Part shown: one piece after another, positions 1-64,000 of the stretch | Layout: every line of letters begins with the position of its first letter | Position numbering within the stretch: the first letter of the stretch is position 1 | Virus record (IMG/VR): IMGVR_UViG_3300049855_000348 | Location: 1 to 64,000 of that record | Reading direction: 5' to 3' (one strand) | DNA: 64,000 bases | Notes under the pieces: model-generated | Databases searched by the model: none | What the model saw: the letters and a program-made list of their open reading frames with translations, nothing else | What the model was told of the DNA's origin: nothing | Position numbers and translations under genes: made by a program

Positions 1-120
1 TCAAGCTCAAGCTCGTCAAGCTCAAGCTCGTCAAGCTCAAGCTCGTCAAGCTCAAGCTCGTCAAGCTCAAGCTCGTCAAGCTCAAGCTCGTCAAGCTCAA
101 GCTCGTCAAGCTCAAGCTCG
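1..120 (+). repeat. Perfect 15-nt tandem repeat TCAAGCTCAAGCTCG x8, degenerate to 168, encoding poly-Ser
   Basis: Direct reading of the sequence. Confidence 0.95.
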
Positions 121-435
121 TCAAGCTCTTCTTCGTCCTCAAGCTCAAGCTCAAGTTCTTCGTCTTCTGATTGCACCTTGCCTAGTATGATTAGTGATAG
201 TACCGCATATGGTACACAGGGTGTGCCGTTTAGCTTCTTCTTGGTATTCTCACCGGGTCCTATTACTTCTTATTCATACTCACCAATGCCACCGGGTCTT
301 TCCTTGAATAGCTCTACCGGTGAAATCTCTGGTACACCATCAGCTACGACAGTAAGTGCTGGTCTTGCGAGTGCGAATAATAGTTGTGGTAACGGTTATG
401 ACGGACTTACCATTATTATTAGTGGTGGATCCTAA
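1..435 (+). CDS. 5'-partial protein: at least 56 consecutive Ser followed by a putative Ig-like (He_PIG) domain
   Basis: Frame 1 is open from base 1 to TAA at 433-435. LPPGLSLNSSTGEISGTP-type motif (MPPGLSLNSSTGEISGTPS) matches He_PIG repeats. Confidence 0.7.
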   Translation, partial: SSSSSSSSSSSSSSSSSSSSSSSSSSSSSSSSSSSSSSSSSSSSSSSSSSSSSSSSDCTLPSMISDSTAYGTQGVPFSFFLVFSPGPITSYSYSPMPPGLSLNSSTGEISGTPSATTVSAGLASANNSCGNGYDGLTIIISGGS

Positions 436-438
436 CAA

Positions 439-1506
439 CTAATCGCAGCAGTTTACTTCACACTGATATTTGATCATCGGAACACCGCTGAGCAGTCCGC
501 GATTGTTGAACAGTTTGATCCAACCAGAAAGCTGTTCGGTATTCACACGAACGCCAGCAATGGCAATTTCGCTGAGCAGCGAGTTGGTGAGGAAGAGTTC
601 ACCGCACTGCCCCTGAACATGCAGGGCATAGTCCGCATTCTCGAATGAGCAGCGATCGATACAGACGCTGTGGTGAACGGCATCGGTAACGGTGATCAGT
701 GCGGGATTGTTGACTGCGCTGCCAAGCGTCAAACGACGGTAGAGACCGCCGTAATGAATGTTCAGCAATGGCTGACCGTTGATGGCTTTGGTGAAGTTGA
801 TGCGATCGAGCAGGCAGCCGATGCGCTCGAAGTATTGACGGCTCAGACTGCTTGGAGGGTAAGCGGTGGTCTCTTTGTAAGAAACCAGACTGTACTCGAT
901 GTCCAGACATGGAATGCAGTTCGTGATGCTCGCCGGCTTGTTGGTTTCCACGTTTCCAAGACGAGCACGATCAACGATGAGCGACATGCGATTCAGCGTG
1001 GTATCGAGACCGTCAGCGGTATTGGCAGCAGTGAGTTCGTTGCCGCTCATCTCGATATCGAGAGGAACACCCTGAATCTTCTTGAGCGTTACTTGACCAT
1101 TACCACACAGTAAGAGTTTGCCGTAGCCTTCGGTGACGATGCCGTTGAATTCAACGTCATTTTCCGGCGAGCGGAAGAAGATACCCTGTGCCGCAATGGT
1201 GACACCGGCGAAGTAGAATTTGCACTGACCAACCGCACTGAAGTAGAGGAAGTATTGGCTGGTCATCACCAGACGAGCCTGCAACCACCCCTGATCGCTG
1301 GTGGTGATGGTGATAACGCTGTTCACCTGACGCAGGATGCTCAGGAAGATGTTCGCCACTTCATGATCACCGGGTCCGAGTAAAATGCGGTAATTCTCGG
1401 TATCCGAAACGATGTAGTTGTTGAAATCGGAGACGATCTGAAGCAGACACAGATTCAGTGTCGGGAAATCACCAGAGCCATCGACGTTGATGTGGTAGGT
1501 GATCAT
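439..1506 (-). CDS. Hypothetical virion-associated protein
   Basis: 355-aa ORF coupled to the upstream DUF2341 gene (ATGA overlap). Confidence 0.6.
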   Translation of the reverse strand: MITYHINVDGSGDFPTLNLCLLQIVSDFNNYIVSDTENYRILLGPGDHEVANIFLSILRQVNSVITITTSDQGWLQARLVMTSQYFLYFSAVGQCKFYFAGVTIAAQGIFFRSPENDVEFNGIVTEGYGKLLLCGNGQVTLKKIQGVPLDIEMSGNELTAANTADGLDTTLNRMSLIVDRARLGNVETNKPASITNCIPCLDIEYSLVSYKETTAYPPSSLSRQYFERIGCLLDRINFTKAINGQPLLNIHYGGLYRRLTLGSAVNNPALITVTDAVHHSVCIDRCSFENADYALHVQGQCGELFLTNSLLSEIAIAGVRVNTEQLSGWIKLFNNRGLLSGVPMIKYQCEVNCCD

Positions 1507-3110
1507 GGGTAGCTCAGCGGATTGTCTTTGAGGAGGCCGTTCTTATCGCATGGGCCACACCACGTGCGCAGTTGGAACTTGGCTCCCGCCTCGTTGTAAA
1601 CCATCAGGTTCGACCAACCGTCTTCACCGGCCTGACTATGCACGTGCTGGATGAACACTGGCAGCGATGGATCGCAAGTCTCCATACCCAGTGGTTCGAG
1701 GCAGAAGAGGAAGCGAGCGCAGCATGGGCCACCGATCACGTTATTGATGGCGTAGCTGTTGAGGTCGGTGTACTTGGTGACGTTGGCGTAGACATCCGGA
1801 TTCGTCGGATCAGCCAGACGAGAGTGGAGATCTTGACCGAGCTTCTGCCACTCGCTGAGCGTCATGTACTCTGGCATTCCAAATGGACCACTGATCCAGT
1901 GGACAACCGGCTGTGAAGCGAGTTGATAGAAGACGTTGTAGTCAGAGTAGACGTGGTTGAGGTCGATCTGACCGACGATGGTGATCGGTACTTCATAGTT
2001 CTCGACGACAACGGGAACCACCGCTGGAATCGTCACGAGAGCGCCGGCAGCGACCATCGACGAAGGGTTGAGGAACACCAGACGCTCAAGTGCGATGTCG
2101 GCGAGTTCCTTTTTCGAGTTGGCGAAACGGAACAGTGAGAAACGACCGAGCCATTCATAACCGCCTGCGGCAGCATTGGCGAAGGTCATCGGAGTTTCAG
2201 TGTTGAGACCGGAGTTGATGTTGGCGAGATCGGTCGTGGCCAGGACAGAATCGAAGTAGACCTTCAAACCGTCAGCAGCCAGAACGATTCCGATGTGATG
2301 CCAGCCGAGATCACCAAGTGCTGGAACCAGGGTGTCTGTTACGAGAGCCCCGTTGACGACACGAAGCGTGAGTGGACCGAAACTGTCTTGGCTGATCAGT
2401 ACCTGAAATTTCTGTGGGCTGGTCAGATCAATCGACGAAATCAACGCAGAGAAACCGGAACCAGGGTTGGCTGCATGTTTGATCCAACCAGTGATGGAGA
2501 ACGAGTCCTCCATGCGTACCTGTGGGAAGTTGATCTTGGTCGCAATTGTGATCTTGCCGCATGGCAGACCGTTGAGTCCAGCCTCTTCGGTAACTGCTCC
2601 CAGGATGATCACGCCATCGTTGTTGGCGGGGGTCAGGTCATGAACGTAGGAGCCATCAACTTCGCCGAGAGTAACGATGTCTTCATCGATCGCCCAGGTA
2701 GCACTTGGTTCGGGCTGGGCGGGGTCACTTTGGGTACGACCGCAGTACAGGTAGATCAGGGTGTCTGCTACGCTGCTGATGACTGGGATCTTCACCCATA
2801 CCATCAGGTGACCGGTGACCGGATCGTAGACTTGGACCTTGCAGGGGATGTGGTCGATCTGATTGGAGTCGGTGAAGGCGATATCACTGCCATCACTGTT
2901 GACGACGTTGCCGCCATTGGCGATCGTCCGTAGACCGGCGTCGGTGATATCCACCAAGATGACGTAGTTGGTGCGATCAACTAAGAAATTCACCGAATCG
3001 ATGGTGATCGGCATACGGTGGGTGTAGCCACCGAGCAGATACCCTGCGGGGTTCGAGATCGTCTTCCTGTGGGGGAGGAAGGCGTGGTTCTTGATCGTTA
3101 CGTCGGGCAC
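1503..3110 (-). CDS. DUF2341 plus LamG/concanavalin-A-like protein (tail or adhesin-like)
   Basis: N-terminal SDIAFTD...WVKIP...IYLYCG (DUF2341). FSITGWIK...WHHIGIV...VYFD (LamG). Late TAGATA motif upstream. Confidence 0.75.
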   Translation of the reverse strand: MPDVTIKNHAFLPHRKTISNPAGYLLGGYTHRMPITIDSVNFLVDRTNYVILVDITDAGLRTIANGGNVVNSDGSDIAFTDSNQIDHIPCKVQVYDPVTGHLMVWVKIPVISSVADTLIYLYCGRTQSDPAQPEPSATWAIDEDIVTLGEVDGSYVHDLTPANNDGVIILGAVTEEAGLNGLPCGKITIATKINFPQVRMEDSFSITGWIKHAANPGSGFSALISSIDLTSPQKFQVLISQDSFGPLTLRVVNGALVTDTLVPALGDLGWHHIGIVLAADGLKVYFDSVLATTDLANINSGLNTETPMTFANAAAGGYEWLGRFSLFRFANSKKELADIALERLVFLNPSSMVAAGALVTIPAVVPVVVENYEVPITIVGQIDLNHVYSDYNVFYQLASQPVVHWISGPFGMPEYMTLSEWQKLGQDLHSRLADPTNPDVYANVTKYTDLNSYAINNVIGGPCCARFLFCLEPLGMETCDPSLPVFIQHVHSQAGEDGWSNLMVYNEAGAKFQLRTWCGPCDKNGLLKDNPLSYP

Positions 3111-3128
3111 GCCTTATCTAGCAGTCAA

Positions 3129-3698
3129 TCAACCAAAACGGCAAACGGGAGTCAGTTCACAGGAGCTTTGCGTGGTGGCCTTACGAGCCTGTTCCTGGGT
3201 ATGCAGTGCCTGAGAGACCTCTTCGGCTTGCAAACGCTGGTTGTTGACCAGTGAATGGGTAGACACCCGAGCGACGAAGTCGGCCAGATCAAGCTCAATA
3301 CGGTTGAAGACTTCGGCCTTGATGTGAGCCTTGTCCAGGCACTCCTGCGCACCGGCAGGATCCTGGGTGTAGACGGTCAGGAAGGCAGAGGGGTCGAGGT
3401 CGGTGATGTTCAGCAGGAGGTTGAGGGCGGTACCATCCATCTCAACCCGGTCGATCATCTCCAGGTATTTGTACTCGTTCGATTCCGGATCAGTCGTCCA
3501 CCAGGAGGTCACGACGATGCGCGGGCGGATGCCAGCCTTGAAGAGACGCCAGTAGAGTCCGATAGCTTCGACTTGTGAGTCAGAGGTGTGTACCGTGGCT
3601 CCAAGCCCTTCAAACATTCGTGTGAGGGCTTTGGAGGTTCTTTTATCACTCATCAACAGCAGGACATGAGCATCATGCAGGATAGAGATGGTATTCAT
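3129..3698 (-). CDS. CheY-like pseudo-receiver domain protein
   Basis: Receiver secondary-structure pattern (HVLLL..TRMFEGLGATV..EAI..PRIVVT..DG..LL..I..LDP), but the acidic active-site residues are replaced. Confidence 0.55.
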   Translation of the reverse strand: MNTISILHDAHVLLLMSDKRTSKALTRMFEGLGATVHTSDSQVEAIGLYWRLFKAGIRPRIVVTSWWTTDPESNEYKYLEMIDRVEMDGTALNLLLNITDLDPSAFLTVYTQDPAGAQECLDKAHIKAEVFNRIELDLADFVARVSTHSLVNNQRLQAEEVSQALHTQEQARKATTQSSCELTPVCRFG

Positions 3699-3704
3699 GA
3701 GGTT

Positions 3705-4262
3705 TCACCTTGGCCGTTTTTGGAAATGCGAAACTTCAGCTTCGAGTCTGGCGATGTCTTGCAGAGCGCCATCGTTTTTATCAACGAGGTTCTGCAATGT
3801 ACTCTTCAGGTTCGAGATCTCATTGGTGGTTGTGGCCTCACTGCGTAAAAGACTGCGAACATCGTCTCTCAACGTGTCCCAGTCTTGACGCTGTGTTTGC
3901 AAACCAGAGATGAGAATCTGAAGACGTGATTCAAGATTCTGTTGCTGTGCGAAATGATTCTGTTGTTCAATGGCACGATCATCAAGACGTTGGTGGATAC
4001 GAGTGATCGCAGCATTGAATTCATTACGAATTATTTCTGAAACATCATCATTACTCTCATTCAGATCGACCTTCACCTGATTGAGATGTTCTTTGACGAT
4101 AGAAGAGATCTTCTCTTCGTGTGGATTTGCTTCCTGATATTTCAGGATCTGTTCGAGCTTGGTGTTGACCTCGCCTTTCCAGATGCCGGCCTGAAAGATC
4201 CAGACAACACATCCACCGCCAGTGATCAGGGCGATGATCGAGATAACGAGGTTCCAGTCCAT
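3705..4262 (-). CDS. Single N-terminal TM plus coiled-coil protein (holin-like or membrane anchor)
   Basis: Hydrophobic residues 4-24 followed by heptad-rich sequence. Confidence 0.55.
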   Translation of the reverse strand: MDWNLVISIIALITGGGCVVWIFQAGIWKGEVNTKLEQILKYQEANPHEEKISSIVKEHLNQVKVDLNESNDDVSEIIRNEFNAAITRIHQRLDDRAIEQQNHFAQQQNLESRLQILISGLQTQRQDWDTLRDDVRSLLRSEATTTNEISNLKSTLQNLVDKNDGALQDIARLEAEVSHFQKRPR

Positions 4263-4272
4263 GACCTATGTA

Positions 4273-5031
4273 TCAGATCACTGTGTCGAATCTGGTGACA
4301 TATGCGACCCATCCGGTCGACAGAGCAGTGAGGACCAATGTGAAGTTGGGAGCGTTGTAGACCACAGAAGCAGACACATCAAAAGTGCCACCGGAATCCG
4401 GATGATTGAGGTAATCACTGATCAGGTATGAGAACTGATTGGCCGCACGCATGATGAGGGTCAGTTTGTAGCTTTCCATCACGCCATCTTTTCGCAGGAT
4501 GATGTCGTAGACGGTCTTGTGCAGGGTTCCTTCGGCGATCGAATCGATGTAATTTTCACCAACAGAAAGCGGTACTGGTGCCGGTGTCGCATTTCCGATC
4601 GGCAACACAGACCGCTCTGTCAGTACCTTGATTCCAGTGCCGATGAGCGGGTAGATCATCCCGCCTTCGCCAATCACGTAGAAGTGTAGATCGCTAGATC
4701 CATTGGGGGTGAACGGCAACACCGCCTCATAGACTCGGCCCACCACGAAGCCAGCAGGCATGACCTCTCTACTGCCAGACTTCCTTGGCAGGACGATGCA
4801 CTGACCGATAGCACGGATGGCGACGATCTTCACAGCGTCGTAGCGCAGTGGGTAGATCATCCCAGCTTCGCCGACCACGTAGAAGTGCAGGTCGCTGGAG
4901 CCGTTTGGGGTGAATGATCCGACGATCGGGTAACGGGTACCAATCTTGAAACCAGCCGGCAGCACCGTCCGTGTCCCCGACTTCCGGGGCAGTACCATAC
5001 AGAGCCCGCTGATTGTCGTGTTTACATCCAC
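4273..5031 (-). CDS. Hypothetical protein with an internal duplication of about 67 aa
   Basis: C.VLPRKSG.R.V.PAGF..G..Y....FTPNGSSDLHFYV.GE.GMIYPL occurs twice. TAGATA motif upstream. Confidence 0.7.
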   Translation of the reverse strand: MDVNTTISGLCMVLPRKSGTRTVLPAGFKIGTRYPIVGSFTPNGSSDLHFYVVGEAGMIYPLRYDAVKIVAIRAIGQCIVLPRKSGSREVMPAGFVVGRVYEAVLPFTPNGSSDLHFYVIGEGGMIYPLIGTGIKVLTERSVLPIGNATPAPVPLSVGENYIDSIAEGTLHKTVYDIILRKDGVMESYKLTLIMRAANQFSYLISDYLNHPDSGGTFDVSASVVYNAPNFTLVLTALSTGWVAYVTRFDTVI

Positions 5032-5034
5032 GAT

Positions 5035-5310
5035 CTATCTAGCTTTCAATTTGCCACAGCCGCAGGACTTGGAACGACCAGAATAGAGATTTCCCGACAA
5101 AATCAGCACTTCTTTTCCGCAGTCACACCGGCATGCCCAGGCGCGGGAACGTGGGTGGTGCATCGTCACTGGAGCCAGGGCGACCAGCTTTCCGAAGCGT
5201 TGGCCTGTCACATCTTTGGCTCTCACACAACTATGTATGTTGGTTCCGTAGATAAGAATCCCAAGCCTCCACATCCTCCTGAAGGAAAGTCCCATGACCG
5301 AAACCACCAA
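5035..5310 (-). pseudogene. Fragment like the N-terminus of phage HNH/AP2 homing endonucleases (start uncertain)
   Basis: DVTGQRFGKL...WACRCDCG...L.SG.SKSCGC with no nuclease domain following. Confidence 0.5.
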
Positions 5311-5722
5311 TGCCTACTACACCGACAAGACGCCGCCGCTCATCAAGATGACGGCGTTCACGGATCTGAGCGAGCAGGAAGTCGCCAAGATGCGCTCCTT
5401 CCGCACGGTGTCCGACCCCCTGATCCAGCCCGGTGAAGTGTTCTTCTACATGCCCAACAGTGGCGGTGCGAAGAACATCGAGGGTGATGATCGCTTCTGG
5501 GAGTCGAACAAGCGCATCAGCGCGGCCTTCCTCAACGAAGCGAATCCGATGAACCGTCGTAAGGTCGAAACCCTCCAGTCCAACGGTTCTTCGGTCACCG
5601 AGTTCCGTGAACTCGCTGCCACTGCCGCCCATGCCAACGATCAGCGTTGCATCAAGGTCATGTGGCTCAACCCGGTCACCAGCCCGGACTCCTTTGTCCA
5701 GGTCCGTGTCAACCTGAAGTGA
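5294..5722 (+). CDS. Hypothetical late protein
   Basis: 142 aa, SD GAAGGA, TAGATA at 5249-5254, GC3-biased codons. Confidence 0.75.
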   Translation: MTETTNAYYTDKTPPLIKMTAFTDLSEQEVAKMRSFRTVSDPLIQPGEVFFYMPNSGGAKNIEGDDRFWESNKRISAAFLNEANPMNRRKVETLQSNGSSVTEFRELAATAAHANDQRCIKVMWLNPVTSPDSFVQVRVNLK

Positions 5723-5773
5723 TCCCTGTCTCGGGCGGTGGTTCTAACAGCCACCGCCCGAGGTAGATAAACC

Positions 5774-6520
5774 ATGCCGATTTTCCCACGCGACAACGCC
5801 CGTTACGGTGATCCTGTGCGTCTCAACGCACAGTTCTTCAGTGGCGGTGTCTTGTTTGATCCGCCCATTCTTGAACGGGTCGAGATCTATCGTGGCGGAG
5901 ACGGTACCGAGAATGGTGGTGTCCTGGTCGATACGGTCGACAGCGCCAACATTTTCCAGACCGATGTGGGTCTCTACTACATCATCCTCGATCTGCTCTA
6001 CCATGCGTCGCCTTCGCCGGCACCGCTCTCGCCTGAAGATCCCGCTGCCATCATTCCGCAGATGCGGTACTATGATCGCTGGATCTACCGTGAAGAGGTT
6101 GACGGTCCCGAAGTCCACAGCGTTGGTCTGAGCTTCTACCTCTATCCGAGTGGTTCATTCGTCTGTGATGACACCTCGAAGTGGCGCTTCGAGATGAAGC
6201 CCGATCGCAAGCGTATCGTCAAGGGCGAGAACCTGGACATTCGTTTGCAGATCATCCCGGTACCGCTCTACCGCAGCCGCCGCGAGCCGATCGTCGACTA
6301 CCTGATGCCCATCAGCACGATGCGGTACCGGCTGATTGACGTTCAGAACAATCAACTGGTCGACTGGACCACGATTGCATTCACTGGCAAGGAAGGCATC
6401 CTGCCAACCAACATCTTCGCCGCCCTGCAACTCGGCGAGTACCACGTCATTGCCGAACTCACCCTTCCAAACGGTCAGTCAGTCAGATACCCACGTCTCC
6501 CCGTGATGCTTGTCGACTGA
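5774..6520 (+). CDS. Hypothetical late (structural?) protein
   Basis: 248 aa, TAGATA 4 nt upstream of ATG. Confidence 0.75.
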   Translation: MPIFPRDNARYGDPVRLNAQFFSGGVLFDPPILERVEIYRGGDGTENGGVLVDTVDSANIFQTDVGLYYIILDLLYHASPSPAPLSPEDPAAIIPQMRYYDRWIYREEVDGPEVHSVGLSFYLYPSGSFVCDDTSKWRFEMKPDRKRIVKGENLDIRLQIIPVPLYRSRREPIVDYLMPISTMRYRLIDVQNNQLVDWTTIAFTGKEGILPTNIFAALQLGEYHVIAELTLPNGQSVRYPRLPVMLVD

Positions 6521-6552
6521 CACCCTAGATAAAACATCGAGAGGCCAAAGCC

Positions 6553-7596
6553 ATGCCGACCAAATCTATCATCCACGAGAGCGTCGTCAGCGTCCTGAAG
6601 GAAGCTGGTGTCAAGCCCAAGGGAAGCGGCATCGCCCCCTCGAACCATCGCGGTCTGCTCGCTGAGAGCGGTCGTGCGGAACTGCTCGACAAGAAGTCGG
6701 TGGCAGTCATCAAGATGCAGTCGCATCCGAAGCTGTCGGACTGCTCTTGGGAAGCCAAGACCGTCGCCGAAGCCAAGACCCAGGCGTTCGCCGCCTGCAA
6801 GAAGGCTGGCGGGTTCGCCATCTTCGAGTCGTGCAAGGACGGCGTGCTGACCTGCCGCTTCACCCGCGACGCCGCCAAGGCGACCGTCAAGGATGAGGCC
6901 ACCCTGGCTGCCAGCATCAAGGAAGACGACGAGACCGACGGCACCGGTGAACCGACCGGCGACACCAAGACCGATGTCGAAGCCAAGAACGACAAGGGCG
7001 TCTCCCTCAAGACCGATGTCCAGGTCGACAACAAGGGCGAGAATCTGGCCGAAGGCGAGAACGAAGTCGAGACCAAGAAGATCTTCGTGAACAAAGAGAA
7101 GCTGGCCAAATACAAGGAACTGATGGCCAAGAAGGCGGAAGCCGCCAAGAAGAAGCCGGCCACTGCCGAAGAGAAGAAGGAAGTCGCCGAGCAGATCGCC
7201 GCCATCGACGCCGAACTCGATCAGATCAGCGAAGAGTTCTACAGCACCCGCTCGAAGACCATCACCTTCGTACTCTACGAAGGTGGCGTTGCTGAAGTCC
7301 ACGGCCTCAACGAAGATGAACTGGCTCCGTTCGGCGGCACCGCCCCGGCGATGCCCGTCCGCTACGCCAAGAAGGCCAAGGATGCTGGTCCGAACAGCAA
7401 GGTCGACATGGGCGTGTTCTCGCTCCAGAAGATCGAAGGCATGGCCGCCCAGTCGGCGACCATCCTCACCGGCAAGGACTTCAAGGCCAATGGCTGGGGA
7501 ACCCCGGGCAAGGGCACCGGCAAGCAGGGCAAGTGGTCGGATACGGGCAAGCACCCGCTCGACTCGGCCAAGAAGCTCAAAGCCGGCCAGGAGTGA
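6553..7596 (+). CDS. Lys/Ala/Glu-rich late protein, probable head or internal protein
   Basis: 347 aa, strong codon bias, TAGATA upstream, [IL]xE motifs near the N-terminus, own terminator. Confidence 0.75.
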   Translation: MPTKSIIHESVVSVLKEAGVKPKGSGIAPSNHRGLLAESGRAELLDKKSVAVIKMQSHPKLSDCSWEAKTVAEAKTQAFAACKKAGGFAIFESCKDGVLTCRFTRDAAKATVKDEATLAASIKEDDETDGTGEPTGDTKTDVEAKNDKGVSLKTDVQVDNKGENLAEGENEVETKKIFVNKEKLAKYKELMAKKAEAAKKKPATAEEKKEVAEQIAAIDAELDQISEEFYSTRSKTITFVLYEGGVAEVHGLNEDELAPFGGTAPAMPVRYAKKAKDAGPNSKVDMGVFSLQKIEGMAAQSATILTGKDFKANGWGTPGKGTGKQGKWSDTGKHPLDSAKKLKAGQE

Positions 7597-7603
7597 GCCG
7601 ATC

Positions 7604-7630
7604 AAACCCCGGGTTGCCCCGGGGTTTTTT
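7604..7630 (+). terminator. Rho-independent terminator
   Basis: AAACCCCGGG-TTGC-CCCGGGGTTT followed by a T tract. Confidence 0.85.
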
Positions 7631-7650
7631 CATGCCTATCGATAAGGGTG

Positions 7651-7678
7651 TTGACTTAGACTAAAGTGTCGCTATACT
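7651..7678 (+). promoter_or_regulatory. Early promoter (conserved class I)
   Basis: TTGACT-N16-TATACT with TAGAC and GTCGC in the spacer. Confidence 0.85.
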
Positions 7679-7702
7679 GTGCTCATCAACCAAGGAGCAC
7701 TT

Positions 7703-8575
7703 ATGGCCGTCACCGTCAAAGCCTCGTCCGACCTCCAACTCTCGCTGCGCCTGGACAGCAAGCTCGGAGCCGAGAATCCCGCCGCCTTCGGCGTGAAGCG
7801 CGGCTATGACGGTGCCGATCGCTTCTTCCTCAAGCCGGGTGAGACCTACTTCGCCGGTCGCGTGGTACGGGTTCGCAGTCATACGGTGCAGGTGATGTCT
7901 GACGTGTGGGCTGATGAGACCTTGGTTGAGGTGGCTCTGCCCAACGGTCAGGTCGAAGAGATCATCCTCGGCTACAGCGGTGATGCTGAGGTCACGGTTG
8001 ACGCCACTCCAGCGGTGCTCTCGAAGGTCGAGACCTACAAGAACGTCGCCATGAAGCTCGAACAGGCGCTCTCCAAAGCCCAGGCCGAAGTCGACCGTTT
8101 GAAGCCGGCCCTGCGCAAGGGTGGCAAGGCGCTGGCCTTCAAGGGTCGCAAGGTGAAGGTCGGTACCGAGGTCGAGATCTTCTGGTCCGGCACCGTCCGC
8201 AACAAGTTCAACGGCTGCAACGAGCACCGTCTGGGTGTGATCCTGCCCAACGGAGACAAGACCTGGGTCTCGGCTGACAACTTCGAGCCCCTGCCCACCC
8301 CGGCAGAAGTCGCCGCCTACGGGTACGCCCTGAAGTTCCTGGATCTCGCCACGGTCGCCTCCCTGGAAGGTCCGAAGGATGTTGGCGACCTGGGCAACTA
8401 CGAGGAGGCCAAGCTCGCCAACCGTGAAGCTGAAGAGGACCTGCGTCGTCTGATGCCGGCCCGGGTCCGGGCTCGGGAGTTCGTCCGTGGGCAGGATGGC
8501 GATGAGGCTGCAAGCGAGCACGAGCGCCTGTACGCAGCCGAAAGCCGTCAGGAGGTGCAGATGGGGGACTACTGA
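7703..8575 (+). CDS. Hypothetical early protein
   Basis: SD AAGGAG before ATG 7703, downstream of a class I promoter. Confidence 0.75.
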   Translation: MAVTVKASSDLQLSLRLDSKLGAENPAAFGVKRGYDGADRFFLKPGETYFAGRVVRVRSHTVQVMSDVWADETLVEVALPNGQVEEIILGYSGDAEVTVDATPAVLSKVETYKNVAMKLEQALSKAQAEVDRLKPALRKGGKALAFKGRKVKVGTEVEIFWSGTVRNKFNGCNEHRLGVILPNGDKTWVSADNFEPLPTPAEVAAYGYALKFLDLATVASLEGPKDVGDLGNYEEAKLANREAEEDLRRLMPARVRAREFVRGQDGDEAASEHERLYAAESRQEVQMGDY

Positions 8576-8615
8576 GAAAGTCCCGCAAATCGACCGCAAA
8601 GGGGGTTGGCGCTGC

Positions 8616-8621
8616 TAGATA
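8616..8621 (+). promoter_or_regulatory. Late promoter motif TAGATA (class II). Other copies: 3115-3120(-), 5036-5041(-), 5249, 5764, 6526, 50163, 54171, 59792; variants at 35243(-), 49784, 57148
   Basis: (G/C)TAGATA recurs mostly 4-8 nt upstream of structural-gene start codons. Confidence 0.7.
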
Positions 8622-8625
8622 AGCC

Positions 8626-9813
8626 GTGCCAACCCAGTTCGCATCCAATGTCAAAATCGGCCAGGACATCTTCGTCAACGATCTGGCGGTGTTGTATCTG
8701 TCGTACCGGATGCTCTGGGATAAGGGCAGCCGGCTCGATCTGTTGATCTTCGACCCTGACTGCAAGTTCCACCGGAGCCTGGAAGGCTTGGGTGGGGCAC
8801 CGTCGCCGGCAGTCGAGTTCCAGCTTGAGTACGAACCGTCTGAGGGGGCGCTCTACAAGAACAAGGGCACCAAGCACACCCTCTACCTGATCAAAGCTGG
8901 TCAGGTGCTGACCCCGCTCGGTCTCTGCCTGCGGCTGAAGGCCGTCGACAAGGCCAGCATGCTCCTGCGTGGCACTTCGCTCAACCACAACGCCAACGGG
9001 GTGAAGGCCGGCAAGTTCGTCGAGGCTCTGGCCGGTCGTGTCGGCATCACCGCCAAGATCCCCGACACCGGGGACAACGCCGGCTCTCACCGGGCGGTAC
9101 GTGCCAAGCCGATTGACGCCATCCGCTACGAACTGGACCGAGTGCTCTCCGGTGGTGGCAAGCCCATCAGTCTTCAGTTCGACGACCGTACCGATCAGCA
9201 GGTCCTGACCGGTTTCGAGGAACTGTACGACGCTCAGACTCAGCTACTCACCGACTCTCTCACCGGTGGCACCTACAGCTACGGCGTTGGCATCAAAGAG
9301 AACAATGGAGATTCGGTTTCTTACGGTAACGCCATCTACCATTGGGAACTCGATCAAGACTATCGTCCGGCCATCTGGGGTCACAAGGTCAGCATCGACC
9401 ACCTGAACTCGAAGGGCGAGCAGGTCACCGGTGAGATCTCGGCGAAGCTCTCGAAGAAGCTCGGCATCCAGGGTGACATCCTCGATGCTGGTTCGTCTCG
9501 CCTGCACCTGCCGATGAATGGTCCGGACTCAGCCACCTCAGACGACTACTACGCCAAGGCGGTGATGGTGAACTCAGTCTTCCAGACTGAGATGGCAGTG
9601 ACCAGTGGATGGATGCTGATCGACTCGGATTACAAAGCCTACGACGATCCTACTATTCTGAACCGGAAGCATGTAGTCGTTGCTCTAACAGGCGGAACCA
9701 ACGAGAAGAGTGGGAATGCGATCATTCCCAAGCAGGCGGTGATCATGGGCTTCGAGCATCGTATGACACGCAAGTCGGCCTATACCAGGGTCCACCTGCG
9801 TCGGGGTAGCTAA
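8626..9813 (+). CDS. Baseplate hub protein (T4 gp27 / late control D-like)
   Basis: 395 aa immediately before the tape measure gene; C-terminal VIMGFEHRMT...YTRVHL pattern; synteny. Confidence 0.55.
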   Translation: MPTQFASNVKIGQDIFVNDLAVLYLSYRMLWDKGSRLDLLIFDPDCKFHRSLEGLGGAPSPAVEFQLEYEPSEGALYKNKGTKHTLYLIKAGQVLTPLGLCLRLKAVDKASMLLRGTSLNHNANGVKAGKFVEALAGRVGITAKIPDTGDNAGSHRAVRAKPIDAIRYELDRVLSGGGKPISLQFDDRTDQQVLTGFEELYDAQTQLLTDSLTGGTYSYGVGIKENNGDSVSYGNAIYHWELDQDYRPAIWGHKVSIDHLNSKGEQVTGEISAKLSKKLGIQGDILDAGSSRLHLPMNGPDSATSDDYYAKAVMVNSVFQTEMAVTSGWMLIDSDYKAYDDPTILNRKHVVVALTGGTNEKSGNAIIPKQAVIMGFEHRMTRKSAYTRVHLRRGS

Positions 9814-9816
9814 GCC

Positions 9817-12360
9817 ATGGCCGAACCGATCATGCAGGAGGATGTTCTCGTCAACTTCATGGTTGGCGATGAAAAGGTTGTTGCCATGGCCAAGCGGCTG
9901 GCTGAGAACATCAATGGCGTCCGTGGTGCCTCTGAGCAACTGTCCAGTGGTCGTCATTTCATGAAGATGGCTGATGAAATCTTACACCTGGGAAAGGTGA
10001 TGGAGGCCATCAACTTCAACAAAATTCTCGACACCGCCTCCAGTGCGACCAACGATATGTTGAAGAACATGAGGGCTATCAGTGCCAGTGCCGGCATGAC
10101 GAGTAAACAGTTCGCAGAGTTGAATTCTGGCATCGTTGATGCGGCAGCACAGACCGGTGCAGAATTCGGGAACATCGCAGCGAGTGCTCGTGATCTTTTC
10201 GGCAGCACCGGTCTGAAAGAAGGTCTTGGTAAGTCCGTACTCGACGCTGAGCGTCTTGGTATGGTCTTCGACACGAGTTCTGGTTCTTTCGCCAAACTCA
10301 CTGCCAGCATGATCCAGTTCGGTGATGGCGCTGTTGATGCCAACGATGTGATGAAGTCGTTCGACAAGGTTACCGGCATCACCGGTAAGCGTATGGACGA
10401 TCTGTTGGAGTCGGTCACTGACATCAGCAAGACCATGCGGAATGCTGTCGGTAGTGGTAAGCAGTTCGGTGAAAACATGAAAGCCGTTTTGACTAATACG
10501 GCTCAGATCTCAGCACAGTTTACCGAGATGGGTGGCAGCGGTGCCTCTCTCAACGAACTGATGCAGGGTGTGATGGATCCCAACAAGTGGGGTGATATCG
10601 CACAGAAAATGCCGGGCATGGCTGGTCACTTGTTTGAGATGCAGCAGGCGATGGCGGCAGGAAACATGGATGCCTTCAACGCTGCGTTGAAGCAGGGTGC
10701 TGAAGATACCGCTGCGATGGGTGCCAACATGCCGGCCATCGCTCGTGTGGCATCAGGTATTGATTTCACCTCAGCAGAAATTCTTGGAAAGATTGATTTC
10801 AAGAAGGTCGGTACAGAGGCCGAGGGTACGAACGATGTGATGACTCGTTTTGCTGAGTTGTCACATGACCTTGGCACACGATGGGCTCAGTTCTCAAACA
10901 CGCTCTCGAAGAATCTGATGCCGGTTCTGAACATGATCATCGGTGGTATTTCCAAGCTGATGGGTTGGATCAACTTTGCCATGGATAGCCTTGGTCCAGT
11001 TGGTGGCCAGTTCCTTGCTTGGGGAATCGTCATCACAGGTGCAATGGTCAGCCTTCTTGCCGCAACGAAGATGTTCGCCAAGGGAGCGATCAAAGCAGTT
11101 TCCGAGACCGCTGCTGAAGCTGGTCATGGTGTTGGTAAAGCTGCCGGTTCAGTGGTTGGTGGCTTCATGGAAGCGATTGGCAAGGCTGCCTCATCGATTG
11201 CCAAGTATGCCGTTCCGATGTTGGTTATCTCTGCCGCCCTGCTCGTCTTCGCCGCAGCGGTCTACGTGCTCGCCAAGTCCTTCCAGGTCCTCGATAGTGT
11301 TGATCTCGGTCACGTTGCTCTGGGTCTGTTGTTGGTCATTGGTGCCTTCGCCGTATTCGCTATCGCAGCAGTCCTATTGGCACCGGTAGCGCCGGCTCTG
11401 ATCGTGGTTGGCTTGGCCTTCCTGGTCTTCGCCGCAAGCGTCTATGTGATGGCAGCCGCCTCGACCATCCTGGTGGCCTCCGCCATGGCTATGGGTGAAG
11501 TCCCATGGTCGGTACTCGCCGCTGGCTTCATGGAACTGGCACCAGCCCTGCTGGCTCTGTTCATCGCTGCTATGCCATGGGCGTCGCCGGTTGGCTGGCT
11601 GGTCTCTGCCGGTCTGGCTCTTCTCGGTACGTCGCTGGAAGGCGTCGCTGCATCCGCTCAGCAACTCGGCATGGGCTCGCTCAATGCAGCCAAGGGTCTC
11701 AAGGGAATCACTGACTCAGCAGACAAGATCAGTGCTCTGTCGGGGCTGGACTTCACTGGCCTGGAGAAGCTGGGCAACGCCGTCTCTGCCTACAACGTTC
11801 AGGTCACCACCAGCATCAGTGGCAAGACCACCGGTGGCAATGCTGTGCTCAAGGGTATCCAAGAGTCGATCGCCTCGGTGGTCAACACCGTCAAGTCGAT
11901 GCAGGACTTCTCGGTCGATGGTACCCAGGCCATCCTCGATCCGATTCGTGAGATGACTGCCATGGGTACACTGTTCGCCTCCGGCAAGGACAAAGATCTG
12001 CTCTACTTCGCTGCTACGCTCACTGCCTTCATGGGCATGATGCACAATGCCGCTGGCTCCTTCAGCGAAGGTGACTTCGACAAGCTCGGCATCGCAGCTA
12101 GCAAGCTGGAGAACGTGCAGGCAGCTATCAGTCATGACGTGAAGATCAGCACCAAAACTGGCGCTGAGTTGGCTCTCGAAGACCACACCGCTGCTACCGC
12201 TGAACACCAGAAGAACGTCGAGACCCTGTTGGCTGATATCCGTGATGGCATTGATCGCATCAATGGTGGCCCTGGCTCTAAGCAGGTTGCTGAGTACAAC
12301 GGAGGAACCCCAAGCTGGCGTCCTGAAAGTCTGTTCTCGTCTGAGGGAGAGAGCTTCTAA
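9817..12360 (+). CDS. Tail tape measure protein
   Basis: 847 aa, Ala/Gly/Met-rich helical sequence with a central hydrophobic stretch. Confidence 0.8.
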   Translation: MAEPIMQEDVLVNFMVGDEKVVAMAKRLAENINGVRGASEQLSSGRHFMKMADEILHLGKVMEAINFNKILDTASSATNDMLKNMRAISASAGMTSKQFAELNSGIVDAAAQTGAEFGNIAASARDLFGSTGLKEGLGKSVLDAERLGMVFDTSSGSFAKLTASMIQFGDGAVDANDVMKSFDKVTGITGKRMDDLLESVTDISKTMRNAVGSGKQFGENMKAVLTNTAQISAQFTEMGGSGASLNELMQGVMDPNKWGDIAQKMPGMAGHLFEMQQAMAAGNMDAFNAALKQGAEDTAAMGANMPAIARVASGIDFTSAEILGKIDFKKVGTEAEGTNDVMTRFAELSHDLGTRWAQFSNTLSKNLMPVLNMIIGGISKLMGWINFAMDSLGPVGGQFLAWGIVITGAMVSLLAATKMFAKGAIKAVSETAAEAGHGVGKAAGSVVGGFMEAIGKAASSIAKYAVPMLVISAALLVFAAAVYVLAKSFQVLDSVDLGHVALGLLLVIGAFAVFAIAAVLLAPVAPALIVVGLAFLVFAASVYVMAAASTILVASAMAMGEVPWSVLAAGFMELAPALLALFIAAMPWASPVGWLVSAGLALLGTSLEGVAASAQQLGMGSLNAAKGLKGITDSADKISALSGLDFTGLEKLGNAVSAYNVQVTTSISGKTTGGNAVLKGIQESIASVVNTVKSMQDFSVDGTQAILDPIREMTAMGTLFASGKDKDLLYFAATLTAFMGMMHNAAGSFSEGDFDKLGIAASKLENVQAAISHDVKISTKTGAELALEDHTAATAEHQKNVETLLADIRDGIDRINGGPGSKQVAEYNGGTPSWRPESLFSSEGESF

Positions 12361-13733
12361 TGGCTAAAGAAAAAATTGGTGCAGCCGGCATGACCCGTGG
12401 CCCCGTTCAGGGTGCTGACGTTGGTGCCACTCGTAATTCTCCTCCGCTATCGGCACAGGAGCAGGAGGCGAATCGTCAGAGTGATGAAGTCAACATCGCT
12501 GACGCCAAGACCAACATTGCCAACAACAACATGCCGGCAGCCAACCAGAATGTGGCCAATATCCATGATCCGCAGAAACGCATTGAAATGCACAATCAGT
12601 TGGCTGCTGCTGGTGGTGCCGAGTCTCCGCCCGCGAGCCTGTTCAAAGATGGTAGCGGCGGACTCTCTGATCCGCTAGCTCTCTTCTTTATGATGGTGTT
12701 TTACCTCGACAAGGCTTCGCCGACATTCAACTGGAATGATGTGCTGAAGACCGCCAGCGATAATGGCGGGGACAACGTCAAATTCGGAACCATCAAGGTC
12801 GAGGATGGTTTCCTCCCACAACGCCGCTTCAGCGATTCCAACGTTCAGACACCACCAGTGGTTTCATCGAGTGCTGGAAACACCAGTCCAGAAACCACAC
12901 GTGAACTCAACACAAAGCAGACCGAGGTCGGTGCGCAGAAAGATGCCAACCCCAACCCGACAGCCGTCAGTCAGGGTCAGGGCACGTCTGAAAAGAAGGC
13001 CGGTAACGTCATTGTCTGGCCAACCCAGACTATGCCGATCATCTCTGGTGGTATGAACAAGAGTGTTGATTGGCCAAGTCAATCAGTGGCGACTTTGGCT
13101 GAACCAGTTCTCTCGCTCAACAAGGGTGCTTCACCTATCGAGATCGACATCGAGTTCGTCTATGCCGTTGGTACCTTCGGCATCGGTGATGGTGAGATCA
13201 GCGGCTACAGCAGTGTTGGTGACAAGGACCGTGGAGGTGAACCAGCCAGCACATCAGAGCCGCCTCTGACGAACCGCCAGAAGGGCTGGTGGACTGTTGA
13301 GGAGATCATGGGTGCGATGTATCTCGCCACCTCCCTAGTCTATCCATTCAAGAGCAGTCAGGTAGTATCCAAGGGAGTGAAGGACAAGGAGAGTGCTGGT
13401 GCTCAAGCGCAGTTCCCTGTGATCTTCATGCGGCATTACAGCCTCTTCCCCTTCCTGACGCCGTTCGTCGTCAAGGCGGTCAAGATCGAGCCAGATGAGG
13501 AACAGCCGCTCATCGTGACGGAACCACTCAACCTCAACAAGACCATGAAGTCTCACCTGACCTTCCCAGCCGTGCGTCAGGTCGTGAAGATCACCCTATC
13601 GATGATCTCGGCTCACTACTACCTGCCGGTCTTTGGTGGTAAGGACGAAGGCAATCAGATTCAGATTCAAACTTCAGGTGAGACCTATCTTGCCCTGGCT
13701 CAAAGTCTCTTGGGTAAAAGGTTAGAAAAATAA
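12360..13733 (+). CDS. Probable tail-tube initiator or baseplate protein
   Basis: Position between the tape measure and LysM-like genes. Confidence 0.45.
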   Translation: MAKEKIGAAGMTRGPVQGADVGATRNSPPLSAQEQEANRQSDEVNIADAKTNIANNNMPAANQNVANIHDPQKRIEMHNQLAAAGGAESPPASLFKDGSGGLSDPLALFFMMVFYLDKASPTFNWNDVLKTASDNGGDNVKFGTIKVEDGFLPQRRFSDSNVQTPPVVSSSAGNTSPETTRELNTKQTEVGAQKDANPNPTAVSQGQGTSEKKAGNVIVWPTQTMPIISGGMNKSVDWPSQSVATLAEPVLSLNKGASPIEIDIEFVYAVGTFGIGDGEISGYSSVGDKDRGGEPASTSEPPLTNRQKGWWTVEEIMGAMYLATSLVYPFKSSQVVSKGVKDKESAGAQAQFPVIFMRHYSLFPFLTPFVVKAVKIEPDEEQPLIVTEPLNLNKTMKSHLTFPAVRQVVKITLSMISAHYYLPVFGGKDEGNQIQIQTSGETYLALAQSLLGKRLEK

Positions 13734-13738
13734 ACCAT

Positions 13739-14059
13739 ATGCCTGACTATGGAAGTAACAGCCGTTTCAGCACAGACGACGAATTCAAGGTCGTCACCCG
13801 TAAAGGCGTGACCCTTGGTACAGTCACCATCATGCCAGTCCCCAACCGTGGGCCGGACGACTCGCAGTACATCGTACCGCTGAACTTCCAATACCGGTGG
13901 GATCTCCTGGCCAACGCATTGCTGGGTGATCCAAACGACAAGTGGATCCTGATGCGCCACAATCGCATTGAGGACCCGTTTACCGGTCCTTTGGCCGGTG
14001 ATCGTCTGCTGGTGCCTACGGCTGATCAGATCGCTTATTACAGGGGTCAGCAGAGCTAA
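13739..14059 (+). CDS. LysM / T4 gp53 / P2 gpX-like baseplate protein
   Basis: RWDLLANALLGDPNDKWILMRHNRIEDPF...GDRLLVP. Confidence 0.8.
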   Translation: MPDYGSNSRFSTDDEFKVVTRKGVTLGTVTIMPVPNRGPDDSQYIVPLNFQYRWDLLANALLGDPNDKWILMRHNRIEDPFTGPLAGDRLLVPTADQIAYYRGQQS

Positions 14060-14081
14060 GTGTTCGGTCCAGAGTGAACGG

Positions 14082-14109
14082 TTGACATAGATTGTGGTGT
14101 CGCTAATAA
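14082..14109 (+). promoter_or_regulatory. Class I promoter
   Basis: TTGACA-N16-TAATAA, ATG 6 nt downstream. Confidence 0.7.
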
Positions 14110-14134
14110 ATTGGCATGCGCCCACAACCAGTCG

Positions 14135-14162
14135 TTGACTTCGACCCTTTTGTCGCTATACT
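14135..14162 (+). promoter_or_regulatory. Class I promoter
   Basis: TTGACT-N16-TATACT, ATG at 14169. Confidence 0.85.
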
Positions 14163-14168
14163 GTGAGC

Positions 14169-14510
14169 ATGCAAAAGAAACTCATCACCCTGGAACTCGA
14201 AACTGAAGTCGGTGGCCCGGCGCGGATGCCCCGTGCGCCCCAACTGCCAGTCCCCGAAACCTACTTCGATACCCTGTGGATGGCGATCGAAGGGTGGTAC
14301 AACTACCTCAGCTTCAAAGGTGCGCAGAAGGGCTGGGGTGAGCCCGCGACCTTCCTGTCTGATCTGGATGTCAAGGTGATGTACGCCGGACAGACCCAGC
14401 AGTTCCTGATCCCCTACGTCAACGGCAAGGGCAGCCACGCCATGCTGATCACCATCTACAAGCGCGACGAAGGTCAGCGCGTGTACGAGGTCACCGCTTA
14501 CAACTCCTGA
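14169..14510 (+). CDS. Hypothetical early protein (leaderless)
   Basis: ATG 6 nt after the -10 box. Confidence 0.75.
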   Translation: MQKKLITLELETEVGGPARMPRAPQLPVPETYFDTLWMAIEGWYNYLSFKGAQKGWGEPATFLSDLDVKVMYAGQTQQFLIPYVNGKGSHAMLITIYKRDEGQRVYEVTAYNS

Positions 14511-14516
14511 GGATTC

Positions 14517-15059
14517 ATGAGCCCACAAGAGATCATGCGAGCCTACCCAGTAGGCCGCATCCTTGAACTGTCACCTGAGGCGAAGCATCGCATCAAGTTC
14601 CTGGCAGTGTGCCTTGATAACATCGACCTCTGCCAGCGTAAATTGCAAGACAAGCTCGGTGGAATGCATGCAATCGGCCAGCCCGTCACCGGCGAGCAGA
14701 TCACCGAGGTGATCGACAACATGCTCGATGCCCAACCGTTCGAGGGGATGATCTCGCTCACCCTCGGCGAGGGATGGAATGGTCCGGAAGCGATCATCCA
14801 CGCCAAGAATTCGGCTCGATGCCTGCGCAAGGTCATCTGGTCGGTGATCTACGACGATGTCGTCGCCACCTACAGCATCACGTTCTCGGTCTGGAAGAAA
14901 CTCAAGTGCTCGCTGCTGGAGAATCCACCCGGTGGTGGCGTTCTCATTCGTGGCTACGAGTTCGCCGAGAAGGAACTCGGACACGAGGGTAAGTCGAACC
15001 GCCCTGATGTCTGTCCCGACTTCCCACCGATGGGTCTCATGGATGAGGATGAGGAATGA
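14517..15059 (+). CDS. Hypothetical protein
   Basis: 180 aa, SD GAGGA. Confidence 0.7.
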   Translation: MSPQEIMRAYPVGRILELSPEAKHRIKFLAVCLDNIDLCQRKLQDKLGGMHAIGQPVTGEQITEVIDNMLDAQPFEGMISLTLGEGWNGPEAIIHAKNSARCLRKVIWSVIYDDVVATYSITFSVWKKLKCSLLENPPGGGVLIRGYEFAEKELGHEGKSNRPDVCPDFPPMGLMDEDEE

Positions 15060-16957
15060 GCAACCTCAACCAAATCATGGAAGCGATCATGTGCTCGGAC
15101 ACCGGCGAGGAGGTCGACACCGACCCGATCGTTGGCCAGCTTGCCGGTGGAAACGCCGTCAGTTGGAAACCGTCTGACCAGATGCTTCAGGCTGCTGCCT
15201 CCCTCGGTTACGGCCAAGGCGTCTCACAGTTGAAGCCGATGATGACCCCCAAGGGTCGTCTGATCGGCTTCCCCTTCCCGACCCCACGTCCCTTTCAACT
15301 TGAAGCTGTGGATGCCGTGCTCGAAGAGTTCAAGGCCGGCAACAACGTTCTATTCGAGGCTGGTACCGGGTTCGGTAAGTCACCACTGGAGATCGGTGTC
15401 GTCTCGGCCTTCCAGTCCGCCTACCTGCTCATCGGTCGCAATGATCTGGTCGACCAATGGGAGCGTGACTTCGATCACTTCAGCAAGATCGGCTTCTACA
15501 AAGCTCGTGCTCGCTTCGACTGCACAGAGATCTCCGGCGATCGTGGCCCTCTCAACTGTTCCCAGGCCAAGACCCCCTGCGGCAAGAAGCGCCAGAGCAA
15601 AGACAACGACTGCCAAGCCTGCCCCTACGCCGTGAATCGTGATGTGGCGCTCGCCAAGCCCTACACCGTGATGACGCTGTCCCTGGGGATGACCATCTTC
15701 AAACACCTCCAGATGCACCCTGGCGTGACCAAGCGTGACGTGATGGTGATCGACGAGTGCTCAGAGCTTGAGTCTGAGATCATGAAGTTCTTCGAGTTCC
15801 AGGTGTCGACCAAGACGCTCTTCCGGGCAATTCAGAAGACGATCACCATGGGTCAGTTCTTCAGCGAAGGGGATGATTTCTATAGCCGCTGGCCGAACGT
15901 CACGCCCAGCACCAACTTCGCCATCGCCATCAACCAAATGCGCCCGATTTCAGACACCTCCGCCTGCTTCCGTTGGGCGATCGAGATCTCAGGCATTGCC
16001 CAGCAACGCATGAACTGGCTTGGTGCCGGCCAGAAGTCCGAGGAGGCTGAGAAGATCGCCGAAGCCTGCGAACAGATCATCCGCATGTGCAAGCAGGTGA
16101 TCGACGCCATCGGCGACAACGTGCCCTACTTCGGGGAGATGGTCCCAGATGAGGTTGATGGCACCTACAAGGTCCGCGTCTCCCCCCTGGAGGCTAAGGG
16201 CATGCTGAGGCGTCTCCTGGCCCCGTACGCGAAACATCTCCTGTTCGTGAGTGCTACGACCGGGTCAGCCGAGATGTTCGCTAGAACGCACTCCCTGCCC
16301 AAGGAAGCGCCTGTCGTCAAGGTGACCGCCCCGTCCGGCTTCCCGGTGGCCAATCGTATGGTCTACAACCTGCGTGCCGGCAACATGAGTAACAAGACCC
16401 AGGTGGCCGACTCCCCCTTGGTCCTGAAGATGCTGGTCGACCTCGCCACCCAACGCCAGTCAGAGCAGCCCCGGTTCGATCACATCAACCAGAAGGGCAT
16501 CATCCACACCTACAACAACAAGATCACGGACATGGTCCTGGAAGCCTTCCGGTCGGCTGGCCTTGGTCACCGGGTGATCCCTCTCAAGGGGTCTGGCAAG
16601 GCTCGTGAGCAGGCCATGGAGATCTTCACCAAGACCACCCAGCCGCTGATCCTGGTCAGTCCCTCGGCGATGCTCGGCCTGTCTCTGAATGACGATCTGG
16701 CCCGCTGGCAGGCCATCGTGAAGGTACCGTACCCGTACCTCGGGGATCAGAGCATTGCCCATCGCAAGGAGACAATCGCAGGCTGGTACGAGTGGCAGAC
16801 CGCCAAGGATCTGATCCAGACCTTCGGTCGCATCGTGCGCTCAGACAGCGACTGGGGATCCACCTACATCCTCGACGACGCCTTCACCGGGTTCTACTCC
16901 CGCAACAGTGATCTCTTTCCTGCGTTCATCCGCGAAGCCATCTGGCAGAAGCCGTGA
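15056..16957 (+). CDS. dinG: DinG/XPD-family SF2 helicase
   Basis: AGTGFGKS Walker A, IDEC, SAT, IVKVPYP, LIQTFGRIVRS.SDWG..YILD; Cys cluster. Confidence 0.9.
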   Translation: MSNLNQIMEAIMCSDTGEEVDTDPIVGQLAGGNAVSWKPSDQMLQAAASLGYGQGVSQLKPMMTPKGRLIGFPFPTPRPFQLEAVDAVLEEFKAGNNVLFEAGTGFGKSPLEIGVVSAFQSAYLLIGRNDLVDQWERDFDHFSKIGFYKARARFDCTEISGDRGPLNCSQAKTPCGKKRQSKDNDCQACPYAVNRDVALAKPYTVMTLSLGMTIFKHLQMHPGVTKRDVMVIDECSELESEIMKFFEFQVSTKTLFRAIQKTITMGQFFSEGDDFYSRWPNVTPSTNFAIAINQMRPISDTSACFRWAIEISGIAQQRMNWLGAGQKSEEAEKIAEACEQIIRMCKQVIDAIGDNVPYFGEMVPDEVDGTYKVRVSPLEAKGMLRRLLAPYAKHLLFVSATTGSAEMFARTHSLPKEAPVVKVTAPSGFPVANRMVYNLRAGNMSNKTQVADSPLVLKMLVDLATQRQSEQPRFDHINQKGIIHTYNNKITDMVLEAFRSAGLGHRVIPLKGSGKAREQAMEIFTKTTQPLILVSPSAMLGLSLNDDLARWQAIVKVPYPYLGDQSIAHRKETIAGWYEWQTAKDLIQTFGRIVRSDSDWGSTYILDDAFTGFYSRNSDLFPAFIREAIWQKP

Positions 16958-17145
16958 TCGAGATCCACATCGACGAAGTTACGTGGATGAGTGCTGATCC
17001 TGAAACACAGGAAGCAGCGAAACGTTCATGGCCTCCTGGCTATTTTCTTTTTCTACACGTGGTCGACCCAACGGGCCAGAAGCTCGGTCGCCATCGCTGG
17101 GATCGCCACTACCCATCTCTACCAAAGGAATCTTCATGTCCCTGA
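16954..17145 (+). CDS. Hypothetical protein
   Basis: 63 aa, coupled overlap with dinG. Confidence 0.45.
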   Translation: MIEIHIDEVTWMSADPETQEAAKRSWPPGYFLFLHVVDPTGQKLGRHRWDRHYPSLPKESSCP

Positions 17146-17612
17146 CCAATCTCACTGAACACGCTCAGCGTGTTCTCTCCTTCATGCTCCGTGCGAAACA
17201 GAATTGCCCGGTTGTGCCGACCTTGCCTGATGAAAAGACGCGGATTCTACGGGCGAAGTTGATCTTTGAGGAGGCGATGGAACTCATCAAGGATGGTCTG
17301 GGAATCGATGTCAGCATCGAGACCGACAAGGAAGGGAATGCTGAGTACGCTTTCAAAATCGTCGGCCCTGGTGATCTCGTGCAGATCGCCGATGGCTTCG
17401 CTGATCTCTCGGTGGTGAACACCGGCACGGCGCTCGCCTGCGGCATGGAAGATGTTCGTCTGTTGGAGATCGTCGACCGCAACAACCTCGCCAAGTTCCG
17501 CCCTGGTCATTCATTCCGCGAGGATGGCAAGTTGATCAAGCCACCTGACCACCAGAAGCCGGACTTCAAATCTGAACTCATGCTTCAGGAACACGCAGCG
17601 AAACATGCCTGA
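17136..17612 (+). CDS. MazG-like / PRA-PH NTP pyrophosphohydrolase
   Basis: LRAKLIFEEAMEL, IADGFADL, N.AK, REDGKLIKP; SD AAGGA. Confidence 0.85.
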   Translation: MSLTNLTEHAQRVLSFMLRAKQNCPVVPTLPDEKTRILRAKLIFEEAMELIKDGLGIDVSIETDKEGNAEYAFKIVGPGDLVQIADGFADLSVVNTGTALACGMEDVRLLEIVDRNNLAKFRPGHSFREDGKLIKPPDHQKPDFKSELMLQEHAAKHA

Positions 17613-17859
17613 AAAAGTTCCATTCGTCCAAGAACCAGACACGTTCATCACTGCAAAACCAGTCGAGAAAAAGGCTGGGAAGCAATGGGTCGTGAAGAAA
17701 GTTCACACCACTATCAAAATCATGGATCAAGATATTCCAATGAAAGATCCAGAAAGTGGTGTGGTTGGTTTTCTGCCAGTTCTGGATGATTATGAGAAAG
17801 CACTTCGTTTCGTAGATGGTGATAGAAGTCTTCTAGCCGGTATCGAACCGGTCACTTGA
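17605..17859 (+). CDS. Hypothetical protein
   Basis: 84 aa, coupled overlap. Confidence 0.55.
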   Translation: MPEKVPFVQEPDTFITAKPVEKKAGKQWVVKKVHTTIKIMDQDIPMKDPESGVVGFLPVLDDYEKALRFVDGDRSLLAGIEPVT

Positions 17860-18008
17860 CTCCTATGGTAGCCGTGAAAGCGCAAGGTGTAAAACCCCCA
17901 GGCGAGTAGAACGGAAGGAATCCGAAGTGGGTAGTTGACCAAGCTGTGGCCACAGCCGTCAGCGAGAGCGGAGGAGATAGGTGGGTTCGATTCCTGCCGG
18001 AGTCACCA
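17858..18008 (+). ncRNA. 151-nt tRNA-like RNA (acceptor stem, T-arm and CCA around a large insert)
   Basis: GACTCC pairs with GGAGTC-A-CCA; GTGGG-TTCGATT-CCTGC; carries the GYAA/CCCAR module. Confidence 0.65.
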
Positions 18009-18015
18009 AATGCTG

Positions 18016-18056
18016 TGTCCGTGATGGTTATTTTCTTCGGAAACCCATCACGGACA
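18016..18056 (+). terminator. 12-bp perfect hairpin (terminator or processing stem)
   Basis: TGTCCGTGATGG / CCATCACGGACA. Confidence 0.6.
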
Positions 18057-18086
18057 AGAACCTACGACACACTTGCCAAATTGTTC

Positions 18087-18114
18087 TTGCAACTGAAATC
18101 AGTCTTGCTACACC
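18087..18114 (+). promoter_or_regulatory. Candidate promoter of the + tRNA-array leader
   Basis: TTGCAA-N16-TACACC. Shares AGTCTYGCTA with the site upstream of the - leader (40952-40979). Confidence 0.4.
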
Positions 18115-18128
18115 TCCACGTACCAGCC

Positions 18129-18278
18129 ATGAGACCTCTCACCTCCATACCAGCCGTTCGCGCCACCAAGTGGCAAGCGAAGCCCATGACCAAAACGGTC
18201 AATGGCGCACAGGGTTGCTTTGGAGTGACAACTGAACGCAATCAGGCCGATCACATTCCGGAACCAGGGTTCATGTAG
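18129..18278 (+). CDS. Attenuator leader peptide of the + tRNA array (49 aa; alternative start 18186)
   Basis: MRPLTSIPAVRATKWQAKPMTKTVNGAQGCFGVTTERNQADHIPEPGFM. Its 3' end is complementary to the terminator 5' arm. Confidence 0.8.
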   Translation: MRPLTSIPAVRATKWQAKPMTKTVNGAQGCFGVTTERNQADHIPEPGFM

Positions 18279-18307
18279 CAGACAAGGGTAAAACCTCCAA
18301 GCCACAT

Positions 18308-18345
18308 GAACCCCGGGACCAAAAAGTCTCGGGGTTCTTCTTTTT
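18308..18345 (+). terminator. Attenuator terminator before the + tRNA array
   Basis: GAACCCCGGGAC-CAAAAA-GTCTCGGGGTTC-TTCTTTTT. Confidence 0.9.
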
Positions 18346-18490
18346 CTGATCCTCACGGATCTTGACAACTTTATAATCGTGGAAGCCAATGAGGGGAGAA
18401 ATCCCTTCATTCTTGGACCTACCATCCTGTTCTACTAGACAGGGAAGCCTGTGGGGAGAAATCCTCTAGCCGTGGTGGTGGTCCTGGTAT

Positions 18491-18565
18491 CGTCGAGTAT
18501 TTCAGCGGAAGAATATCTGCATGACATGCAGAAGGTCGGTGGTTCGATCCCACCCTCGACGACCA
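18491..18565 (+). tRNA. tRNA-Val(GAC)
   Basis: Cloverleaf, loop ATGACAT, encoded CCA. Confidence 0.9.
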
Positions 18566-18570
18566 AACAA

Positions 18571-18648
18571 TGCGGAGTAACTGGAGATGGAACCAGCCCA
18601 GCCTCATAAGCTGAACAAACGTGTGTTCGAGTCACACCTCCGCAACCA
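18571..18648 (+). tRNA. tRNA-Met(CAT); Met versus Ile2 not resolvable
   Basis: Cloverleaf, loop CTCATAA, CCA. Confidence 0.88.
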
Positions 18649-18649
18649 T

Positions 18650-18839
18650 TTGCAAGGACCTCTCTGCCCACCATCTCGATCCTAAGAAGAAAGAAGACAA
18701 CATCGGTACGATGGTCAGAAGAAGAGTGGCTATCAAAACTTTGGAAATCGAACTGCAAAAGTGTCTCTGCGTGTGTGAGAACTGTCATCGCAAGATCCAT
18801 GCAGGTATCATCAAACCTTTTCTCAGTGCTGGATCATGA
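18650..18839 (+). pseudogene. Truncated HNH endonuclease remnant
   Basis: HHLDP.KK...KC.CVCENCHRKIH begins right after the tRNA CCA with no start context. Confidence 0.65.
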
Positions 18840-18886
18840 CCGAACGCCTGTGGTCATTCCCTGGCGGGCACTCGGATTCTTCACAT

Positions 18887-18963
18887 GGTGGTCGTAGCTC
18901 AATGGATAGAGCACTGGACTGTGGCTCCAGCGGCTGTGGGTTCGACTCCCATCGATCACACCA
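18887..18963 (+). tRNA. tRNA-His(GTG)
   Basis: Cloverleaf, loop CTGTGGC, G-1 present, A73. Confidence 0.92.
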
Positions 18964-18970
18964 GTTCATT

Positions 18971-19047
18971 GTGCGGAGTACGCGCCTGACCCAGGCAAGA
19001 GGGTTTGCTCTAACCTCCCAGAGAAGAACGGGAGGTTGCTTCGGCAT
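18971..19047 (+). ncRNA. Putative structured spacer RNA (three hairpins in a closing stem)
   Basis: GCCTG/CAGGC, AGAG/CTCT, AACCTCCC/GGGAGGTT. Confidence 0.4.
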
Positions 19048-19121
19048 GGCTTGGTCGCTCAACGGCAGGGCGCTGGTTTGAAAAACCAGAGACGAAGGTT
19101 CGACTCCTTCTCAAGCCACCA
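19048..19121 (+). tRNA. tRNA-Phe(GAA)
   Basis: Cloverleaf, loop TTGAAAA. Confidence 0.92.
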
Positions 19122-19133
19122 TCTCCTTCTCAC

Positions 19134-19211
19134 GGTCGGTTCACTGCATGGTGCAGTGTGCGCAAGGACAGTCCCCTAAGCACGGCGGTTCGATTCCCCG
19201 GCTGACCACCA
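19134..19211 (+). ncRNA. tRNA-like RNA with no canonical anticodon loop
   Basis: GGTCGGT/GCTGACC-A-CCA, TTCGATT loop, GC-GCAA-GG..CC-CCTAA-GC in place of the anticodon arm. Confidence 0.7.
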
Positions 19212-19221
19212 TTTTTTTCAT

Positions 19222-19294
19222 CGGCTGGAATAGGTGCGCGTAAGGCATCAGATCCCCTCAAGCGATGGAGGTTCGATTCCTCCCTGGCCGACCA
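19222..19294 (+). ncRNA. tRNA-like RNA lacking a D-arm
   Basis: CGGCTGG/CTGGCCG-A-CCA, perfect GGAGG-TTCGATT-CCTCC, module GC-GTAA-GG..CC-CCTCAA-GC. Confidence 0.7.
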
Positions 19295-19296
19295 AG

Positions 19297-19402
19297 TACG
19301 ACTTCTCGGGTTCCGCAAGGAACGATCGTCCTACTGGCTACAACGGTGAAAATCCGGTGGATGCCAGAGGTGGTGGGATGGCTCACCAAATAAACTGAGA
19401 CT
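19297..19402 (+). ncRNA. Structured RNA A (paralog of RNA B)
   Basis: ACGAC start, CTCGG/CTGAG closing stem, GCAA tetraloop, AATAAA before the closing strand. Confidence 0.55.
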
Positions 19403-19407
19403 CATAA

Positions 19408-19484
19408 GCACCGATCGGCTGGTGGAAAAGCTACCTCCCTTTCAAGGAGATTCTTCGCGGGTTCGACTCCCGTTCGGTGTACCA
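19408..19484 (+). tRNA. tRNA-Glu(TTC)
   Basis: Cloverleaf, loop CTTTCAA. Confidence 0.88.
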
Positions 19485-19590
19485 ACGACGGAGCACAGTG
19501 ATCGAAAGATCGACCGGCTAGGCAACTCGCAAGAGTGCTCGAAAGGGCGGAGTCTAGTGGGGTGTAAGCACCTCGAATAAACTGTGAGTT
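19485..19590 (+). ncRNA. Structured RNA B (paralog of RNA A)
   Basis: ACGAC start, CACAG/CTGTG closing stem, GAAA and GCAA tetraloops, AATAAA. Confidence 0.55.
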
Positions 19591-19592
19591 AT

Positions 19593-19666
19593 GGTCCTTT
19601 CTGTCAGTGGCAGGCAGCCTGATTCTCAGTCAGACAACGTCGGTTCGATTCCGACAAGGACTACCA
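19593..19666 (+). tRNA. tRNA-Glu(CTC)
   Basis: Cloverleaf, loop TTCTCAG. Confidence 0.88.
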
Positions 19667-19669
19667 GCA

Positions 19670-19767
19670 AGAGCGGGACACTGGTTCGAGGCCAGTCATC
19701 GCAAGATGTAGCTCAGGGTGAAAACGTAAGGCATCAAACCCCCAAGTAATCCGGAAGAGCACGCTCT
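19670..19767 (+). ncRNA. Permuted (T-AS-D order) tRNA mimic with inserted module
   Basis: AGAGCG/CGCTCT closing; CTGG-TTCGAGG-CCAG; CATC-GCAA-GATG; TA-GCTC...GAGC. Confidence 0.55.
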
Positions 19768-19771
19768 ATTT

Positions 19772-19849
19772 GTTCCTGAGGACTAACGGCTAGGTCACCT
19801 CCCTGTCACGGAGTCATTCAAGTGGGTTCAACTCCCATCAGGAACGCCA
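19772..19849 (+). tRNA. tRNA-Asp(GTC)
   Basis: Cloverleaf, loop CTGTCAC, G73. Confidence 0.9.
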
Positions 19850-19853
19850 ACAT

Positions 19854-19927
19854 CCACGCTTCGTCTAATGGCAGGGCACCGATCTGATACGTCGGATACC
19901 AAGGTTCGATTCCTTGAGCGTGGACCA
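19854..19927 (+). tRNA. tRNA-Ile(GAT)
   Basis: Cloverleaf, loop CTGATAC. Confidence 0.88.
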
Positions 19928-19941
19928 CTTCAGTTTCACAT

Positions 19942-20016
19942 TGTGGGATGGCCTATGTGGTAGGGCACCCGGTTGTTACCCGGACTATACTGGTTCGACT
20001 CCAGTTCCCACAGCCA
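19942..20016 (+). tRNA. tRNA-Asn(GTT)
   Basis: Cloverleaf, loop TTGTTAC. Confidence 0.92.
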
Positions 20017-20021
20017 CTTTT

Positions 20022-20097
20022 GGGGTCGTAGCTCAATTGGCAGAGCACCTGTTTTGCACGCAGGATGTTAGCGGTTCAAGTCCGCTCGATTCCACCA
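20022..20097 (+). tRNA. tRNA-Ala(TGC)
   Basis: Cloverleaf, G3:U70. Confidence 0.95.
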
Positions 20098-20167
20098 CGC
20101 GGGAGTAATCTGAGAAATCAGAGAGAATTACCAGCCTCACAGCCGGCAAGGAGTAGACTGTGGTTTT

Positions 20168-20243
20168 GGGGAGTTAGCTCATCTGGTAGAGCGCGAGCAT
20201 GGCATGTTCGAGGCGAGGAGTTCAAGTCTCCTACTCTCCACCA
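20168..20243 (+). tRNA. tRNA-Ala(GGC)
   Basis: Cloverleaf, G3:U70. Confidence 0.92.
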
Positions 20244-20256
20244 CTTTCAATCATAC

Positions 20257-20340
20257 GGGCGGCGATATCTCAGAAGCGTAAGGATGATCCCCCAAGTTAT
20301 GAGAAAATCCTATGGGGTGAAAGCCCTCAACTGTCCACCA
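20257..20340 (+). ncRNA. tRNA-like RNA with an Ala-type acceptor (G3:U70, A73, CCA) and a TGAAAGC T-loop
   Basis: GGGCGG/CTGTCC-A-CCA; TGGGG-TGAAAGC-CCTCA; module GC-GTAA-GG..CC-CCCAA-GT. Confidence 0.6.
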
Positions 20341-20342
20341 CT

Positions 20343-20432
20343 CGATCGGAACGTCAGTCGCAGCGTAAGGCTTTTATCAAATCCCCAAGCTGTGCAGTAA
20401 CGCAACTGCTGGTGAAAGACCAGCCTGATCAC
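20343..20432 (+). ncRNA. tRNA-like RNA with a TGAAAGA T-loop and no encoded CCA
   Basis: GATCGG/CTGATC; GCTGG-TGAAAGA-CCAGC; module GCAGC-GTAA-GG..CC-CCAA-GCTGT. Confidence 0.55.
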
Positions 20433-20440
20433 TCTTCAAA

Positions 20441-20523
20441 CGAAACCCTGGCGGTGAAAAACCGCTTCCTCGGCGCATCCCCTACGTTGGTCTACCTCTG
20501 AAGTTTATCGACCCAGGGCTTCG
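20441..20523 (+). ncRNA. Structured RNA with a T-loop-like first hairpin
   Basis: CGAAACCCTGG/CCAGGGCTTCG closing; GCGG-TGAAAAA-CCGC. Confidence 0.45.
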
Positions 20524-20602
20524 TGTTTCTGCTAGCTAGATTCATGGGTACCATCAGCGACATCGACGATCAACTCTACGTTCAGCACATCAAGTAACGC
20601 AT

Positions 20603-20677
20603 ACGTCGATAGCTCCAATGTAGAGCGACGGTTTCCAAAACCGTTGGTTGGGGGTTCAAGTCCCTCTCGACGTGCCA
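20603..20677 (+). tRNA. tRNA-Trp(CCA)
   Basis: Cloverleaf, loop TTCCAAA. Confidence 0.92.
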
Positions 20678-20682
20678 TTCAC

Positions 20683-20757
20683 TGAGAGATAGTTCAACGG
20701 TAGAACGCTGCCCTCTGGAGGCAGATGCTAGAGGTTCGAGTCCTCTTCTCTCAACCA
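20683..20757 (+). tRNA. tRNA-Gln(CTG)
   Basis: Cloverleaf. Confidence 0.95.
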
Positions 20758-20760
20758 CAC

Positions 20761-20835
20761 TCAGGAATAGTTCAACGGTAGAACGCTGACCTTTGGAGTC
20801 AGTTGCTCCAGGTTCGAGTCCTGGTTCCTGAACCA
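20761..20835 (+). tRNA. tRNA-Gln(TTG)
   Basis: Cloverleaf. Confidence 0.95.
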
Positions 20836-20843
20836 TTTCACAT

Positions 20844-20922
20844 CTGCGTGTAGCTCAGCCTGGAACAGAGCACTTGCCTTGGGAGCAAGGGGTCGGAGGT
20901 TCAAATCCTCTCACGTAGACCA
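20844..20922 (+). tRNA. tRNA-Pro(TGG)
   Basis: Cloverleaf, loop CTTGGGA. Confidence 0.92.
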
Positions 20923-20927
20923 TTCAT

Positions 20928-21009
20928 GACGGTCGAGTCGAAAGTCGGGCGCTCCGGCATCAGATTGCAACCCTGATGACAGGTGGTTGAACTCCACCGA
21001 TCGTCTCCA
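20928..21009 (+). tRNA. tRNA-Cys(GCA) with an enlarged D-arm
   Basis: Loop TTGCAAC, U73, D region about 8 nt longer than normal. Confidence 0.8.
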
Positions 21010-21014
21010 TTCAC

Positions 21015-21090
21015 GTGTGTGTATCTCAGTGGCTAGAGAGCTTCCTTGCCAAGGAAGAGGTCGCAGGTTCAAGTCCTGTCACACACTCCA
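21015..21090 (+). tRNA. tRNA-Gly(GCC)
   Basis: Cloverleaf, U73. Confidence 0.95.
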
Positions 21091-21093
21091 ACA

Positions 21094-21160
21094 GGGGCAA
21101 ATGCGGGTTCAACTCCCGCTGCGACTTCGGTCGTATCGTCTAACCCGGTAGGACGGCCCC
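21094..21160 (+). ncRNA. Circularly permuted tRNA fold (YrlA/Y-RNA-like T-AS-D order); structure may extend to about 21280
   Basis: GGGGC-AAAT-GCGGG-TTCAACT-CCCGC-TGCGAC-TTCG-GTCGTA-TC-GTCT-AACCCGGT-AGGAC-G-GCCCC. Confidence 0.75.
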
Positions 21161-21282
21161 ACCCCGTGCGGATTGGATACCCGCACGGAATCCGAAGTCC
21201 TCAGGTTCAAGCCAAGGCAACCGCTCGCCGAGCGGAATACAAAATGCGGCTAGAGCAGGGGAGCACGAACGTGGCCCCGTTT

Positions 21283-21356
21283 GCCGATGTAGGTCAATGG
21301 TAGATCTGCTGCCTTCCAAGCAGAGGACGCGGGTTCGATTCCCGCCATCGGCTCCA
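21283..21356 (+). tRNA. tRNA-Gly(TCC)
   Basis: Cloverleaf, U73. Confidence 0.92.
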
Positions 21357-21360
21357 TCAT

Positions 21361-21436
21361 GTGTGCCTAGCTCAATGGATAGAGCATCTGACTACGGATC
21401 AGAAGGTTGAAGGTTCGAGTCCTTCGGTACACGCCA
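21361..21436 (+). tRNA. tRNA-Arg(ACG)
   Basis: Cloverleaf. Confidence 0.95.
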
Positions 21437-21469
21437 TTGCATAGCGATCTTTTTGGCTAGCATGTAACC

Positions 21470-21997
21470 ATGTCACTCAAAGATGCCCTCTTTCACTTTC
21501 GTGATCTTGGTTACTACGTTGATGATCAAGGAAATGTATTCAACCCAAGAGGAAAGATTCTTCGGTGTTCAACAAACAAAGATGGTTACAAAAGAATTAC
21601 CACAAGAATGAGAAATCATCCAGTTCATGGGGATTGGTGCCCTAAGGTTGAGGTTCACCGTCTTGCCGGTTATCAGAAGTTCGGAGACAAAATCTTCACC
21701 GAAGGACTTGAGATCTGTCACGATGATGGCGATAAGCGAAACAACGCCAAAGACAATCTGCGACTCGATACGCACAAAAGTAATATGATGGATGTTCCTC
21801 AAGAGGTAAGGATCAATAGAGCAAGACGTGCTGGTAGAGAACATGCCAAGCTAACAGATGAGCAGGTTGCTCACATTCGTTCATCTGGCATGACTCTGAA
21901 ACAGATCATGCAAACATACGGTATCAGTAAGTCTGGTGCCTCCTACGTCAGATCAGGAAAGACTTACGCCAGCCCGTGTATCCCCTCGCTTTCCTAA
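21470..21997 (+). mobile_element. HNH homing endonuclease inserted in the tRNA array
   Basis: VHRL...ICHDDGDKRNN..DNL, C-terminal HTH-like segment; AT-richer than its flanks. Confidence 0.85.
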
Positions 21998-22051
21998 AGC
22001 GGTGAAAGGGTAACTGGACACATGCAGGTTCAAATCCTGCCTCGGGTACCA
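21972..22051 (+). tRNA. Non-canonical rewired tRNA-Arg(CCT)-like, 80 nt
   Basis: Acceptor stem, T-arm and CCA; anticodon arm TCGCT-TTCCTAA-AGCGG nested inside CCC/GGG; AACTGG lies 3' of it. Confidence 0.7.
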
Positions 22052-22054
22052 CAT

Positions 22055-22132
22055 CGGGGTCCTAGTACGGGAGTGTCTGCATACCATTCGGTCACTACAG
22101 CCTCGGCGGTTCAATCCCGCCAACCTCGACCA
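22055..22132 (+). ncRNA. tRNA-like RNA lacking a D-arm (G3:U70, A73, CCA)
   Basis: CGGGGT/ACCTCG; GGCGG-TTCAATC-CCGCC; single long bulged arm ending in loop TCTGCATAC. Confidence 0.6.
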
Positions 22133-22135
22133 CAT

Positions 22136-22211
22136 GCGATCGTATTTCAATTGGAAGAACACCACCCTCCGAAGGTGGAAGGTGCAGGTTCGAGTCCTGC
22201 CGATCGCGCCA
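22136..22211 (+). tRNA. tRNA-Arg(CCG)
   Basis: Cloverleaf. Confidence 0.92.
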
Positions 22212-22214
22212 TCT

Positions 22215-22290
22215 GGTGACGTAGCTCAATGGACAGAGCTTCCAGCTTCTACCTGGATGGTTGGAGGTTCGAGTCCTCCCGTCATCGCCA
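22215..22290 (+). tRNA. tRNA-Arg(TCT)
   Basis: Cloverleaf. Confidence 0.95.
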
Positions 22291-22294
22291 TCAT

Positions 22295-22369
22295 GCTGCC
22301 ATAGCCGAGTGGTAAGGCACTTCATTCGTAACGAAGAGACCGGGTGTTCGATTCACCCTGGCAGCACCA
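22295..22369 (+). tRNA. tRNA-Thr(CGT)
   Basis: Cloverleaf. Confidence 0.9.
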
Positions 22370-22373
22370 TCAC

Positions 22374-22449
22374 GCCCCCATAGCTCAGTTGGTAGAGCAA
22401 CAGTTTTGTAAACTGTAGGTCGTCGGTTCGATCCCGACTGGTGGCTCCA
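22374..22449 (+). tRNA. tRNA-Thr(TGT)
   Basis: Cloverleaf. Confidence 0.93.
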
Positions 22450-22456
22450 TTTTCAC

Positions 22457-22530
22457 GCTGCTATAGTTCAGTGGTAAAACACGTCCTTGGTAAGGACGAG
22501 CCCCAGGTTCAATTCCTGGTAGCAGCACCA
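22457..22530 (+). tRNA. tRNA-Thr(GGT)
   Basis: Cloverleaf. Confidence 0.93.
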
Positions 22531-22535
22531 TTCAT

Positions 22536-22611
22536 CCATCAGTAGCGTAATTGGCAGCGCAGCGGGTTTTTACCCCGTGGGTTGTGAGTTCGACTCTCAC
22601 CTGATGGACCA
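22536..22611 (+). tRNA. tRNA-Lys(TTT)
   Basis: Cloverleaf. Confidence 0.92.
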
Positions 22612-22617
22612 TCGCAT

Positions 22618-22693
22618 GCATCCATAGCTCAACTGGCAGAGCACTCGGTTCTTACCCAAGGGGTTGGAGGTTCAAATCCTCCTGGATGCACCA
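22618..22693 (+). tRNA. tRNA-Lys(CTT)
   Basis: Cloverleaf. Confidence 0.92.
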
Positions 22694-22707
22694 TCATTAC
22701 ATAAGTC

Positions 22708-22941
22708 ATGCCAGCATGGAAATGGATGATCCTGAAGTTCTGTACCAGAGCGCATTTCATGCGGCTCATAGCAACCTTGATCATCCTCATCGCAGGCTTT
22801 CAATCTCTCTACTACCAGAAGATTGAAGACACGTGGTTGATCCTGGTTGGTGCAGTGATGAACCACTACTTCAACCACAAAGAAGCTGCGAACGTCACGG
22901 AAGAAGACAAGAATCCGGACGACGAATGCAAGGTCGGTTAG
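22708..22941 (+). CDS. Small two-TM membrane protein embedded in the tRNA array
   Basis: Two hydrophobic segments and an acidic tail; the stop codon lies inside tRNA-Val. Confidence 0.55.
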   Translation: MPAWKWMILKFCTRAHFMRLIATLIILIAGFQSLYYQKIEDTWLILVGAVMNHYFNHKEAANVTEEDKNPDDECKVG

Positions 22942-23006
22942 TTCAGCGGTAGAACGCTTCTCTTACACGGAAGATGTCGGGGGTTCGATCCCCTCACCGA
23001 CTACCA
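22932..23006 (+). tRNA. tRNA-Val(TAC)
   Basis: Cloverleaf. Confidence 0.93.
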
Positions 23007-23011
23007 CTTGC

Positions 23012-23091
23012 CGGTCTGTATCGGCTCGGTCTTATAAGCCGTCGAAACCGTAATTGGTTACATGAGGGTTCGACTCCCTCCAGACCGACCA
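23012..23091 (+). tRNA. Non-canonical rewired tRNA-Ile(TAT)-like, 80 nt
   Basis: Same segment lengths as 21972-22051; loop CTTATAA; CGG/CCG covaries with CCC/GGG. Confidence 0.75.
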
Positions 23092-23126
23092 CAAGGCTTC
23101 CACGATTCCCCTCCAAGGAGAACGCC

Positions 23127-23678
23127 ATGGCACCCGGTGCCTGCATAGTGCTGAACAACTCGTATGCCTTCCTCTCGATCAACAACTGGTTCGAGGCGAT
23201 GCGTCTCGTCGTCCGTGGCCGCGCCGTGCCGCTGGCAAACTACGAGACCAAGATCCGGGCAGAGCGTGAAGAGTTCGACGCACCAGCAGTCGTGATGCTG
23301 AAGCACCACGTGAACCTGGGGCGGAGAAGGCAACCTTTCACCCTGCCATCACATCGCAACATCTGGGTCCGTGATGGTGGGCACTGCGCCTACTGCAATC
23401 ACCCGCTGACGCTGCGGACAGTGACCAAGGAACACGTGATGCCCAGGTCACGCGGTGGAGAAGACAGCCTCTTGAACGTCGTGTCCGCCTGTGGCGACTG
23501 CAACGCCAAGAAGTCGAACCGCACGCCGGCAGAAGCCGGCATGAAGTTCCGTGACGGCATCGAACTGCGTCACCTCAACGATGAGGAGAAGCTGACGGTG
23601 CTGCTCAAGACCTCCCAGAGCCACGAACGGAAGACGTGGCTGGGGTTCCTCAAGAAGCAGGGTCTGACGCTGTTCTGA
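23127..23678 (+). CDS. HNH endonuclease (McrA-like)
   Basis: VLNNSY, RNIWVRDGGHCAYC, T.EHV.PRSRGG, NVV.AC..CN.KK.NRTP; SD AAGGAG. Confidence 0.88.
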   Translation: MAPGACIVLNNSYAFLSINNWFEAMRLVVRGRAVPLANYETKIRAEREEFDAPAVVMLKHHVNLGRRRQPFTLPSHRNIWVRDGGHCAYCNHPLTLRTVTKEHVMPRSRGGEDSLLNVVSACGDCNAKKSNRTPAEAGMKFRDGIELRHLNDEEKLTVLLKTSQSHERKTWLGFLKKQGLTLF

Positions 23679-23844
23679 CGGATGTTGTGCCTCCGGCTCT
23701 GATCGCTTGATCACAGTCGGAGGCGAACCGTCGAACGGACTCCCGATCGTTCCAGTTGAAGGTCCATTCGTGAACCTCTCCGCTGGATGTGGTGATGGTT
23801 CCGATCACGAGTAGAGTGCCGGATGGATAGGGGCGTGCTGGCAT
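23650..23844 (-). CDS. Hypothetical protein
   Basis: 64 aa downstream of the release factor gene. Confidence 0.45.
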   Translation of the reverse strand: MPARPYPSGTLLVIGTITTSSGEVHEWTFNWNDRESVRRFASDCDQAIRAGGTTSVRTASDPAS

Positions 23845-23896
23845 ACCGGTGAAGTCTACAGACTAGCACCGATTGCAAGTCGTCTGGGTGTGAAGT

Positions 23897-24578
23897 TCAC
23901 TCCATCAAGCCGTCCAGGTCCCCCTTCATCCAAGCACGCACCGTGATGGATCGCCCTGTGCGGTGGTCCCTCACGTTGTCGTTCTGCACCTGGATGGTGC
24001 GGATCTTGTCACCACGCTCGCCGGAGCCTATCTGCTGCCGGCGATCGTCGTTTTGATCGGTATGGTGTTGGGTAGCGATGCCCCCCGCCAGACGCTCCTG
24101 TAACAGGGCCATGGCAGCATGCTTGTTCGACAACTGGTGGCGCTCTTTGTCGGCACGGACAGTCATGCCCGTCGGACGATGGGTGATCTGCACACCCGAC
24201 TCAGTCTTGTTGCGGTGCTGACCACCTGGGCCAGATCCACGGACGGTGATGATATCCAGGTCGCGTTCATCCAGCACGAACTTCTGCTGCTGGCTTCCAT
24301 CGATCACCGCCACGGTGACCGTCGAGCTATGGACACGACCCTTGCGCTCAGTGGGTGGAACCCGCTGCCAACGATGGCCGCCTGCTTCTTGGCTGAAGGC
24401 TTCTTTGGCTCCCTTACCAGTAACGGTGAGCCGCAGAAAGCCGTGAGACTCTTGATCCACTACAACTTCAAAGACCCCTCCGCGCTCCCCATTTGCGATA
24501 GATGGTGAGGTGTTCGCGCACGAGCAATCGTGCGTCCTCGCCGCCTTCAGCGGCTCTGATTTCGAGGTGGATAGTCAT
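23897..24578 (-). CDS. Class I peptide chain release factor lacking domain 1 (about 226 aa), needing a +1 programmed frameshift at 24468-24473
   Basis: Frame 0: MTIHLEIRAAEGGEDA...RRGL-TGA. +1 frame: EVVVDQ...EAGGHRWQRVPPTERKGRVHSSTVTVAV...GSGPGGQHRNKTESGV..KIRT. Confidence 0.88.
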
Positions 24579-24619
24579 GACGGGCTTGTAGCAGGTGGGT
24601 GACTAGATTCAACGAGCAC

Positions 24620-24647
24620 TTGACATAGACCTTTTGGTCGCTAATAG
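24620..24647 (+). promoter_or_regulatory. Class I promoter
   Basis: TTGACA-N16-TAATAG, ATG 6 nt downstream. Confidence 0.8.
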
Positions 24648-24653
24648 TAAGCC

Positions 24654-24872
24654 ATGGCAAGCGATCCGCAGCAGATCTCAATCGACAAACAGATCGAGCA
24701 ATCTCGCATCATCAAGAATCTGACTGCCAACAACAATCAGCTTCGCTCGGCGCTCAAGAAGTGCCTCAACGTGTTGAGTGGTGAGGATCTAAATAAGGAT
24801 TGTCTGATCAGGGCTTTAGAAGCCGGTCGAGACGCCTTGCAGAACCAAAAAACACAGAAGAAAAAATCATGA
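24654..24872 (+). CDS. Hypothetical early coiled-coil protein
   Basis: Leaderless start after the promoter. Confidence 0.65.
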   Translation: MASDPQQISIDKQIEQSRIIKNLTANNNQLRSALKKCLNVLSGEDLNKDCLIRALEAGRDALQNQKTQKKKS

Positions 24873-25174
24873 ACGACACCCCCGAGCCCGCTCCTGTTCT
24901 CTTCACCCTCGAAAACATCAAGTCAATCGTCGACTGGCAGTTGGCTGGCTTCGTCCATCCGCTGACCTGTGGGAACGACAGTAGCCACCCCGATCTGTTG
25001 CCGACCATGGGAGAGGTTCTTCCATACGCACCCGGCAATGTGACCATGGCCCTGGTCTGTGTTCAGTGCGGCTACAAGCAGACGCACATCCCTGAAACCT
25101 GCATCACCAGCCCTCGTGACCCGGCGTGGTTGCAGATGCGTGATATGCTCAGCGGGAAGAGCAGTCCGGGATGA
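24869..25174 (+). CDS. Hypothetical protein with Cys pairs (HPLTCG...CVQCG)
   Basis: ATGA overlap chain. Confidence 0.65.
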   Translation: MNDTPEPAPVLFTLENIKSIVDWQLAGFVHPLTCGNDSSHPDLLPTMGEVLPYAPGNVTMALVCVQCGYKQTHIPETCITSPRDPAWLQMRDMLSGKSSPG

Positions 25175-25995
25175 GCACCAAGATCTACAACGGCTACCGG
25201 ATCATGTCCTCGAATATCTTCGAGATCATGAGGCTGCTCGATGATGTTGGCAAAGCCTATGACAAGGCTGCCAAGGTCTACATGGCCACCCTGTCCGCCC
25301 ACGTGATGATCAATGCCTGGGATACGCTGACGTTGGCCGCACCACAGAGGATCGCACAGGATGAGGAGATGGAAGATCTCCTGGAGTATTCGGTCTCAAT
25401 CCACACCTACCAGTTTATCGCCAGTCGGCAGAAGAAGATCAAGGCGACGAACCGTCGTGACCCGGTCTATGACTTTCAACTCGACATCATCATCTTCCCA
25501 GAAGGCGGCTGGAGCGATACGCTGGCCATGGTCTACACTGAGAACGCCACGTTCAAAAAGGCGTTCGAGGAGCATCCGCTGGTGGAGGAGTTCGGCTATT
25601 GGGACAACTCTGATCGCCCCGAAGAAGTACCAGAGCACGCCTGGAACAGTCGTGGTGAGCGGTGGATGGCTCTGGTTGGTGATGATGTTCCGAGCCGCCG
25701 TGGCCTGACCAGACAGTACGAACGGCAGTACGGACCTGAAGTTCTCTACTCCGACATATTGCCGCTTTTCCCACTCATCGAGCATCGTGCTGAGCGGTGG
25801 GCAGAGGAGAGTTTGGTCAGTGAGTATGGCGAGAAAGTTGAGGCACCAGCCAAAGATGGGGTCTACTCATGGCTGACAAGAGCCAGGGCATGGGCCAAGG
25901 AAGGTACCCGGTTGAAAGACCGCATCGCCAAGATCCTGCCCTTGATGAGCAACCCAACCAAAGAACAGATCAGCAAGTTCCCCGAGAAGAAGTGA
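25171..25995 (+). CDS. Hypothetical protein
   Basis: 274 aa, coupled overlap. Confidence 0.75.
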   Translation: MSTKIYNGYRIMSSNIFEIMRLLDDVGKAYDKAAKVYMATLSAHVMINAWDTLTLAAPQRIAQDEEMEDLLEYSVSIHTYQFIASRQKKIKATNRRDPVYDFQLDIIIFPEGGWSDTLAMVYTENATFKKAFEEHPLVEEFGYWDNSDRPEEVPEHAWNSRGERWMALVGDDVPSRRGLTRQYERQYGPEVLYSDILPLFPLIEHRAERWAEESLVSEYGEKVEAPAKDGVYSWLTRARAWAKEGTRLKDRIAKILPLMSNPTKEQISKFPEKK

Positions 25996-26231
25996 TGCCG
26001 AAGCACCACACCTATCTGACCAGTCCACGGCTGGCTTTGCAGGAGATCCGGAAGCTCCGTCATGGTCCGAGTTCAATCGTCGATCCAAGAGGCTCGGATC
26101 CCATTGCCACACTGACACCAGCGCAGCGAGAGCAGATCAAGCGTGACTTCCATCTCTGGTGGGATTCGTGGGTCGCTCCTTGCCTGACCACGCTCGAACG
26201 TCGCCACAGCAAGACCAGGGTGAAGAAGTGA
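25995..26231 (+). CDS. Hypothetical protein
   Basis: TGATG overlap. Confidence 0.6.
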   Translation: MPKHHTYLTSPRLALQEIRKLRHGPSSIVDPRGSDPIATLTPAQREQIKRDFHLWWDSWVAPCLTTLERRHSKTRVKK

Positions 26232-26527
26232 ACAGACACGGCATCAAAACGACAACGAAGGAGGTTTTCTTTTTCTCCTTCAAGGGTGACTCTACCGTCA
26301 GTTCACTCGATCAGATCACCCTTCCCCCAGCAATGGGACTCAGTGATCAGATGTTTCACCGTTTTGGCGAATGGCTCAAGCGTGAGGGTCATGCCTGGGA
26401 ATACCTTTCAGAGGAACGACTCTGTCAGCTATCGATTGAGTTCTTCAACCTTGCTCTCATGCAGCATGAGAAGCCACGTCGCTTCGATCGGATGGCTACC
26501 AAGGAAGAGATCAAAGTAGGGTGTTGA
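26228..26527 (+). CDS. Hypothetical protein
   Basis: GTGA overlap. Confidence 0.55.
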   Translation: MNRHGIKTTTKEVFFFSFKGDSTVSSLDQITLPPAMGLSDQMFHRFGEWLKREGHAWEYLSEERLCQLSIEFFNLALMQHEKPRRFDRMATKEEIKVGC

Positions 26528-26551
26528 CTTAGACTGAATGGTCGCTATACT
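26524..26551 (+). promoter_or_regulatory. Class I promoter
   Basis: TTGACT-N16-TATACT, ATG 6 nt downstream. Confidence 0.88.
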
Positions 26552-26557
26552 CTGGGC

Positions 26558-27085
26558 ATGAGCAAGAACAAAGACGCCACCACTGATCCCGCCAACGCCG
26601 TCGAATCCGCCCGTGGCATCCTGGAAGAGTTGAGGGAAGAGTTGCAGGCGTGGTATGACAACCTCCCCGAGAACTTTCAGAACGGCAGCAAGGGTGAAAC
26701 CCTCCAGTCCGCCATTGATCAGTTGGAGTCGGCTGACGGGTACCTGGAAGAGCCGCCCACCTGCGCTGAACTGCTCACGGTCAACTACAGCTTCTCGACC
26801 AAGCGGAAGCAGTCCCGCGCCGACCGCTGTGCTGATGCGTGCAGTCTCCTGGCCGGCTGTGTCGATGCCGCCCGCGAGAAAGCCACCGAGCTTCAGGAAG
26901 CCCAGGCGCTCTCCTCCGAAGCCAACCAGGACCAGACCGGCCTGGATGAAGCCACCAAAGAGAAGATCGCCAAGGAAGCCAAGCAGGTTGAATCTGACAT
27001 CAGTGAACTGGAATCGTTCGCTGATGCCTGTGAGAGCGCCAAGGATGAAGCCGAAGCCACTGAGTTTCCAGGGATGTTCGGATGA
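26558..27085 (+). CDS. Acidic helical early protein
   Basis: 175 aa, leaderless. Confidence 0.75.
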   Translation: MSKNKDATTDPANAVESARGILEELREELQAWYDNLPENFQNGSKGETLQSAIDQLESADGYLEEPPTCAELLTVNYSFSTKRKQSRADRCADACSLLAGCVDAAREKATELQEAQALSSEANQDQTGLDEATKEKIAKEAKQVESDISELESFADACESAKDEAEATEFPGMFG

Positions 27086-27405
27086 ATGACCTGAACGATC
27101 CAAAACTCACCGGCCCCTGGTTCGCTGCCCGCCTTCAGGTCTACGTGACCGGCAAGTACAATGCCTTCAAGCACTGCGCCTCATCTGGCCTGCGCTGGGC
27201 TTGGGTGATCACCAATGGTGAGGTGGTTGAAGGCTCAGGCGACCCGATTGGCAGCGGGTGCTACTATCGCCGTTACGACACCAAGAAGGACGCAGCCGAA
27301 ATGGCTGCCAAGTACGACCCCAATCGTGGTGTCTACACTCCCAGGATCCTCAACGCTACCTGCCGGCAGCAGGTGGCCAAGTACGCCCCGAAAGGCACCC
27401 CATGA
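27082..27405 (+). CDS. Hypothetical protein
   Basis: ATGA overlap. Confidence 0.65.
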   Translation: MNDLNDPKLTGPWFAARLQVYVTGKYNAFKHCASSGLRWAWVITNGEVVEGSGDPIGSGCYYRRYDTKKDAAEMAAKYDPNRGVYTPRILNATCRQQVAKYAPKGTP

Positions 27406-27623
27406 GCACTCAGACCCAGGTTCGTGTCACCGTCCGCTTCTATGGCCGGCTCTCGGGAGCCTTGGGCATTGGTAGCGAGCATGTCGAGCGTCGCACCATC
27501 ACGGTGCCCAGCCCGTTCACCGAGGAGGAGGCGAAGGAAGCCGCCCGGGTGAATCTCTACGATCGCCAAGGCGACAGCTTGGCCTACGAACACGTCACCG
27601 TCAAATCCATCGCTTTCAACTGA
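27402..27623 (+). CDS. Hypothetical protein
   Basis: ATGA overlap. Confidence 0.6.
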   Translation: MSTQTQVRVTVRFYGRLSGALGIGSEHVERRTITVPSPFTEEEAKEAARVNLYDRQGDSLAYEHVTVKSIAFN

Positions 27624-27630
27624 GCACCCC

Positions 27631-28065
27631 ATGACCATCTCCAAAATGAACTGCATGCACTGCGGCAAACTCTTCACCGAGCAGGAGCCATCCTACCTCG
27701 GCCTGCTGCTGCACAGGATCTGCTACCAAGTGGTCGGTGGTCAGATAGACGAGCAGTTGCCGACCCTGTCATCCCACAGCAGCCACGGAGACCGGCAAAC
27801 CGACCTCCTGGCCCAGAAGGTCGCCTACCCTCCGACTGCCGACCTTCCTGGTCAGCGTGGTACTCACGGCTGCCAGTATCCGGCCCCGCCACTCGATACC
27901 GGCGAGATGTCCCTCAACGAGGTGCTGGTCCGCCTGGGCATCTCGAAGACCAAGATTCCCCTGTCGTTCGACAAGTACGACTTCGAGAAACGGGGTCATC
28001 GGATCTTCACTGGTGACTGCCAAGAGATCTGGGTGTGGCTGCGCGAGCAAAAACTCATCCTCTGA
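27631..28065 (+). CDS. Hypothetical protein with Cys/His motifs
   Basis: CMHCG...HRIC. Confidence 0.6.
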   Translation: MTISKMNCMHCGKLFTEQEPSYLGLLLHRICYQVVGGQIDEQLPTLSSHSSHGDRQTDLLAQKVAYPPTADLPGQRGTHGCQYPAPPLDTGEMSLNEVLVRLGISKTKIPLSFDKYDFEKRGHRIFTGDCQEIWVWLREQKLIL

Positions 28066-28202
28066 CAAGATCAGGAACCCGGTAGTTGAAACCCGTGTTC
28101 CACGTGGAACACTGGGGGCTCTCACAGCCTCGTACAGGCAAGATCTCCCACAAAGTGACCATGGCCAGCCAATGACCATCGTCTTCGCTCTGAGGGGTTT
28201 CT

Positions 28203-28484
28203 ATGACTCGCAAGCGCCTCCCTGGAACCTCGATCATGAGCCACGCCCTCGACATCACTCCGATCCTTGGGATACCAGTTCTTTTTGACCCATCAAAGCT
28301 GGTGATCCCGGTCAATGAGGCTCGGGTGATCACCAACCGGACCTACCACGAGCGGGATACCCGGTGGTCGGTCATCTGGCAGCGGGCCGATGGACGGGTG
28401 ACGGCGACTGGGTTCCTGACCGAGAAGGCTGCGCTGACCTGGGCATGCGCTCGGGCAGCGGTGACCCAGGTGCTGCCGGAATGA
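28203..28484 (+). CDS. Hypothetical protein
   Basis: ORF in the early operon. Confidence 0.5.
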   Translation: MTRKRLPGTSIMSHALDITPILGIPVLFDPSKLVIPVNEARVITNRTYHERDTRWSVIWQRADGRVTATGFLTEKAALTWACARAAVTQVLPE

Positions 28485-28858
28485 ATGAGGTCCAGGTCTA
28501 CGATGGTGATGGTACCATTCCGCTGGTCGACTTCACGACGATTGAACCCATGCGTGGCGGTCAGCAGGTGAAGGTTCTCTTCTTCAACGATGACGACTCC
28601 ATCAAGCGTGCGTACGGGTTGGCAACGGTGAGGAAGCTCGAACACACTCTCTCGCTTGTCATCGGGAGCCGTTTACTGCCGGCCAACGAAGAACTCGGTA
28701 AGAGACTGACGAGTCTTCACGGCTCTTTCGAGAGGTTCAACCTGGAGATCCTTGGCGTCAGGTACGTCGATTGCCTTGTCGCCAACCTCATCTTCAACCC
28801 CAAGACCGAATACAGTTACATCCAGGTCAGATTCGCCAGAACCATTCAGAGGGATTAG
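28481..28858 (+). CDS. Hypothetical protein
   Basis: ATGA overlap. Confidence 0.6.
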   Translation: MNEVQVYDGDGTIPLVDFTTIEPMRGGQQVKVLFFNDDDSIKRAYGLATVRKLEHTLSLVIGSRLLPANEELGKRLTSLHGSFERFNLEILGVRYVDCLVANLIFNPKTEYSYIQVRFARTIQRD

Positions 28859-28861
28859 GTG

Positions 28862-28889
28862 TTGACTTAGACCAAAAGGTCGCTAATAT
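28862..28889 (+). promoter_or_regulatory. Class I promoter
   Basis: TTGACT-N16-TAATAT, ATG 6 nt downstream. Confidence 0.88.
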
Positions 28890-28895
28890 ACCGGC

Positions 28896-29165
28896 ATGAG
28901 CACTACCACTGAAGCCCCTGCCACCCTCATCCCTGCTTACAAGGTCCGCGTCCGTGATGACAAGGGCACCAACGTGGGCTGCCTGGGTCACAACGGCGAT
29001 GTCTGGCGACTGAGGGTCTACCACGGGCACTACACCAAGGAACAGGCCGATCGGTACGCTGCCGAGTTGACCAAGCAGAACCCTGGCTACGTCGCCACCG
29101 CCGAACGCTACGAGAAGGGCGACGGTTTCCTCAACGCCTTGCTCGCCAGCAACAAGAAGACCTGA
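28896..29165 (+). CDS. Hypothetical early protein
   Basis: Leaderless. Confidence 0.7.
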   Translation: MSTTTEAPATLIPAYKVRVRDDKGTNVGCLGHNGDVWRLRVYHGHYTKEQADRYAAELTKQNPGYVATAERYEKGDGFLNALLASNKKT

Positions 29166-29339
29166 CATGGCCCACCAGTGGGTACATCGTCCCCATACCC
29201 TTGAGCACTTCCAGAAGCCGGAACAGCGGACGTGCTCCGTCTGTGGTGCTCAGCAGGAACTGGTTGTTGAACAGGCTTGGATGCGGGTTGTCTCTCGTCG
29301 CTGGCTGCCGCTGGCTGGCCGGTGCAAGATCAAGAAGTC

Positions 29340-29367
29340 TTGACTTAGATCAAAGAGTCGCTATACT
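29340..29367 (+). promoter_or_regulatory. Class I promoter
   Basis: TTGACT-N16-TATACT. Confidence 0.85.
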
Positions 29368-29394
29368 TCCCATGTCACCCAAGGAAGCCTGTCT

Positions 29395-29718
29395 ATGACC
29401 ATGTCTCTCGCCGAAGTCTGCACCTTGGTTCAAGATCTGCACGGTAAGAAGACTGGTAGCCGCGACATCTTTCGTCTGGTGATCAAGGCGCTCGTTGCGA
29501 GTGGGAAAGATACAATCGAGGCCGGTGACACCTTACTCGGTGTCGTGCCGGGTAGCCCACGTGAAAAAACCGCATGGCTCAAAGCCGATGCAGAGGTACT
29601 GGGCGGACGCTGGGTCAAGGGCCGTCAGGTCGTGACCGGACGTGGTCCTTTCGGTCGTTACGGTGGCGGGAGTGCTCGCAGTGGATACTACAGCGGTTAC
29701 TTCACCACCAGAATATAA
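29395..29718 (+). CDS. Hypothetical early protein
   Basis: SD AAGGAAG. Confidence 0.65.
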   Translation: MTMSLAEVCTLVQDLHGKKTGSRDIFRLVIKALVASGKDTIEAGDTLLGVVPGSPREKTAWLKADAEVLGGRWVKGRQVVTGRGPFGRYGGGSARSGYYSGYFTTRI

Positions 29719-29753
29719 TGCTTACTTCAAACCCATCACAAAGGAATCCCTTC

Positions 29754-30350
29754 ATGCGCTTCTTCCTCCTGCTCCTCCTGTCCTTCTCCACTCTGTTCGC
29801 CGGTGATCCTCCGGCTGCCGAGGCCAAGCTGCCTGCCGATGTGCAGAAGGTAGTCGATGAACGTGATGCTGCGGTGGCCAAGGCCAAGGCGGTCTTCGAT
29901 GCGGCTCAGGCCAAGGCGACGACCGAGGCTATCGCCAAGCTGGAGAAGGTGGTTGTCGCCATCACAAAAAAGGGCGATCTCGCCAACGCTACGGCTATCC
30001 AGAAGTTGGTCGACGAGTACAAGGCCGGGCTTCCGGATCTATTGGGTAAGAAACCAGAAACAAAAATCGATCTTGAGGAGGCGATTGTTGGTGTGAAGTG
30101 GAAATTTTACTGGCAAGGTCTTGGTGGTGAAAACAAGATCATGAGATTTGCCCGTAAGGGTGTCATTAGTGAAGGGTCCAACTTCGGTGAAAACAGTTAT
30201 CGCATCAAGGACGGTGTTCTACAACTTCTCAATCAGAATGGTGGAATACACAGCACTCTCACTCTGAGGGCTGATGGGAATCTTGAAAGTGGAGACACTT
30301 CTGAATCAACCTGGAAGGGGAAGTGCTTCTTGATCAAGGCCGAGAAATAA
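29754..30350 (+). CDS. Secreted or periplasmic protein with a signal peptide
   Basis: MRFFLLLLLSFSTLFA signal, Ala/Lys-rich helices, SD AAGGA. Confidence 0.7.
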   Translation: MRFFLLLLLSFSTLFAGDPPAAEAKLPADVQKVVDERDAAVAKAKAVFDAAQAKATTEAIAKLEKVVVAITKKGDLANATAIQKLVDEYKAGLPDLLGKKPETKIDLEEAIVGVKWKFYWQGLGGENKIMRFARKGVISEGSNFGENSYRIKDGVLQLLNQNGGIHSTLTLRADGNLESGDTSESTWKGKCFLIKAEK

Positions 30351-31146
30351 TCCTGATCAGTTCGTTGTTTTTCACGTCCTGACAGAATGATGGGCGATCA
30401 ATAAGAAGGCTGTCGTTTTCAAATACGTCGATCGACAGCCTTTCAACTTCTGCCCATCTATAGAGAAAATGAAAGTGGTAGGAGTAGATCTCGAAGTCTG
30501 ACTCAACCTGAAGAAGTCGACCATCGATGTAGCGAACGGCTGGATGAATGCCTTTGTGATTCTGAAGAGAGTCGCGGCCAACGTGCTTGGCTCCAACTCG
30601 CTTCATCGCTATGGAAAACCACCGCTCATCAAGACAATGATGTTTTTCAGTATCGCAGATCTTTTGCCGAAAGTCCAGATCTTCTGAAAATTCTTTGAAC
30701 CACTTTTCTTGAGTAGAAGAAAAGTAGTCATTTTTGAACCATGTCCAATATCCTCCGATGCGATCATAATGACTGATTATTTCAACATCGTCAGAGATCA
30801 GATTTTTTACTAGATCGTAGTTTCCGTACATGGCATCCATGTCGGTCCACATAAAACAATCGTAATCTTTGATGATGTCGTTGAAGATCCAATAGAAGAG
30901 CGGTCGAAGATCACAAATTTTATAGGCATGCGGAAGACCCTTGAACTCTGGAATTATCTTTCTTACACGCTCGTTGATGTCCTCCATCGACATCTTTACG
31001 AATTCCATGTTAGGATACATCTTGGGAGGAGGTGTATCAGCAATAACGATGTACTTGTCGATTCCCTGCTTCGCACCTGAACGTCCAGTCAGGTGCCAGA
31101 TCTTAGGGTAAGGTCCCTGCCAAACGTTGAGCATGCAAGAACGCAT
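30334..31146 (-). CDS. Glycosyltransferase-like protein (GT-A, DUF6625-like)
   Basis: YKICDLRP...I...YDCFMWTDMDAMYGN, DE..F motif. Confidence 0.75.
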   Translation of the reverse strand: MRSCMLNVWQGPYPKIWHLTGRSGAKQGIDKYIVIADTPPPKMYPNMEFVKMSMEDINERVRKIIPEFKGLPHAYKICDLRPLFYWIFNDIIKDYDCFMWTDMDAMYGNYDLVKNLISDDVEIISHYDRIGGYWTWFKNDYFSSTQEKWFKEFSEDLDFRQKICDTEKHHCLDERWFSIAMKRVGAKHVGRDSLQNHKGIHPAVRYIDGRLLQVESDFEIYSYHFHFLYRWAEVERLSIDVFENDSLLIDRPSFCQDVKNNELIRIISRP

Positions 31147-31147
31147 C

Positions 31148-34009
31148 TTACCACCATGCCTTGAAGAAGCCGATACCGTCGGCGAAATATCTGAATGTAA
31201 CTGACATACCTTTTTTACGCAGGTAGGTAGAAAGACCTTCTATGGTATAATCAGAGATTGAATGACCACTCATCATACTTGCTGAGTATCGATTGTCTCC
31301 TTCCCTGAAGTTATGAAACTCACCGACAATCTTTTTTATTTTAGAAAGTTTTTTGGTGGTGTAGAGGATAGGGAACTCAGATCCTTCACAGTCAATCTTC
31401 AAAAGATCAACTTCATCTAAGATATCGTCTAGACCAATTACAGGGACACTTATTGTTCCACGCTCATAAATCACGTGTGCTCCTCCAAAGTTGTTTCCAA
31501 CGTTGGTGAGACTTGCTATTGATTTACGATATTCGTCTGATCTTCCTATAGCGGCTGTGATGACTTTGATAGATGGATATTTTTTTACATTTTGTGCAAG
31601 TATGAGGAGGTTGTCTAACATCGGCTCACAACATATCACTTCTTTTGCACCAAGTGAGGCGCACATGGCTGAGAATGCACCAATGTTGCCGCCGATGTCC
31701 AACACTGTTTTTCCGCTCACGTCAGATGGTTGTATCTCATACTCGTTTTCAATGACAACAGAGTGAATGACGCCCTGGTCAGTTGTATTTTCACGATAAA
31801 CGAGTTCGTTGGCGATGTTTTTTGCTTTGGCTTTACTGATAGGAAGTTTTGGAATAACTCTTTTGTGTGAATAGTATTCATCAAGCTGTGTTTGAGCAGT
31901 GATAAACTCAACAACATCGCCATGATAAAAACCAAGACCACCACTCTTCTTTATTTTGAAAAGATACAATGGTGTTCCACAACACATAGCCACATGCGCA
32001 ATACCTGAATCAACGGCAAACACAGCACGAGCCGACGAGATTTCGTCAAACAAGGCTTTCATGTCGGTGCCATGGTCTTTGAATGTTGCTAATGGGAAGG
32101 ATGCCTTCATCCATTCATCATGTGGTTGAAGGAAGACTATGTTATAGCCTTGCTCCGTGAATCGAGCGACCAATTGAACGATGTCGTCTTTAGAGATGTC
32201 GTAGTTGTTCGAGTAAGATCCCGACGAATGACCTACAAGGTGAAAAATGACATTGTTCCTTCCGGAATCACCACAAGAATATCCAAGATAGTCATGTGGA
32301 AAATCCAACGCATCAGCCGAACGGTCTTTATTACCGAATTTCATGACCTTGATGAAATTTGAAATAAAGTTAGAGCACTCGAAACTACTCCAGTGCTCGT
32401 GAACACAGTTGTCACTAGGAACTGGGATCCACCCTGTGAAATCCTCAGGTCCACCGTCAACTGGTCGAATCTTTGTTACAGGAATCTGCTCGATCCATTG
32501 ATCAATGTCTTGGTGTTCTATCCTGGCGATGTCTACAAACTCTCGCATCTTTTGATCAATGAGTTTGCTGTTACCGTAAAAGTAAAGTTTCTGCTTTGTA
32601 TGTTTAGCATACCAATAATACAAAGAGACATGCAATATAGCATCACCAAGACCTGACTTCCAGTTGATGTAAAGGAAGGGTTTTTCTTTCACCGCATTCT
32701 CCTTCCTATCAAACCACCGCTCAACCTTGTGTTCATCGTAGTTGAGCGTCCAGTCCCAGAAGGCTTCCTTGCTGCGGTAGACCCACATAGGAACACGCCA
32801 CCCTGCCGCGATGAAGCAGGGTCCGCTCTGGGGGGTGATCAACAGATCGAGCTTGCTGACCATGTCGACTATCCAGGAGATGTCGCCGTTGACCTGTCGC
32901 AGGTCTTCAACGCCCTCAGGAACGATTCTGTTGTCTCGGTTGCCTATCAGGAAGATCCGATGCTTTGGATAGCTTTGACGGGCTTCCTTGAGCATCTGGT
33001 CTAGGACTACAGGGTCGATATCTCCCTGGGTGTTGCTGTGGGTGATCAAACCGATGAGTCCGCCGTTTGGCCTTGGCTTTGGTCTGTTGAAGTGGATGTC
33101 AAAAGACTTTCCTGGAGTCATGGTCGGATCCATGAAACGGTAAAATCTCTTCACACCGTTCATCTGAGGCCATTCGTCTAAAGAAGGGTTACCACCGCAA
33201 TCGATCATGTCGGGAGTGCGTTCAGACCAGATCACCCCATCAAAAAACTCACAGGCAGCTTTGCGTTCTGGTTGAAACCAGACCAACACCGAGTGACCGG
33301 TTTTTATATGATAGAGATGAGCGGCAGCACAGAAACCTAACACATCACCGAGCATCTGGTGACCCATCCAGAATGATTTTTCGGCTTTCTTGACGTTGTG
33401 TGAATCGATAAGGAAATCGTCGTAGACGACCTTTTTCTTGAATCGAACGACTACCTTTTTTTCAATATCAGAGAAGTCATCAAGCTGGAAGGCATATCCC
33501 TCTACGGTGATTTTGACATTTAGATTACTTGCACGATAGAGATAATCGACACCTTCCTGCTTCAAAATCTCAACATTATATTTGAGAAAATCATAGGTCT
33601 TTTTTGGATCATTTACGGCATAAAATTGTGTGCCCCATGGAGCACCACTTTTGATGGTGAATAAGCCTTTTGTATCGAGAGGTAGTGTTGTTTCACTGTG
33701 AAAAAACAAAAGGTCGTAATCGTCACCTTCGTTCATGATACCATCAATATCAGACATGAGTCCACGACGAAAGAGAGCATCATCTTCACAGATGAAGATC
33801 TTCTTATGTCCAGCTTTTATCGCCATTTCTAGGACTTTGATATGACCGAGAGTACAAGCCAGTCGACGATTCTCGTTCACGACTCCGTCTACCACAACGT
33901 AGGTCGTGTTCATCTCTTCCATTTGCTTAGCAAAAATGGCACGTCGATCACTACGGCTGGGGAGACTCAGGACGTAGACCTGATCAACGTAATCATTCAA
34001 CGATGTCAT
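31148..34009 (-). CDS. Multidomain enzyme: GT25-like, two GT9-like domains and a FkbM-like methyltransferase
   Basis: YVLSL..RSDRR..CTLGH..I.EDDA; DLLITPQSGPCFIAA; AVFAVDSG.AHVA...GTP; VLDIGGNIG..LKIDCEGSE. Confidence 0.8.
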   Translation of the reverse strand: MTSLNDYVDQVYVLSLPSRSDRRAIFAKQMEEMNTTYVVVDGVVNENRRLACTLGHIKVLEMAIKAGHKKIFICEDDALFRRGLMSDIDGIMNEGDDYDLLFFHSETTLPLDTKGLFTIKSGAPWGTQFYAVNDPKKTYDFLKYNVEILKQEGVDYLYRASNLNVKITVEGYAFQLDDFSDIEKKVVVRFKKKVVYDDFLIDSHNVKKAEKSFWMGHQMLGDVLGFCAAAHLYHIKTGHSVLVWFQPERKAACEFFDGVIWSERTPDMIDCGGNPSLDEWPQMNGVKRFYRFMDPTMTPGKSFDIHFNRPKPRPNGGLIGLITHSNTQGDIDPVVLDQMLKEARQSYPKHRIFLIGNRDNRIVPEGVEDLRQVNGDISWIVDMVSKLDLLITPQSGPCFIAAGWRVPMWVYRSKEAFWDWTLNYDEHKVERWFDRKENAVKEKPFLYINWKSGLGDAILHVSLYYWYAKHTKQKLYFYGNSKLIDQKMREFVDIARIEHQDIDQWIEQIPVTKIRPVDGGPEDFTGWIPVPSDNCVHEHWSSFECSNFISNFIKVMKFGNKDRSADALDFPHDYLGYSCGDSGRNNVIFHLVGHSSGSYSNNYDISKDDIVQLVARFTEQGYNIVFLQPHDEWMKASFPLATFKDHGTDMKALFDEISSARAVFAVDSGIAHVAMCCGTPLYLFKIKKSGGLGFYHGDVVEFITAQTQLDEYYSHKRVIPKLPISKAKAKNIANELVYRENTTDQGVIHSVVIENEYEIQPSDVSGKTVLDIGGNIGAFSAMCASLGAKEVICCEPMLDNLLILAQNVKKYPSIKVITAAIGRSDEYRKSIASLTNVGNNFGGAHVIYERGTISVPVIGLDDILDEVDLLKIDCEGSEFPILYTTKKLSKIKKIVGEFHNFREGDNRYSASMMSGHSISDYTIEGLSTYLRKKGMSVTFRYFADGIGFFKAWW

Positions 34010-34026
34010 GAGATGGACGCCCTGTC

Positions 34027-34215
34027 TTATTGACGTTGCAGATTCAGTATTTCTAGCTCAAGGTCAATAAGCAAACGCGGAACGTCGCCTCCGTTTGGCT
34101 TACCCTCACGCTTCAGACGTTCATTGATCCAAACGTCGAGGTGTTCCTTCGGGGTATGCTTACGAAGGTGATCAACGACTCGTTGCAGTAGATCGATTTC
34201 ACGATTTTTTGACAA
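34027..34215 (-). CDS. Hypothetical protein
   Basis: 62 aa within the operon. Confidence 0.45.
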   Translation of the reverse strand: MSKNREIDLLQRVVDHLRKHTPKEHLDVWINERLKREGKPNGGDVPRLLIDLELEILNLQRQ

Positions 34216-35050
34216 TGTTGAATCCTTTGATCAAGAGTTCTTTGGCACGCATCAAGTGGACAATAGCCGGACTGTTTTTGTTTTTCTCTCCGCTCATGTA
34301 GTCTTCAAATGTCCAAACCTCTCCCATAGGGAGCTTGTTTACATACTGACCAGTCCAATCAGAAGCCCAGTAGTTGTTGGTGTTTTTGTAGACGTTCAAC
34401 TTCCAGTCATTCACGAAATGACCGATATAGGCTAGAGCAACTTCCTCGGTGATATCAAGTAGGTGTAGCTCGTTACGACCAAACTCATAGAACTCAATGG
34501 CTTTATTGTAAAATTCGTCAATCGACTCACGACGCACAATCCAAAAGCCGGCGTTTGTGTTGTAGACAGGTTGGTCTTGAGGAACACCACGATAGTGTAG
34601 AAGAACCTTGTACCATTTTATCGGTACTCCCCACCAGTCATCACGCTTTACGAACTGACCTTCGCACTTGGATTCAAGCTGGACGAACCATTTGTTGTCG
34701 CGCAGTAGTTTGTCGAATGGACGTGGCTTGCGGACGAAGAAATTGTCAGCATCGAGCCAGACAAAGTAGGCGTAGTCGAGCTTGGAGACCTCTTCCTTCA
34801 GGTACTCGAACTTGAACAGGTAGTGATCGTTGCTCAATTCCTCAATATGGTGGAAGAAGACACCTGGATCGCCAAGGGTATCCCATGGCTCATCAGTCCA
34901 CACATGGAAGTCTTCAGTAACACCAACTCGCCGTGCTGAGATAATGCAGGTCCTGAACATTTTAGCGTGGTCACCGGTGGCAACCGACCAGTAACAGAAC
35001 TCACGATTCGTATTCGGTTGTACGTGGATCAATTCATTTACTTTGTTCAC
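34199..35050 (-). CDS. Nucleotide-diphospho-sugar transferase (GT-A)
   Basis: YFVWLDADNFF (DxD), NAGFWIV, EE.AL, IVHL. Confidence 0.78.
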   Translation of the reverse strand: MNKVNELIHVQPNTNREFCYWSVATGDHAKMFRTCIISARRVGVTEDFHVWTDEPWDTLGDPGVFFHHIEELSNDHYLFKFEYLKEEVSKLDYAYFVWLDADNFFVRKPRPFDKLLRDNKWFVQLESKCEGQFVKRDDWWGVPIKWYKVLLHYRGVPQDQPVYNTNAGFWIVRRESIDEFYNKAIEFYEFGRNELHLLDITEEVALAYIGHFVNDWKLNVYKNTNNYWASDWTGQYVNKLPMGEVWTFEDYMSGEKNKNSPAIVHLMRAKELLIKGFNIVKKS

Positions 35051-35238
35051 GGGTTGTCCTTCGAGTAGGCTGCGTCGTCGATGATGCGATGAAGGCGCTT
35101 GACCTCCATCATCAGAATAACGATGTCCCAGTCGCTTGGTACGACCTGAACGATGTGGGGTAGCTCACACATGGTTTTGTGAGCGTGGTCCATGGCCTCT
35201 TTGAGTGTTCGATCTTTGATGGTCGCGTTCTTGGCCAT
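35047..35238 (-). CDS. Hypothetical protein
   Basis: TAGATT variant upstream; overlap coupling. Confidence 0.5.
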   Translation of the reverse strand: MAKNATIKDRTLKEAMDHAHKTMCELPHIVQVVPSDWDIVILMMEVKRLHRIIDDAAYSKDNP

Positions 35239-35265
35239 GACGAATCTACCCAGGGGAAAGGTGAA

Positions 35266-35472
35266 TCAGGACGGGTCAGCCGGTGTGTAGCGGATGACCC
35301 CGCGACCCTTGGCAATCAGGGCAGCACTTTCGGCATCCCAGCCATCGGCGGTGTAGGTCACGAGGTGCTTCTCGTGGGAGTTGAACGCCAGGGACACCCA
35401 GTATTTGCCGGGCTCCTCAGGCTTCTTTCCCTTGATCCAGGGGCAGCGGTAGCCGTTGGGGGTGATGGTCAT
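35266..35472 (-). CDS. Hypothetical protein
   Basis: ATGA overlap chain. Confidence 0.55.
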   Translation of the reverse strand: MTITPNGYRCPWIKGKKPEEPGKYWVSLAFNSHEKHLVTYTADGWDAESAALIAKGRGVIRYTPADPS

Positions 35473-35753
35473 GTTGGCCTCGGTTTGAACTGGCCGATGT
35501 CGTCGGCGAACTTGGCCCAGCGCAGGAGAGCTTTGGTGGCATCCTCCATGTTCCAGATCAGATCTCGGCCATTCTCTTTTCGAGTGGCTTCGCTGATGGC
35601 TGTGTAAAGCGGAAGGTTGCCTCTGATCAGATCCTCAGCGAAGAACTTCCGGCTCTCCTCCTCTTGCGAGTGTTTGCAGATGATCTCGACAGCGTCTGGG
35701 ACATTGTCTGGTGAGTCTGGTGGAGTGAGACCGCTGCCGACCTGGATGCTCAC
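35469..35753 (-). CDS. Hypothetical protein
   Basis: Overlap chain. Confidence 0.55.
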   Translation of the reverse strand: MSIQVGSGLTPPDSPDNVPDAVEIICKHSQEEESRKFFAEDLIRGNLPLYTAISEATRKENGRDLIWNMEDATKALLRWAKFADDIGQFKPRPT

Positions 35754-36337
35754 AGGCGACTCGCTGTGTTCCCGATTTGTTCGAGCTTGTCGAGGCGAGT
35801 ACCGAGTTGATATTTGGCATGCTCGGTGATGAGTTGGCCGAGGATTCTACCCTTCAACTGGTAGTCTGACAGGTTGTAGGCGATGGTGTTGAAATGCTGA
35901 TCTCCGCGCACACTATTGACGATGTCTCGGATGATCTCGCAGATGTTCTTGAGGGCGTTTTTCGCATCGTACTCACCACTGAAACCGGGCAAACTCTGAT
36001 CGTTGTCTTTGAGTAGCTGTTGTTCGATCTCGTTTAGCCTAACACTGAGAGATTCGACGAGCTTGGTAAAGTCGTTTTGATTGACGCTGTGAATAGCATT
36101 CAAAACCTTATTACCCTCATCGATGAGTTTTTTCAGGTCAGCAGCTTTGGCTTCGATATCGACGTAAACCTTCTTCGCCGCGACATCGATGATCGTCTCA
36201 ATCTCTTTCTTTGTGCTCTCTGAGATCTTGAGGCTTACTACCTTGATGGCCTCATCGATCGCACGCTGACGCATCTCTGGCGATGGCCAGAGAAAGGCTT
36301 CGTCCATCTGAACTGGCTCAGGAGCATCAACCATCAC
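35750..36337 (-). CDS. Coiled-coil hypothetical protein
   Basis: Overlap chain. Confidence 0.6.
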   Translation of the reverse strand: MMVDAPEPVQMDEAFLWPSPEMRQRAIDEAIKVVSLKISESTKKEIETIIDVAAKKVYVDIEAKAADLKKLIDEGNKVLNAIHSVNQNDFTKLVESLSVRLNEIEQQLLKDNDQSLPGFSGEYDAKNALKNICEIIRDIVNSVRGDQHFNTIAYNLSDYQLKGRILGQLITEHAKYQLGTRLDKLEQIGNTASRL

Positions 36338-36732
36338 TTCGACTCGACGCGGGCACCACTCAGGGCGAGTGTACGGGCTAGGACGACCGCATCAGCCTCG
36401 GAGGAGCAGGGGATCCAGACGCCGAATTGCAGCGGTGGATTCATCGGAGGAACAGCCAGTTCCTTCTCGACCGGTTTGACACGGAAGCGGTTGATGATTT
36501 CAGTCAACTCTTGGAAGAGGACCTTGGAACGATCCTGGATCTCGACGCAGACCAGAACGGTACCTTTTTTGACATCTTCGCCGATAGGATACCGGGAGAC
36601 TCGGTGGTACTTTTTCTTCTTCAGACCGGAGTTGATCTTGTCGGTTCTCTTGTTGAAAGCGACGATTACTTTCGAGAACTCATTGAACCGATCGTGCTTG
36701 ATGGTGGCTTTGAGATCGTGTCCGCTGCTCAT
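36334..36732 (-). CDS. Hypothetical early protein
   Basis: Leaderless start after the promoter. Confidence 0.7.
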   Translation of the reverse strand: MSSGHDLKATIKHDRFNEFSKVIVAFNKRTDKINSGLKKKKYHRVSRYPIGEDVKKGTVLVCVEIQDRSKVLFQELTEIINRFRVKPVEKELAVPPMNPPLQFGVWIPCSSEADAVVLARTLALSGARVESK

Positions 36733-36738
36733 GCCGGA

Positions 36739-36766
36739 AGTATAGCGACCTTTTGGTAGCTGTCAA
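36739..36766 (-). promoter_or_regulatory. Class I promoter
   Basis: TTGACA-N16-TATACT, ATG 6 nt downstream. Confidence 0.85.
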
Positions 36767-37077
36767 CCGTGATCCATGTCTGGTCTGCTGTTGACGAGAC
36801 GGATCTCGACGAACTCGGTGATCTCAACCTCCAACTTCAGGAAGTCCTCACTGTGGATGCTCCTGGACCCACCAGATGGCACCAGGATCCTGCCGGCGAC
36901 AGCCTCGTAGAGGATCTGTTCGAGAACCTGCACCGAGAGCCGTTTGTCCTTGATGGTGAATGACCAGCACCGTGGAGTGGAGACCAAGGAGGTCATGCCG
37001 GCGTTCTCACCCGACCTGATCATCCAGAGCACACCATCGCCATCCTGGTGAACATCGATCAGGTCGAGGAGCTTCAT
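36763..37077 (-). CDS. Hypothetical protein
   Basis: 104 aa. Confidence 0.6.
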   Translation of the reverse strand: MKLLDLIDVHQDGDGVLWMIRSGENAGMTSLVSTPRCWSFTIKDKRLSVQVLEQILYEAVAGRILVPSGGSRSIHSEDFLKLEVEITEFVEIRLVNSRPDMDHG

Positions 37078-37084
37078 GGCTTAG

Positions 37085-37411
37085 TTAGGCTTCGCCGTTG
37101 TTGGTGTCTTTCCATTTATTCCAATCCAATCCCATCATCACCTTTGTGGGATCGGTGTCTCTACCAGTGTGATAGGTATCACCTTCATCTTCTTCCATCG
37201 GTTGTGAGAGTAGACGATTGATGCCGTTGAATTTATCCCATAGAAATTCGTTTTGTTTACGAAGATCGGCTATGTCTGAATTTTTATATTCAGATTCTCT
37301 TTCAAGCTCTATGATACGTTGGCGTAGCCGTTCATTCTCCTCAATCAGCTTCTGAAGCTCTGGAGGAATCACGCCATCACCATCAAACACCTGCACTTCA
37401 GACAAGCCCAT
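37085..37411 (-). CDS. Hypothetical coiled-coil protein
   Basis: 108 aa. Confidence 0.55.
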   Translation of the reverse strand: MGLSEVQVFDGDGVIPPELQKLIEENERLRQRIIELERESEYKNSDIADLRKQNEFLWDKFNGINRLLSQPMEEDEGDTYHTGRDTDPTKVMMGLDWNKWKDTNNGEA

Positions 37412-38261
37412 CGGTCACCATGTCCTCTCTGTCGACATCTTCTCCGAGGTACTTCTTCTCGAAACGTTTTTCAGCGATCTCACAGTTTCTGATGAAGCAC
37501 TCCTGCTGTTTGGTGGTCCACTTTGCGGTGGTCACCTTGTAGGGCTGCTGGCCTTTGTTCGTCATCTGCGTCCGGTCACGAGTGTTACGAAGGCAGATGT
37601 AGAAGGCTTCCGAATCGTACTGTGACTGAACGATCCACATCACGGTCGTGTCTTTGAAAATGATGCGACGAGAGCCGACTACCACTATCAATGATTTCAG
37701 CTTGAATGGGTCGATGATGCCGATGAAGTTTTCTCTTGTCTCGTCGGTGATCTTCTTCACCTCAAGGACGATCGTATGTTGCGATCGAAAGAGATTGGCT
37801 TCGAGAGAACCGCATACGATGGTGTGTGAAGTCTGGTTCATCGCATTCTCGTACAGACAGCGATGCTTCTGACGAAGGGCGTCTATGTCGATCCGCAATC
37901 CAATGTTGGCCAGGAAAGCGCAGAGGTAGCCGTTGATGCGAACGAAGACATCTTCGTGTTTCTTATCTTCCCCTGTGAACTGGTAGAGACGCAGAGCCAG
38001 CACGTGCTCATCGAGCAGCAACTGTTGGAGCGACAACTGGTCACGGTCCTTCTCCGTGATGTTGTGATAGTCCATGACCTGACCTTTGCCGGAGATCAGG
38101 AAGCAGTAGAGCAGTCGACGGCAGGCGACGCCGACCCGGTCAGCGTAGCCGGCACGCTCCAGGATGAAGTTCCGGCAATCGCCTGGGATGTAACCCCAGT
38201 TGATCGGGTTCTCCCACTCAAGGGGGCCGCCAATGCCGTCACCGACCTGGATCGATCTCAC
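37398..38261 (-). CDS. Hypothetical protein
   Basis: 287 aa, GTGA overlap. Confidence 0.6.
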   Translation of the reverse strand: MRSIQVGDGIGGPLEWENPINWGYIPGDCRNFILERAGYADRVGVACRRLLYCFLISGKGQVMDYHNITEKDRDQLSLQQLLLDEHVLALRLYQFTGEDKKHEDVFVRINGYLCAFLANIGLRIDIDALRQKHRCLYENAMNQTSHTIVCGSLEANLFRSQHTIVLEVKKITDETRENFIGIIDPFKLKSLIVVVGSRRIIFKDTTVMWIVQSQYDSEAFYICLRNTRDRTQMTNKGQQPYKVTTAKWTTKQQECFIRNCEIAEKRFEKKYLGEDVDREDMVTDGLV

Positions 38262-39211
38262 TTGGCAGCTTTCGCCAGCTTGAGCTTTTCCTTGGCGTCC
38301 TTCACCGCTTGGCGGGTCTCTTTGACCATGACCTTGGCGCTGGCCAGGGTCGGCAGGAACTGAACCTCGGGGTTGTTGCCGAGCTTGGCCCAGTTCTTCT
38401 GGACGCTTTCCAGGTTGCCATTGGCCAGCACCCCGCCGTTGTACTTGGCGCAGTAGCTCAGGGTGCCGTAGAGGTCATCCCAGCAGCGTTTCCGGCGCTC
38501 CAGAGCCTCGATCTCGGTCTGAAGGGTCTCCAGGTGCGTCTTGCGATCAACCTTCGCCTGAGCGACCGCACGGTCGATCTCTGCCTGCCGGGCGACCACA
38601 TCGAAGCCCTCAGCCGACTCAACCAGGGTGGGCACCTGACGGTAGACGGTCATCTGACCATCGGCAGCGTTCTCGCCGTAGCGGTAGTTGGTCTTGAGGC
38701 TGGTTCTGAGGACCAGCTTCTTGTCGCCCAGGACCACAGTGCAGTAGCCGACCAGTTCCGAGTCCAGGCTGACGTTCAGGGTCACCTCACCATCACCACC
38801 GATCAGATCGGCCTTCTCGCCGACACGGGCGGCGAAGAACGCCTTGTTGTCTTCCCACTGCTGATCAGCCGCCTTCTCGATCGCGGCTTCATCCAAGGTC
38901 CAGCCGGCGATTTCCTTCTGGAGGTTGCGGAAGCGGAGGTCCTGATTCTGGTAGGTGGGGGTGGCCGGAGCGGCTTCCTTGTTCTTGTTGACCCAGGCGT
39001 GGCGGATGCGGCTGGCCGGGAAGCTCTTGTAGTCGTCCATGGAGCGGACGTGGACCGGCAGGCGCTCGCTGGGCACCCAAGCGGCGACCTCCTTCTGGGT
39101 GATCGCCAGCAGGCGCTTGGCCCAGTCCAGCATGTTGGCGCGGATCTTGTCGCGCACGACATCGAAGGCCGGGGTGTTCAGGGCAGCGAGGATGGCGGTG
39201 CTGTTGCTCAT
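38258..39211 (-). CDS. Hypothetical early protein
   Basis: Leaderless ATG 39211, 6 nt after the -10 box. Confidence 0.75.
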   Translation of the reverse strand: MSNSTAILAALNTPAFDVVRDKIRANMLDWAKRLLAITQKEVAAWVPSERLPVHVRSMDDYKSFPASRIRHAWVNKNKEAAPATPTYQNQDLRFRNLQKEIAGWTLDEAAIEKAADQQWEDNKAFFAARVGEKADLIGGDGEVTLNVSLDSELVGYCTVVLGDKKLVLRTSLKTNYRYGENAADGQMTVYRQVPTLVESAEGFDVVARQAEIDRAVAQAKVDRKTHLETLQTEIEALERRKRCWDDLYGTLSYCAKYNGGVLANGNLESVQKNWAKLGNNPEVQFLPTLASAKVMVKETRQAVKDAKEKLKLAKAAK

Positions 39212-39217
39212 GCCCAT

Positions 39218-39245
39218 ATATTAGCGATCTTTTGGTCTAAGTCAA
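39218..39245 (-). promoter_or_regulatory. Class I promoter
   Basis: TTGACT-N16-TAATAT. Confidence 0.88.
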
Positions 39246-39253
39246 CACCTATC

Positions 39254-39841
39254 CTAGAACTTCCATCCAATCCCGAAGCTCACGTCCGACAGGTAGACGG
39301 AAAGCATGCCTAGAAACGGCCCGTTTTCCAACTCGGCCACCACCCCAACGTGGTCGCTGCGGCTGACGATGCTGTTCATGCAGTCAGAAAGCTGATCCCC
39401 ATACCAGTAGCGGTACCGGAGGATGAGGGAGCCACCGAAGGTCGGATCTCGCAAGGCTGGACCACCGAAGATCCAACCACCCTCAGCCCAGGATCTGGAC
39501 TCAAGGTCGAACCAGGGGTGATCGTAGTCAATGCCGATGAAAGGACGAACGGTCGTGTGCTCCTCTTCCCGAAGATTATACCTTTGGCTGCCGAAGGTGT
39601 CGTGAACGCTGTTCTGGATCTGCTTGCCATTGAGATCGCCGGAAAGCAACACACCAGCCCTGATGAATTCGTAGCGAACCGAAGTTGCCAGGATGTCTAC
39701 CCGGGAGTCGCCGTAGATGCGATCGGTGTAGAGTCGTCCGTCGATGGTCAGTTCTGTGGTCGCTTGTCGGAGTGTGAGAACAAGACCACCGGTCATGTAA
39801 TCATCACCACCGTCGTTGAGAAGGAGCAGTAGGAAATCCAT
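39254..39841 (-). CDS. Possible outer-membrane beta-barrel-like protein
   Basis: Alternating beta-strand pattern, terminal aromatic residues (..GIGWKF). Confidence 0.45.
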   Translation of the reverse strand: MDFLLLLLNDGGDDYMTGGLVLTLRQATTELTIDGRLYTDRIYGDSRVDILATSVRYEFIRAGVLLSGDLNGKQIQNSVHDTFGSQRYNLREEEHTTVRPFIGIDYDHPWFDLESRSWAEGGWIFGGPALRDPTFGGSLILRYRYWYGDQLSDCMNSIVSRSDHVGVVAELENGPFLGMLSVYLSDVSFGIGWKF

Positions 39842-39847
39842 CTTTCA

Positions 39848-39875
39848 AATATAGCGACTTTTTTATCTAAGTCAA
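39848..39875 (-). promoter_or_regulatory. Class I promoter
   Basis: TTGACT-N16-TATATT, ATG 6 nt downstream. Confidence 0.82.
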
Positions 39876-39878
39876 GAA

Positions 39879-39967
39879 TGGCGGAAGTGGCACGAATCGA
39901 ACGTGCAAGACCCGTGAAGGTCTGTTGAGGTTCAAGCTCAGTCCCCTCGCCTATAGGGAGCACTTCC
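39879..39967 (-). tRNA. tRNA-Ser(TGA)
   Basis: Long variable arm, G73, CCA. Confidence 0.9.
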
Positions 39968-39972
39968 ATGAA

Positions 39973-40064
39973 TGGCGGATACGGCAGGATTTGAACCTGC
40001 GGGTGACTTGCGCCACCTCCTAGTTTCGAGCTAGGTGCGATAAGCCGGGCTCTGCCACGTATCC
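39973..40064 (-). tRNA. tRNA-Ser(CGA)
   Basis: Long variable arm, G73. Confidence 0.92.
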
Positions 40065-40069
40065 ATGAA

Positions 40070-40162
40070 TGGCGGATTGCTAGGGAGTCGGACCCTCAAC
40101 GTGTTTCCACGTTTCATCGCTTTCCAGGCGAGTACGGTTAGCCACCACCGTCAACACAATCC
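40070..40162 (-). tRNA. tRNA-Ser(GGA)
   Basis: Long variable arm, G73. Confidence 0.88.
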
Positions 40163-40167
40163 ATGAA

Positions 40168-40259
40168 TGGCGGAACGGGTGAGATTTGAACTCACGGGTG
40201 ACTTTCGCCACCTCTTCCTTAGCAAGGAAGTGCAATAGGCCAGACTCTGCCACCGTTCC
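40168..40259 (-). tRNA. tRNA-Ser(GCT)
   Basis: Long variable arm, G73. Confidence 0.93.
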
Positions 40260-40263
40260 ATGA

Positions 40264-40347
40264 TGGTCTCTGAGGTGGGACTCGAACCCACAAAGCTGCG
40301 ATGTTTAGGACCGCAAGGTGTGCCATTCCCTATGAAGCCACTCAGAG
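40264..40347 (-). tRNA. Atypical tRNA-Leu(TAA)-like
   Basis: GCGGT-CCTAAAC-ATCGC (C33), expanded D region, short variable loop. Confidence 0.65.
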
Positions 40348-40351
40348 AAGT

Positions 40352-40429
40352 TGGTGTCCCATGCAGGAGTCGAACCTGCAAAGATCTGCATTTTGAATGC
40401 AGCGCGTCTGCCAATTGCGCCAATGGGAC
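40352..40429 (-). tRNA. tRNA-Leu(CAA), short variable loop
   Basis: Cloverleaf, A73. Confidence 0.9.
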
Positions 40430-40430
40430 G

Positions 40431-40507
40431 TGGTATCCACGAAGAGATTTGAACTCTTACTGTTCGGTGCCTAAGACCGATGCCTCTGCCGGTTGGGCTA
40501 CGTGGAC
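40431..40507 (-). tRNA. tRNA-Leu(TAG), short variable loop
   Basis: Cloverleaf, A73. Confidence 0.9.
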
Positions 40508-40513
40508 GTGAAA

Positions 40514-40599
40514 TGGTGGGATAGGCTGGAGTCGAACCAACAGTGGCGGTGAAGCGTCACGTTTACAGCGTGGTGAGCCTTCCAATGCTCAACTATCCC
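40514..40599 (-). tRNA. tRNA-Tyr(GTA)
   Basis: Long variable arm, loop CTGTAAA. Confidence 0.9.
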
Positions 40600-40609
40600 A
40601 GATGAAAAA

Positions 40610-40688
40610 TGGTACCCGTGACAGGAGTCGAACCTGCAATTTTACTACCACCTCAAGGTAGCGCGTCTGCCAATTTCGCCACACGGGC
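40610..40688 (-). tRNA. tRNA-Leu(GAG), short variable loop
   Basis: Cloverleaf, A73. Confidence 0.9.
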
Positions 40689-40691
40689 ATG

Positions 40692-40769
40692 TGGTACCGG
40701 GGGCGGGAGTCGAACCCGCAAAGAACATGGACCTGAACCATGCGCGTCTGCCTGTTTCGCCACCCCGGC
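40692..40769 (-). tRNA. tRNA-Leu(CAG), short variable loop
   Basis: Cloverleaf, A73. Confidence 0.9.
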
Positions 40770-40800
40770 GTGTATGAAGCGACCACGATCAGAAAGTTGT

Positions 40801-40835
40801 AAAAGAAAGAACCCCGGCTTTTTGGGCCGGGGTTC
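40801..40835 (-). terminator. Attenuator terminator before the Ser/Leu/Tyr tRNA array
   Basis: GAACCCCGGC-CCAAAAA-GCCGGGGTTC-TTTCTTTT. Confidence 0.9.
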
Positions 40836-40860
40836 GAGAGTTCGCTTTGGGCTTTTGTGC

Positions 40861-40941
40861 CTACTCCAGCGTGCTCCGAATCCCGGTCTCCGAATAGGAG
40901 AGGGACAACGACAGCAGACTGAGTGAGAGAGAACGGCGCAT
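40861..40941 (-). CDS. Attenuator leader peptide (26 aa) of the Ser/Leu/Tyr tRNA array
   Basis: MRRSLSLSLLSLSLSYSETGIRSTLE, SD GAGGAG; too short to appear in the ORF track. Confidence 0.88.
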   Translation of the reverse strand: MRRSLSLSLLSLSLSYSETGIRSTLE

Positions 40942-40982
40942 TGCGCTGCTCCTCATAGCGAGACTACTCCAGGTGGCAAGAA

Positions 40983-41564
40983 CTATTTCTTGTGGGTGCC
41001 CTCCACGCCACGAGCGACACGGTCCATGGTGCGCTTGTGCAGCCAGAGGCGAGCAGTGTCGAGATGGTTCAGTGCGACAGCATTGTCACGGCAGGAAAAT
41101 TCTCCCTTCATGAAGCCCTCCAAACGATCGATGAGGATGGCGAGCAGGGCTTCGTGGCTGTTGCCGTTGTAGCCGGCTTCTTTCACTGGGCCGTTCTGGA
41201 AGGTGATGCGCTGGACTTTGAAGGGGGTTTTGACTTTGAACCCAAGGGAACCCATGATTGGGATCTTCGCAAAGTTGAAATCGTCCAGAATAGTGAGGGT
41301 GGTTTCTTCGTTGATGTCGAATTCGGTTCGACTCGGGCCATCCTCTTCGTTGGAATCCAACAGAGCTACAACATCTTCCCATTCTTTGTGTTGTTTCCGA
41401 ATCACCGGATCTTCAGAATCCGGTTCAGGTTCGCCATAGGGGATCAACACGACATAGTCGTGGCAGGCACCACCACTTCCCGGCTTGTCCAACACGAAGA
41501 TGCGCAAAGCCTCGTTGAGGCCGTTGACGCGGTGGGCGGTGAGTTCACGGATATTAGGACGCAT
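40983..41564 (-). CDS. tad1: Tad1-like cyclic-nucleotide sponge (anti-Thoeris) with an acidic insertion
   Basis: GSGGACHDY, ITFQNG, LL.I..DRL..F..G.FS.R.NA.AL.H...A..W...R..DR..R.V.GT match Bacillus phage Tad1 as I recall it. Confidence 0.8.
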   Translation of the reverse strand: MRPNIRELTAHRVNGLNEALRIFVLDKPGSGGACHDYVVLIPYGEPEPDSEDPVIRKQHKEWEDVVALLDSNEEDGPSRTEFDINEETTLTILDDFNFAKIPIMGSLGFKVKTPFKVQRITFQNGPVKEAGYNGNSHEALLAILIDRLEGFMKGEFSCRDNAVALNHLDTARLWLHKRTMDRVARGVEGTHKK

Positions 41565-41755
41565 GGCGTTCTCCAGACACGCCGCAGGCCGGGTGGGAAC
41601 AGAGTGTCCCCGGTGCCGTCGGCCACATATGGGCTTCAGGCGTGATGGATCGACCTGCGATCACTGTCGACCTCTGTCTACCTGCCGGCTAAATACGTCA
41701 AGCCCAGGCTTGACTTGGTCATGATAGCGACTACTATGTCGCCAACGAGGAAACG

Positions 41756-42262
41756 ATGGCCTATCCTAACCGTGAACTCTACCTGCCGATCCTCCTAGAG
41801 GTCGAGGAGGCTGTCACCCGTCGCGGCGAGAACCGTCCACTGATCGTCGAGGCGGCCTACAAGAAGATCATCGCCGAGTGGGGTGCCAACCTCACCGAAG
41901 AGGAGCAGACCTCGCTGGGTGCCTTCCGCCTGATCATGGAGCAGTTCGCCCTGCGGAACCAGATCCAGGCCGAGGCGGCTGCGCAGATCGTCACCAAGTC
42001 GGCGGTACAGCGTTGGGGCGTCGACAACGTCCCGAACTGGGCCAACCTCACTACCATCCAGCAGACCGCTGCCCTCTTCACTCGTCTTAGCTCGAAGGCG
42101 AAAGAGATCGTCTACGAGGACATCATCTCGAAGGACGGCAAGCCACAGCCCGGCAGCACGCTGAAGTGGGATTTCCCCGATGTCGATGAGACACGGGCGA
42201 AGATCGCCAAGGTCTTCCTCGACGACATCATCGCTCAGGGTCAGGGTGCGGAGCAGCAGTGA
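41756..42262 (+). CDS. Hypothetical late protein
   Basis: 168 aa, SD GAGGA. Confidence 0.7.
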   Translation: MAYPNRELYLPILLEVEEAVTRRGENRPLIVEAAYKKIIAEWGANLTEEEQTSLGAFRLIMEQFALRNQIQAEAAAQIVTKSAVQRWGVDNVPNWANLTTIQQTAALFTRLSSKAKEIVYEDIISKDGKPQPGSTLKWDFPDVDETRAKIAKVFLDDIIAQGQGAEQQ

Positions 42263-43059
42263 AGAAGCCGATCAATCAATCCGTTGCCAAGATCATCACT
42301 GAAAACGACTGGGGTTCTTACCTCAAGTTGCCAGTTTCTGAAGATGATCTCCTGAACGAATCGCAGAATGATCGGCTCAAGCGGCTGCAACGCATTCTGA
42401 CCGCACGGCATTTCGGCATCATGAGCCCGCATCGTTCCTTCGCACATCATCAAGACATTCCTCAGAAGGGAATGCGTCCTGAAGGTGATCCTGCGATCTA
42501 TCGTGGTGATCAATCCGCCCTTCGCTTTGTCGGCGCTGACTTTCGTGGCGGCAAACAGGCGATGAAGATGACGCACAACGCCGCTGCATGGAGTCAACTC
42601 CGTCAGACCGTATCGCATCTTGGTTTCAAGCCGCTGCCGGTAACCGGAGCCTTCAAAGAGAAGGGGGGTGAACTGGGGGCGGAGGCTGCGCTGGTGATCC
42701 CAGGGACAGGTCACGGGAAAGTCCAACTTTCTCAAGCCGTCCTGGTCAACCTCGCTCGTCGCTACAACCAGGACAGCTTCATCTACGCCGGTCCCGAAAC
42801 GCAGGGCAAAGTACACCTGTTCGAGGTGTCGGCGCGAGGGAAGAGTGGCCTTCCAACCGCCTATGATCATCACTTCCCAATCGGCTCAGCAGAGACACCA
42901 TCTGATATCCGATCGCTAGTGCAGCGACTCTACAAAGCCGAAGACGATCCTCAGAAGATCCAAGGCTTGGCACAGCCACGTCGTCATGGTGAACAGCCAG
43001 TGAAACGTCCGACGTTTGGCACCCAACTCGGAAAGGGTAAGGGAATAACATTTACATGA
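42259..43059 (+). CDS. Probable internal head protein (DUF3293-like region)
   Basis: FGIMSPHR...G.F.E...E..L.IP...LA.RYNQDS. Confidence 0.6.
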   Translation: MKKPINQSVAKIITENDWGSYLKLPVSEDDLLNESQNDRLKRLQRILTARHFGIMSPHRSFAHHQDIPQKGMRPEGDPAIYRGDQSALRFVGADFRGGKQAMKMTHNAAAWSQLRQTVSHLGFKPLPVTGAFKEKGGELGAEAALVIPGTGHGKVQLSQAVLVNLARRYNQDSFIYAGPETQGKVHLFEVSARGKSGLPTAYDHHFPIGSAETPSDIRSLVQRLYKAEDDPQKIQGLAQPRRHGEQPVKRPTFGTQLGKGKGITFT

Positions 43060-43589
43060 GCGAGATCCAGGTTCTTGACGGCATGCTCGACACCTCCCTG
43101 CACGATGAGCAGGGGAGAAAACATGGTGTTTTCAGACTGGTCGGGGATCCGTATAACTGGAACAAGGGCAACTGGACCTTGTTGGTTGAGTACGTTCGTG
43201 GAGTTCAACAGTTCCCGGTCAAATGGGAGTCTCCATCTGGTCGCATCGAACGCCGATCGAGAAGCTACTGGGTTGATGAGAAGGGTCTCGTTGGTCCTGA
43301 TGGATGGACTCGATACTACAGCACCAATCCAGATGCGATTCTTGAGGAAGGCTTCGCCGGCCCATCAACACCTGCCGAGCACATCTACTACAACAAGGAT
43401 GGCACAGAGGTTCTGTACCATAAGCGTTGGACGGCAAAACAGACACGTAAACGGAAGACCGAACCACCATCGCCGAACAAGTGGCCGAAGGTCTGGCCTG
43501 CCGAGAGTGTCAAGAAGCCCCGTCACCCCCGTTACATCGAGATCTCTGAATCAAACAACGTCACGCCAACCGATGTGATCTATAAGTAA
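43056..43589 (+). CDS. Hypothetical protein
   Basis: ATGA overlap. Confidence 0.6.
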   Translation: MSEIQVLDGMLDTSLHDEQGRKHGVFRLVGDPYNWNKGNWTLLVEYVRGVQQFPVKWESPSGRIERRSRSYWVDEKGLVGPDGWTRYYSTNPDAILEEGFAGPSTPAEHIYYNKDGTEVLYHKRWTAKQTRKRKTEPPSPNKWPKVWPAESVKKPRHPRYIEISESNNVTPTDVIYK

Positions 43590-43592
43590 GTC

Positions 43593-44246
43593 ATGGACTT
43601 CATCGGCTTCGTCAATCGTCTGAACGAAGGTTTCGTCAGCGTCCCCAAGCAGCCATGGAAGACCAAGGAAGAAGCCCTGGCCCTGGCTGAGAAGGCGCTG
43701 CCGGCCTTCCGTCGTATCCTGATGAAGGCTGCGCCGGCTGATTCCGTGGTGAAGTACGCCATCAAGCCATCAGAGTCGATTGATGACAAACTCCAACGCT
43801 GGAAGCCTGCCGGTCGTGGTATCGACACCATGTTCGACATGCTGCGTGGTGCCATCCTGGTCCGTGACGGTGAGGAGATCCAGGACACCATTCATCGCCT
43901 GAGCCGTGGGCCAGTGGTCGCCAAGTTCGAGCACAAGGATGAGCCGAAGGATGCTCTGGGCTACTACGGCAGCTACCACATCGACCTGTACCTGCCTGAG
44001 TTCAAGGTGGTGGCTGAGGTCCAGGTGATGACCAAGAAACTCTGGGCGTACAAGAAAGAGGCGCACCGGATCTACAAGGAGCAGCGCGGTAAACCTCAGA
44101 TCGACCCTGCTGCTGCGAGCAAGTCACGGGAACTCTACCGTGTCGGCAACACGCCGAAGAAACTTACTGCGCAGAAGCCTGAGAAAGCCGATCGCGCAAT
44201 GCTGCAAGCTGCCCGTAGAGGCGAGCACCCGGACCTATCTGATTGA
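43593..44246 (+). CDS. RelA/SpoT-like nucleotidyltransferase (small alarmone synthetase fold)
   Basis: K..ESI.DK..R, D..R..I, GYYGSYH, AEVQVMT. Confidence 0.75.
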   Translation: MDFIGFVNRLNEGFVSVPKQPWKTKEEALALAEKALPAFRRILMKAAPADSVVKYAIKPSESIDDKLQRWKPAGRGIDTMFDMLRGAILVRDGEEIQDTIHRLSRGPVVAKFEHKDEPKDALGYYGSYHIDLYLPEFKVVAEVQVMTKKLWAYKKEAHRIYKEQRGKPQIDPAAASKSRELYRVGNTPKKLTAQKPEKADRAMLQAARRGEHPDLSD

Positions 44247-44757
44247 TGCCAGCCTTGCGGGATGCCAGCAGCAAAGCCTCGGCACCTTGAAGGTAGTTCT
44301 TCACCCATTCTGGCTTCATGGTCTTCGACCCGTCCAGTAGGTTGTCGTAGCGATCGGCGAGCTTGATCAGCACCGCATCCAACGACTTGCCCGAGAAGCC
44401 AGCGATGTAGGCGTTCTTGTCCTTGGTCCCCGGAGGCTTGGTCAGTTCACGCACCAGCTTTTGCACCCGTTCAGGGAACTCGGAGATGTCAGCCTTGGTG
44501 TCTTCGAGCACGTCGTGGAGGTAAGCCGCTGCCAGCACCTCTTTGTCCACCACACCAGCGTTCTGGAGGATCTTCACTACCCGTTCAGGGTGGACGATGT
44601 AGGGGTTCTTCCCATCCTTCCGGATCTGACCTTCGTGGGCGATGGTGGCGAATGAGCGAGCGTGTTCCAGCAGGTCGCGTTGACCATTGCCAGCGATGTG
44701 GTCCATCACATCGTGGTCATCGTTCGAGAGGGCTTCGCAGAGGATCTTCTTTTTCAT
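44164..44757 (-). CDS. Mesh1/SAH-like HD hydrolase
   Basis: AH.GQ.RK.G..PY..HP, AAYLHDVLEDT, V.ELT, IKLADR.DNL. Confidence 0.88.
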   Translation of the reverse strand: MKKKILCEALSNDDHDVMDHIAGNGQRDLLEHARSFATIAHEGQIRKDGKNPYIVHPERVVKILQNAGVVDKEVLAAAYLHDVLEDTKADISEFPERVQKLVRELTKPPGTKDKNAYIAGFSGKSLDAVLIKLADRYDNLLDGSKTMKPEWVKNYLQGAEALLLASRKAGINQIGPGARLYGQLAALRDRLSQASAQ

Positions 44758-44766
44758 GTTGTCCTT

Positions 44767-44794
44767 ATGATAGCGTTAGTTTTGTCTAAGTCAA
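44767..44794 (-). promoter_or_regulatory. Class I promoter
   Basis: TTGACT-N16-TATCAT. Confidence 0.8.
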
Positions 44795-44836
44795 CCTTTT
44801 GATCGACGTTCTTGCGTCTACCAAAATAGCGATAGA

Positions 44837-47800
44837 GTGATCGCCATGCCGACCCTTTCCTTGCATTCCCATACTGTCTACTCCCAACGTGACTCGATCG
44901 TAAAGCCTGATGCAATAGCTACCAAGATCAAAGCCAACGGCGGGACGCACTACGCCGTTACCGACCACGGCACTGCCCAGGGCTGGCTGGCCGTCCGTGA
45001 TGCCTGCAAGAAGGCCAAGTTGATCCCGATCTATGGGGTCGAGCTTTACGTCAACGACTTCATCCTCGTTTTCAAGGAGATCCAACGACTCCGTGATGCC
45101 GCCCCCAAGAAGGAAGCCCCACAGGTCGTATTGCAGGCGATCAGGGACAAGATCCTGCCTCTGATGTCCCCAGCACAGGCCACCTACTTCACGTCGAACC
45201 TGGACGATCCCAAGGACCCTGTCGCAACCGCCAAGCAACTGATGATGCGCCTGGGCTACGGCTACGAGCATCTGGTGGCTGTGGCCGTCACCGCCCAAGG
45301 CCGGGAGAACTTGATCCGCCTACACAACAAGGGGCAGACCGACGGCAACTACTTCAAGCCGCAGGTGACCACCGACCAATGCCTTGCCGCTGCTGAGGGC
45401 ATCATTTGGACGACCGCCTGCATGGGTGGTCCGATCGCCAAACGTTTCCGCTACGACCCGACTGGCCAGGAGGCGCTGAATTACCTCAACCGCTGGCAGG
45501 CACACAAGGCGAACTTCTACCTGGAGGTCCAGCCGCTCGACCTACTCGACCAACGCCGGAACAACAAGCGCCTGATCGCTGTCTCCAAGGTGACCGGCTT
45601 CCCGCTGGTCCTGTCACAGGACAACCACCACCTGAACGAAGAGGACTGGGTTGCTCACCGTGCGCTGATGCTCTCTCAGAACGACCGTACGATCGAACAG
45701 ATCGAAGAGACCTATGCCTACCAGGGGAGCCTTTTCACCTTCACCGAACTGAAGCGCAAGCTCGGCGTCTCCACCACGTGGCAAGCGCAGGAGATCATCG
45801 AGAACGAAAAGATCGAAGTGAGGATCCCGGCTGGTCACCACTACGGGGATGTGAAGCTCCACTGGCGTACCAATGACGATGTCCGCAAACAGTGTGAGAC
45901 CACCAACCCTGAGTTGATGCCGATCATCGACGAATGCTTCGCCACCACCGATCGACTCTGCCAGGAGATCAAAGAGATCCCCTGGTCAACCAAGCATCGC
46001 CTGACGCACTATGACGACGCCAGGGCACAAGCGTTGGCAATCTGCCATCAGCGTCTGAAGGACCTTGGCTTCGATCGTGAGACCGTCAACGATGGTACTG
46101 TGGTTGTCACTGAAGGTGAAAAGCCGTCAGAGATCAAGGCCAAGTATCTCGCTTGGTTGGAGAAGGAAGACAAGGTTATCACCGCCTGTGGATTCTGGGA
46201 TTACATCTGGACGCTCTATCGAGTGACCAAGGCTGTGCAGGACGAAGGTATCCCAGTCGGCTACGCTCGTGGCTCTGGCGGTGGTTGTCTCGTGATGTTC
46301 CTCCTTGGTATCATCCGTGTGAACCCAGTGAAGTATGGTCTGTACTTCGAGCGATTCCTGAACCCGGCTCGTCTCGGTTTGGATCCGAAAACCTTGAAGC
46401 GTGTGAAGGAGATGGCGTCCTGCCCTGACGCTGACCTGGACTTCTCATCGATCAGTCGCAAGCGGGTCATCGAGATCACCGAACAGATGTTCGGCAAGGA
46501 GTTCGTGGTTCCTGTTGGAACCGTCGGCGAAGCGAAACTCAAGACCGCCATGGCCGATCTGTGCCGCGTACTCAAGATCACGCAGGCTACCTACATGCCG
46601 GTCTCGAAGGAACTGCCTGAAGACATCAATGGCGTCATGACCTTCGAGGATGCGATGAAGGTGCCGGCATTCGCCGAGTTCATCGCCAAGCATGAACTCC
46701 TGTCCAAGCTGTTGGCTCCGCTCATCGGTGTGATCCGTTCTACTGGTCAACACGCTGGCGGTGTCTGCATCGCCGACGTTCCGGTTGCCAATGCTGTGCC
46801 GGTGATCCGTGCTGGTGCCAAGGATGGTGGCAACATTGTCACCGGCTTCGGTGAGTCTGGTGCTGAGCGTGCTCTTGAATCCATCGGCTTCGTGAAGTTC
46901 GACTTCTTGGCTACTGATACTGTCGACCATGTCTCTTTGTGTGCCCGTTCGCTCTACGAAGAACATCTGGCCAACGGCGGTCAGCCGTGGGTGAAGCCTG
47001 GGGAAATTCTGCTCTACCCTGAGCAAATCCCACACTTCACCGAGAACGATCCCAACGTGATGAAGGCGATCTTCCATACCGGCAACACCGACGGCATCTT
47101 CCAGATGGAAGAACAGATCGGTAAGCAGATGGTGCAGTTGGTGAAGCCAGACACCGTCGATGAAATCTCCGACATCAGCACCATGATCCGTCCTGGTTGT
47201 TTGCAGGCGCATTGTACGTGGTTCACCAATGCCACCGGTGCGGTTGAGAACAAAGTCGGCAGTGGTCTCCACTTCGCTTACGCTGCTCGTAAGTTCGAGC
47301 GTGAACTCAACCCACCACCAGATCTACCTCAGGAAATCTTGGAGGTCTTGAAGCCAACGCACTACTGCTGCATCTACCAGGAACAGATGATGTTCCTGAT
47401 TGAGATCGTCACTGGTGGCAAGATGTCACTCGGTGAAGGTGACATCTACCGTCGTGCCGTCGAGCACTCGGCGAAGGGTGTTCCGGCAGCAATCGAGACG
47501 CTGGCCAAGATGGAAGGCGAGATGAAGGCTGCCGGTGCCTACTCACCGGACATCGTCGAGACTGTCTGCACGATCATCAAGGGTGGTGCGGCCTACTCAT
47601 TCAATAAAGCACACTCGCTGTCCTACTCGCTCTTCAGCTACGGTCAGGCGTGGTTCAAGCATTACTACCCGCACATCTTCCTGGCCAGTCACGTGAGTCT
47701 GCTCGCAGCGAAGAACAAGCTGGAGAAGGCTCACAAGATCATCAACAACGGTCGCTCGATGGGTATCGAGATCAAAGCACCACACGTCCTCCACTCGAAA

Positions 47801-48601
47801 GAGAAGGCAACGTGGGGCGCAGACAAGAAGACAATCTTCCTTCCGTTCACCACCGTCAAAGGTGTGAAGGATGAAACCGCTCTGGCAATCCCTAGACTCG
47901 CTCAGGGCTGCACCACCGTTCTCGATTTCATGCTCAAGGCTCGGAAGGATCCGGCGATCAAGAAGAATCATCTGATCGACCTCGCTCGCATCGGCGGCTT
48001 CGATGGTATGGACAATGTTCCGCGCCTCAAAACGGTTGCTGCGATCACTTACTGTCTTGCTCGTGTGACGGCTAAACAAAGCGATCAGATCTTCACCGAG
48101 TTCTGGAATCAGGCTCTGGCATTCACGTGCCTTGGCGAGATCACCAACGAACGAAAGTCACAGATCGAAGTGGAGGTGTTCGGTTCGTTCATCAACGAGT
48201 CACCACTCGACCGTATGCTGCCATGGCTCCACGAGAACGGCTGGCAACCCATGTCCCAGATCGTGCCAGAGAAGGATCAGGAATTCCCGGTGTTCTTCCT
48301 CACCACCGGTGTGACGAAGAAGGTCCACAAGACCGGCAACAGCAAGGGTAAGGAATGGCTCAAGCTGACATGCTGGGATGGTGAGGGCGTCTGCGAACTC
48401 AACATCTGGGCTCATGACCTCCAGGGAACTCCCGAGGAGGGCATCGTCGGCTACCACGGAATCATCAAGCCGAACCAAGTCTATTTGGCCATCATCCAAG
48501 CCGACGGGGAGCGCCCGGTCTCCTTGGCTCGACGCAAGGTCTACAACGCACGGGTTCCTGAGATCCGGACGACATTGGCGATCAAAAACCTGGGTAGCTA
48601 G
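44837..48601 (+). CDS. dnaE: DNA polymerase III alpha subunit
   Basis: PHP domain (LHSHT.YS..D, TDHG, GVE), RGSG, FERFLNP.R, PD.D.DF, HAGG, KFDFL, FNKAH. Confidence 0.95.
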   Translation: MIAMPTLSLHSHTVYSQRDSIVKPDAIATKIKANGGTHYAVTDHGTAQGWLAVRDACKKAKLIPIYGVELYVNDFILVFKEIQRLRDAAPKKEAPQVVLQAIRDKILPLMSPAQATYFTSNLDDPKDPVATAKQLMMRLGYGYEHLVAVAVTAQGRENLIRLHNKGQTDGNYFKPQVTTDQCLAAAEGIIWTTACMGGPIAKRFRYDPTGQEALNYLNRWQAHKANFYLEVQPLDLLDQRRNNKRLIAVSKVTGFPLVLSQDNHHLNEEDWVAHRALMLSQNDRTIEQIEETYAYQGSLFTFTELKRKLGVSTTWQAQEIIENEKIEVRIPAGHHYGDVKLHWRTNDDVRKQCETTNPELMPIIDECFATTDRLCQEIKEIPWSTKHRLTHYDDARAQALAICHQRLKDLGFDRETVNDGTVVVTEGEKPSEIKAKYLAWLEKEDKVITACGFWDYIWTLYRVTKAVQDEGIPVGYARGSGGGCLVMFLLGIIRVNPVKYGLYFERFLNPARLGLDPKTLKRVKEMASCPDADLDFSSISRKRVIEITEQMFGKEFVVPVGTVGEAKLKTAMADLCRVLKITQATYMPVSKELPEDINGVMTFEDAMKVPAFAEFIAKHELLSKLLAPLIGVIRSTGQHAGGVCIADVPVANAVPVIRAGAKDGGNIVTGFGESGAERALESIGFVKFDFLATDTVDHVSLCARSLYEEHLANGGQPWVKPGEILLYPEQIPHFTENDPNVMKAIFHTGNTDGIFQMEEQIGKQMVQLVKPDTVDEISDISTMIRPGCLQAHCTWFTNATGAVENKVGSGLHFAYAARKFERELNPPPDLPQEILEVLKPTHYCCIYQEQMMFLIEIVTGGKMSLGEGDIYRRAVEHSAKGVPAAIETLAKMEGEMKAAGAYSPDIVETVCTIIKGGAAYSFNKAHSLSYSLFSYGQAWFKHYYPHIFLASHVSLLAAKNKLEKAHKIINNGRSMGIEIKAPHVLHSKEKATWGADKKTIFLPFTTVKGVKDETALAIPRLAQGCTTVLDFMLKARKDPAIKKNHLIDLARIGGFDGMDNVPRLKTVAAITYCLARVTAKQSDQIFTEFWNQALAFTCLGEITNERKSQIEVEVFGSFINESPLDRMLPWLHENGWQPMSQIVPEKDQEFPVFFLTTGVTKKVHKTGNSKGKEWLKLTCWDGEGVCELNIWAHDLQGTPEEGIVGYHGIIKPNQVYLAIIQADGERPVSLARRKVYNARVPEIRTTLAIKNLGS

Positions 48602-48604
48602 GCC

Positions 48605-48877
48605 ATGGGATTACCAGCCGCTCGCATCGGTGACACCTACGCCATGCACACCGACATGATCCTCACCGGATCACCGAACGTGTTGGTCAACGGCAGGGGT
48701 ATTCACCGGGTGATGGACATCTTCATGTGTCCGATCGTTGGCATCGGCATGACCGTTATGGGTTCGCAGACGGTCAAAGTGAACAACCAGTTTGCCGCCC
48801 GGGTGATGGGGGTCGGTATCTGTGCCGGCCAAAACCTCATTGCTACAGGGAGCCAAGACGTATCAATCGGAGGTTGA
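48605..48877 (+). CDS. PAAR-repeat tail spike tip protein
   Basis: PAARIGD, GSPNV.VNG, AARV, GSQDV.IGG. Confidence 0.85.
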   Translation: MGLPAARIGDTYAMHTDMILTGSPNVLVNGRGIHRVMDIFMCPIVGIGMTVMGSQTVKVNNQFAARVMGVGICAGQNLIATGSQDVSIGG

Positions 48878-48901
48878 CTTAGACCAGTTGGTCGCTATAC
48901 T
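48874..48901 (+). promoter_or_regulatory. Class I promoter
   Basis: TTGACT-N16-TATACT, GTG 6 nt downstream. Confidence 0.88.
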
Positions 48902-48907
48902 CTGGGC

Positions 48908-49423
48908 GTGCTAAGATTCCACCCCATGATTGATCGAGCCATCGATCGCTTCGCCTTGGATGAGGAGTCCATTCATGGTCCTGCCCACTGGGCACGGGTC
49001 CTTGAAAACGGGATGCGAATCGCCCCCTTCACCGGTGGCGACAAGATTGTGGTGGGACTCTTCGCCATCTTCCATGACTGCTGCCGCCAGAATGACGGCA
49101 CAGACATCTACCACGGTCCCCGGGCTGCCAAGTGGGTAGCCGACATGGAGGACCTGGGTCTCGACCGGCATCAGAAGCTCGACCTGATCAAGGCGCTGGC
49201 AGGGCACACCAACAGCCTGCACACGCCCAATGTGACGGTTGCCACCTGCTGGGATGCGGATCGCCTGGACATCAGTCGCTGCGGCTTTCAGATCAACCCC
49301 ATGTTCCTGACCACGGATGCAGCCAAGAATCCCGACGTGATCGCCTGGGCTCAGAAGCGGGGCGAGTACGGTGAGGTCCCCAAGTTCGCCAACCCCTACG
49401 TTTTCAAAGGGAGCACCCCATGA
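48908..49423 (+). CDS. HD-domain phosphohydrolase
   Basis: HG..HW.RV, FHD..R, HG.R.A, H, CWDADRLD. Confidence 0.85.
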   Translation: MLRFHPMIDRAIDRFALDEESIHGPAHWARVLENGMRIAPFTGGDKIVVGLFAIFHDCCRQNDGTDIYHGPRAAKWVADMEDLGLDRHQKLDLIKALAGHTNSLHTPNVTVATCWDADRLDISRCGFQINPMFLTTDAAKNPDVIAWAQKRGEYGEVPKFANPYVFKGSTP

Positions 49424-49779
49424 GCTATAGCAACACCAACAGCGAGGGTACCAATTCGCTGGGCAACCTGCTGACCTACCTGATCACCGGCGTGGTGCTG
49501 GTCTACATCTGGAACGGCTTGGTCTGGCTCTTCTTCCGCCACTTCGGCTGGGGTTACGTGCCGATCAACCTCTGGACGCCCTTCCTCGGCTGGGTGATGC
49601 TGGTGGCCTTCGCTGCCCCCTCCCTCTTCGCCTTCCATGCCACCCTGATGCCCGATGCCATCGTAGGCTCCAGCAACCCTGCGACCTACTACGCTCACCC
49701 CAATGCATGGCTCTGGTCCTTCCTGACGGTACCCCTGATGCTGCTCTTCCTGCGGGCGTTTCCTAAAACCGATGAATGA
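49420..49779 (+). CDS. Membrane protein (three TM)
   Basis: Three hydrophobic segments. Confidence 0.7.
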   Translation: MSYSNTNSEGTNSLGNLLTYLITGVVLVYIWNGLVWLFFRHFGWGYVPINLWTPFLGWVMLVAFAAPSLFAFHATLMPDAIVGSSNPATYYAHPNAWLWSFLTVPLMLLFLRAFPKTDE

Positions 49780-49794
49780 CCACTAGATCAGGGT

Positions 49795-50148
49795 ATGAAT
49801 AACCAAGAGACCCTTCGTCACGACCCCAGCCTGGGTGAAGTCGATCCCCGCACCTATCATCTGGTTGGGTGCGTTCGCTTTGTCTGTGAGAAGATCGGCA
49901 GCAACGACCGCATCGCCCAGGCCAACCGGCTCATCTACGCCGTCGACAAGGCATGCGAGGCGTCAGGGGAGACCCGGGTAAGGGTCCACCTGACTTCGAC
50001 CCCTGGAATCGATCCCAAGGTCTCTGTGGAGGTCCGGATCCAGCCTCTGACCACCTCCGAGAAGGATGAGAAAGCCCTGTTCGAGAAGGTGGCCAAATTG
50101 TGGCCCGAGGTGCTGGCCAAGGGTGTTGGCCGTTGGGTAGCCGCCTAA
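49795..50148 (+). CDS. Hypothetical protein
   Basis: TAGATC variant upstream. Confidence 0.6.
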   Translation: MNNQETLRHDPSLGEVDPRTYHLVGCVRFVCEKIGSNDRIAQANRLIYAVDKACEASGETRVRVHLTSTPGIDPKVSVEVRIQPLTTSEKDEKALFEKVAKLWPEVLAKGVGRWVAA

Positions 50149-50173
50149 GCCTCTGCCGGCGCTAGATAAGCGC

Positions 50174-51796
50174 ATGGCTCTGGAAAACCCTCTCCACCGG
50201 ATCGACACGGCGAATATCGAGACCGAAGCCCCTGCCATCCCGTGGCAGAAGAGGGACTTCGACGGATATTCCCTCCGAAACGTACACGAACGGGCATTGG
50301 CAGATCGTGATGTGTGGTTGCTCGGTCTGATCAAGACCGTCAAGGATCACGGCGGGGCAAATGTCAGCCCACAGTTCCCGTTCACCGAGACGGCCACCAT
50401 GAAGCCGTCGCAGGCGGTGGCGCTCGACAACGTCGGCGACGTGATGGCCGGCTTCACCGTTGACCCGGCACCCCTCAAGCTCAGTACCAGCTTCCTGGCT
50501 GATCTCAAGTTGATCCTCAGCAACGAGTTCCGTGAGCCTTACATCTCAACGATGGTGCTGCGCAAGGCACTCGACACGAACACCTCCCTGGTGCAGATCT
50601 TCGTCGATCTGGAGATCAGCGCACGCTACACCGGTGACCAGCAGGACCACGTGATCCTGGCTCTCACCGGCAAAGCCTTCAACGACGTGCAGGACAACAC
50701 GAATCCGTCCTCCCGTGATGACATCGCTCTGACGTTGACCCCGCAGACCGTTGATGGTCGTGAATGGCTCAACTCCGGCGTCGTCCGCTTCGCCTTCATC
50801 GGCTCGGTTCAGAGTTCGCTCTCCACCTCATGGTCGGTTGGTCTCTACAACAACGCCATGGTCGAAGGCTTCTCGACGCTGCCGACGCTGGAACGCATCA
50901 CCTTCGCCTTCACCCGCCCGGCGACCGAACTGACGGAACTGGCCTACAACCTTCTCGGCGATCTTCAGAGCGCGGTGCCGTTCCTCGACAAGATCAAGAA
51001 CTACCCGTTCGACATCGGTGCGACGGCAGGTCAGATCCTCGCCAAGTACATCCTCGACATCAATGTCTCCGGCCCACCGGTTGCGCCGGTCTACATCAAG
51101 CGCATTCGTATCGATGGCAGCAATTACATTTTCCTGCTGGCCTACAACGAATACGATTCGCTCGGCAACTACCTCGGCACGGTGAACATCGGTGTCGCCA
51201 CGCTGACACCAACCTCGGCCAACAAGATCACTGTGTCGTCTCTGGGCTCGAACCGTGTTGCCGGCGTCTCGCCGACATGGCTCGATGAAGTCCCCACCAC
51301 CGGCACGACTGACAACTACGGCAACGGCACGCTGAAGGTAAAGTCGTACGCCGACATGGCATCGCTCTTTGCCGAACTCATCTCTGCGCCGGTGACCGTC
51401 GGAAGTCCAAGCCCAATCGATGTGAGCCCAGTCTCCCCTGAGCCGATCGTCGGTCTCTATGCTGATCCGACCATGATCGAAATGGTTGAGAGCAACAGCT
51501 ACCTCGACTCGTTGGCGCTCGACATCCAGGGAACACCAGTGTCGGTTTACAACCGGCCACTCAGTTCTTCCCATACGTCACCGAACGTTCAGGTCTCCAT
51601 CGGCGGTGTGCTGGTCAATCGCCGCACTTGCTACGGTCAAGAAGCCCTGATGCGTGACTTCTATGGCATCGCCTCGTCTGAGTCGCTGATCGACAACCCG
51701 AAGATCCCGTTGGAAGATCAATGGTATGACACCACATCAGCAACGCTGAAGGTGTACCAGTTCATCCAAGGTAAGCGTCGGTGGAGGACCCTGTGA
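50174..51796 (+). CDS. Virion structural protein (tail or fibre-associated?)
   Basis: 540 aa, TAGATA upstream, Thr/Ser-rich. Confidence 0.65.
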   Translation: MALENPLHRIDTANIETEAPAIPWQKRDFDGYSLRNVHERALADRDVWLLGLIKTVKDHGGANVSPQFPFTETATMKPSQAVALDNVGDVMAGFTVDPAPLKLSTSFLADLKLILSNEFREPYISTMVLRKALDTNTSLVQIFVDLEISARYTGDQQDHVILALTGKAFNDVQDNTNPSSRDDIALTLTPQTVDGREWLNSGVVRFAFIGSVQSSLSTSWSVGLYNNAMVEGFSTLPTLERITFAFTRPATELTELAYNLLGDLQSAVPFLDKIKNYPFDIGATAGQILAKYILDINVSGPPVAPVYIKRIRIDGSNYIFLLAYNEYDSLGNYLGTVNIGVATLTPTSANKITVSSLGSNRVAGVSPTWLDEVPTTGTTDNYGNGTLKVKSYADMASLFAELISAPVTVGSPSPIDVSPVSPEPIVGLYADPTMIEMVESNSYLDSLALDIQGTPVSVYNRPLSSSHTSPNVQVSIGGVLVNRRTCYGQEALMRDFYGIASSESLIDNPKIPLEDQWYDTTSATLKVYQFIQGKRRWRTL

Positions 51797-52761
51797 GCGA
51801 TCTGAGTTCCCTACCGGAAGTCACCCCGCTGTCTTGTCAGCGGGAACTGTCTTTCACCGAGTTCAACCGCGTCATCAGTGAACTGATGGAGCGTGACCGT
51901 GTTCTCGAAGAAGCCGTGCTCGCCTTCACTGACGAGGCATTCCTTCAGAACACCGTCAAGATGCTTCAGGCCACCGAGATCATCCTTGGATCAGATCTGA
52001 TGCAGTCTGTCATCACTGCTGGCATTCTGCCGGTGGGTGTCGACAGCTACGAGAACTTCCAGGCCGATGTGAAGCAGCGTCTGGCCAATCTCGAATTGGA
52101 GACCACGGTCACCACCGGTGATCAGGCTCCACGTTCACTGAAGAGTGTGGTCGACGGACTGGTTACTACCACACAAGCCTTTGCCACTGAGCTTGCCACC
52201 TTCGCCACTCAGCTTGAAGAGATCAAGTCGCTGACTTCTGACATCGCCGAAGTGAAGGCGACGATGGACAGTCTGGATCGTCGTGTCACCGATCTCGAAT
52301 CGTTGACGGCTGATATCGCTGACGAACTTCGCAACGCTCGCAAGGAACTGGCTACCGATCCGAGCAAGCGTCTGGTCGACAAGATCGACGCCATGGATTC
52401 GGTCAGCCGTGCTCTGCGGCAGCGTGTGGATTCTCTCACCAAGGAGATCACCGACGCCCGTTCAGCAGATCGCTACGACACCCTAGCCCAACACATCGGT
52501 GCCATCGAGTCGAACGTCGAAGCACTCCAGGAAACCCTGGAGCGCATCAAGGGCAAGGGTGCGGTCTCCGGCATCAAGGCTGGCCGCTCGATCCTGCATG
52601 GTGATGTTGAACTCATCCCAGGCAGCAACATCAGCATCACCCGTGAGCGCAATGGATTCCGCTTCGATGTCGTTGAGATCGGCACTGTGGTCGACCTCGG
52701 TGCTCCAAGCATCGACCCGAACAACTGCTGTGGACCGGGCCGCCCGACCTTCGGGAACTGA
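51793..52761 (+). CDS. Long coiled-coil structural protein
   Basis: Heptad repeats, SD GGAGG. Confidence 0.65.
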   Translation: MSDLSSLPEVTPLSCQRELSFTEFNRVISELMERDRVLEEAVLAFTDEAFLQNTVKMLQATEIILGSDLMQSVITAGILPVGVDSYENFQADVKQRLANLELETTVTTGDQAPRSLKSVVDGLVTTTQAFATELATFATQLEEIKSLTSDIAEVKATMDSLDRRVTDLESLTADIADELRNARKELATDPSKRLVDKIDAMDSVSRALRQRVDSLTKEITDARSADRYDTLAQHIGAIESNVEALQETLERIKGKGAVSGIKAGRSILHGDVELIPGSNISITRERNGFRFDVVEIGTVVDLGAPSIDPNNCCGPGRPTFGN

Positions 52762-52764
52762 TCT

Positions 52765-53856
52765 GTGCGCTTCCATCCGCAGGTGGCCAGGATCCTGAAG
52801 GAAGCCGTCGGTGAGACCAAACTCCCCGTCAAGGTCTACGCACCGAATCCAACCAGTGCTCGTGGCTTCTTCCCTGAACGCAATCACCCCAACCTGAGCA
52901 TCGAGTTCAAGCCGGTTGGCGGTGGTAAGCACATCGAGCTTGGTTCCGGTCGTGCCACCCACGTGCAGTATTCTGGTGAGCACTTCGGAGGCACTTCCAA
53001 CCAAGCCGAGTACGCCACCAAGAAGCGGTGCTTGATCATCTCAGCCATCGGCTCGAACTCTGGTGGCCGATACACGGCTGTGGCCCTCGATTACATCTCC
53101 AAGAACGGCGGCAAGCTGATGGGCGAAGGGTACTTCTCCTGGCAGGGCCAGCGGGCCAGCGGTGGTACCAACGACGAGATCATCGACCGCTTCTTCGCTA
53201 AGATGAACAGCCTGTTCGGGCTGCTCAACCATCGCATCCCAAATCGTAAGGCGGATGCTGACCTGTTCCGTGCTGCCGGTCTGGAGGTCGAGGAACAGCC
53301 CGCAGAGGCGATTCCAGACATCATCAAGGATCACCCCACCCTACTGCCAGCCACGAAGGTCCTGACGGCTCTGGGAGCCAAGCTGGACACTCCTCCTGGT
53401 ATCACCTTCGAGATCACCAAGATCCCGACTGACTTGGGCCACCAGCACGTCATCCAGAAGGCTCTGGATGACCTGAAGGATGCCAAGCTGCTCGACTACG
53501 ATCTGGCCTACCAGGGGCCGAAGATCTCGAAGATCACGATCATGAGGGAAGGTGTTGACTTAGACCGTAAGGTCGCTATAATCGAGAGCATGAGAAACCG
53601 CGACATTATCGCCACCGCCAACAAGGGAAAATACGGTAACGGTCTCAGGATCGTCTGTCAGGGCATCACCTTCGTGACGATCGAGGCGACCGATGGTAGC
53701 GGCTCGATCGCGGTGGCCGAGGGTGAGAAGGAGTTCTCGCTCTGCGACTACGAGAAGGGCGAGTTGGTCGACAAGATCCGCACGTTGGCCGGCAAGGTCA
53801 CTCGTCAGGGTATCACCGAGACTATCCGCGAGTACGCCAAGCCCATCAACGGGTGA
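52765..53856 (+). CDS. Hypothetical protein containing an internal promoter and an in-frame internal start at 53590
   Basis: Open frame through the class I promoter at 53555-53582. Confidence 0.65.
   Translation: MRFHPQVARILKEAVGETKLPVKVYAPNPTSARGFFPERNHPNLSIEFKPVGGGKHIELGSGRATHVQYSGEHFGGTSNQAEYATKKRCLIISAIGSNSGGRYTAVALDYISKNGGKLMGEGYFSWQGQRASGGTNDEIIDRFFAKMNSLFGLLNHRIPNRKADADLFRAAGLEVEEQPAEAIPDIIKDHPTLLPATKVLTALGAKLDTPPGITFEITKIPTDLGHQHVIQKALDDLKDAKLLDYDLAYQGPKISKITIMREGVDLDRKVAIIESMRNRDIIATANKGKYGNGLRIVCQGITFVTIEATDGSGSIAVAEGEKEFSLCDYEKGELVDKIRTLAGKVTRQGITETIREYAKPING
53555..53582 (+). promoter_or_regulatory. Class I promoter inside a coding frame
   Basis: TTGACT-N16-TATAAT, ATG 7 nt downstream. 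Confidence 0.85.
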
Positions 53857-53859
53857 GCC

Positions 53860-54177
53860 ATGCAACAGGTCGTCGAAGTTCTTCCAGACGAGTCGATCCC
53901 GGTGACCGAGTGGGAGAGGGCGTTGGAAGGTTTCAACAGCTACCAGCAGGCTGAGATCCGAAATGCCATGGCCTACCATTCGCGGCTTGGCTGGTCACCC
54001 AAGTTGATCCAGCGTGACCGTCCAGGCAAGCCGAGCACCTTCGCGCTTCGTTCTGGCAGTTCGGCGACGCCAACAGACAAGCCTTTCGAGGTGCCGTTCG
54101 AGTTCTCGATCTGCAACGTCTGCCATACCGCTACCTGCGAGCACAAGGAAGGAAGACCGGACTGGCCTGCTAGATAA
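53860..54177 (+). CDS. Hypothetical protein with a C-terminal Cys/His cluster
   Basis: 105 aa. Confidence 0.55.
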   Translation: MQQVVEVLPDESIPVTEWERALEGFNSYQQAEIRNAMAYHSRLGWSPKLIQRDRPGKPSTFALRSGSSATPTDKPFEVPFEFSICNVCHTATCEHKEGRPDWPAR

Positions 54178-54180
54178 GCC

Positions 54181-55956
54181 ATGATCAGGGATCTCTACCA
54201 AAAGCTCACCGAAGAGGACAAGAAGGACTCTCCGAAGAAGAAGACTGATCGTCCTGAGAAGGAAGAGCCAGTTCTCATCATCAAGTTGGTTGATGGCAAG
54301 AAGATCCGTGACGGTGTCTGTGTCGATTTCATCGGTGGTGGTCACAACCTCGCCTATCCCGACATCATCCCCAAGGGTGAGATCTGGATCGAACAGGATC
54401 TGTCACCGGAAGAGCAGACCGACATCCTGGTGCATGAACTCGTCGAATTCGCGCTCATGTCGAAGGCCGACATGACCTACACGCCGGCCCACACCTTCGC
54501 CAACAAGATGGAGAAGGTGTTCCGTGGCTTCGAGGGTCGCTGGAAGATCCGTGGTGCTCCGGAGGCCGGTGAGGCGATCGTCAAGGGCAAGGAGAAGGCG
54601 GAGGTAGAAGAGAAGGAGAAGAAGGTCGCCGAGTCTCTGATCAACGAGACCTACACCAATGGTCTGATCTACTTTCTCAAGTACCTCGAAGCCGGCATCG
54701 ACGTGTACGACTTCGCTCATGAACTTGAAGCCTTCTTCGAGTCCAAGGGAATGGACCATCCGGAAACCTATGATCCCGATGAGCCATTCGAGTTCTTGGA
54801 GTCGAAAGAGTTTGAGTCATTGAAACCGAAGTTCCAGAAATACCTCGAAGAGAACATTCGTGCTGATGATGCTGCGTTGCCGACTTACCTCTACCTCGAC
54901 AGCGCCAAGCTGGTCCCACGCAACACGTGGTTGGTCCACTTCTCTGATGACGCTGATGACATTGCCACCAGTGGCTTCACCTATGGTGCTGAAGACTACA
55001 CCAAGATCGGCCTGACTACTCACTTCAGCGACAAGGTCCGCAAGAAGGGTCCTGGTTGGAACTTCGCCTTCAAGCTGGACAGTCGGTATTCAACTCGTGC
55101 AGCGGACAGTGGAAAATACGGCAAGCATGCCGTTCTCTTCCAGTGCGCTGGCGTTGAAGCTCATCATAGTGGTGACAGCGAAGATCAAGTCGTCTTCTGG
55201 GGTCCTGCTGCACACAATCGTTACCTGCTGATGAAGGATGGCGAAGGTAATTGGTGCGTTCGTCATGCACGCACGCACCGTGTTCTCTTTCAATCGGAAG
55301 AGTTCGATGATGTCGCTGTCTGGGTAACAAAGAACGAACATCAGTACCGCAAGGTCATCACCAACGACCTGCCGCAGAAACCAATCTTCCCGACGCCGGT
55401 CAAAGACCGTGCTCGGATGCAAGCCAAGCCTTCGGTACCGATGCCGAAGTCGATTCAAGAAGCCAAGAAGTGGGACACCAAAGGTGGACGCTTCATCACT
55501 CCAGAAGAAAAGAATGACAAAAAGAAAAAGCGCCCGTCCTACAAAATCTACAAGGGCATCCCGACCAATCCGCCGCAGGCTATTCAAGTAGCACAGGGCA
55601 TCTCCGAGAGCGAAGAGAACCAGTCACTGCTGGTGATCGTCAACAAGTATGCCTCGAACAAGCATCCTGATGACCATGTGCCAGAGGACTACGACTGGGC
55701 TCGTGACAAGGCGTTCAACGTCAGCAGCCTGGAGCACATGATGCCCGGTGGCATAGCTGGCTGGAAGTCTTGGCTCGCCGATGAGGTGAAAGGTGTTCCA
55801 GGTCAGTGGGACAAGCTCGCCACGACAAAGAAGATCGATGACCCAGTCATCATCTCCCCAGGCCACATCTGGGATGGCTGGCATCGCATCGCTGCTGCCA
55901 TCGTCAATGGACACGCAACCATTCCGGCGATCGTAGGAAGACTCCATGCTCGGTAA
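54181..55956 (+). CDS. Polyvalent probable head protein: zincin-like, possible ART-like and ParB-N-like domains
   Basis: EIWIE...ILVHELVE; WLVHFS..A..I...GF; PVII....IWDGWHRIAAA. Confidence 0.6.
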   Translation: MIRDLYQKLTEEDKKDSPKKKTDRPEKEEPVLIIKLVDGKKIRDGVCVDFIGGGHNLAYPDIIPKGEIWIEQDLSPEEQTDILVHELVEFALMSKADMTYTPAHTFANKMEKVFRGFEGRWKIRGAPEAGEAIVKGKEKAEVEEKEKKVAESLINETYTNGLIYFLKYLEAGIDVYDFAHELEAFFESKGMDHPETYDPDEPFEFLESKEFESLKPKFQKYLEENIRADDAALPTYLYLDSAKLVPRNTWLVHFSDDADDIATSGFTYGAEDYTKIGLTTHFSDKVRKKGPGWNFAFKLDSRYSTRAADSGKYGKHAVLFQCAGVEAHHSGDSEDQVVFWGPAAHNRYLLMKDGEGNWCVRHARTHRVLFQSEEFDDVAVWVTKNEHQYRKVITNDLPQKPIFPTPVKDRARMQAKPSVPMPKSIQEAKKWDTKGGRFITPEEKNDKKKKRPSYKIYKGIPTNPPQAIQVAQGISESEENQSLLVIVNKYASNKHPDDHVPEDYDWARDKAFNVSSLEHMMPGGIAGWKSWLADEVKGVPGQWDKLATTKKIDDPVIISPGHIWDGWHRIAAAIVNGHATIPAIVGRLHAR

Positions 55957-56683
55957 GCCATGGCTGGAGATCTTGACGGAGTCGCACGATCCAGAACCCG
56001 AGGTGACTTGGGTACCATGCGAAGCCTGGGAAGATGACTGCCTCGTCTTGCCGGCTGTCGCCGATGAACAGATCATCACCGAGGGCAATGCTGCCGACGT
56101 GCTCAAGAAGCTGCGTGCTGACGGTTGGTCAACCTCTGGTCGTTCCCTGTCCAGAATCCTCAAGGAAGTCGACCCACGCTTCATCAACCACGCTGAGCAC
56201 TTGAAACGCCTCACGCAGGGCGGTGTGCGCCCCGATGGGACACCTTTCCCTGGTGGTGGTGGTCTGCGGTGGGGTGGACTGCTGATCTCGGCCAAGGAAG
56301 CCCTGCTGCGCGTCCTGGGCTCGTATGAATACAACGACACTCAGGAGCAGTACCAGCAGACCATCCGCTTCGCCAACTTCCACAAGATCGCCAAGGCTCG
56401 TGGAGTGAACTGGACCGAGAAGGCTCGGATGCTGATGAACGACCGGATCAAGGTCCACTGCGACTGCCCGGCCTTCCGGTACTTCTACGCCTACACCGCC
56501 ACCAAGAAGGGCTTCGGCCTGTACCCGGAACTGCGACCCAGCGAGAAGACCAACAAGCAGAAGAACGGCGGTATCTGCAAGCACCTGAATCTGGTCTTGG
56601 CCCACCTGCCTTCCCAGGCACAGAGCATCGCCGGTGAGATGAAGAGCCACTTCGGGGTGAAGATCAAGAAGAAGACCAAGTAG
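55946..56683 (+). CDS. SWIM zinc-finger protein
   Basis: VHCDCPAF...ICKHL. Confidence 0.75.
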   Translation: MLGKPWLEILTESHDPEPEVTWVPCEAWEDDCLVLPAVADEQIITEGNAADVLKKLRADGWSTSGRSLSRILKEVDPRFINHAEHLKRLTQGGVRPDGTPFPGGGGLRWGGLLISAKEALLRVLGSYEYNDTQEQYQQTIRFANFHKIAKARGVNWTEKARMLMNDRIKVHCDCPAFRYFYAYTATKKGFGLYPELRPSEKTNKQKNGGICKHLNLVLAHLPSQAQSIAGEMKSHFGVKIKKKTK

Positions 56684-56686
56684 GTG

Positions 56687-56714
56687 TTGACTTAGACTGA
56701 AAGGTCGCTATAAT
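56687..56714 (+). promoter_or_regulatory. Class I promoter
   Basis: TTGACT-N16-TATAAT, ATG 6 nt downstream. Confidence 0.88.
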
Positions 56715-56720
56715 CTGGGC

Positions 56721-56894
56721 ATGAACGAAGCGAAGAAAATCACCTTCCTGCCCATCCGCACGACGCTCTCTGGTCGTGACTCGACCTGCGGCAAGATCCG
56801 CGAGTGGTTGGTCCTCGAAGGTGGTGTGCAGATCAGCCGCCGCTACTCTCTCAAGGACTGCAAGCGTGACTACCCGACGGGAGTGAAGGCATGA
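56721..56894 (+). CDS. Small early protein (57 aa, not in the ORF track)
   Basis: Leaderless ATG; ATGA overlap with the next gene. Confidence 0.7.
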   Translation: MNEAKKITFLPIRTTLSGRDSTCGKIREWLVLEGGVQISRRYSLKDCKRDYPTGVKA

Positions 56895-57139
56895 CCAACT
56901 CCGAGACCATCGCTCAAGCCCTCCGTGAGTTCGCCAATTTACTGGGCGAGGAGGTCAAGAAGTCCGAAACTCCTGAAGATCAGGAGAAATGGATGGAACT
57001 GAGCGTCCTGATGCGTCGTTTCGCTCGCTTGGCGGCTGCGATGCCGTTCGAGGCGGCCAAGGAACTGGTCAAAGAGTTCGAGGAAGAGGACCGCAGCATC
57101 ATCATGGACTTGCTGGGTAAGAAGGGGATCTTCTTCTAA
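56891..57139 (+). CDS. Hypothetical protein
   Basis: 82 aa. Confidence 0.65.
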   Translation: MTNSETIAQALREFANLLGEEVKKSETPEDQEKWMELSVLMRRFARLAAAMPFEAAKELVKEFEEEDRSIIMDLLGKKGIFF

Positions 57140-57158
57140 GTCCCGTCTAAATAGGTGC

Positions 57159-58070
57159 ATGCCTGATGGACCTGGACGTGCAACACGCCGAGATGTAGCC
57201 AGCCACAACAGCAACCCGCTGGGTTTTCAGGGGTTGTGGAGTGGTGTTGTCGTTGACGATCTCGATCCGCTGAAAATTGGTCGTGTTCGTCTGCGCATCT
57301 TCGACCTGCACGATGAAGAGACCCCGGTGGCAGAACTGCCCTGGGCGTTGCCGTGCTTCCCCTCAGCCTTCATGAACGCCACCGATCCGACCAAGTCGGG
57401 TGGTTTCTTCCAGGTGCCGCCGATCGACGCCATGGTCCACGTGATGTTCCAGAAGGGAGATCCAGAGTTCCCTGTTTGGATGGGTGGCTGGTTCCCCAAG
57501 GAACCCGGCATCATCGGTCGTGAGAAGTACACCTCGAACGACAATCGCAAGGCGCTCTACAACGGCGAAGGTCGACCAGCTTGCCCATCGTGGCGGTCAT
57601 TGCGTGGTCACGTCATCGAACTCGATGATGAGGTTCCCGAACTTCGCATCACCTCCACCAATGGTCACAAGATCACGATGTCGGATGGTGCTGGTGAGCA
57701 GGGCGACTGCATCAAGCTCGAAGATCATGCCGGCAATTACATCTGGATGGATACCGGTCGCGGTCTCTTGTCGATTCGTTGGGACGGTGATGTGAAGGAA
57801 CACATCACTGGCAATAAACAAATCATCATCGACGGCAATCTTCAGATGACCGTCGGTGGTAACCACGAGACATCAGCCGACGGTAACATCACGCACCTCG
57901 CTTCTGGTCAGATGTCTCTCGACTCGCCAATGATCAATCTCAACGGAGGCATTGCTCAAGAGCCTTCCATCAGCGAAGCTGCGCAGGGTGCGGAATCCGC
58001 TGGCGACTCTGTCGGCGAAGTTCTGAAACGCCTCGGCAACACCATCCGCAAGATCCTGACAGGAAAGTAA
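57159..58070 (+). CDS. Baseplate central spike (T4 gp5-like OB-fold plus beta-helix)
   Basis: GVVVDD.DP...GRVR.R...LPWA...P.....V.V.F..GD...PV..G; C-terminal beta-repeat. Confidence 0.88.
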   Translation: MPDGPGRATRRDVASHNSNPLGFQGLWSGVVVDDLDPLKIGRVRLRIFDLHDEETPVAELPWALPCFPSAFMNATDPTKSGGFFQVPPIDAMVHVMFQKGDPEFPVWMGGWFPKEPGIIGREKYTSNDNRKALYNGEGRPACPSWRSLRGHVIELDDEVPELRITSTNGHKITMSDGAGEQGDCIKLEDHAGNYIWMDTGRGLLSIRWDGDVKEHITGNKQIIIDGNLQMTVGGNHETSADGNITHLASGQMSLDSPMINLNGGIAQEPSISEAAQGAESAGDSVGEVLKRLGNTIRKILTGK

Positions 58071-58071
58071 C

Positions 58072-59787
58072 ATGGCCATCTGCACCGATCCGGTTGATCT
58101 CTGCGGCGTAAAGATCCCTCACGCTGGCTGCAACATCGACTCGTATGAGAACGGCCTTGGACCCGGCATGCAGCACATCATCCAGTTGAACTGGATCACT
58201 GTGCCTAGCGAAGAGGCGACGATCCCCGAGGTGTGGGTGTTCGTCGATGGCTACAAGCCGCTCCGCCTCGGCAATTTCGCTGATGGTCAATACTACTCCA
58301 TTTCGTGGGATCTTCGTAAGACGATGCAATCAGGCACCGTCCGTATTGGTCTCCAGTTCCCGCCGACGGAAGATGAGAAGATCCAGGGCAAGCAAGGTGC
58401 GCTGGTCTTCAGCACGGTCACCAACTACTTCGAGAACCGCATCGAACTGACCTTCGATCACAACGTCAGCGGTGCGGCATCTGAGACCTTCGCTGAAGTC
58501 CAGGCTGTTCCCGGTTCTCAAGAGGTCTGCGGTACCGACAGCAGCTATGGTGTCTGCATCTTCGATTGCTGCCCTCAGAACTGCACGAAGCCCTACGACA
58601 ACAACGTCTTCTGCTGGGAGACTCACAACGAGTCAGCCTTCGCCGTTCGTGATGCCATCGATCCCGGTCTCGCCAAGCAGGTCTTCGTTGCTTCCGAATC
58701 TGGTGTCATGCCCATCCGTGGTGTGGCTCTGACACGTTCCGGTGACGCCTACGACCAGGACACGAAGCTCCTCTACGCCAGCCAGCAATGGGTCATGGTG
58801 TGGGACTTTGAGCAGGGTCGCTTGATGGATTTCTTCCCCAAGGAATGGCTGCGCTACGGCGCTGCGTTCTATTATCAGAACCAGACCCTACGGAAGGAGA
58901 TCAAGGCCGGCTTCTCGAACCGCAAGCCGTACTACATCGAGATCGTCGATCTCGGCTTGGTGAACAACCCTCAGGGTGCCTACAACCTCGACCTCGACTC
59001 CAGCGGTCAGCATGCGCAGAACTGGGATGTCCCATCCCGCATCCTGGCTCTGCACCGTGAAGGTCAGCAGCGTCCCGCTCCCGGCTGGGGCAAGCCGAAA
59101 CCAGTGGGCGCTGAAGCCCTCTACACCGAGTTCAATCACCTCAGTGTCGACACTTACCGTCAGGTCTCGAATGAGGCTGCGCCGGCCCTGCGTCAGCGTT
59201 TCTTCGAGGACCGTAAGCTGTTCCTCGAACACACCACCAAGCAGCGCCACCACGATCAGATCATGTTCCTGACCAAGGAGGTCGCCGAGCGTACCCTTCG
59301 TGCCTTGCAGGATGTGGTGGAGAATGGTCGCCATCTGGTCGATACGTTGAACCCCGAAAGCCAGAACGGCTTCGGCTATTACATGATCACCATCCTGAAC
59401 ATCATCAGCCAGAAGATGCTGAAGGCGAAGGCTGACATCAAGATGCAGCAGTTTGGTGACTTCAAGCTCGAAGCCGATGAAGAGACGGCTGCTGACTGGT
59501 CTCGTTACATCTACGGCGAGCTACGCCGTCTGGTGGAGATCACCAAGATCGAGAAGAAGGACTTCCAGGCCACCATGCTGGAAGCTCTGAAGACGGCTGA
59601 TCCGGCTGACCCGACCAGCCTGCTCAAGAAGATCCAGGAACTGATCGACCCGGCCCTGCTCAAGCAGCAGTACGACATCGCCGCCAACGGTCGAATCAAT
59701 GCCGGTGGTGGTCTCAACGATCCGGATACCGCCACTGAAAATCAGATCCGTGGCATCCCAACTGCGAAGACCATCAAGTCGACGTAA
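58072..59787 (+). CDS. Hypothetical baseplate-region protein
   Basis: 571 aa between the gp5-like and gp25-like genes. Confidence 0.65.
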   Translation: MAICTDPVDLCGVKIPHAGCNIDSYENGLGPGMQHIIQLNWITVPSEEATIPEVWVFVDGYKPLRLGNFADGQYYSISWDLRKTMQSGTVRIGLQFPPTEDEKIQGKQGALVFSTVTNYFENRIELTFDHNVSGAASETFAEVQAVPGSQEVCGTDSSYGVCIFDCCPQNCTKPYDNNVFCWETHNESAFAVRDAIDPGLAKQVFVASESGVMPIRGVALTRSGDAYDQDTKLLYASQQWVMVWDFEQGRLMDFFPKEWLRYGAAFYYQNQTLRKEIKAGFSNRKPYYIEIVDLGLVNNPQGAYNLDLDSSGQHAQNWDVPSRILALHREGQQRPAPGWGKPKPVGAEALYTEFNHLSVDTYRQVSNEAAPALRQRFFEDRKLFLEHTTKQRHHDQIMFLTKEVAERTLRALQDVVENGRHLVDTLNPESQNGFGYYMITILNIISQKMLKAKADIKMQQFGDFKLEADEETAADWSRYIYGELRRLVEITKIEKKDFQATMLEALKTADPADPTSLLKKIQELIDPALLKQQYDIAANGRINAGGGLNDPDTATENQIRGIPTAKTIKST

Positions 59788-59805
59788 CTGCTAGATAGGA
59801 ACACC

Positions 59806-60642
59806 ATGAGCGCACCATCTGGAGCAGGAATCAGCGACCCACGAGCCAAGCACCGTCCGGTGAATTATGGCCGTCCGTCGACCAATCAGCCGCTGCGCCT
59901 GCCACGTGATACTAACTCACCGGTGGCACGCATCTCCTCGAACCCGCTGTCACGTTCGGCTAGCCAGAGTTCGACCTTCAGCAGCAATGCCATTCAGGTC
60001 GGCCAGCCCGTCGATACCTCGAACAGCACTGCCCGTATGGTGGCGTTCACGGTGGACAACCAGACCAATGCCGGCGCATCACAACTGACGGCTGCTGAAC
60101 AGGCTCGCAACCTGGAAGCTGTCAACGCTCGCAAGTCGGGCGTGCTTGGTTGCATCGGTAAGAGCCCGTCGAATCCGAACCCTGGCTGTGCCACGCCGTG
60201 CGACACGATCGACTGCTTGGAGAAGATGCTGGTGGGCAACCTGCTCGACCTGGATGCCAAGAAGCTCCTGTGCGATGCAGTCACTGCCACCGAGCGTGCC
60301 ATCAAGCGTGATGTCGACTCGGCTGGTGATCAGCTTCTCGGAGCCGCCAAGGCACTGACCGACATCAGCGTCATCAATGCCCCGCTGCGTGTGGTGAACA
60401 ACTTCATCGGCAAGATCGACCCTGGTCAGGTGGCCAACTGCTTGGGTGCCCAAGCGGTGAAGGACAACATCCAGGGCAAGCTGCGCAAAGCTCAGAACAC
60501 GGTCAAGAAGTTCCAGAAGGGCTACCAAGACAAGATCGCCAAGAAATTCAACGATGGCACGGCTGCCCTCCAGCAGTTCAGCCTTGCACCTGATCAGTGC
60601 AACCGCCCGAAACCAGCTAGCCTCAGTGGAATCCTGGTGTGA
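59806..60642 (+). CDS. Hypothetical baseplate-region protein
   Basis: 278 aa, TAGATA upstream. Confidence 0.65.
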   Translation: MSAPSGAGISDPRAKHRPVNYGRPSTNQPLRLPRDTNSPVARISSNPLSRSASQSSTFSSNAIQVGQPVDTSNSTARMVAFTVDNQTNAGASQLTAAEQARNLEAVNARKSGVLGCIGKSPSNPNPGCATPCDTIDCLEKMLVGNLLDLDAKKLLCDAVTATERAIKRDVDSAGDQLLGAAKALTDISVINAPLRVVNNFIGKIDPGQVANCLGAQAVKDNIQGKLRKAQNTVKKFQKGYQDKIAKKFNDGTAALQQFSLAPDQCNRPKPASLSGILV

Positions 60643-61085
60643 TCGACATCGTCAAACCGGTGCGGCCTCCGAATGTGACGGGAAGTTCAATCTTCTCGTC
60701 CGGGTTCGGTTTCAACACCTTCACACCGCAGCGTAAACAGTTCGCGTTGCTGGCCAACTTCGATTCGATCAGGGACAATATCCGTAACATCATCTTCTTC
60801 CGCAAGGGTGACTACCCGGACAATCCTGACTTCGGCATCGGCCTGCAAGACTATCTCTTCGAGCAAGCTGACGAAGTCATGCGTATCGCTCTGAATCAAG
60901 AGACACGCCGTCAGATCTCTCGCTACGAGCCACGTGTCGTCATTCGCTCCATCAGCGTCAGCACCCCATCGTGGGCTGATGATGCGGTGGTGCTGGATAT
61001 CGATCTGCTGGTGAACAACATCCAACTCTCAGGCGCGGCATCTGCCAGTGGCGGCTTCTCCATCAACCCAACAGGTTCAGCATGA
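60639..61085 (+). CDS. Baseplate wedge gp25-like protein
   Basis: SIRDNIRNI...KG..P..PDFG..L..YLFE...I..YEPRV. Confidence 0.9.
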   Translation: MIDIVKPVRPPNVTGSSIFSSGFGFNTFTPQRKQFALLANFDSIRDNIRNIIFFRKGDYPDNPDFGIGLQDYLFEQADEVMRIALNQETRRQISRYEPRVVIRSISVSTPSWADDAVVLDIDLLVNNIQLSGAASASGGFSINPTGSA

Positions 61086-63040
61086 GCACAGAAGTCGAAG
61101 TCGGCCTCATCCCACGTGGACGCAAGTCCTACTCCCAGGTCGAATACTCGTCACTGGACCGTGAGACCATCGAACAGTCGTTGATCGACTACGTTCGTGC
61201 CACGTTCCCTGAGCAGCGCGACTACGTCGAGTCGGCTGGCTTCCGCATCGTCACTCGTGAGATCTCCTACGTTGCTGACCTGCTCAGCTACCGCGCCGAC
61301 TACCTCGCCAACAACAACTACCTGCCGACTGCCACCAACCTGCGTGCGCTCGACAACCTGTTGGCTTTGATCGGCTACCGTCGCTCCTCGGTGCAGCCTG
61401 CTGCTACCGACGTGATCATCGTTCCGCAGCAGACCATCGGCAATCCAGACATTCCGGCTGAAGCTGCCAACACTGTCCGCATCCCGGCCAAGACCGTCAT
61501 CACCGGCGTCGGCAAGATGGGCAACCCGGTCAGCTTCGAGTTGTTCGCTGGCCCCACCAACATCTTCGACGACATTGAGATCCCAGCCGGTCAGGCGAAC
61601 GTCGCCGCCTATGCTGTTGAAGGCATCAGCAAGACCATCGTCGTCAAGAGTAACGGCGAACGCTTCCAGCAGATCTACCTGTCGGACATCAGCATCATCC
61701 AGGATACCATCCGCATCAATGCCGGTGTCTACGACTCCACTGATCCCAGCGTCGGCACGACCTACAATCCGAACCTCCCACAATGGGAGCGTGTCGACTA
61801 CATCGTCACCCATCGTGCTGAGAACGTCTTCGAGGCTCGCCTTCGTCCTGATGGTCTGACGCTGATCAGCTTCGGTGATGGCACCTTCGGCAATACCATC
61901 CCCCTCGGCCAAGACATCATCATCAACTACCGTCAAGGCGGTGGTGAGAACGGTAACGTCCTGCCCGGTGGTCTGACCGGCAATGGCAACTTCCCGATCT
62001 ACAACGGTGGTCTGCGTACGCCGAACTCGGTCGGCTGCGCCATGACCAACGTCGCTCGTGGCGTGGGTGGCCGCGACGAGGAAGGCATCGAAGAGGCCAA
62101 GTTCCTCGCTCCGCTGGTCTACCAAGCCCAGAGCCGTGCCGTCAAGGATATCGACTTCACCGCCCTGGCGCTGAAGCACCCCAAGGTCAGCAAGTGCGTT
62201 GCGGTGTCCCGTCAGGACATCGTCGTCGACAGCTTTGAGGATCCTGCCGAGTGGACCTTCCCATTGGCCGCCACTCAGCCGTACACCATCAACATCAACG
62301 TTCACCGTCTCGACCTGCGTACCTCGCAGAACTACACCGCCAACGTTCGCCCATCGAAAACCGTCTACACCGACATCAACGAGTTGGTGATCGAGTTGAA
62401 TGCGCTGCTCGGCTGGTCGTACGATGAAGCCTCGTTGAGTTTCTATCCGACGGTACTCAACAAACAGTTCATCGGTCGCTTCGATGTCTCCATCCAGGGC
62501 TACATCGAGTTCTGGGTCACCCCAGGCAGCTACCAAGCACGCCTGAGCATCAACACCGGTGGCAATGCCTTGCTGCCGCGCCTGTTCATCCCGGCTGGTG
62601 ATTACGGTCGTGTCGATGCCAACTACGTCGACCTGCACATCCTCACCTACGCCGATGACGGCAACGTGGCAGTCCCCAATGTCGCCCTGGTCAACGATCT
62701 GCGCACCTACTTCGACAAATACCGTGAGATCCAGACCGAGATCGTCATCCGTCGTGGCTTCATCCAGCGTGTCGACATCGACGGCAACGTCTACATCGAC
62801 AAGACCGCAGATCCCATCCAGATCCGCAACAAGGTCGATCAAGCCATCAAGGATCTGTTCTCTGCCAGCAAGCGTGAACTGGGTGAGCCGTTCTACGTCT
62901 CGAAGCTCTTCGAGGCCATCGAAGCTATCAGCGGTGTCGCCTACGTTGACGAGTTCAAGCCCGCACAGAATGTCTTCCCAGACTCCCGCACGCTTCTTCA
63001 ACTGGGCACGGTCAACGTCGTGTTCTATGAGGCCAAGTAA
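61082..63040 (+). CDS. Baseplate wedge gp6 / baseplate J-like protein
   Basis: FGDG.FG..., Y..GGG..GN, GG.DEE.IEE, RAV...DF..LA. Confidence 0.9.
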   Translation: MSTEVEVGLIPRGRKSYSQVEYSSLDRETIEQSLIDYVRATFPEQRDYVESAGFRIVTREISYVADLLSYRADYLANNNYLPTATNLRALDNLLALIGYRRSSVQPAATDVIIVPQQTIGNPDIPAEAANTVRIPAKTVITGVGKMGNPVSFELFAGPTNIFDDIEIPAGQANVAAYAVEGISKTIVVKSNGERFQQIYLSDISIIQDTIRINAGVYDSTDPSVGTTYNPNLPQWERVDYIVTHRAENVFEARLRPDGLTLISFGDGTFGNTIPLGQDIIINYRQGGGENGNVLPGGLTGNGNFPIYNGGLRTPNSVGCAMTNVARGVGGRDEEGIEEAKFLAPLVYQAQSRAVKDIDFTALALKHPKVSKCVAVSRQDIVVDSFEDPAEWTFPLAATQPYTININVHRLDLRTSQNYTANVRPSKTVYTDINELVIELNALLGWSYDEASLSFYPTVLNKQFIGRFDVSIQGYIEFWVTPGSYQARLSINTGGNALLPRLFIPAGDYGRVDANYVDLHILTYADDGNVAVPNVALVNDLRTYFDKYREIQTEIVIRRGFIQRVDIDGNVYIDKTADPIQIRNKVDQAIKDLFSASKRELGEPFYVSKLFEAIEAISGVAYVDEFKPAQNVFPDSRTLLQLGTVNVVFYEAK

Positions 63041-64000
63041 TGTCTCTTCAGGCGAACATCAATGTCCCTGGCCTGATCACGCTGAACTACCCCTACCAAG
63101 GGCAGTCCATCACCAGCCACGTTCGCTTGGCCGGCAACGTCATCATCCCGGACAAGGACAGCCTGCCCGCTGGTACCGATTACCTGATGGAGCAGTTGTC
63201 TCCTGGTGATCAATTGTTGGTCCTGCCGAGCCACGCTCTCTACGGCAAGACCTACAACATCAAGGACATCACCTACTACATGGACGGTGTTGCGGTTCGT
63301 CAGGTGGACTACACCGAAGACGAGATCCGCACCTACCGTTTCAACGATGACTACCTCTCGGTGTTCTACGGTGATGAGATCTCTGAAGGCAATCACGTCT
63401 ACACCATCGTGGTGACGGCCTACTCATCGCAGAACCCTGGCATCATCATCTACGACAGCCTCGAATTGAATTTCGTCTACGATCTGGCCAGCAACAGCAT
63501 CAAGACGATGCTCGATGCCATCACGCCTCAGCCATTCCTTGGTGCTGATGATCACCAGACGATCATGTACGCTTTGGACTACGTCCTCACGAAGCGCACT
63601 GAAGGCTCGCTGAAGACTGACATCGACTTCCTCGGCAGTCTCTACGATCTCGACAAAATCCCCGACTACCTGATCCCGTTCCTCGCCAAGACCATCGGCT
63701 ACGACTACTTCGCTGGTCTCCTCGGCAACGGTGACAGCATTCGTGAAGAACTGCGTTTCCTGCCTGACTGGCAGAAGTCTGTCGGTACCAAGGAAAGCAT
63801 CCTGGTCCTACTGCGTGCCCTGGCCATCTCAGGTAACATCGTTCCGCTCTACCTTGATCTCCAGAACAAGACTTTGGTCACTGGTGCCAAGCAGCGGTAC
63901 TTGCAGACCGACAGCACCAGCTTCCCAGCACAGACCAAACAAGCTCGTTGGACCATTCCACTCGTCCAACAGAACTTCGTCACCACGTCGATCAATCACA
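63040..64000 (+). CDS. Baseplate wedge gp7 / P2 gpI-like protein (3'-partial)
   Basis: Open to the window end; LYDLD.IP..LIPFLA..IG...W.K.VGT..SI..LL. Confidence 0.75.
   Translation, partial: MSLQANINVPGLITLNYPYQGQSITSHVRLAGNVIIPDKDSLPAGTDYLMEQLSPGDQLLVLPSHALYGKTYNIKDITYYMDGVAVRQVDYTEDEIRTYRFNDDYLSVFYGDEISEGNHVYTIVVTAYSSQNPGIIIYDSLELNFVYDLASNSIKTMLDAITPQPFLGADDHQTIMYALDYVLTKRTEGSLKTDIDFLGSLYDLDKIPDYLIPFLAKTIGYDYFAGLLGNGDSIREELRFLPDWQKSVGTKESILVLLRALAISGNIVPLYLDLQNKTLVTGAKQRYLQTDSTSFPAQTKQARWTIPLVQQNFVTTSINH

What the first reader, a model, noticed from the sequence alone, without database searches (positions are those of the whole stretch)
17858..20432. Six copies of an unnamed internal-loop module carried on tRNA-like scaffolds
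The pattern (G/A)C-GYAA-GG-[5-12 nt loop]-CC-CC(N0-2)AR-G(C/T) occurs at 17880-17903, 19160-19181, 19238-19263, 19724-19747, 20276-20297 and 20363-20390. The closing pair varies compatibly (GC/GC, AC/GT, GC/GT). Five hosts have an acceptor stem and T-arm (four with encoded CCA), with the module replacing or preceding the anticodon arm. In the sixth it sits in the D-loop of a permuted fold. The CC..AAG strand resembles GNRA tetraloop receptors. Inference: decoy substrates for anticodon nucleases or synthetases, protein-binding scaffolds, or self-assembling RNAs.
Basis: partly seen in the sequence, partly recalled or inferred. Interest (0 to 1): 0.76.

Follow-up and report, generated by a model that had tools for sequence, protein, structure and literature searches.

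The report
Conserved RNA hairpin on tRNA-like scaffolds
A large uncultured phage carries nine copies of one short RNA hairpin with an invariant internal loop, mounted on tRNA-derived scaffolds, a terminator hairpin and a small RNA next to its tmRNA gene; the hairpin is kept in its closest relatives, matches no described RNA family, and is most likely a docking site for a still unknown factor.

Summary
All six copies are at the stated coordinates, all on the + strand. A looser pattern gives 10 window hits against 0.72 expected. The 220-kb phage genome holds three more copies: one degenerate copy in a terminator-associated hairpin at 18278-18302, and two in a ~335-nt promoter-to-terminator RNA just upstream of the phage tmRNA. 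The motif is N-GYAAGG-[4-12 nt]-CCCY(N0-2)AR-N'. Its flanking helix covaries. G, AAGG, CCC and A are invariant in 12 instances.

Close relatives keep it. It is identical in one while the arm beside it differs at about 40% of positions. It survives as conserved islands in an otherwise ~50% diverged RNA in another. Relatives at 61% protein identity lack that small RNA, and none of the loci read from them holds the module. Rfam and pattern scans of IMG/VR, one metagenome collection and 185,000 species genomes gave only chance hits.

The hosts are tRNA-derived scaffolds: three with a canonical T-arm and CCA, two three-way minihelices, and one circularly permuted tRNA. Because the module also sits in D-arm positions and outside any tRNA-like fold, it is not an anticodon-arm mimic. 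My best reading is a portable binding hairpin for a protein or RNA polymerase (confidence 0.4). A tetraloop-receptor-like tertiary module is the main rival. Function is untested.

The parts
17880..17903 (+). Module copy c1 (GC-GCAA-GG-UGUAAAA-CC-CCCAG-GC)
   Evidence: Regex hit. Model R1 scores it 32.1 bits. It is 100% identical in relative L130.
17858..18008 (+). c1 host: a 151-nt cloverleaf-like tRNA-like RNA. It has an acceptor stem, arm 1 (CCGU/ACGG) carrying the module in the D-arm position, arm 2, a T-arm with GGTTCGATTCC, and encoded CCA at 18006-18008. It starts at the stop codon of the 84-aa ORF.
   Evidence: Consensus fold with L130 gives 34 pairs, 3 of them compensatory in arm 2. 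The flanks are invariant and the central ~55 nt differs at about 40% of positions.
18278..18302 (+). Degenerate module copy c8 (GC-AGACAA-GG-GUAAAA-CC-UCCAA-GC) at the tip of the long hairpin 18268-18312
   Evidence: R1 scores it 24.1 bits.
18308..18347 (+). Strong intrinsic terminator (12-bp stem plus T-run). It shares 5 nt with the c8 hairpin and folds with it into one three-way structure.
   Evidence: Terminator scan. Fold z-score -3.55, with 0 of 200 shuffles as stable.
19160..19181 (+). Module copy c2. Its 3' strand contains CCUAAG.
   Evidence: 28.1 bits.
19134..19211 (+). c2 host: tRNA-like RNA with a 7-bp acceptor stem, a 7-bp hairpin with a UGG loop in place of the D-arm, the module in place of the anticodon arm, a T-arm with one bulge, and ACCA. 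A T7 run follows it.
   Evidence: MFE fold and the sequence.
19238..19263 (+). Module copy c3
   Evidence: 28.9 bits.
19222..19294 (+). c3 host: tRNA-like RNA with a 7-bp acceptor stem, no D-stem, the module in the anticodon-arm position, a canonical T-arm (GGAGG-UUCGAUU-CCUCC) and ACCA.
   Evidence: Fold and the sequence. A near-identical contig occurs in a wetland run (record 16).
19724..19747 (+). Module copy c4. Its closing helix is AC/GU.
   Evidence: 35.2 bits.
19667..19771 (+). c4 host: a circularly permuted tRNA-like fold. In order it has the anticodon-stem 3' strand AGAGCG, GGAC, a T-arm (ACUGG-UUCGAGG-CCAGU), an acceptor stem capped by a tetraloop (CAUC-GCAA-GAUG), UA, a D-stem (GCUC/GAGC) with the module inserted in the D-loop, A, and the anticodon-stem 5' strand CGCUCU. 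It lies between tRNA-Glu and tRNA-Asp.
   Evidence: MFE fold. The assignment to tRNA parts is my reading of the sequence. It is replaced by 99 unrelated letters in the rhizosphere relative.
20276..20297 (+). Module copy c5. Its closing helix is GC/GU.
   Evidence: 28.2 bits.
20257..20340 (+). c5 host: a three-way minihelix. It has an acceptor-like stem (GGGCGG/CUGUCC), the module hairpin, a GGGGU-GAAA-GCCCU hairpin, and ACCA.
   Evidence: Fold. It is a paralogue of the c6 host (alignment).
20363..20390 (+). Module copy c6. It has the longest apical loop (12 nt).
   Evidence: 33.5 bits.
20344..20433 (+). c6 host: a three-way minihelix. It has a closing stem (GAUCGG/CUGAUC), the module hairpin, a T-arm-sized hairpin (GCUGG-UGAAAGA-CCAGC), then ACU with no CCA.
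   Evidence: Fold z-score -1.76. The whole element is missing from the rhizosphere relative, where 17 letters replace 20341-20452.
20450..20464 (+). GCGGU-GAAAA-ACCGC hairpin. It is one of seven GUGAAA motifs on the + strand of 17.9-23.1 kb (17874, 19346, 19718, 20317, 20412, 20454, 22002), six of which read GGUGAAA.
   Evidence: Six of the genome's 26 + strand GGTGAAA fall in 2.4% of the genome. Seven of 20 GAAA-tetraloop hairpins fall in the same region.

Best explanation
The module is a portable RNA hairpin. Its invariant asymmetric internal loop (5' GYAA / 3' C-Y-(N)-A-R, next to an invariant GG:CC step) is the recognition surface for one common trans-acting partner. That partner is most likely a protein of the phage or its host, and possibly RNA polymerase.

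The phage presents this hairpin many times on stable, untranslated RNAs:
- tRNA-derived scaffolds, with the module in the D-loop or replacing the anticodon arm. These keep the acceptor stem, T-arm and CCA, so the host tRNA-processing enzymes should cut them out of the array transcript and leave them stable.
- A separate ~335-nt RNA next to the tmRNA gene, with two copies.
- A terminator-associated hairpin in the 3' UTR that leads into the tRNA array.

Shown here: the motif is real and non-random, its helices covary, its loop bases are invariant, it is kept in close relatives while the surrounding sequence diverges, and its hosts are tRNA-derived.

Inferred: that the scaffolds are processed and stable, that the partner is a protein, and whether the copies titrate a factor (sponge or decoy), assemble an RNP, or regulate in cis.
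For: Non-random and strand-specific: 6 copies against about 0.01 expected in the window for the full pattern, and 10 against 0.72 for the loose pattern. All nine genomic copies lie in untranslated RNA regions, in the sense of the flanking RNA genes.

Hairpin with a sequence-constrained loop: the proximal helix covaries (C-G, G-C, A-U, G-U; 0 of 500 shuffles reach the score). G, AAGG, CCC and A never vary in 12 instances. The apical loop is free in length and sequence.

Purifying selection:
- In L130 (97% nt identity overall) the module and scaffold ends are 100% identical, while the neighbouring arm has about 22 changes in 55 nt with compensatory pairs.
- In L134 the small RNA is about 50% diverged, yet both modules persist.
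- Both L134 copies carry the same unusual variant (closing C-G replaced by A/A, and AAG by AGA). This is what co-evolution with a shared partner, or gene conversion, would give.

Context independence argues for a self-contained module read in trans. It occurs in the D-arm position (c1, c4), the anticodon-arm position (c2, c3), an arm of a three-way junction (c5, c6), and plain hairpins (c7, c7b, c8).

Scaffold logic: acceptor stems, T-arms and encoded CCA are retained.
Against: No candidate binding protein was identified. The neighbouring ORFs have no Pfam or NCBIfam RNA-binding domains, and the genome has no TROVE, RtcB or CCA-adding enzyme. The only complex prediction I tried was not run by the tool.

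No expression or processing data exist. Metatranscriptome contigs identical to parts of the region could be carried-over DNA.

The distal GG:CC pairing never varies, so it is not proven by covariation.

Most copies are paralogues, so part of their likeness is shared descent. Gene conversion could explain the concerted L134 variant without any partner.

The last 2.7 kb of the array and the second tRNA array have no copy.
Confidence: 0.4

Rival explanations
1. The module is a tertiary-structure element, a GNRA/GAAA tetraloop-receptor-like internal loop. It docks a tetraloop hairpin of the same or another RNA and so stiffens or assembles tRNA-like RNAs that have lost their normal D-arm or anticodon arm.
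For: The 3' strand CC(N)AAG resembles the CCUAAG strand of the 11-nt receptor, and c2 has it exactly. [quoted passage not shown] GAAA-tetraloop hairpins are strongly enriched here: 7 of the genome's 20 on the + strand lie in 2.4% of its length, and 6 of 26 GGTGAAA. In the paralogous c5 and c6 hosts a module hairpin and a GAAA/GAAAG hairpin stand side by side in a three-way junction. c4 carries a GCAA-capped stem.
Against: The 5' strand is GYAAGG, not UAUGG, and the loop is 4 x 4-6 nt rather than 2 x 3. c2, c3, c7, c7b and c8 have no GNRA hairpin in the same RNA. The small RNA upstream of tmRNA has none in any of the three relatives. In c1 and c4 the GAAA lies 2 nt 5' of the module, as a junction strand, too close to dock. 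No structure was computed.
Confidence: 0.2
2. The module is a cis-acting processive antitermination or anti-Rho element of the nut/put kind. It would let RNA polymerase read through terminators into long untranslated stable-RNA operons.
For: c1 and c8 lie between an mRNA operon and a strong terminator (18308-18337) that is followed by the tRNA array, and no sigma-70-like promoter was found in between. c8 is built into that terminator structure. A C-rich, G-poor, rut-like tract lies between c1 and c8. c7b and c7 lie between a conserved promoter and a terminator that is maintained by compensatory changes just upstream of tmRNA. From my own recall of the lambda sequence, not checked here, GCGGU-GAAAA-ACCGC at 20450 resembles boxB (GCCCU-GAAAA-AGGGC).
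Against: This does not explain why the element would need acceptor stems, T-arms and CCA. There is no copy in the last 2.7 kb of the array or in the second array. Relatives at 61% identity have the same terminator-tmRNA arrangement with no module. The unit upstream of tmRNA may simply be an independent small RNA with its own terminator. The promoter scan covers sigma-70 consensus only.
Confidence: 0.1
3. The module is a small ligand-binding aptamer (metabolite or ion) that controls folding or termination.
For: It is a short hairpin with an invariant internal loop. Two tandem copies lie upstream of Shine-Dalgarno sequences and a terminator, and one copy is fused to a terminator. In G000 a CCUUACG segment between the two copies of the small RNA upstream of tmRNA can pair with the 5' strand of c7 as an alternative structure.
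Against: Most copies sit on tRNA-like scaffolds that have no expression platform. The anti-module segment is not conserved in L134. There was no Rfam riboswitch hit even at E = 10.
Confidence: 0.07
4. The hosts are decoy substrates for host anticodon nucleases or aminoacyl-tRNA synthetases.
For: The scaffolds are tRNA-like, with acceptor stem, T-arm and CCA. The phage invests heavily in translation parts: 35 tRNAs, a tmRNA and an RF1-like gene. The c4 host is a tRNA-like fold open at the anticodon loop, which looks like a cleaved tRNA.
Against: The module is in the anticodon-arm position in only 2 of 9 copies, and three copies are not on a tRNA-like fold at all. Its apical loop is variable and carries no U33/anticodon-like pattern. 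What is conserved is the internal loop, not the loop an anticodon nuclease would cut.
Confidence: 0.05
5. The module is a neutral relic: the remains of one ancestral pseudo-tRNA segment copied around by duplication, with no function of its own.
For: The hosts fall into paralogous pairs (c1/c4, c2/c3, c5/c6). Several apical loops share residues (GGCAUCA in c3 and c4). Whole hosts are gained and lost between close relatives.
Against: The loop bases are invariant while the stems covary and the apical loops diverge. The module survives as islands in a ~50% diverged RNA. It is unchanged next to a hypervariable arm.
Confidence: 0.08

Closest known systems
Phage T4 stable RNAs species 1 and 2 (rnaC, rnaD) in the T4 tRNA cluster
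   Same: They are small non-tRNA RNAs encoded inside a phage tRNA gene cluster. A homing endonuclease gene sits in the same cluster (segB in T4, HNH ORFs here). rnaC has a tRNA-like T-arm (CCGGGUUCGAAUCCCGG) and rnaD ends in CACCA (annotation and sequence). That their function is still unknown is my own knowledge, not tested here.
   Different: There is no sequence or motif relationship. The module model R1 scores at most 8 bits anywhere in the T4 cluster. T4 has two such RNAs and no repeated module. Here at least six module-bearing hosts and five further tRNA-like elements occur.
GAAA tetraloop / 11-nt receptor and class-R2 (IC3-like) GNRA receptors
   Same: All are an asymmetric internal loop next to C:G pairs, with a CC(N)AAG-type strand and adjacent adenines. 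GAAA hairpins co-occur in the same region (PMC2275092).
   Different: The partner strand is GYAAGG, not UAUGG. The loop is larger. Only GG:CC is available, not CCC:GGG. Five copies lack any GNRA partner in the same RNA. Docking is untested.
Engineered 'tRNA scaffold' for recombinant RNA display (Ponchon and Dardel; cited from my own knowledge)
   Same: In c2 and c3 a foreign hairpin replaces the anticodon arm of an otherwise tRNA-shaped RNA that keeps its acceptor stem, T-arm and CCA. This is the design used to obtain stable, correctly processed RNA in bacteria.
   Different: These are natural and multi-copy. They also come in other topologies: D-loop insertion, circular permutation and three-way minihelices. 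Their processing and stability have not been shown.
Multi-site protein-sponge sRNAs (CsrB/RsmZ type) and phage operator hairpins (lambda boxB/N, HK022 put)
   Same: A short conserved hairpin motif is repeated in untranslated RNAs. Some copies read (C/U)AAGGA, close to the CsrA core A(N)GGA.
   Different: The A after GG is not conserved (A in 5, C in 5, U in 2 of 12 instances), so the CsrA GGA core is not met. There are no Rfam hits to any of these families. Binding is untested.
Circularly permuted tRNA genes (described in the red alga Cyanidioschyzon merolae; cited from my own knowledge)
   Same: The c4 host has the 3' half of a tRNA-like fold upstream of the 5' half.
   Different: Here the acceptor ends are joined by a GCAA tetraloop and the break is at the anticodon loop. 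There is no anticodon, and the D-loop carries the module. It is not a tRNA gene.

Membership tests
Rfam families (any of the 4227 models, including tRNA, tmRNA, YrlA, riboswitches, ribozymes, group I introns) | A covariance-model score at or above the family's gathering threshold over the module or its host | tested here: not met
   Only tRNA and tmRNA genes pass. No hit overlaps any module or host even at E <= 10. The best YrlA hits, at 27 bits against a threshold of 69, lie elsewhere on ordinary tRNAs.
Canonical tRNA | A cloverleaf with D-arm, 7-nt anticodon loop and T-arm that tRNA finders recognise | tested here: not met
   ARAGORN and the Rfam tRNA model call none of the six hosts. The hosts keep the acceptor stem, T-arm and CCA but have no anticodon loop.
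11-nt GAAA tetraloop receptor | The strands CCUAAG and UAUGG forming a 2 x 3 internal loop next to two C-G pairs | tested here: not met
   Only c2 has CCUAAG. No copy has UAUGG as the partner strand. The invariant 5' strand is GYAAGG.
11-nt GAAA tetraloop receptor | A GAAA tetraloop partner placed so that it can dock | tested here: inconclusive
   A partner hairpin is present beside the module in c5 and c6. It is absent from c2, c3, c7, c7b and c8. Docking geometry could not be tested.
CsrA/RsmA-binding sponge RNA | A GGA core (A(N)GGA) exposed in hairpin loops and conserved in all sites | tested here: not met
   The base after GG is A in 5, C in 5 and U in 2 of 12 instances.
Lambda-type nut site (boxA + boxB) | A boxB hairpin with a GNRA-like pentaloop, preceded by boxA and bound by an N-like protein | tested here: inconclusive
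   One boxB-like hairpin, GCGGU-GAAAA-ACCGC, lies at 20450-20464. No N-like protein or conserved boxA was identified. This concerns the GUGAAA hairpins, not the module.
Type III toxin-antitoxin RNA (ToxI-like repeats) | Tandem, near-identical direct repeats next to an endoribonuclease toxin gene | tested here: not met
   The copies are dispersed on different scaffolds and share only about 16 nt. Tandem-repeat structure was assessed from the sequence only; no tandem-repeat tool was run.
rRNA decoding-site or 16S 3'-end mimic (an idea raised during the work) | Significant local similarity of the module contexts to 16S or 23S rRNA | tested here: not met
   Local alignments of all nine contexts to E. 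coli 16S and 23S give z-scores of 2.3 or less against shuffles.

The most novel reading that the evidence does not exclude
A small clade of large environmental phages has evolved its own RNA display system. One recognition hairpin is grafted into tRNA-derived scaffolds, including a circularly permuted tRNA, and into a dedicated small RNA. The host's own tRNA-processing machinery would then deliver many stable copies that capture or recruit a specific host or phage factor. That factor could be a defence sensor, a translation or ribosome-rescue factor, or RNA polymerase. If so, this would be a natural counterpart of the engineered tRNA scaffold and a new kind of phage RNA sponge or RNP.
Probability: 0.3. 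Interest if true: 0.8.

Novelty: new variant of a known kind. Interest (0 to 1): 0.62.

Why it matters
Non-tRNA RNAs inside phage tRNA clusters have been known since T4's species 1 and 2 RNAs, and to my knowledge they remain unexplained. Here the non-tRNA elements share a defined, conserved and mutable motif. That gives a concrete handle: one hairpin to pull down, mutate or crystallise.

If the partner is a host factor, this would be a new counter-defence or takeover strategy, delivered through the tRNA-processing pathway. It would also be a natural precedent for the tRNA-scaffold trick used in RNA biotechnology.

The circularly permuted tRNA-like fold and the module-bearing small RNA next to a phage tmRNA add two further testable oddities.

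If the partner is a tetraloop, the module would be a new natural receptor class of use to RNA nanotechnology.

Tried and rejected
1. rRNA decoding-site or 16S 3'-end mimicry. This was suggested by GGGUGAAxxCGUAA and GGUAGCCGU. It was rejected because no context aligns to E. coli 16S or 23S better than shuffles.

2. Known RNA families. Rfam at gathering thresholds and at E <= 10 gave only tRNA and tmRNA.

3. Group I intron or an interrupted tRNA gene. There was no intron model hit, the hosts are too short, and no 3' exon was found.

4. Y RNA/Ro, RtcB repair or a CCA-adding enzyme as partners. None is encoded in the genome.

5. Spread beyond this clade. All scans gave only chance hits:
Only 2 of 116 loci had tRNAs, and none was near the hit.
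- The c1/c4-type pattern gave one hit, inside a coding region of an AT-rich phage.
- The c3/c4-type pattern in metagenome contigs gave one hit, in a human-gut coding region.
- The c6/c7-type pattern gave 0 hits in IMG/VR and 17 in 185,000 species genomes. All 17 lie inside open frames of at least 119 aa (16 of them over 240 aa), with no tRNA closer than about 550 nt.

6. Relatives through neighbouring genes.
- The MazG-like gene led only to unrelated phages without tRNA arrays.
- DnaE led to nothing in IMG/VR and reached only ~25% identity to isolated phages.
- A spurious ORF across c5 and c6 had no homologue.
- The MptE-like alignment found no IMG/VR relative.
- Whole-record searches of the assemblies behind L134, L136 and L137 are not possible because those records are not held.

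7. T4 rnaC and rnaD carry no module.

8. A complex prediction of the 84-aa upstream protein with the c1 arm was not run by the tool. It is no evidence either way.

9. A DNA-level reading (promoter or operator) was rejected. The spacing between the two conserved blocks varies from 4 to 12 nt, the motif occurs on one strand only, and the flanking helix covaries.

Full report
Setting. The window is the first 64 kb of a 220,489-bp IMG/VR virus record. The record has direct terminal repeats, is rated 100% complete, and has 56% G+C. It encodes T4-like baseplate wedge proteins and a DnaE-type polymerase that is only ~25% identical to anything in isolated phages. It carries 33 ARAGORN tRNAs in the window: 25 on the + strand at 18491-23006 and 8 on the - strand at 39879-40769. 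A tRNA-Asp(GUC) at 19772-19846 is seen only by Rfam. A tmRNA lies at genome 85462-85837 on the - strand. The sequence came from a freshwater sediment sample, judging by the run that holds it fully.

The observation. A looser form without the four-base prefix gives 10 window matches against 0.72 expected, and no shuffle out of 100 reaches 10. The prefix lowers the chance expectation about 64-fold. Genome-wide there are three further copies:
- c7, at genome 86024-86045 (-).
- c7b, at genome 86140-86164 (-). Here the pair that closes the loop is flipped from C-G to G-C.
- c8, a degenerate copy at window 18278-18302.
A covariance model built from the nine copies (R1) finds only these nine in the genome at E <= 10. 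All nine lie in untranslated regions and in the sense of the neighbouring RNA genes.

Anatomy of the module. I aligned twelve instances, orthologues included, without the degenerate c8. They give N-G-Y-A-A-G-G-[4-12 nt]-C-C-C-Y-(0-2 nt)-A-R-N'. G, AAGG, CCC and the first A of AR are invariant.
- The proximal helix is 83% paired. Four of its pairs show changes on both sides (C-G/G-C, A-U/C-G/U-A, G-C/A-U/G-U). No shuffle out of 500 reaches the observed covariation, and sliding the partner strand destroys the signal (nine paralogues alone).
- The distal GG:CC step never varies, so covariation cannot prove it. By inspection, a third pair extends it with different letters in several copies: U-A in c1, and A-U in c2, c5 and L134_B.
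- The apical loop is free in length and sequence.
So this is a hairpin whose conserved feature is an asymmetric internal loop.

The hosts.
- c1 (17858-18008) starts at the stop codon of an 84-aa ORF. Its consensus fold with a relative is a cloverleaf-like four-way junction. It has a 7-bp acceptor stem, arm 1 carrying the module in the D-arm position, arm 2, a T-arm with GGTTCGATTCC, and CCA.
- c2 (19134-19211) and c3 (19222-19294) are ~75-nt tRNA-shaped RNAs with the module where the anticodon arm should be. Both have a T-arm and ACCA.
- c5 (20257-20340) and c6 (20344-20433) are paralogous three-way minihelices. Each has a closing stem, the module hairpin, and a second hairpin reading GGUGAAAG in the T-arm position. 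c5 ends in ACCA and c6 in ACU.
- c4 (19667-19771) reads as a circularly permuted tRNA (fold; the assignment of parts is mine). In order it has the anticodon-stem 3' strand, a 4-nt variable region, a T-arm (ACUGG-UUCGAGG-CCAGU), an acceptor stem capped by a GCAA tetraloop, UA, a D-stem (GCUC/GAGC) with the module in the D-loop after AGGG, A, and the anticodon-stem 5' strand.
The module is not tied to the anticodon position.

Conservation in relatives.
- L130 is a 1.7-kb contig from another metagenome, 97% identical overall. It covers c1. The acceptor strands, the module arm and the T-arm are 100% identical. The central ~55 nt has about 22 changes, including three compensatory pairs in one hairpin (GCUGU-GGCC-ACAGC becomes GCCUC-GGCC-GGGGC).
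- The 586-aa MptE-like protein encoded next to c7b gave a graded series of relatives. L135 (87% aa identity) and L134 (84%) both carry two R1 hits in the same places.
- In the three-way alignment, the L134 RNA is only about half identical to G000. It still keeps the promoter (TTGACA-17 nt-TATAAA), both modules, two Shine-Dalgarno/AUG starts, a GGCGC...GCGCC hairpin, GUUGACACG, and a terminator maintained by compensatory changes.
- Both L134 modules carry the same variant: the closing C-G is replaced by A/A, and AAG by AGA.
- Relatives at 61% identity (L136, L137) have the tmRNA directly behind the gene's terminator, with no such RNA. None of the loci read from them holds the module.
- Contigs from rhizosphere, wetland and beach-sand runs show further close relatives. 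In the rhizosphere relative the c6 host is missing (17 letters replace 20341-20452) and the c4 host is replaced by 99 unrelated letters.
So the module is conserved within a narrow clade, while whole hosts come and go.

Spread elsewhere. Pattern scans of IMG/VR, one metagenome collection and 185,000 species genomes returned only chance-level hits, mostly in coding regions and none beside a tRNA gene. Rfam has nothing. T4's rnaC and rnaD, the classical non-tRNA RNAs of a phage tRNA cluster, do not contain it.

Context that bears on function.
- c1 and c8 lie in the 3' untranslated stretch of a helicase/MazG-like/84-aa operon. They sit upstream of a strong terminator (18308-18337), and the tRNA array follows. 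No sigma-70-type promoter was found in between.
- c8 folds together with that terminator into one unusually stable three-way structure (z = -3.55). A C-rich, G-poor tract lies between c1 and c8.
- c7b and c7 lie in a discrete unit of about 335 nt, running from a conserved promoter to a conserved terminator. Each module is followed by a strong Shine-Dalgarno sequence and a 2-6-codon ORF ending in UGA. The peptides are MH and MRH in G000, and MSRRR and MNITRK in L134. These ORFs are conserved in position but not in sequence.
- GAAA-loop hairpins and the heptamer GGUGAAA are 10-14-fold enriched in the array region.

Interpretation. The module has invariant unpaired bases, covarying flanking helices and a free apical loop. 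It is independent of context, present in many copies, preserved within diverging RNA, and changed in concert in one lineage. These are the marks of a hairpin read by a common trans-acting partner, and I commit to that reading at 0.4. The tRNA-derived scaffolds would then be the delivery vehicle. They keep the elements that tRNA-processing enzymes and the tRNA 'elbow' rely on: acceptor stem, GG in the D-loop, T-loop and CCA. The scaffolds should therefore be excised from the array transcript and be stable. That step is inferred from established knowledge of RNase P substrates and was not shown here.

I cannot tell what the partner is, or whether the copies titrate it, assemble with it, or regulate transcription or translation in cis. 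No RNA-binding protein could be named, and the one complex prediction I tried was not executed.

The main rival is a tetraloop-receptor-like tertiary module (0.2). The receptor-like strand and the GAAA hairpins beside it in c5 and c6 support it. The non-receptor 5' strand and the five copies without a partner loop count against it.

An antitermination element (0.1) would explain the two module-terminator-stable-RNA arrangements, but not the tRNA-like scaffolds. The decoy idea fails mainly because the conserved part is not in an anticodon-like position or loop.

Novelty and verdict. Non-tRNA RNAs in phage tRNA clusters and repeated binding hairpins are known kinds. This motif, its display on several tRNA-derived topologies including a permuted one, and its second home in a small RNA next to a phage tmRNA match nothing in Rfam or the sequence collections searched, and nothing I know of. 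I rate it a new variant of a known kind, real and conserved, restricted to a narrow clade, with function open. Interest 0.62.

Noticed in passing
outside the window: genome 85,850-86,230 (- strand); locus L007:1325-1710 (-): A discrete ~335-nt unit lies between the MptE-like gene and the tmRNA. It has a conserved TTGACA-17-TATAAA promoter, two modules, two strong Shine-Dalgarno/AUG mini-ORFs of 2-6 codons that all end in UGA (MH, MRH; MSRRR and MNITRK in L134), and a terminator kept by compensatory changes about 17 nt before the tmRNA 5' end. Relatives at 61% identity lack the unit.
   Followed up: partly
window 17920-17975: The central arm and linkers of the c1 tRNA-like RNA differ at about 40% of positions from a relative that is otherwise 97% identical. 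Compensatory pairs are kept. This is a local hypervariable or recombined segment between two perfectly conserved flanks.
   Followed up: partly
window 20923-21014, 21091-21282, 21972-22048, 22049-22135, 23007-23100: Five more non-canonical tRNA-like elements lie in the array without the module. They have T-arm-like GGTTCRA hairpins and acceptor-like stems, and several end in CCA. 21972-22048 scores 28 bits (threshold 29) on the tRNA model, and 23010-23089 scores 26.6 bits on tRNA-Sec.
   Followed up: partly
window 19772-19846: A tRNA-Asp(GUC) is found by Rfam (42.9 bits) but missed by ARAGORN. It appears to have an 8-nt variable loop and a C-U mismatch at the top of the anticodon stem. No tRNA-Cys was found in the genome.
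   Followed up: partly
window 23897-24460 (-): A 187-aa ORF matches only the C-terminal half of release factor 1 (positions 159-335 of 347, 177 bits, far below the full-length cut-off). It scores more weakly on PrfH and ArfB. It is either a truncated or split RF1-like gene or a novel short GGQ-domain factor, and it sits next to the tRNA array.
   Followed up: partly
window 18621-18839, 21470-21997, 22974-23678: HNH endonuclease ORFs are embedded in the tRNA array. Pfam confirms HNH for the two longer ones. The 72-aa ORF at 18621-18839 had no Pfam hit; its translation contains a CxxC/HxxxH-like string, so it may be an HNH remnant. The rhizosphere relative has a different 169-letter segment in place of 18551-18821, so the first one is an indel between close relatives.
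   Followed up: partly
window 18380-18470: Two copies of a second repeated element, GGAAGCC-(4-5 nt)-GGGGAGAAAUCC (a GAAA-tetraloop hairpin), lie directly upstream of the first tRNA of the array. GGAGAAATCC occurs only at these two places in the genome.
   Followed up: no
window 17874, 19346, 19718, 20317, 20412, 20454, 22002: The motif G(G)UGAAA(A/G) recurs seven times in the array region. Two of these are 5-bp hairpins with U-A-closed GAAAA/GAAAG pentaloops (20450-20464, 20408-20424). From my recall of the lambda sequence they resemble boxB. In c1 and c4 the motif lies 2 nt 5' of the module.
   Followed up: partly
window 18040-18199: A C-rich, G-poor tract (C 0.33-0.38, G 0.14-0.21), like a Rho-utilisation site, lies between the c1 host and the c8/terminator structure.
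   Followed up: no
window 30001-34000: A low-G+C island (0.43-0.46 against 0.56 genome-wide) holds a 953-aa ORF with a methyltransferase-like C-terminus and a DUF6625 protein. It may be recently acquired DNA.
   Followed up: no
window 18130-18773, 19247-19401, 19929-20146: Contigs of a sediment metatranscriptome run are identical to these stretches. This may mean the region is transcribed in nature, but DNA carry-over could not be excluded.
   Followed up: partly
window 19289-19407: The spacer after the c3 host holds a GCAA-tetraloop hairpin, a GGUGAAAA hairpin, and a Shine-Dalgarno-like GAGGUGG followed by a 6-codon ORF (MAHQIN) ending in UGA. This recalls the mini-ORFs of the small RNA upstream of tmRNA.
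   Followed up: no

Follow-up and report, generated by a model that had tools for sequence, protein, structure and literature searches.

Putative leader-peptide attenuators upstream of two tRNA gene arrays in an uncultivated phage

Background

Leader-peptide transcription attenuators of amino-acid operons (trp, his, leu, pheA, and the multivalent thr and ilvGMEDA leaders) typically contain a short leader ORF enriched in regulatory codons, followed by an antiterminator (segments 2:3) that competes with an intrinsic terminator (segments 3:4). A ribosome at the stop codon masks segment 2, and the thr and ilv leaders sense more than one amino acid (modelling in PMC1183508). In the pheST operon of E. 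coli, the same kind of control is applied to an aminoacyl-tRNA synthetase, so that poor decoding of the cognate codons raises its expression. T-box riboswitches sense the state of the tRNA pool and act by antitermination ahead of translation-related genes, while in mycobacteria leaderless Cys-rich short ORFs make downstream expression respond to one amino acid (bioRxiv 10.1101/834739).

We examined positions 1 to 64,000 (hereafter "the window") of IMG/VR record IMGVR_UViG_3300049855_000348, from an uncultivated 220-kb phage. A preliminary description had proposed that the tRNA genes of this phage are sorted by amino acid into two arrays, each preceded by a leader-peptide attenuator. Our analysis supports this interpretation, although it rests on computation only. 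In the literature searched, we found no earlier description of such control of tRNA genes.

Organization of the tRNA arrays and their leaders

ARAGORN at default settings identified 25 tRNAs on the + strand (18491-23006) and eight on the - strand (39879-40769). Relaxed runs and Rfam added Asp-GTC at 19772-19849, Ser-GGA at 40070-40162, and a Leu-UAA at 40264-40347, which ARAGORN miscalled and which was read by eye. An atypical tRNA-Cys(GCA) at 20932-21009 was found only at a low threshold, but it lies where Cys lies in the relative L152 (described below). The totals are 27 species for 17 amino acids on the + strand and Ser x4, Leu x5 and Tyr x1 on the - strand, in agreement with the preliminary description. 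The latter are exactly the bacterial class II (long variable arm) tRNAs.

Each array is preceded by a weak promoter, a short ORF, an antiterminator-capable segment at the end of the ORF, and a near-identical intrinsic terminator. The + strand features are:

18087-18114 (+), predicted promoter of the + leader, with -35 TTGCAA, a 16-nt spacer ending GTCTTGC, and -10 TACACC
18129-18278 (+), pan-amino-acid leader ORF of 49 codons plus TAG, with 37 distinct codons
18263-18277 (+), antiterminator 5' strand (segment 2), covering the last codons of the leader ORF, including GGGTTCATG just before the stop
18303-18317 (+), antiterminator 3' strand (segment 3), overlapping the 5' arm of the terminator
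18308-18347 (+), intrinsic terminator with a 12-bp stem (GAACCCCGGGAC / GTCTCGGGGTTC; hairpin at 18308-18337; -21.6 kcal/mol) followed by a T tract
18491-23006 (+), class I tRNA array, with an HNH ORF (21470-21997) and several tRNA-like elements in the spacers

The - strand features are:

40952-40979 (-), predicted promoter of the - leader, with -35 TTGCCA, a 16-nt spacer ending GTCTCGC, and -10 TATGAG
40861-40941 (-), Ser/Leu/Tyr leader ORF of 26 codons, MRRSLSLSLLSLSLSYSETGIRSTLE, with the Ser/Leu/Tyr (S/L/Y) run at 40932-40891 and an alternative in-frame ATG at 40956
40897-40924 (-), segment 1, inside the S/L/Y run
40873-40887 (-), antiterminator 5' strand (ACCGGGATTCGGAGC), codons 19-23 of the leader
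40826-40841 (-), antiterminator 3' strand, overlapping the 5' arm of the terminator
40801-40835 (-), intrinsic terminator with a 10-bp stem (GAACCCCGGC / GCCGGGGTTC; hairpin at 40835-40809; -19.5 kcal/mol) followed by a T tract
39879-40769 (-), class II tRNA array: Leu CAG, GAG, UAG, CAA, UAA; Tyr GUA; Ser GCU, GGA, CGA, UGA

The shared promoter motif noted in the preliminary description was confirmed, as GTTCTTGC-N10-AGTCTYGCTA occurs with no mismatch only at these two places. The + leader promoter is a weak variant of the phage's own promoter consensus (TTGACTTAGAC..GGTCGCTATACT, with 14 copies in the window), and both leader promoters are poor matches to it (-10 TACACC and TATGAG). Similar promoters are found in a related phage (L152/L071): L152 has the same layout at the + leader (TTGCTA-N16-TATAAG, then 14 nt to the ATG), and L071 has TTGACA-N17-TATGAT at the corresponding place upstream of the - leader. 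Within the window, no promoter of the phage's consensus type lies between either terminator and its array, so the tRNAs can presumably be made only by read-through. Only about 30 nt separate the - terminator from its first tRNA.

The observed arrangement could also be caused by ordinary terminators that end the upstream operons, with chance small ORFs and with tRNAs made by leaky read-through or from promoters that were not recognized. Both terminators lie downstream of protein genes on the same strand (17605-17859 and 40983-41564), and in bacterial genomes the same hairpin sequence is a common terminator after tRNA genes. We consider this improbable, given that each leader has its own conserved promoter between the upstream gene and the ORF, that the composition of the leaders and its recurrence in two further groups are far from chance, and that the complementarity to the terminator arm is conserved.

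Translation signals of the leaders are ambiguous. The + leader has no Shine-Dalgarno sequence. In the - leader a good AGGAG lies 7 nt before the ATG, but it is inside the predicted -10 region and would be missing from a transcript started at that promoter. However, about half of the phage's genes lack a Shine-Dalgarno sequence, and the phage routinely places its ATG 6-7 nt after the -10 element, so a very short 5' leader is not unusual for it.

Given these weak start signals, the ORFs could be untranslated or incidental, with the terminators overridden by a phage or host factor that binds the conserved leader RNA. Both window leaders carry a similar motif between stop codon and terminator (GGGTAAAACCTCCAAGCC / GGCACAAAAGCCCAAAGCG), which resembles a motif repeated in the array spacers, and a second lineage (described below) keeps an invariant hairpin in the same place. 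This alternative appears unlikely, since indels in the ORFs of both lineages are in frame while noncoding parts carry 1-2-nt indels, the S/L/Y signal exists in one reading frame only, and the antiterminator strand always abuts the stop codon.

Codon content of the leader ORFs

The - leader contains 14 consecutive S/L/Y codons, and 16 of its 26 codons are S/L/Y. All six Ser codons, three Leu codons and one Tyr codon are used, and all 10 tRNA species of the array are sampled, which places the leader in the top 0.13% of windows. The 14-codon run is unique in six frames; the next longest is 7, apart from a tandem repeat at 1-168. The + leader holds all 17 other amino acids, each represented one to six times, and samples 25 of the 27 species of its array (top 0.4% of 49-codon windows). 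Thirty-residue windows with at least 16 non-S/L/Y amino acids and no S/L/Y occur only at the + leader (8 of 56,943, all overlapping it). The preliminary description had stated that each leader excludes the codons of the other array. This is only approximately true, as the + leader contains one Leu (CTC) and one Ser (TCC) codon and ten codons of the - leader are not S/L/Y.

Alternative RNA structures

In both leaders the 5' arm of the terminator can pair with the last codons of the ORF (duplexes of -20.2 kcal/mol, z -2.8, for the + leader and -18.9 kcal/mol, z -1.9, for the - leader). In truncated-transcript folds of six leaders from three groups, this arm is paired upstream with P 0.73-1.0 when the ribosome is absent or stalled early, and P falls to 0.01-0.59 with a ribosome at the stop codon. 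The complementary segment always lies 0-24 nt before the stop, with z of -1.9 to -5.0 in six of seven leaders. At equilibrium, however, the full transcript always prefers the terminator, so the model depends on kinetics that could not be computed here. In the minimum-energy fold of the - leader, segment 1 pairs with segment 2 when no ribosome is present (40924-40897 with 40891-40863), forming an anti-antiterminator that a ribosome stalled in the S/L/Y run would break. Such a pairing is not evident in the + leader.

In the pan-type leaders, the fold without a ribosome already gives the antiterminator, so any loss of coupling opens the gate. With each amino acid represented so few times, the switch could report only whether any ribosome follows the polymerase closely (overall ribosome availability, host shut-off or the stage of infection), the diverse codon content being secondary. 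Although possible, we regard such a general sensor as unlikely. It does not explain why the second leader is 14 straight S/L/Y codons ahead of exactly the S/L/Y tRNAs, in two genomes with different codon order, nor why leaders reach 19-20 different amino acids in 26-27 codons.

Conservation in other phages

The related phage L152/L071 keeps both leaders. Its S/L/Y leader has the same composition as that of the window but a different order (LSSLLSSYLSSY against SLSLSLLSLSLSYS) and lies ahead of a Leu/Ser-only array. The L152 homologue of the + leader differs by in-frame indels of 3 and 24 nt and carries one Leu and three Ser. Only two genomes of the twin-leader type were found.

An unrelated, low-GC phage lineage has the same three-segment architecture ahead of mixed tRNA arrays. 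We found at least 14 peptide variants of 26-28 codons with 14-20 distinct amino acids, one of which has all 20 in 26 residues. Windows with 19 or more distinct residues are 34 of 139,901, and half of those are the leaders themselves. Indels inside the ORF are multiples of three. Of 27 pattern hits outside the original contig, 12 lie 110-530 nt upstream of same-strand arrays of up to 26 tRNAs. In this lineage a good sigma-70-type promoter lies between the terminator and the array, and there the attenuator cannot be the only gate.

The computational tests proposed in the preliminary description came out in favor of attenuation, although covariation support is weak. The antiterminator base differs between genomes yet stays complementary (ATG:CAT, TC.GGG:CCC.GA, TA:TA, TG:CA). 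Within the second lineage, however, the helices are almost invariant, and the 1-2 pairs that change on both sides are not above controls. One variant (L067) has a weak antiterminator (z -0.7), and another (L413 type) compensates in the terminator but not in the antiterminator.

The peptide sequence itself is fairly conserved within the second lineage (MK.HYCP..NQ...RP[SA]WA..G). Together with the separate promoter after its terminator, this could indicate that the short ORFs encode functional micropeptides and that the terminator simply ends a tiny gene. We find this very doubtful. The S/L/Y leaders keep composition and not order, the two pan-type groups share no peptide similarity yet both maximize amino-acid diversity, no homologue was found in the protein database or in GenBank phages, and the position immediately ahead of tRNA arrays is conserved.

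Proposed mechanism and significance

We think it probable, though by no means certain, that each tRNA array is a transcription unit gated by a ribosome-mediated attenuator. In this model, a weak phage promoter starts a transcript that opens with the short ORF, after which RNA polymerase meets the terminator. If the ribosome translates the ORF without delay and reaches the stop codon, it covers the segment complementary to the terminator's 5' arm, the terminator folds, and the tRNA genes are not transcribed. If the ribosome lags at any earlier codon because the matching charged tRNA is scarce, the antiterminator forms first and the array is transcribed. Each array would then be switched on by a shortage of what it supplies and switched off once supply is restored, a negative feedback on decoding capacity. 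Translation of the ORFs, the kinetic coupling and the physiological trigger are inferred. Classical attenuators use runs of regulatory codons, and single codons should give a low-gain sensor. With only one or a few codons per amino acid, the + sensor should respond best to severe loss of a tRNA species, for example by cleavage by a host nuclease or host tRNA decay during infection, and less to mild starvation.

A broader possibility, which we consider about as likely as not, is that phages with large tRNA sets carry "decoding-capacity homeostats", leader ORFs that sample nearly every tRNA species the phage encodes and release transcription of the array whenever any one species fails. The phage tRNA set would then be an inducible countermeasure to host tRNA cleavage or decay and not a constitutive codon-usage aid, and in this phage the circuit would be split into two independent channels that follow the class I / class II tRNA divide. 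The debate over why phages carry tRNA genes (codon-usage matching, or replacement of tRNAs lost to host defenses or host shut-off) has lacked a regulatory clue. An attenuator whose sensor is made of the codons served by the array would show that tRNA genes can be under leader-peptide control, that a single leader can monitor many amino acids at once, and that phage tRNA arrays are feedback-regulated according to decoding failure. It would also give synthetic biology a compact sensor for shortage of any tRNA.

Comparison with known systems

T-boxes bind uncharged tRNA directly and need no ORF. No T-box or other Rfam leader family matches either phage leader (at E <= 1), and the leaders are too short for the specifier loop, T-box sequence and stem I architecture. 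The mycobacterial short ORFs lie at or near the 5' end of the transcript without a Shine-Dalgarno sequence, as the phage leaders may do, but they occur in different organisms, have different targets and respond to a single amino acid.

The phage leaders share with the amino-acid operon attenuators a short ORF containing regulatory codons, an antiterminator that competes with the terminator, and a segment 2 that a ribosome at the stop codon would mask, and in the minimum-energy fold the - leader also has a 1:2 pairing. The genes regulated by classical leader-peptide attenuators encode amino-acid biosynthesis enzymes or aminoacyl-tRNA synthetases, while the genes downstream of the phage leaders are tRNAs only, apart from the one HNH ORF, and the element is encoded by a phage. 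One sensor covers three amino acids that share a tRNA class. The other covers 17 to 20 amino acids with mostly single codons instead of runs, and this pan type has no clear 1:2 anti-antiterminator. As in pheST, a component of the decoding machinery appears to be placed under leader-peptide attenuation. The pheST leader senses one amino acid (Phe) and controls protein genes, whereas in the mechanism proposed here the output is the tRNA itself, which closes the feedback loop directly.

Gene content of the window

The window, which is part of the 220-kb IMG/VR contig UViG_3300049855_000348, carries phage-type genes for a DnaE-type polymerase, a helicase, a MazG-like pyrophosphohydrolase and HNH endonucleases, and it has no close relative among GenBank phages. 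The MazG-like nucleotide pyrophosphohydrolase gene (17028-17612) lies just upstream of the + leader. This protein and the protein encoded at 40983-41564 were used as anchors, but their homologues in 13 other viral contigs have no adjacent tRNA arrays. Two HNH endonuclease ORFs are associated with the + array, one inside it (21470-21997) and one just after it (23127-23678). Relatives of the HNH ORF that do have arrays (loci L155 and L156) have no upstream terminator. A low-GC island at 30000-34000 (43-46%, against about 56% elsewhere) holds a 953-residue protein with glycosyltransferase and FkbM methyltransferase domains and is likely acquired DNA.

tRNA genes

At default settings, ARAGORN finds 25 tRNAs on the + strand (18491-23006) and 8 on the - strand (39879-40769). 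Rfam and a relaxed ARAGORN run add Asp-GTC at 19772-19849, and the relaxed run adds Ser-GGA at 40070-40162. The gene at 40264-40347, which was miscalled by ARAGORN, has the anticodon loop CCUAAAC and is Leu-UAA. An atypical tRNA-Cys(GCA) at 20932-21009 appears only at a low threshold, although it sits after Pro-UGG, exactly where the relative L152 (a locus of contig UViG_3300044712_001292) has a normal Cys. The + array therefore serves 17 amino acids with 27 anticodons, and the - array holds Ser x4, Leu x5 and Tyr x1. Ser, Leu and Tyr are in general the three bacterial class II tRNAs, with long variable arms, and the split is therefore also one of class I against class II.

Extra tRNA-like elements with a T arm, acceptor stem and CCA end but with aberrant or expanded bodies occur at 17857-18009, 19130-19211, 19220-19294, 21972-22056, 22057-22132 and 23010-23091. 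One of them lies upstream of the + leader promoter. Rfam gives these elements only weak tRNA, tRNA-Sec or YrlA-like scores. A repeated spacer motif, GTGAAA..GCGYAAGG..A(A/T)CCCCNAAG, with GAAA-type hairpins, is found at 17874-17900, 19718-19744, 20270-20300 and 20360-20400. A similar stretch sits between stop codon and terminator in both leaders (18280-18305 and, on the - strand, 40860-40840). The motif could be a processing or protein-binding site.

Leader regions

Each array is preceded by the same set of parts:

18083-18110 (+), promoter motif of the + leader
18129-18278 (+), + leader ORF, encoding MRPLTSIPAVRATKWQAKPMTKTVNGAQGCFGVTTERNQADHIPEPGFM
18308-18337 (+), terminator of the + leader, stem of -21.6 kcal/mol, followed by a T tract
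40956-40983 (-), promoter motif of the - leader
40941-40861 (-), - leader ORF, encoding MRRSLSLSLLSLSLSYSETGIRSTLE
40835-40809 (-), terminator of the - leader, stem of -19.5 kcal/mol, followed by a T tract

The promoter motif, GTTCTTGC-N10-AGTCTYGCTA, occurs without mismatch only at these two places. It is a degenerate copy of the phage's own highly conserved promoter consensus, TTGACTTAGAC-N6/7-GGTCGCTATACT, which occurs 14 times in the window (for example at 7651-7678, 14135-14162, 26524-26551 and, on the - strand, 39875-39848). In most copies an ATG or GTG follows within 9 nt of the -10 element, usually 6-7 nt, which implies widespread leaderless or near-leaderless mRNAs. No such promoter lies between either terminator and its array, and only about 30 nt separate the - terminator from the first tRNA. 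The tRNAs therefore have to be made by read-through.

The start signals of the two window leaders are uncertain. About half of the long ORFs in the window lack a Shine-Dalgarno sequence, and a recurrent junction motif, GCTAGATAAGCC, lies directly before start codons upstream of many genes (for example 1503-3110 on the - strand, 8626, 9817, 50174 and 54181). This motif contains stop codons in two frames and could be a termination-reinitiation signal or a non-Shine-Dalgarno start signal.

The + leader contains all 17 non-S/L/Y amino acids, plus one Leu and one Ser, using 37 distinct codons. We found 30-residue windows with at least 16 non-S/L/Y amino acids and no S/L/Y only at the + leader. The 14-codon S/L/Y run of the - leader is the longest in all six frames, the next longest being 7, apart from a tandem repeat of about 15 nt at 1-168 (TCAAGCTCAAGCTCG), which reads as poly-Ser in one frame. 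With standard wobble, the + leader samples 25 of the 27 + array species, which puts it in the top 0.4% of 49-codon windows, and the - leader samples all 10 - array species, the top 0.13%. We considered whether the S/L/Y run could be a by-product of a pyrimidine-rich pairing strand, but rejected this idea because the signal is frame-specific and because L071, the second locus of the related contig, achieves it with a different nucleotide sequence.

Predicted alternative structures

Equilibrium folding of the full-length transcript with a masked ribosome footprint always prefers the terminator (P > 0.99). This is expected for a kinetic switch and cannot discriminate between the alternatives. We therefore folded the transcript only up to the terminator loop. 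In these folds the terminator's 5' arm pairs with the last codons of the ORF, GGGTTCATG with CATGAACCC in the + leader and ACCGGGATTCGGAG with CTCTCGAACCCCGG in the - leader. The pairing forms when no ribosome is present or when one is stalled early, and does not form when a ribosome covers the stop codon. The - leader also has a 1:2 pairing between the S/L/Y run and segment 2 (the 5' strand of the antiterminator), as in the trp leader. In seven leaders the complementary strand lies 0-24 nt before the stop, and in six of them the duplex is stronger than in shuffles, with z from -1.9 to -5.0.

A related contig with both leaders

Contig UViG_3300044712_001292 (loci L071 and L152) has the same class I array order. 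Its + leader, MRLIPTVKATTWPTAQRMQPQGCFVRTGSEAKNDHIPASGFSG, differs from that of the window by in-frame indels of 3 and 24 nt, and the promoter spacing is the same. Its antiterminator has a different base that is still complementary (GGGGTTCTC.GGG with CCC.GAGAACCCC). After an HNH ORF homologous to window 23127-23678 comes a second leader, made up of a promoter, GTG-NTGLSSLLSSYLSSYRNTGDGGAL and a terminator, and only Leu and Ser tRNAs follow. The S/L/Y composition is kept but the order is not, a pattern that fits a codon sensor better than a functional peptide. In the window, the class II block has been inverted and moved 17 kb away, together with its leader. Patterns specific to the window-type leaders found only the window's contig and L071/L152. 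Only two genomes of the twin-leader type were found.

A second lineage

The pattern GGGTTC..GAACCCCG..CGGGGTTC found 28 viral loci. Twelve of the 27 outside this contig have same-strand arrays, with 5 to 26 tRNAs inside the fetched stretch, starting 110-530 nt downstream. Eleven of these belong to a low-GC group, which was widened to 14 peptide variants by a pattern for the peptide region. Their leaders are 26-28 codons long, as in MKSHYCPITNNQFEGRPAWADARGSML and MKQHYCPITNNQFEGRPSWADLRGAV, the second of which has all 20 amino acids in 26 residues. Windows with 19 or more distinct residues number 34 of 139,901, and half of them are these leaders. Indels inside the ORF are multiples of three. 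The arrays behind these leaders are mixed and include Ser, Leu and Tyr, which matches the mixed leaders. Nine viral loci (L035, L131-L134, L142, L143, L147 and L149) match the three-segment pattern with a fixed length of 83-85 nt but have no tRNA downstream, and they may be a separate conserved element.

Within the second lineage the helices are 94-97% paired but almost invariant, so covariation is not above controls. A cross-group DNA alignment misaligned segment 2 and was not used for pair counts. The low-GC lineage also has a good sigma-70-type promoter (TTGACT-17-TATATT) between the attenuator terminator and the tRNA array, at 3991-3963 (-) in locus L063 and at the equivalent sites in loci L092, L127 and L067 of the same lineage. 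The attenuator there can only modulate one of two inputs. This promoter is followed, ahead of the first tRNA, by a conserved region of about 250-450 nt of unknown function.

A further search returned mostly bacterial Tyr-Gly-Thr tRNA operons and only two second-lineage loci already known by sequence. In Actinomycetota and Chloroflexota genomes the hairpin GAACCCCG..CGGGGTTCTT commonly follows a tRNA gene. A genome scan gave 120 hits, in 102 of which the upstream GGGTTC is a tRNA T arm followed by a terminator, and none has a downstream array.

Comparison with known systems

No Rfam leader or T-box family matches either leader. GenBank phages gave no DNA or peptide match, the protein database gave no homologue of the 49-residue peptide, and there was no match ahead of arrays in bacterial genomes. 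No attenuator ahead of tRNA genes was found in the full-text literature searched, which was incomplete.

The preliminary description, in which the tRNA genes were sorted into a + array for 17 amino acids and a - array for Ser, Leu and Tyr only, each behind a leader ORF and an intrinsic terminator, is confirmed. Its interpretation of these leaders as attenuators is the best-supported explanation, in which we have moderate confidence, although nothing here shows translation or regulation directly. We regard the arrangement as a form of leader-peptide attenuation not described in the literature searched, in which the mechanism is classical, but the regulated genes (tRNAs), the many-amino-acid sensor, and the twin class I / class II arrangement are not.

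Follow-up and report, generated by a model that had tools for sequence, protein, structure and literature searches.

In the ribosome-mediated transcription attenuators of amino-acid biosynthesis operons (trpL, hisL, leuL, pheL, thrL and ilvL), a short ORF with regulatory codons is followed by an intrinsic terminator and a mutually exclusive antiterminator, and the position of the ribosome chooses between the two structures (PMC1183508, PMC3082878). The leaders of these operons are 14-32 codons long. Some leaders report the shortage of more than one amino acid, as in ilvGMEDA (Ile/Leu/Val) and thr (Thr/Ile), but these cover two or three amino acids. Translation-apparatus genes are controlled by stalling at cognate codons as well; such leaders precede the synthetase genes pheST (the pheM leader) and, in Bacilli, hisS/hisZ (PMC2965389), the targets being protein genes in each case. 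T-box riboswitches also sense tRNA status and switch between terminator and antiterminator, but bind uncharged tRNA directly and need no translation. In mycobacteria, short polycysteine ORFs that start at or very near the 5' end of the transcript, without a Shine-Dalgarno sequence, respond to cysteine and control operons of protein genes; the effect is described as attenuation of operonic expression, not control of tRNA genes (bioRxiv 10.1101/834739). Finally, in global slowdown sensors, such as ermC (PMC2965389), the outcome depends on how fast the ribosome moves through a leader rather than on one amino acid. The cat leaders and the pyrBI coupling attenuator belong to the same group; these systems respond to antibiotics or to UTP-dependent polymerase pausing and have no codon set matched to the regulated genes.

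Here we describe two units with the anatomy of leader-peptide attenuators that precede the two tRNA clusters of a large phage, within a window of 64,000 nucleotides (the whole stretch analysed, positions 1 to 64,000 of the IMG/VR record IMGVR_UViG_3300049855_000348). To our knowledge, leader-peptide control of tRNA genes has not been reported previously. Compared with the biosynthetic attenuators, the putatively regulated genes are tRNA genes rather than enzyme genes and belong to a phage; the first leader is long (46-50 codons) and holds one or two codons for each of about 27 tRNA species, from 17 amino acids, instead of a run for one amino acid; the 5' UTR is very short or absent; and no Shine-Dalgarno sequence is present. 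Compared with the synthetase leaders, the sensed molecule and the product are of the same class, tRNA, which would give direct product feedback. Rfam searches at permissive thresholds gave nothing near a gathering score over the leader, an upstream tRNA-like element or the second unit. In particular, no T-box or specifier-loop match was found in 16500-24500 at E <= 1, or in 17840-18495 and 40750-41050 at E <= 10, and none of the amino-acid operon leader families (Trp, His, Leu, Thr and Phe) was reported; the only "leader" hit, rnk_pseudo, scores 20.6 bits against a gathering score of 55 and covers little more than the terminator hairpin.

The first leader ORF runs on the plus strand from the ATG at 18129 to the TAG at 18276-18278 and encodes 49 residues, MRPLTSIPAVRATKWQAKPMTKTVNGAQGCFGVTTERNQADHIPEPGFM. 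An earlier note, made from the sequence alone, had claimed that codons 7-49 contain no Ser, Leu or Tyr but include all 17 other amino acids, that all four Thr, Gly and Pro codons, both Lys, Gln and Phe codons, and AGA, ATA and TGG are used, and that the end of the ORF pairs with a terminator in front of a tRNA array for 17 amino acids. This observation is correct and far beyond chance. The segment CCAGGGTTCATGT (18264-18276; region 2), which comprises the last four codons and the first base of the stop codon, pairs at 12 of 13 positions with ACATGAACCCCGG (18304-18316; region 3). Region 3 overlaps the stem of the intrinsic terminator (18308-18347; 12-bp stem and 6-nt loop at 18308-18337, followed by the T-run TTCTTTTTCT) and can pair either with region 2, forming the antiterminator, or with region 4, forming the terminator. 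The array (18491-23089, plus strand) consists of 28 tRNA genes for 17 amino acids, with HNH endonuclease ORFs interspersed. ARAGORN finds 25 tRNAs for 15 amino acids; a tRNA-Asp(GTC) at 19772-19849 appears at a lower threshold (Rfam, 42.9 bits), a tRNA-Cys(GCA)-like gene with an oversized D arm lies at 20928-21009, at the position where relatives have tRNA-Cys, and an Ile(TAT)-like gene lies at 23010-23089; these three genes are weak or atypical.

To estimate how often such composition arises by chance, a calculation that the note had itself called for, we compared the ORF with a random model and with real 49-residue windows of this stretch. The probability of all 17 amino acids in 49 residues is 0.036 in the model and 0.023 in real windows, that of 43 codons without Ser, Leu or Tyr is 1.9e-4, and the joint probability is 2.5e-6. 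The ORF contains 37 distinct codons, against 27.5 +/- 3.3 in real windows, and samples 26 of the 28 tRNA species of the array, against 17.4 +/- 2.4 (maximum 24 in 2,135 real windows).

The ATG and the reading frame are conserved in ten syntenic relatives from independent metagenomes, and the terminator and the alternative helix in the nine whose contig reaches that far. The frame stays open through length differences (138-153 nt) and is the only sense frame free of stops in all 10 orthologs. As to the choice between the starts at 18129 and 18186, which the note had singled out for verification, the ATG at 18129 is invariant whereas the one at 18186 is not conserved in relatives. The orthologs sample 25-27 of the 28 tRNA species and use 32-38 distinct codons within 45-50 codons. 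Furthermore, 25 species are present in all 10 orthologs, 16 of them with no shared alignment column: Cys moves from column 30 to column 25, Asp and Asn swap, and the Ile, ACA, AAA and GAA codons wander; rare codons change position between orthologs but are never lost. With the conserved columns fixed, the observed coverage has P of 0 to 0.012 under genome codon usage and of 0.003 to 0.33 under the family's own codon pool, and lies above the null mean in all 10. The orthologs are related, and hence their coverage values are not independent; under the conservative family-pool null, four of the ten sequences (the window and the relatives labelled L008, L009 and L026), that is, two of about five lineages, are not individually significant. 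The strict absence of Ser, Leu and Tyr is particular to this genome: orthologs carry 2-5 such codons, and one has Tyr.

Both alternative helices show covariation. The antiterminator helix is 80% paired overall, its core (alignment columns 25-33 with 65-73) being paired in 8-9 of 9 sequences, and five pairs changed on both sides (GGGTTCATG/CATGAACCC, GGGTTTCATG/CATGAAACCC, GGGTCTCATG/CATGAGACCC and GGGGTCCG/CGGACCC), whereas slid controls are only 11-44% paired; RNAalifold predicts this helix on its own. The terminator is 91% paired in the alignment, with 6 covarying pairs. In the window, the folding energy of the terminator is -22.8 kcal/mol, against -29.6 for the antiterminator hairpin; across all nine sequences, the nascent RNA folds into the antiterminator at -24 to -37 kcal/mol and the terminator alone folds at -18 to -23. 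Region 3 starts 26 nt after the stop codon, a geometry in which, judging from known footprint sizes, a ribosome at the stop would cover region 2 but not region 3.

Upstream of the ORF, promoter-like boxes TTGCAA (18087-18092) and TACACC (18109-18114) are separated by a 16-nt spacer, the second box ending 14 nt before the ATG. TTG and (G)nTA are invariant columns in the 9-sequence alignment while the flanks vary (boxes TTGCAA, 16 nt, TAnAnn). The second box is weak by the E. coli consensus, and a consensus scan did not call the site because the last base of this box is not T. Downstream of the terminator, a conserved 26-nt motif (18362-18387) and a structured spacer precede the first tRNA (18362-18490 in total); these could be a processing signal or a weak internal promoter. 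The note had named bypass of the terminator by an internal promoter as a result that would count against it. The motif, which has a TATAAT-like box, lies 15 nt after the T-run, with 143 nt between the T-run and the first tRNA, and recurs after the terminator of the second unit. In the window, TTGACA and TATAAT lie only 4 nt apart, there is no -35 box at 16-18 nt, and the last T of the -10 box is missing in most relatives. A classical sigma-70 promoter here is unlikely but not excluded, and for unit 1 these observations do not decide between a single upstream promoter and an additional internal one; two other units, described below, leave 31 nt and about 2 nt between the T-run and the first tRNA.

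The decisive support comes from outside this locus. A paralogous unit (40979-40801, minus strand) precedes the Ser/Leu/Tyr tRNA cluster. Its promoter-like boxes (40979-40952; TTGCCA, 16-nt spacer, TATGAG; the second box ends 10 nt before the ATG) match the layout of unit 1. Its leader ORF (40941-40861) encodes MRRSLSLSLLSLSLSYSETGIRSTLE, beginning MRRSLSLSLLSLSLSYS; codons 4-17 are all Ser, Leu or Tyr, all six Ser codons are used, and 16 of 25 residues are Ser, Leu or Tyr against a background of 0.18 (P = 4e-7). By our reading of the codons against the anticodons predicted by ARAGORN, which is not a computed result, 7 of the 8 tRNA species of the cluster are sampled. The switch (40887-40801) has the classical four-segment 1:2 / 2:3 / 3:4 layout, with the regulatory codons in segment 1. 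Region 2 is ACCGGGATTCGG (40887-40876), and the terminator found by the scan lies at 40835-40809, with its T-run at 40808-40801. The full-length minimum-energy fold pairs the Ser/Leu codons with region 2 and forms the terminator; with the 5' part removed, regions 2 and 3 form the antiterminator at -33.4 kcal/mol. The cluster itself (40769-39879, minus strand; Leu x4, Tyr, Ser x3) starts 31 nt after the T-run. A 2x2 Fisher test of leader by array gives P = 4e-8. Unit 2 was not compared with relatives because no contig in our set extends to that region.

Analogous arrangements are found in a cultured, distantly related jumbo phage, Tunturiibacter phage Tunturi_5 (PP885688.1), in which three tRNA clusters each follow a short ORF, an antiterminator and a terminator. 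The amino acids of the leader's own cluster make up 52%, 69% and 77% of the three leaders, against backgrounds of 19%, 41% and 48% (P = 4e-5, 5.5e-4 and 3.9e-5, respectively), and those of the other clusters are depleted. Cys codons appear in the leader of the cluster that holds tRNA-Cys, as they do in the phage described here. In one cluster (cluster A), the first tRNA starts about 2 nt after the T-run.

Taken together, these findings support the interpretation of the earlier note, namely a leader peptide that acts as a general sensor of any charged-tRNA shortage, with the corrections that the lack of Ser, Leu and Tyr is not conserved and that most conserved peptide motifs coincide with RNA helices and so are not evidence of a peptide function. 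We consider it likely that the locus is the 5' control unit of the main tRNA operon of the phage, a classical ribosome-mediated attenuator applied to tRNA genes. In this view, transcription starts at the conserved sigma-70-like promoter a few bases upstream of the ATG, and a ribosome translates the leader while RNA polymerase moves on. If decoding is fast, the ribosome would reach the stop codon and cover region 2, leaving region 3 free to pair with region 4, and transcription would end before the tRNA genes. If the ribosome is delayed anywhere in the leader because a charged tRNA is scarce, region 2 would stay naked and pair with region 3 as soon as the latter is made, forming the more stable antiterminator, and polymerase would read into the 28-tRNA array. 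With at least one codon for nearly every tRNA species of the array, shortage of any of these would open the gate, and the Ser/Leu/Tyr-run leader would gate the other cluster in the same way; the phage tRNAs produced would relieve the stall, closing a negative feedback loop. The anatomy, its conservation, the covariation of both helices and the match between codons and tRNAs are demonstrated by the present analysis, whereas translation of the leaders, the sense and timing of the switch, and its biological purpose, which could be coping with host tRNA loss or cleavage during infection, are inferred. All the evidence is computational: transcript ends, ribosome occupancy and read-through upon depletion of charged tRNA were not measured. 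Furthermore, most tRNA species are sampled by only one or two codons, which in classical attenuators gives a modest response.

We examined three alternative explanations, each of which appears unlikely. Under the first, the ORF is an ordinary microprotein gene with its own promoter and terminator, the tRNAs are transcribed from a separate downstream promoter or by unregulated read-through, and the codon content and the pairing have no regulatory role. The peptide alignment indeed has 11 invariant and 9 nearly invariant positions, distant pairs have dN/dS of 0.1-0.25, gene callers predicted this ORF in several metagenome contigs, gp308 of Tunturi_5 is annotated as a hypothetical protein, and the TATAAT-like motif follows the terminator. 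However, the coding signature is weak, which counts against our own reading as well: dN/dS ranges from 0.1 to 1.2 and is near 1 for close pairs, variable columns number 30, 25 and 32 of 44 at codon positions 1, 2 and 3, respectively, and the conserved residues coincide with RNA helices. The C-terminus changes (GFM, GLMQR, GSE) while pairing with the terminator arm is kept by compensatory changes, and no Pfam or PHROG family matches any leader peptide. A microprotein does not explain why 5 of 5 leaders in two phages are enriched in the amino acids of their own downstream cluster, the 14-codon Ser/Leu/Tyr run, or tRNAs that start 2-31 nt after the T-run.

The little three-base periodicity of substitutions, the lack of a Shine-Dalgarno sequence before any leader, the strong folding of the region (z = -3.9 for 18100-18350), the several covarying helices and an open antisense frame are compatible with an untranslated structured RNA, either a small RNA or a processing or timing element of the tRNA precursor, with the open frame incidental and the switch set by a protein, a small RNA or uncharged tRNA rather than by a ribosome. 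This possibility is countered by the invariant ATG, the sense frame kept open through length differences, the absence of any Rfam family near its threshold, and the codon-to-tRNA matching in five units, which has meaning only if the codons are read. It is also possible, although again doubtful, that the leader is translated and controls the terminator but reports overall translation or coupling speed, as in pyrBI or ermC-like sensors, or works with the opposite sign, the near-complete coverage being a by-product. The lack of individual significance in four sequences, the weakness of one or two codons per tRNA as a sensor, and the antiterminator being the thermodynamic default, such that any delay would give read-through, favor this view. 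Conversely, unit 2 and the three Tunturi_5 leaders are plainly specific to the amino acids of their clusters, rare single-copy codons of unit 1 relocate without loss, and coverage exceeds the null mean in all 10 orthologs.

Why phages carry tRNA genes, and how they use them, is still debated, with codon-usage matching, compensation for host tRNA decay and escape from tRNA-cleaving defences among the proposed reasons, and the regulation of phage tRNA arrays is largely unknown. Attenuators whose leaders mirror each cluster would show that the phage measures decoding capacity codon by codon and answers with the matching tRNAs, making the supply-on-demand idea directly testable, and would extend a textbook mechanism to RNA genes and to viruses, with a new design principle, a leader that samples nearly the whole tRNA set of its operon. 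A broader hypothesis, which we regard as somewhat more likely than not, is that large phages keep their tRNA supply under closed-loop control, every cluster being gated by a leader written in the codons that its tRNAs read, so that loss of a tRNA through host shut-off, starvation or anticodon-cleaving defence nucleases would switch on exactly the cluster that replaces it. The 17-amino-acid leader would then be the first "pan-codon" attenuator, kept by selection for at least one codon per tRNA species, in a system that occurs in at least two distantly related jumbo-phage lineages, one of them in culture. The two leaders would be compact, orthogonal sensors of charged-tRNA pools that could serve as reporters, the pair Tunturi_5 / Tunturiibacter psychrotolerans offers an experimental system, and the signature (short ORF, terminator, tRNA cluster, matched codons) is easy to search for in other phage genomes.

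A blastn search of the region against cultured phages matched only single tRNA genes. Scans of IMG/VR with the helicase, the 84-aa protein, its family alignment and two leader DNA patterns returned only the window's own contig. The non-syntenic MazG-like homologues (loci L002-L005 and L027) and homologues of the 193-aa neighbour of unit 2 (L039-L047) carry no tRNA arrays. A single pattern scan of metagenomes returned 13 stretches, all chance matches without similarity to the region; the pattern was too specific for the group of relatives represented by L028, which reads GTGGCAAGCCAAG. For the upstream 151-nt tRNA-like element, a tmRNA and an intron-containing tRNA were considered, but neither is supported by ARAGORN with introns allowed or by Rfam.

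Several other structural features were assessed. The antisense 105-aa ORF (18108-18425) was rejected as a gene: it stays open only because the leader lacks TTA, CTA and TCA codons, and the polarity of the promoter and terminator is on the plus strand. A long-range helix closing the whole ORF appears in the minimum-energy fold of the window but was rejected because it is not conserved in L008; pairing of the start-codon region with region 2 or region 4 does recur, albeit not in L032 (another relative), and is only a possibility. Within the ORF (18162-18205), two conserved hairpins, which by inference may be RNA polymerase pause or timing elements, are formed by GCCAC-CAA-GTGGC (18162-18174) and CCCATGACC-AAAAC-GGTCAATGG (18183-18205); both are RNAalifold consensus helices (columns 79-91 and 101-122), the second with compensatory changes, and both appear in every single-sequence fold.

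The window is the first 64 kb of a 220,489-bp IMG/VR contig (IMGVR_UViG_3300049855_000348), and the open reading frame (ORF) at positions 18129-18278 encodes MRPLTSIPAVRATKWQAKPMTKTVNGAQGCFGVTTERNQADHIPEPGFM. The features listed for this ORF in the earlier note are all present in the sequence, and its observation is confirmed. Codons 7-49 lack Ser, Leu and Tyr and contain the 17 other amino acids; all four Thr, Gly and Pro codons occur, as do both Lys, Gln and Phe codons, and AGA, ATA and TGG. The segment CCAGGGTTCATGT (18264-18276) is complementary in 12 of 13 positions to ACATGAACCCCGG (18304-18316), which overlaps the 5' arm of a 12-bp intrinsic terminator (18308-18337) followed by a T-run. 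The tRNA array behind the ORF does serve 17 amino acids, although default ARAGORN finds only 25 tRNAs for 15 amino acids and misses three genes: tRNA-Asp(GTC) at 19772-19849 (+), detected by Rfam (42.9 bits) and by ARAGORN at a lower threshold; a tRNA-Cys(GCA)-like gene with an oversized D arm at 20928-21009 (+), exactly where relatives have tRNA-Cys; and an Ile(TAT)-like gene at 23010-23089 (+), which Rfam scores weakly as tRNA-Sec. A further weak Rfam tRNA hit (28 bits) lies at 21972-22048 (+). The Ser, Leu and Tyr tRNAs form a separate cluster on the other strand (39879-40769).

To estimate how often such a composition arises by chance, a calculation that the earlier note had itself asked for, we used the amino acid and codon usage of the long ORFs of the window as the background. 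The probability of finding all 17 amino acids in 49 residues is 0.036 under the model and 0.023 in real 49-residue windows, that of 43 codons free of Ser, Leu and Tyr is 1.9e-4, and the joint probability is 2.5e-6. The ORF uses 37 distinct codons, compared to a background of 27.5 +/- 3.3, and samples 26 of the 28 tRNA species of the array, compared to 17.4 +/- 2.4 (maximum of 24 in 2,135 windows). Even among random strings of codons other than those for Ser, Leu and Tyr, the probability of sampling 26 or more species is 2.5e-4.

No cultured phage is close to this genome, and searches of IMG/VR returned only the window's own contig. Relatives were reached through the MazG-like neighbor and then through an alignment of the adjacent 84-aa protein. 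Nine further contigs from NCBI, Logan, JGI and ENA (denoted L008, L009, L026, L028, L030, L031, L032, L033 and L034) share the same layout of helicase, small protein, leader and tRNA array; L033 is cut off by the contig end. All ten sequences, including the window, retain the ATG in the context (G/C)(T/C)CATGAGA and an open frame of 45-50 codons, the only sense frame without stops in all ten, and the nine that are not cut off (all but L033) retain the terminator and the alternative pairing. All have a promoter-like pair of boxes (TTGCAA-like, 16 nt, TAnAnn) that ends 10-14 nt before the ATG, whereas the sequence around the boxes varies. None has a Shine-Dalgarno sequence, and we infer that the transcript would have a 5' UTR of a few bases at most.

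In the alignment of nine sequences, the core of the antiterminator helix is paired in 8-9 of the 9 sequences, with five pairs changed on both sides; sliding the partner strand by 1-3 columns drops the pairing from 80% to 11-44%. The variants show this directly: GGGTTCATG/CATGAACCC in the window group and L026, GGGTTTCATG/CATGAAACCC in L028, GGGTCTCATG/CATGAGACCC in L030, L031 and L034, and GGGGTCCG/CGGACCC in L032. In these variants, the end of the peptide changes from GFM to GLMQR or GSE while the RNA pairing is kept. The terminator is 91% paired, with six covarying pairs, and RNAalifold, given the whole leader, predicts the antiterminator by itself. In every sequence, the nascent RNA, before the 3' arm of the terminator is made, is predicted to fold into the antiterminator at -24 to -37 kcal/mol, whereas the terminator alone reaches -18 to -23 kcal/mol. 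The default would therefore be read-through, and termination would need something to hold region 2 (the 5' strand of the antiterminator), which consists of the last four codons plus the first base of the stop codon. Given the size of the ribosome footprint, a ribosome that has reached the stop codon would cover region 2 but not region 3 (18304-18316, overlapping the 5' arm of the terminator), which begins 26 nt further on. Two conserved hairpins inside the ORF, and a further helix, account for most of the invariant residues (A-T-x-W, T..V, V...H), and the start-codon region can pair with region 2 or region 4 (the 3' arm of the terminator) in most sequences. The anatomy, its conservation, the covariation and the codon matching are results of the analysis; the sense of the switch, the role of the hairpins, which we treat as possible pause or timing elements, and the biological trigger, which could be host tRNA decay, starvation or anticodon nucleases, are inferences. 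Neither transcription nor translation was measured.

The strict absence of Ser, Leu and Tyr stressed in the earlier note is not conserved: orthologs have 2-5 such codons, and L031 has a Tyr, although this is still below the 8.5 expected. What is conserved is coverage. Each ortholog samples 25-27 of the 28 tRNA species, and 25 species are represented in all ten orthologs, 16 of them without any shared alignment column. The single Cys codon sits at column 30 in nine sequences and at column 25 in L032, Asp and Asn swap places in L008, the Ile(ATY) codon is found at column 47, at 39, or at 19 and 36, and the single ACA, AAA and GAA codons wander. When the 16 family-conserved columns were kept fixed and the other 29-34 columns were redrawn, the observed coverage had P values of 0 to 0.012 with genome codon usage and 0.003 to 0.33 with the family's own codon pool, and was above the null mean in all ten sequences; a Fisher combination over about five lineages, which is only a rough estimate, gives approximately 6e-5. 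Conservation at synonymous sites in related phages had been named in advance as a test of the leader reading, and the comparison by codon position shows that the constraint at the protein level is weak: dN/dS values are in the range of 0.1 to 1.2, and variable columns number 30, 25 and 32 of 44 at the three codon positions, respectively, which fits a leader better than a microprotein. A 105-aa antisense ORF (18108-18425, minus strand) spans the whole leader and was annotated by one gene caller in L034, but the register-matched antisense frame is open, in 9 of 10 orthologs, only because the leader lacks TTA, CTA and TCA codons; this ORF is an artefact of the Ser/Leu depletion.

Examination of the region upstream of the Ser/Leu/Tyr cluster revealed the same design on the minus strand (40801-40979), outside the coordinates of the original observation, and this second unit became its main support. 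Promoter-like boxes TTGCCA and TATGAG, 16 nt apart (40979-40952), are followed after 10 nt by an ATG at 40941 and a 26-codon leader ORF encoding MRRSLSLSLLSLSLSYSETGIRSTLE that ends at 40861, then by a terminator at 40835-40809 with its T-run at 40808-40801; tRNA-Leu starts only 31 nt further on. Codons 4-17, 14 consecutive codons, are all Ser, Leu or Tyr, all six Ser codons are used and, by our reading of the codons against the predicted anticodons, seven of the eight tRNA species of the cluster are sampled. The predicted full-length fold pairs the Ser/Leu codons (segment 1) with GGAGACCGGGA (segment 2) and forms the terminator; with the 5' part removed, as behind a stalled ribosome, segments 2 and 3 form an antiterminator of -33.4 kcal/mol, the textbook arrangement. 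The two terminators and the motif after them are nearly identical, so the two units are paralogs; unit 2 was not compared among relatives. The 2x2 table of leaders against arrays gives a Fisher P value of 4e-8.

An independent case is found in a cultured phage. The nearest cultured relative by helicase (28% identity) is Tunturiibacter phage Tunturi_5 (PP885688.1; 309 kb, 43 tRNA genes; PMC11924767), a jumbo phage of Acidobacteriota, in which the tRNAs fall into three clusters, each preceded by a short ORF and a terminator (44063-44220, 2403-2613 and 2129-2295 of the loci L037, L036 and L035, respectively, extracted from this genome). In cluster A, the leader MKTLCLSSYCLSSSLSLSDGWDLRTGRDADMI precedes tRNAs for Leu, Cys, Leu, Leu, Tyr, Leu, Ser, Ser and Ser, the first of which starts about 2 nt after the T-run. 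In cluster C, the leader is gp308, a 49-aa product annotated as a hypothetical protein and rich in D, R, K, V, I, G, W, E and M, and the tRNAs that follow are Trp, Asp, Met, Lys, Val, Arg, Glu, Ile and Gly. In cluster B, MQHVSTFRFAVPATAGNPAGQQGTNACDTGGGKVVKW, the start of which is uncertain, precedes tRNAs for Gln, Gly, Thr, Pro, His, Ala and Phe; the leader ORFs of A and B are unannotated. The 3x3 table is diagonal: own-cluster residues make up 52%, 69% and 77% of each leader, against backgrounds of 19%, 41% and 48% (P = 4e-5, 5.5e-4 and 3.9e-5), and residues of the other clusters are depleted. Cys is telling in this respect: in Tunturi_5, tRNA-Cys sits with Leu, Tyr and Ser, and that leader has two Cys codons, whereas in the window tRNA-Cys sits in array 1 and the Cys codon is in leader 1. 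In all three units, the nascent RNA is predicted to pair the 3' end of the ORF with the 5' arm of the terminator. The paper that describes the phage mentions neither leaders nor attenuation.

The class of mechanism is classical leader-peptide attenuation (PMC1183508, PMC3082878). The present units differ in that the target is a set of tRNA genes, the owner is a phage, the code is partitioned between paralogous leaders, one leader samples nearly every tRNA species of its operon, and initiation appears to work without a Shine-Dalgarno sequence, possibly in a near-leaderless manner; leaderless regulatory ORFs are known in mycobacteria (10.1101/834739). The element is not a T-box and matches no Rfam leader family. 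Full-text searches, in a library that is incomplete and does not cover the older subscription literature, found no report of leader-peptide or attenuator control of tRNA genes or phage tRNA arrays. The interpretation given in the earlier note, that of a leader peptide sampling the codons of the tRNA array, is supported, and the case becomes much stronger once the second unit and the Tunturi_5 units are taken into account. The finding appears to be of high interest, and with Tunturi_5 a cultured phage-host pair is available for direct tests.

Bypass of the terminator by an internal promoter had been put forward beforehand as an outcome that would count against this reading. A conserved motif (TTGAMAACYnTAnAnnCGTGGAAGCC) that includes a TATAAT-like box follows the leader terminators in the window (18362-18387, plus strand, and 40783-40800, minus strand) and in relatives, and in unit 1 lies between the terminator and the first tRNA, where it is followed by a conserved hairpin and a structured spacer of about 100 nt before tRNA-Val. 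The motif could be a processing signal or a weak promoter, which is unresolved: an internal promoter is not excluded, but the box in unit 1 has no -35 partner and the motif recurs in unit 2 directly before the tRNA, and we therefore lean towards a processing or structural role.

Just upstream of the leader promoter, a candidate tRNA-like RNA of about 151 nt is located at 17858-18008 (+), with counterparts in L008 (3803-3955), L009 (6407-6557), L026 (~1340-1493) and another contig, L025 (from ~1430). It has an acceptor stem with compensatory changes between relatives, a canonical T arm (TTCGATT loop), discriminator A and an encoded CCA, around a conserved insert of about 110 nt, but ARAGORN, with introns allowed, and Rfam find nothing here; the element is absent from the L028, L030, L031, L032 and L034 relatives. 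A hairpin follows at 18017-18055. Within the tRNA array, the plus-strand intervals 21470-21997, 22974-23678 and 18621-18839 contain HNH homing-endonuclease ORFs (Pfam HNH_3, HNH_5) and a short ORF after tRNA-Met that carries a CxxCHxxxH motif and, by our reading, may be an HNH remnant, although Pfam found no family; relatives carry HNH genes at different positions in the array. In L034, the first tRNA after the leader (~1907-2110) seems to be interrupted, or followed by an insertion, after the anticodon region, and this may be an intron or a mobile insertion. Finally, a low-GC island at 30001-34000 (0.43-0.46, against about 0.56 elsewhere) contains a 953-aa ORF on the minus strand (31148-34009) and may be recently acquired DNA.
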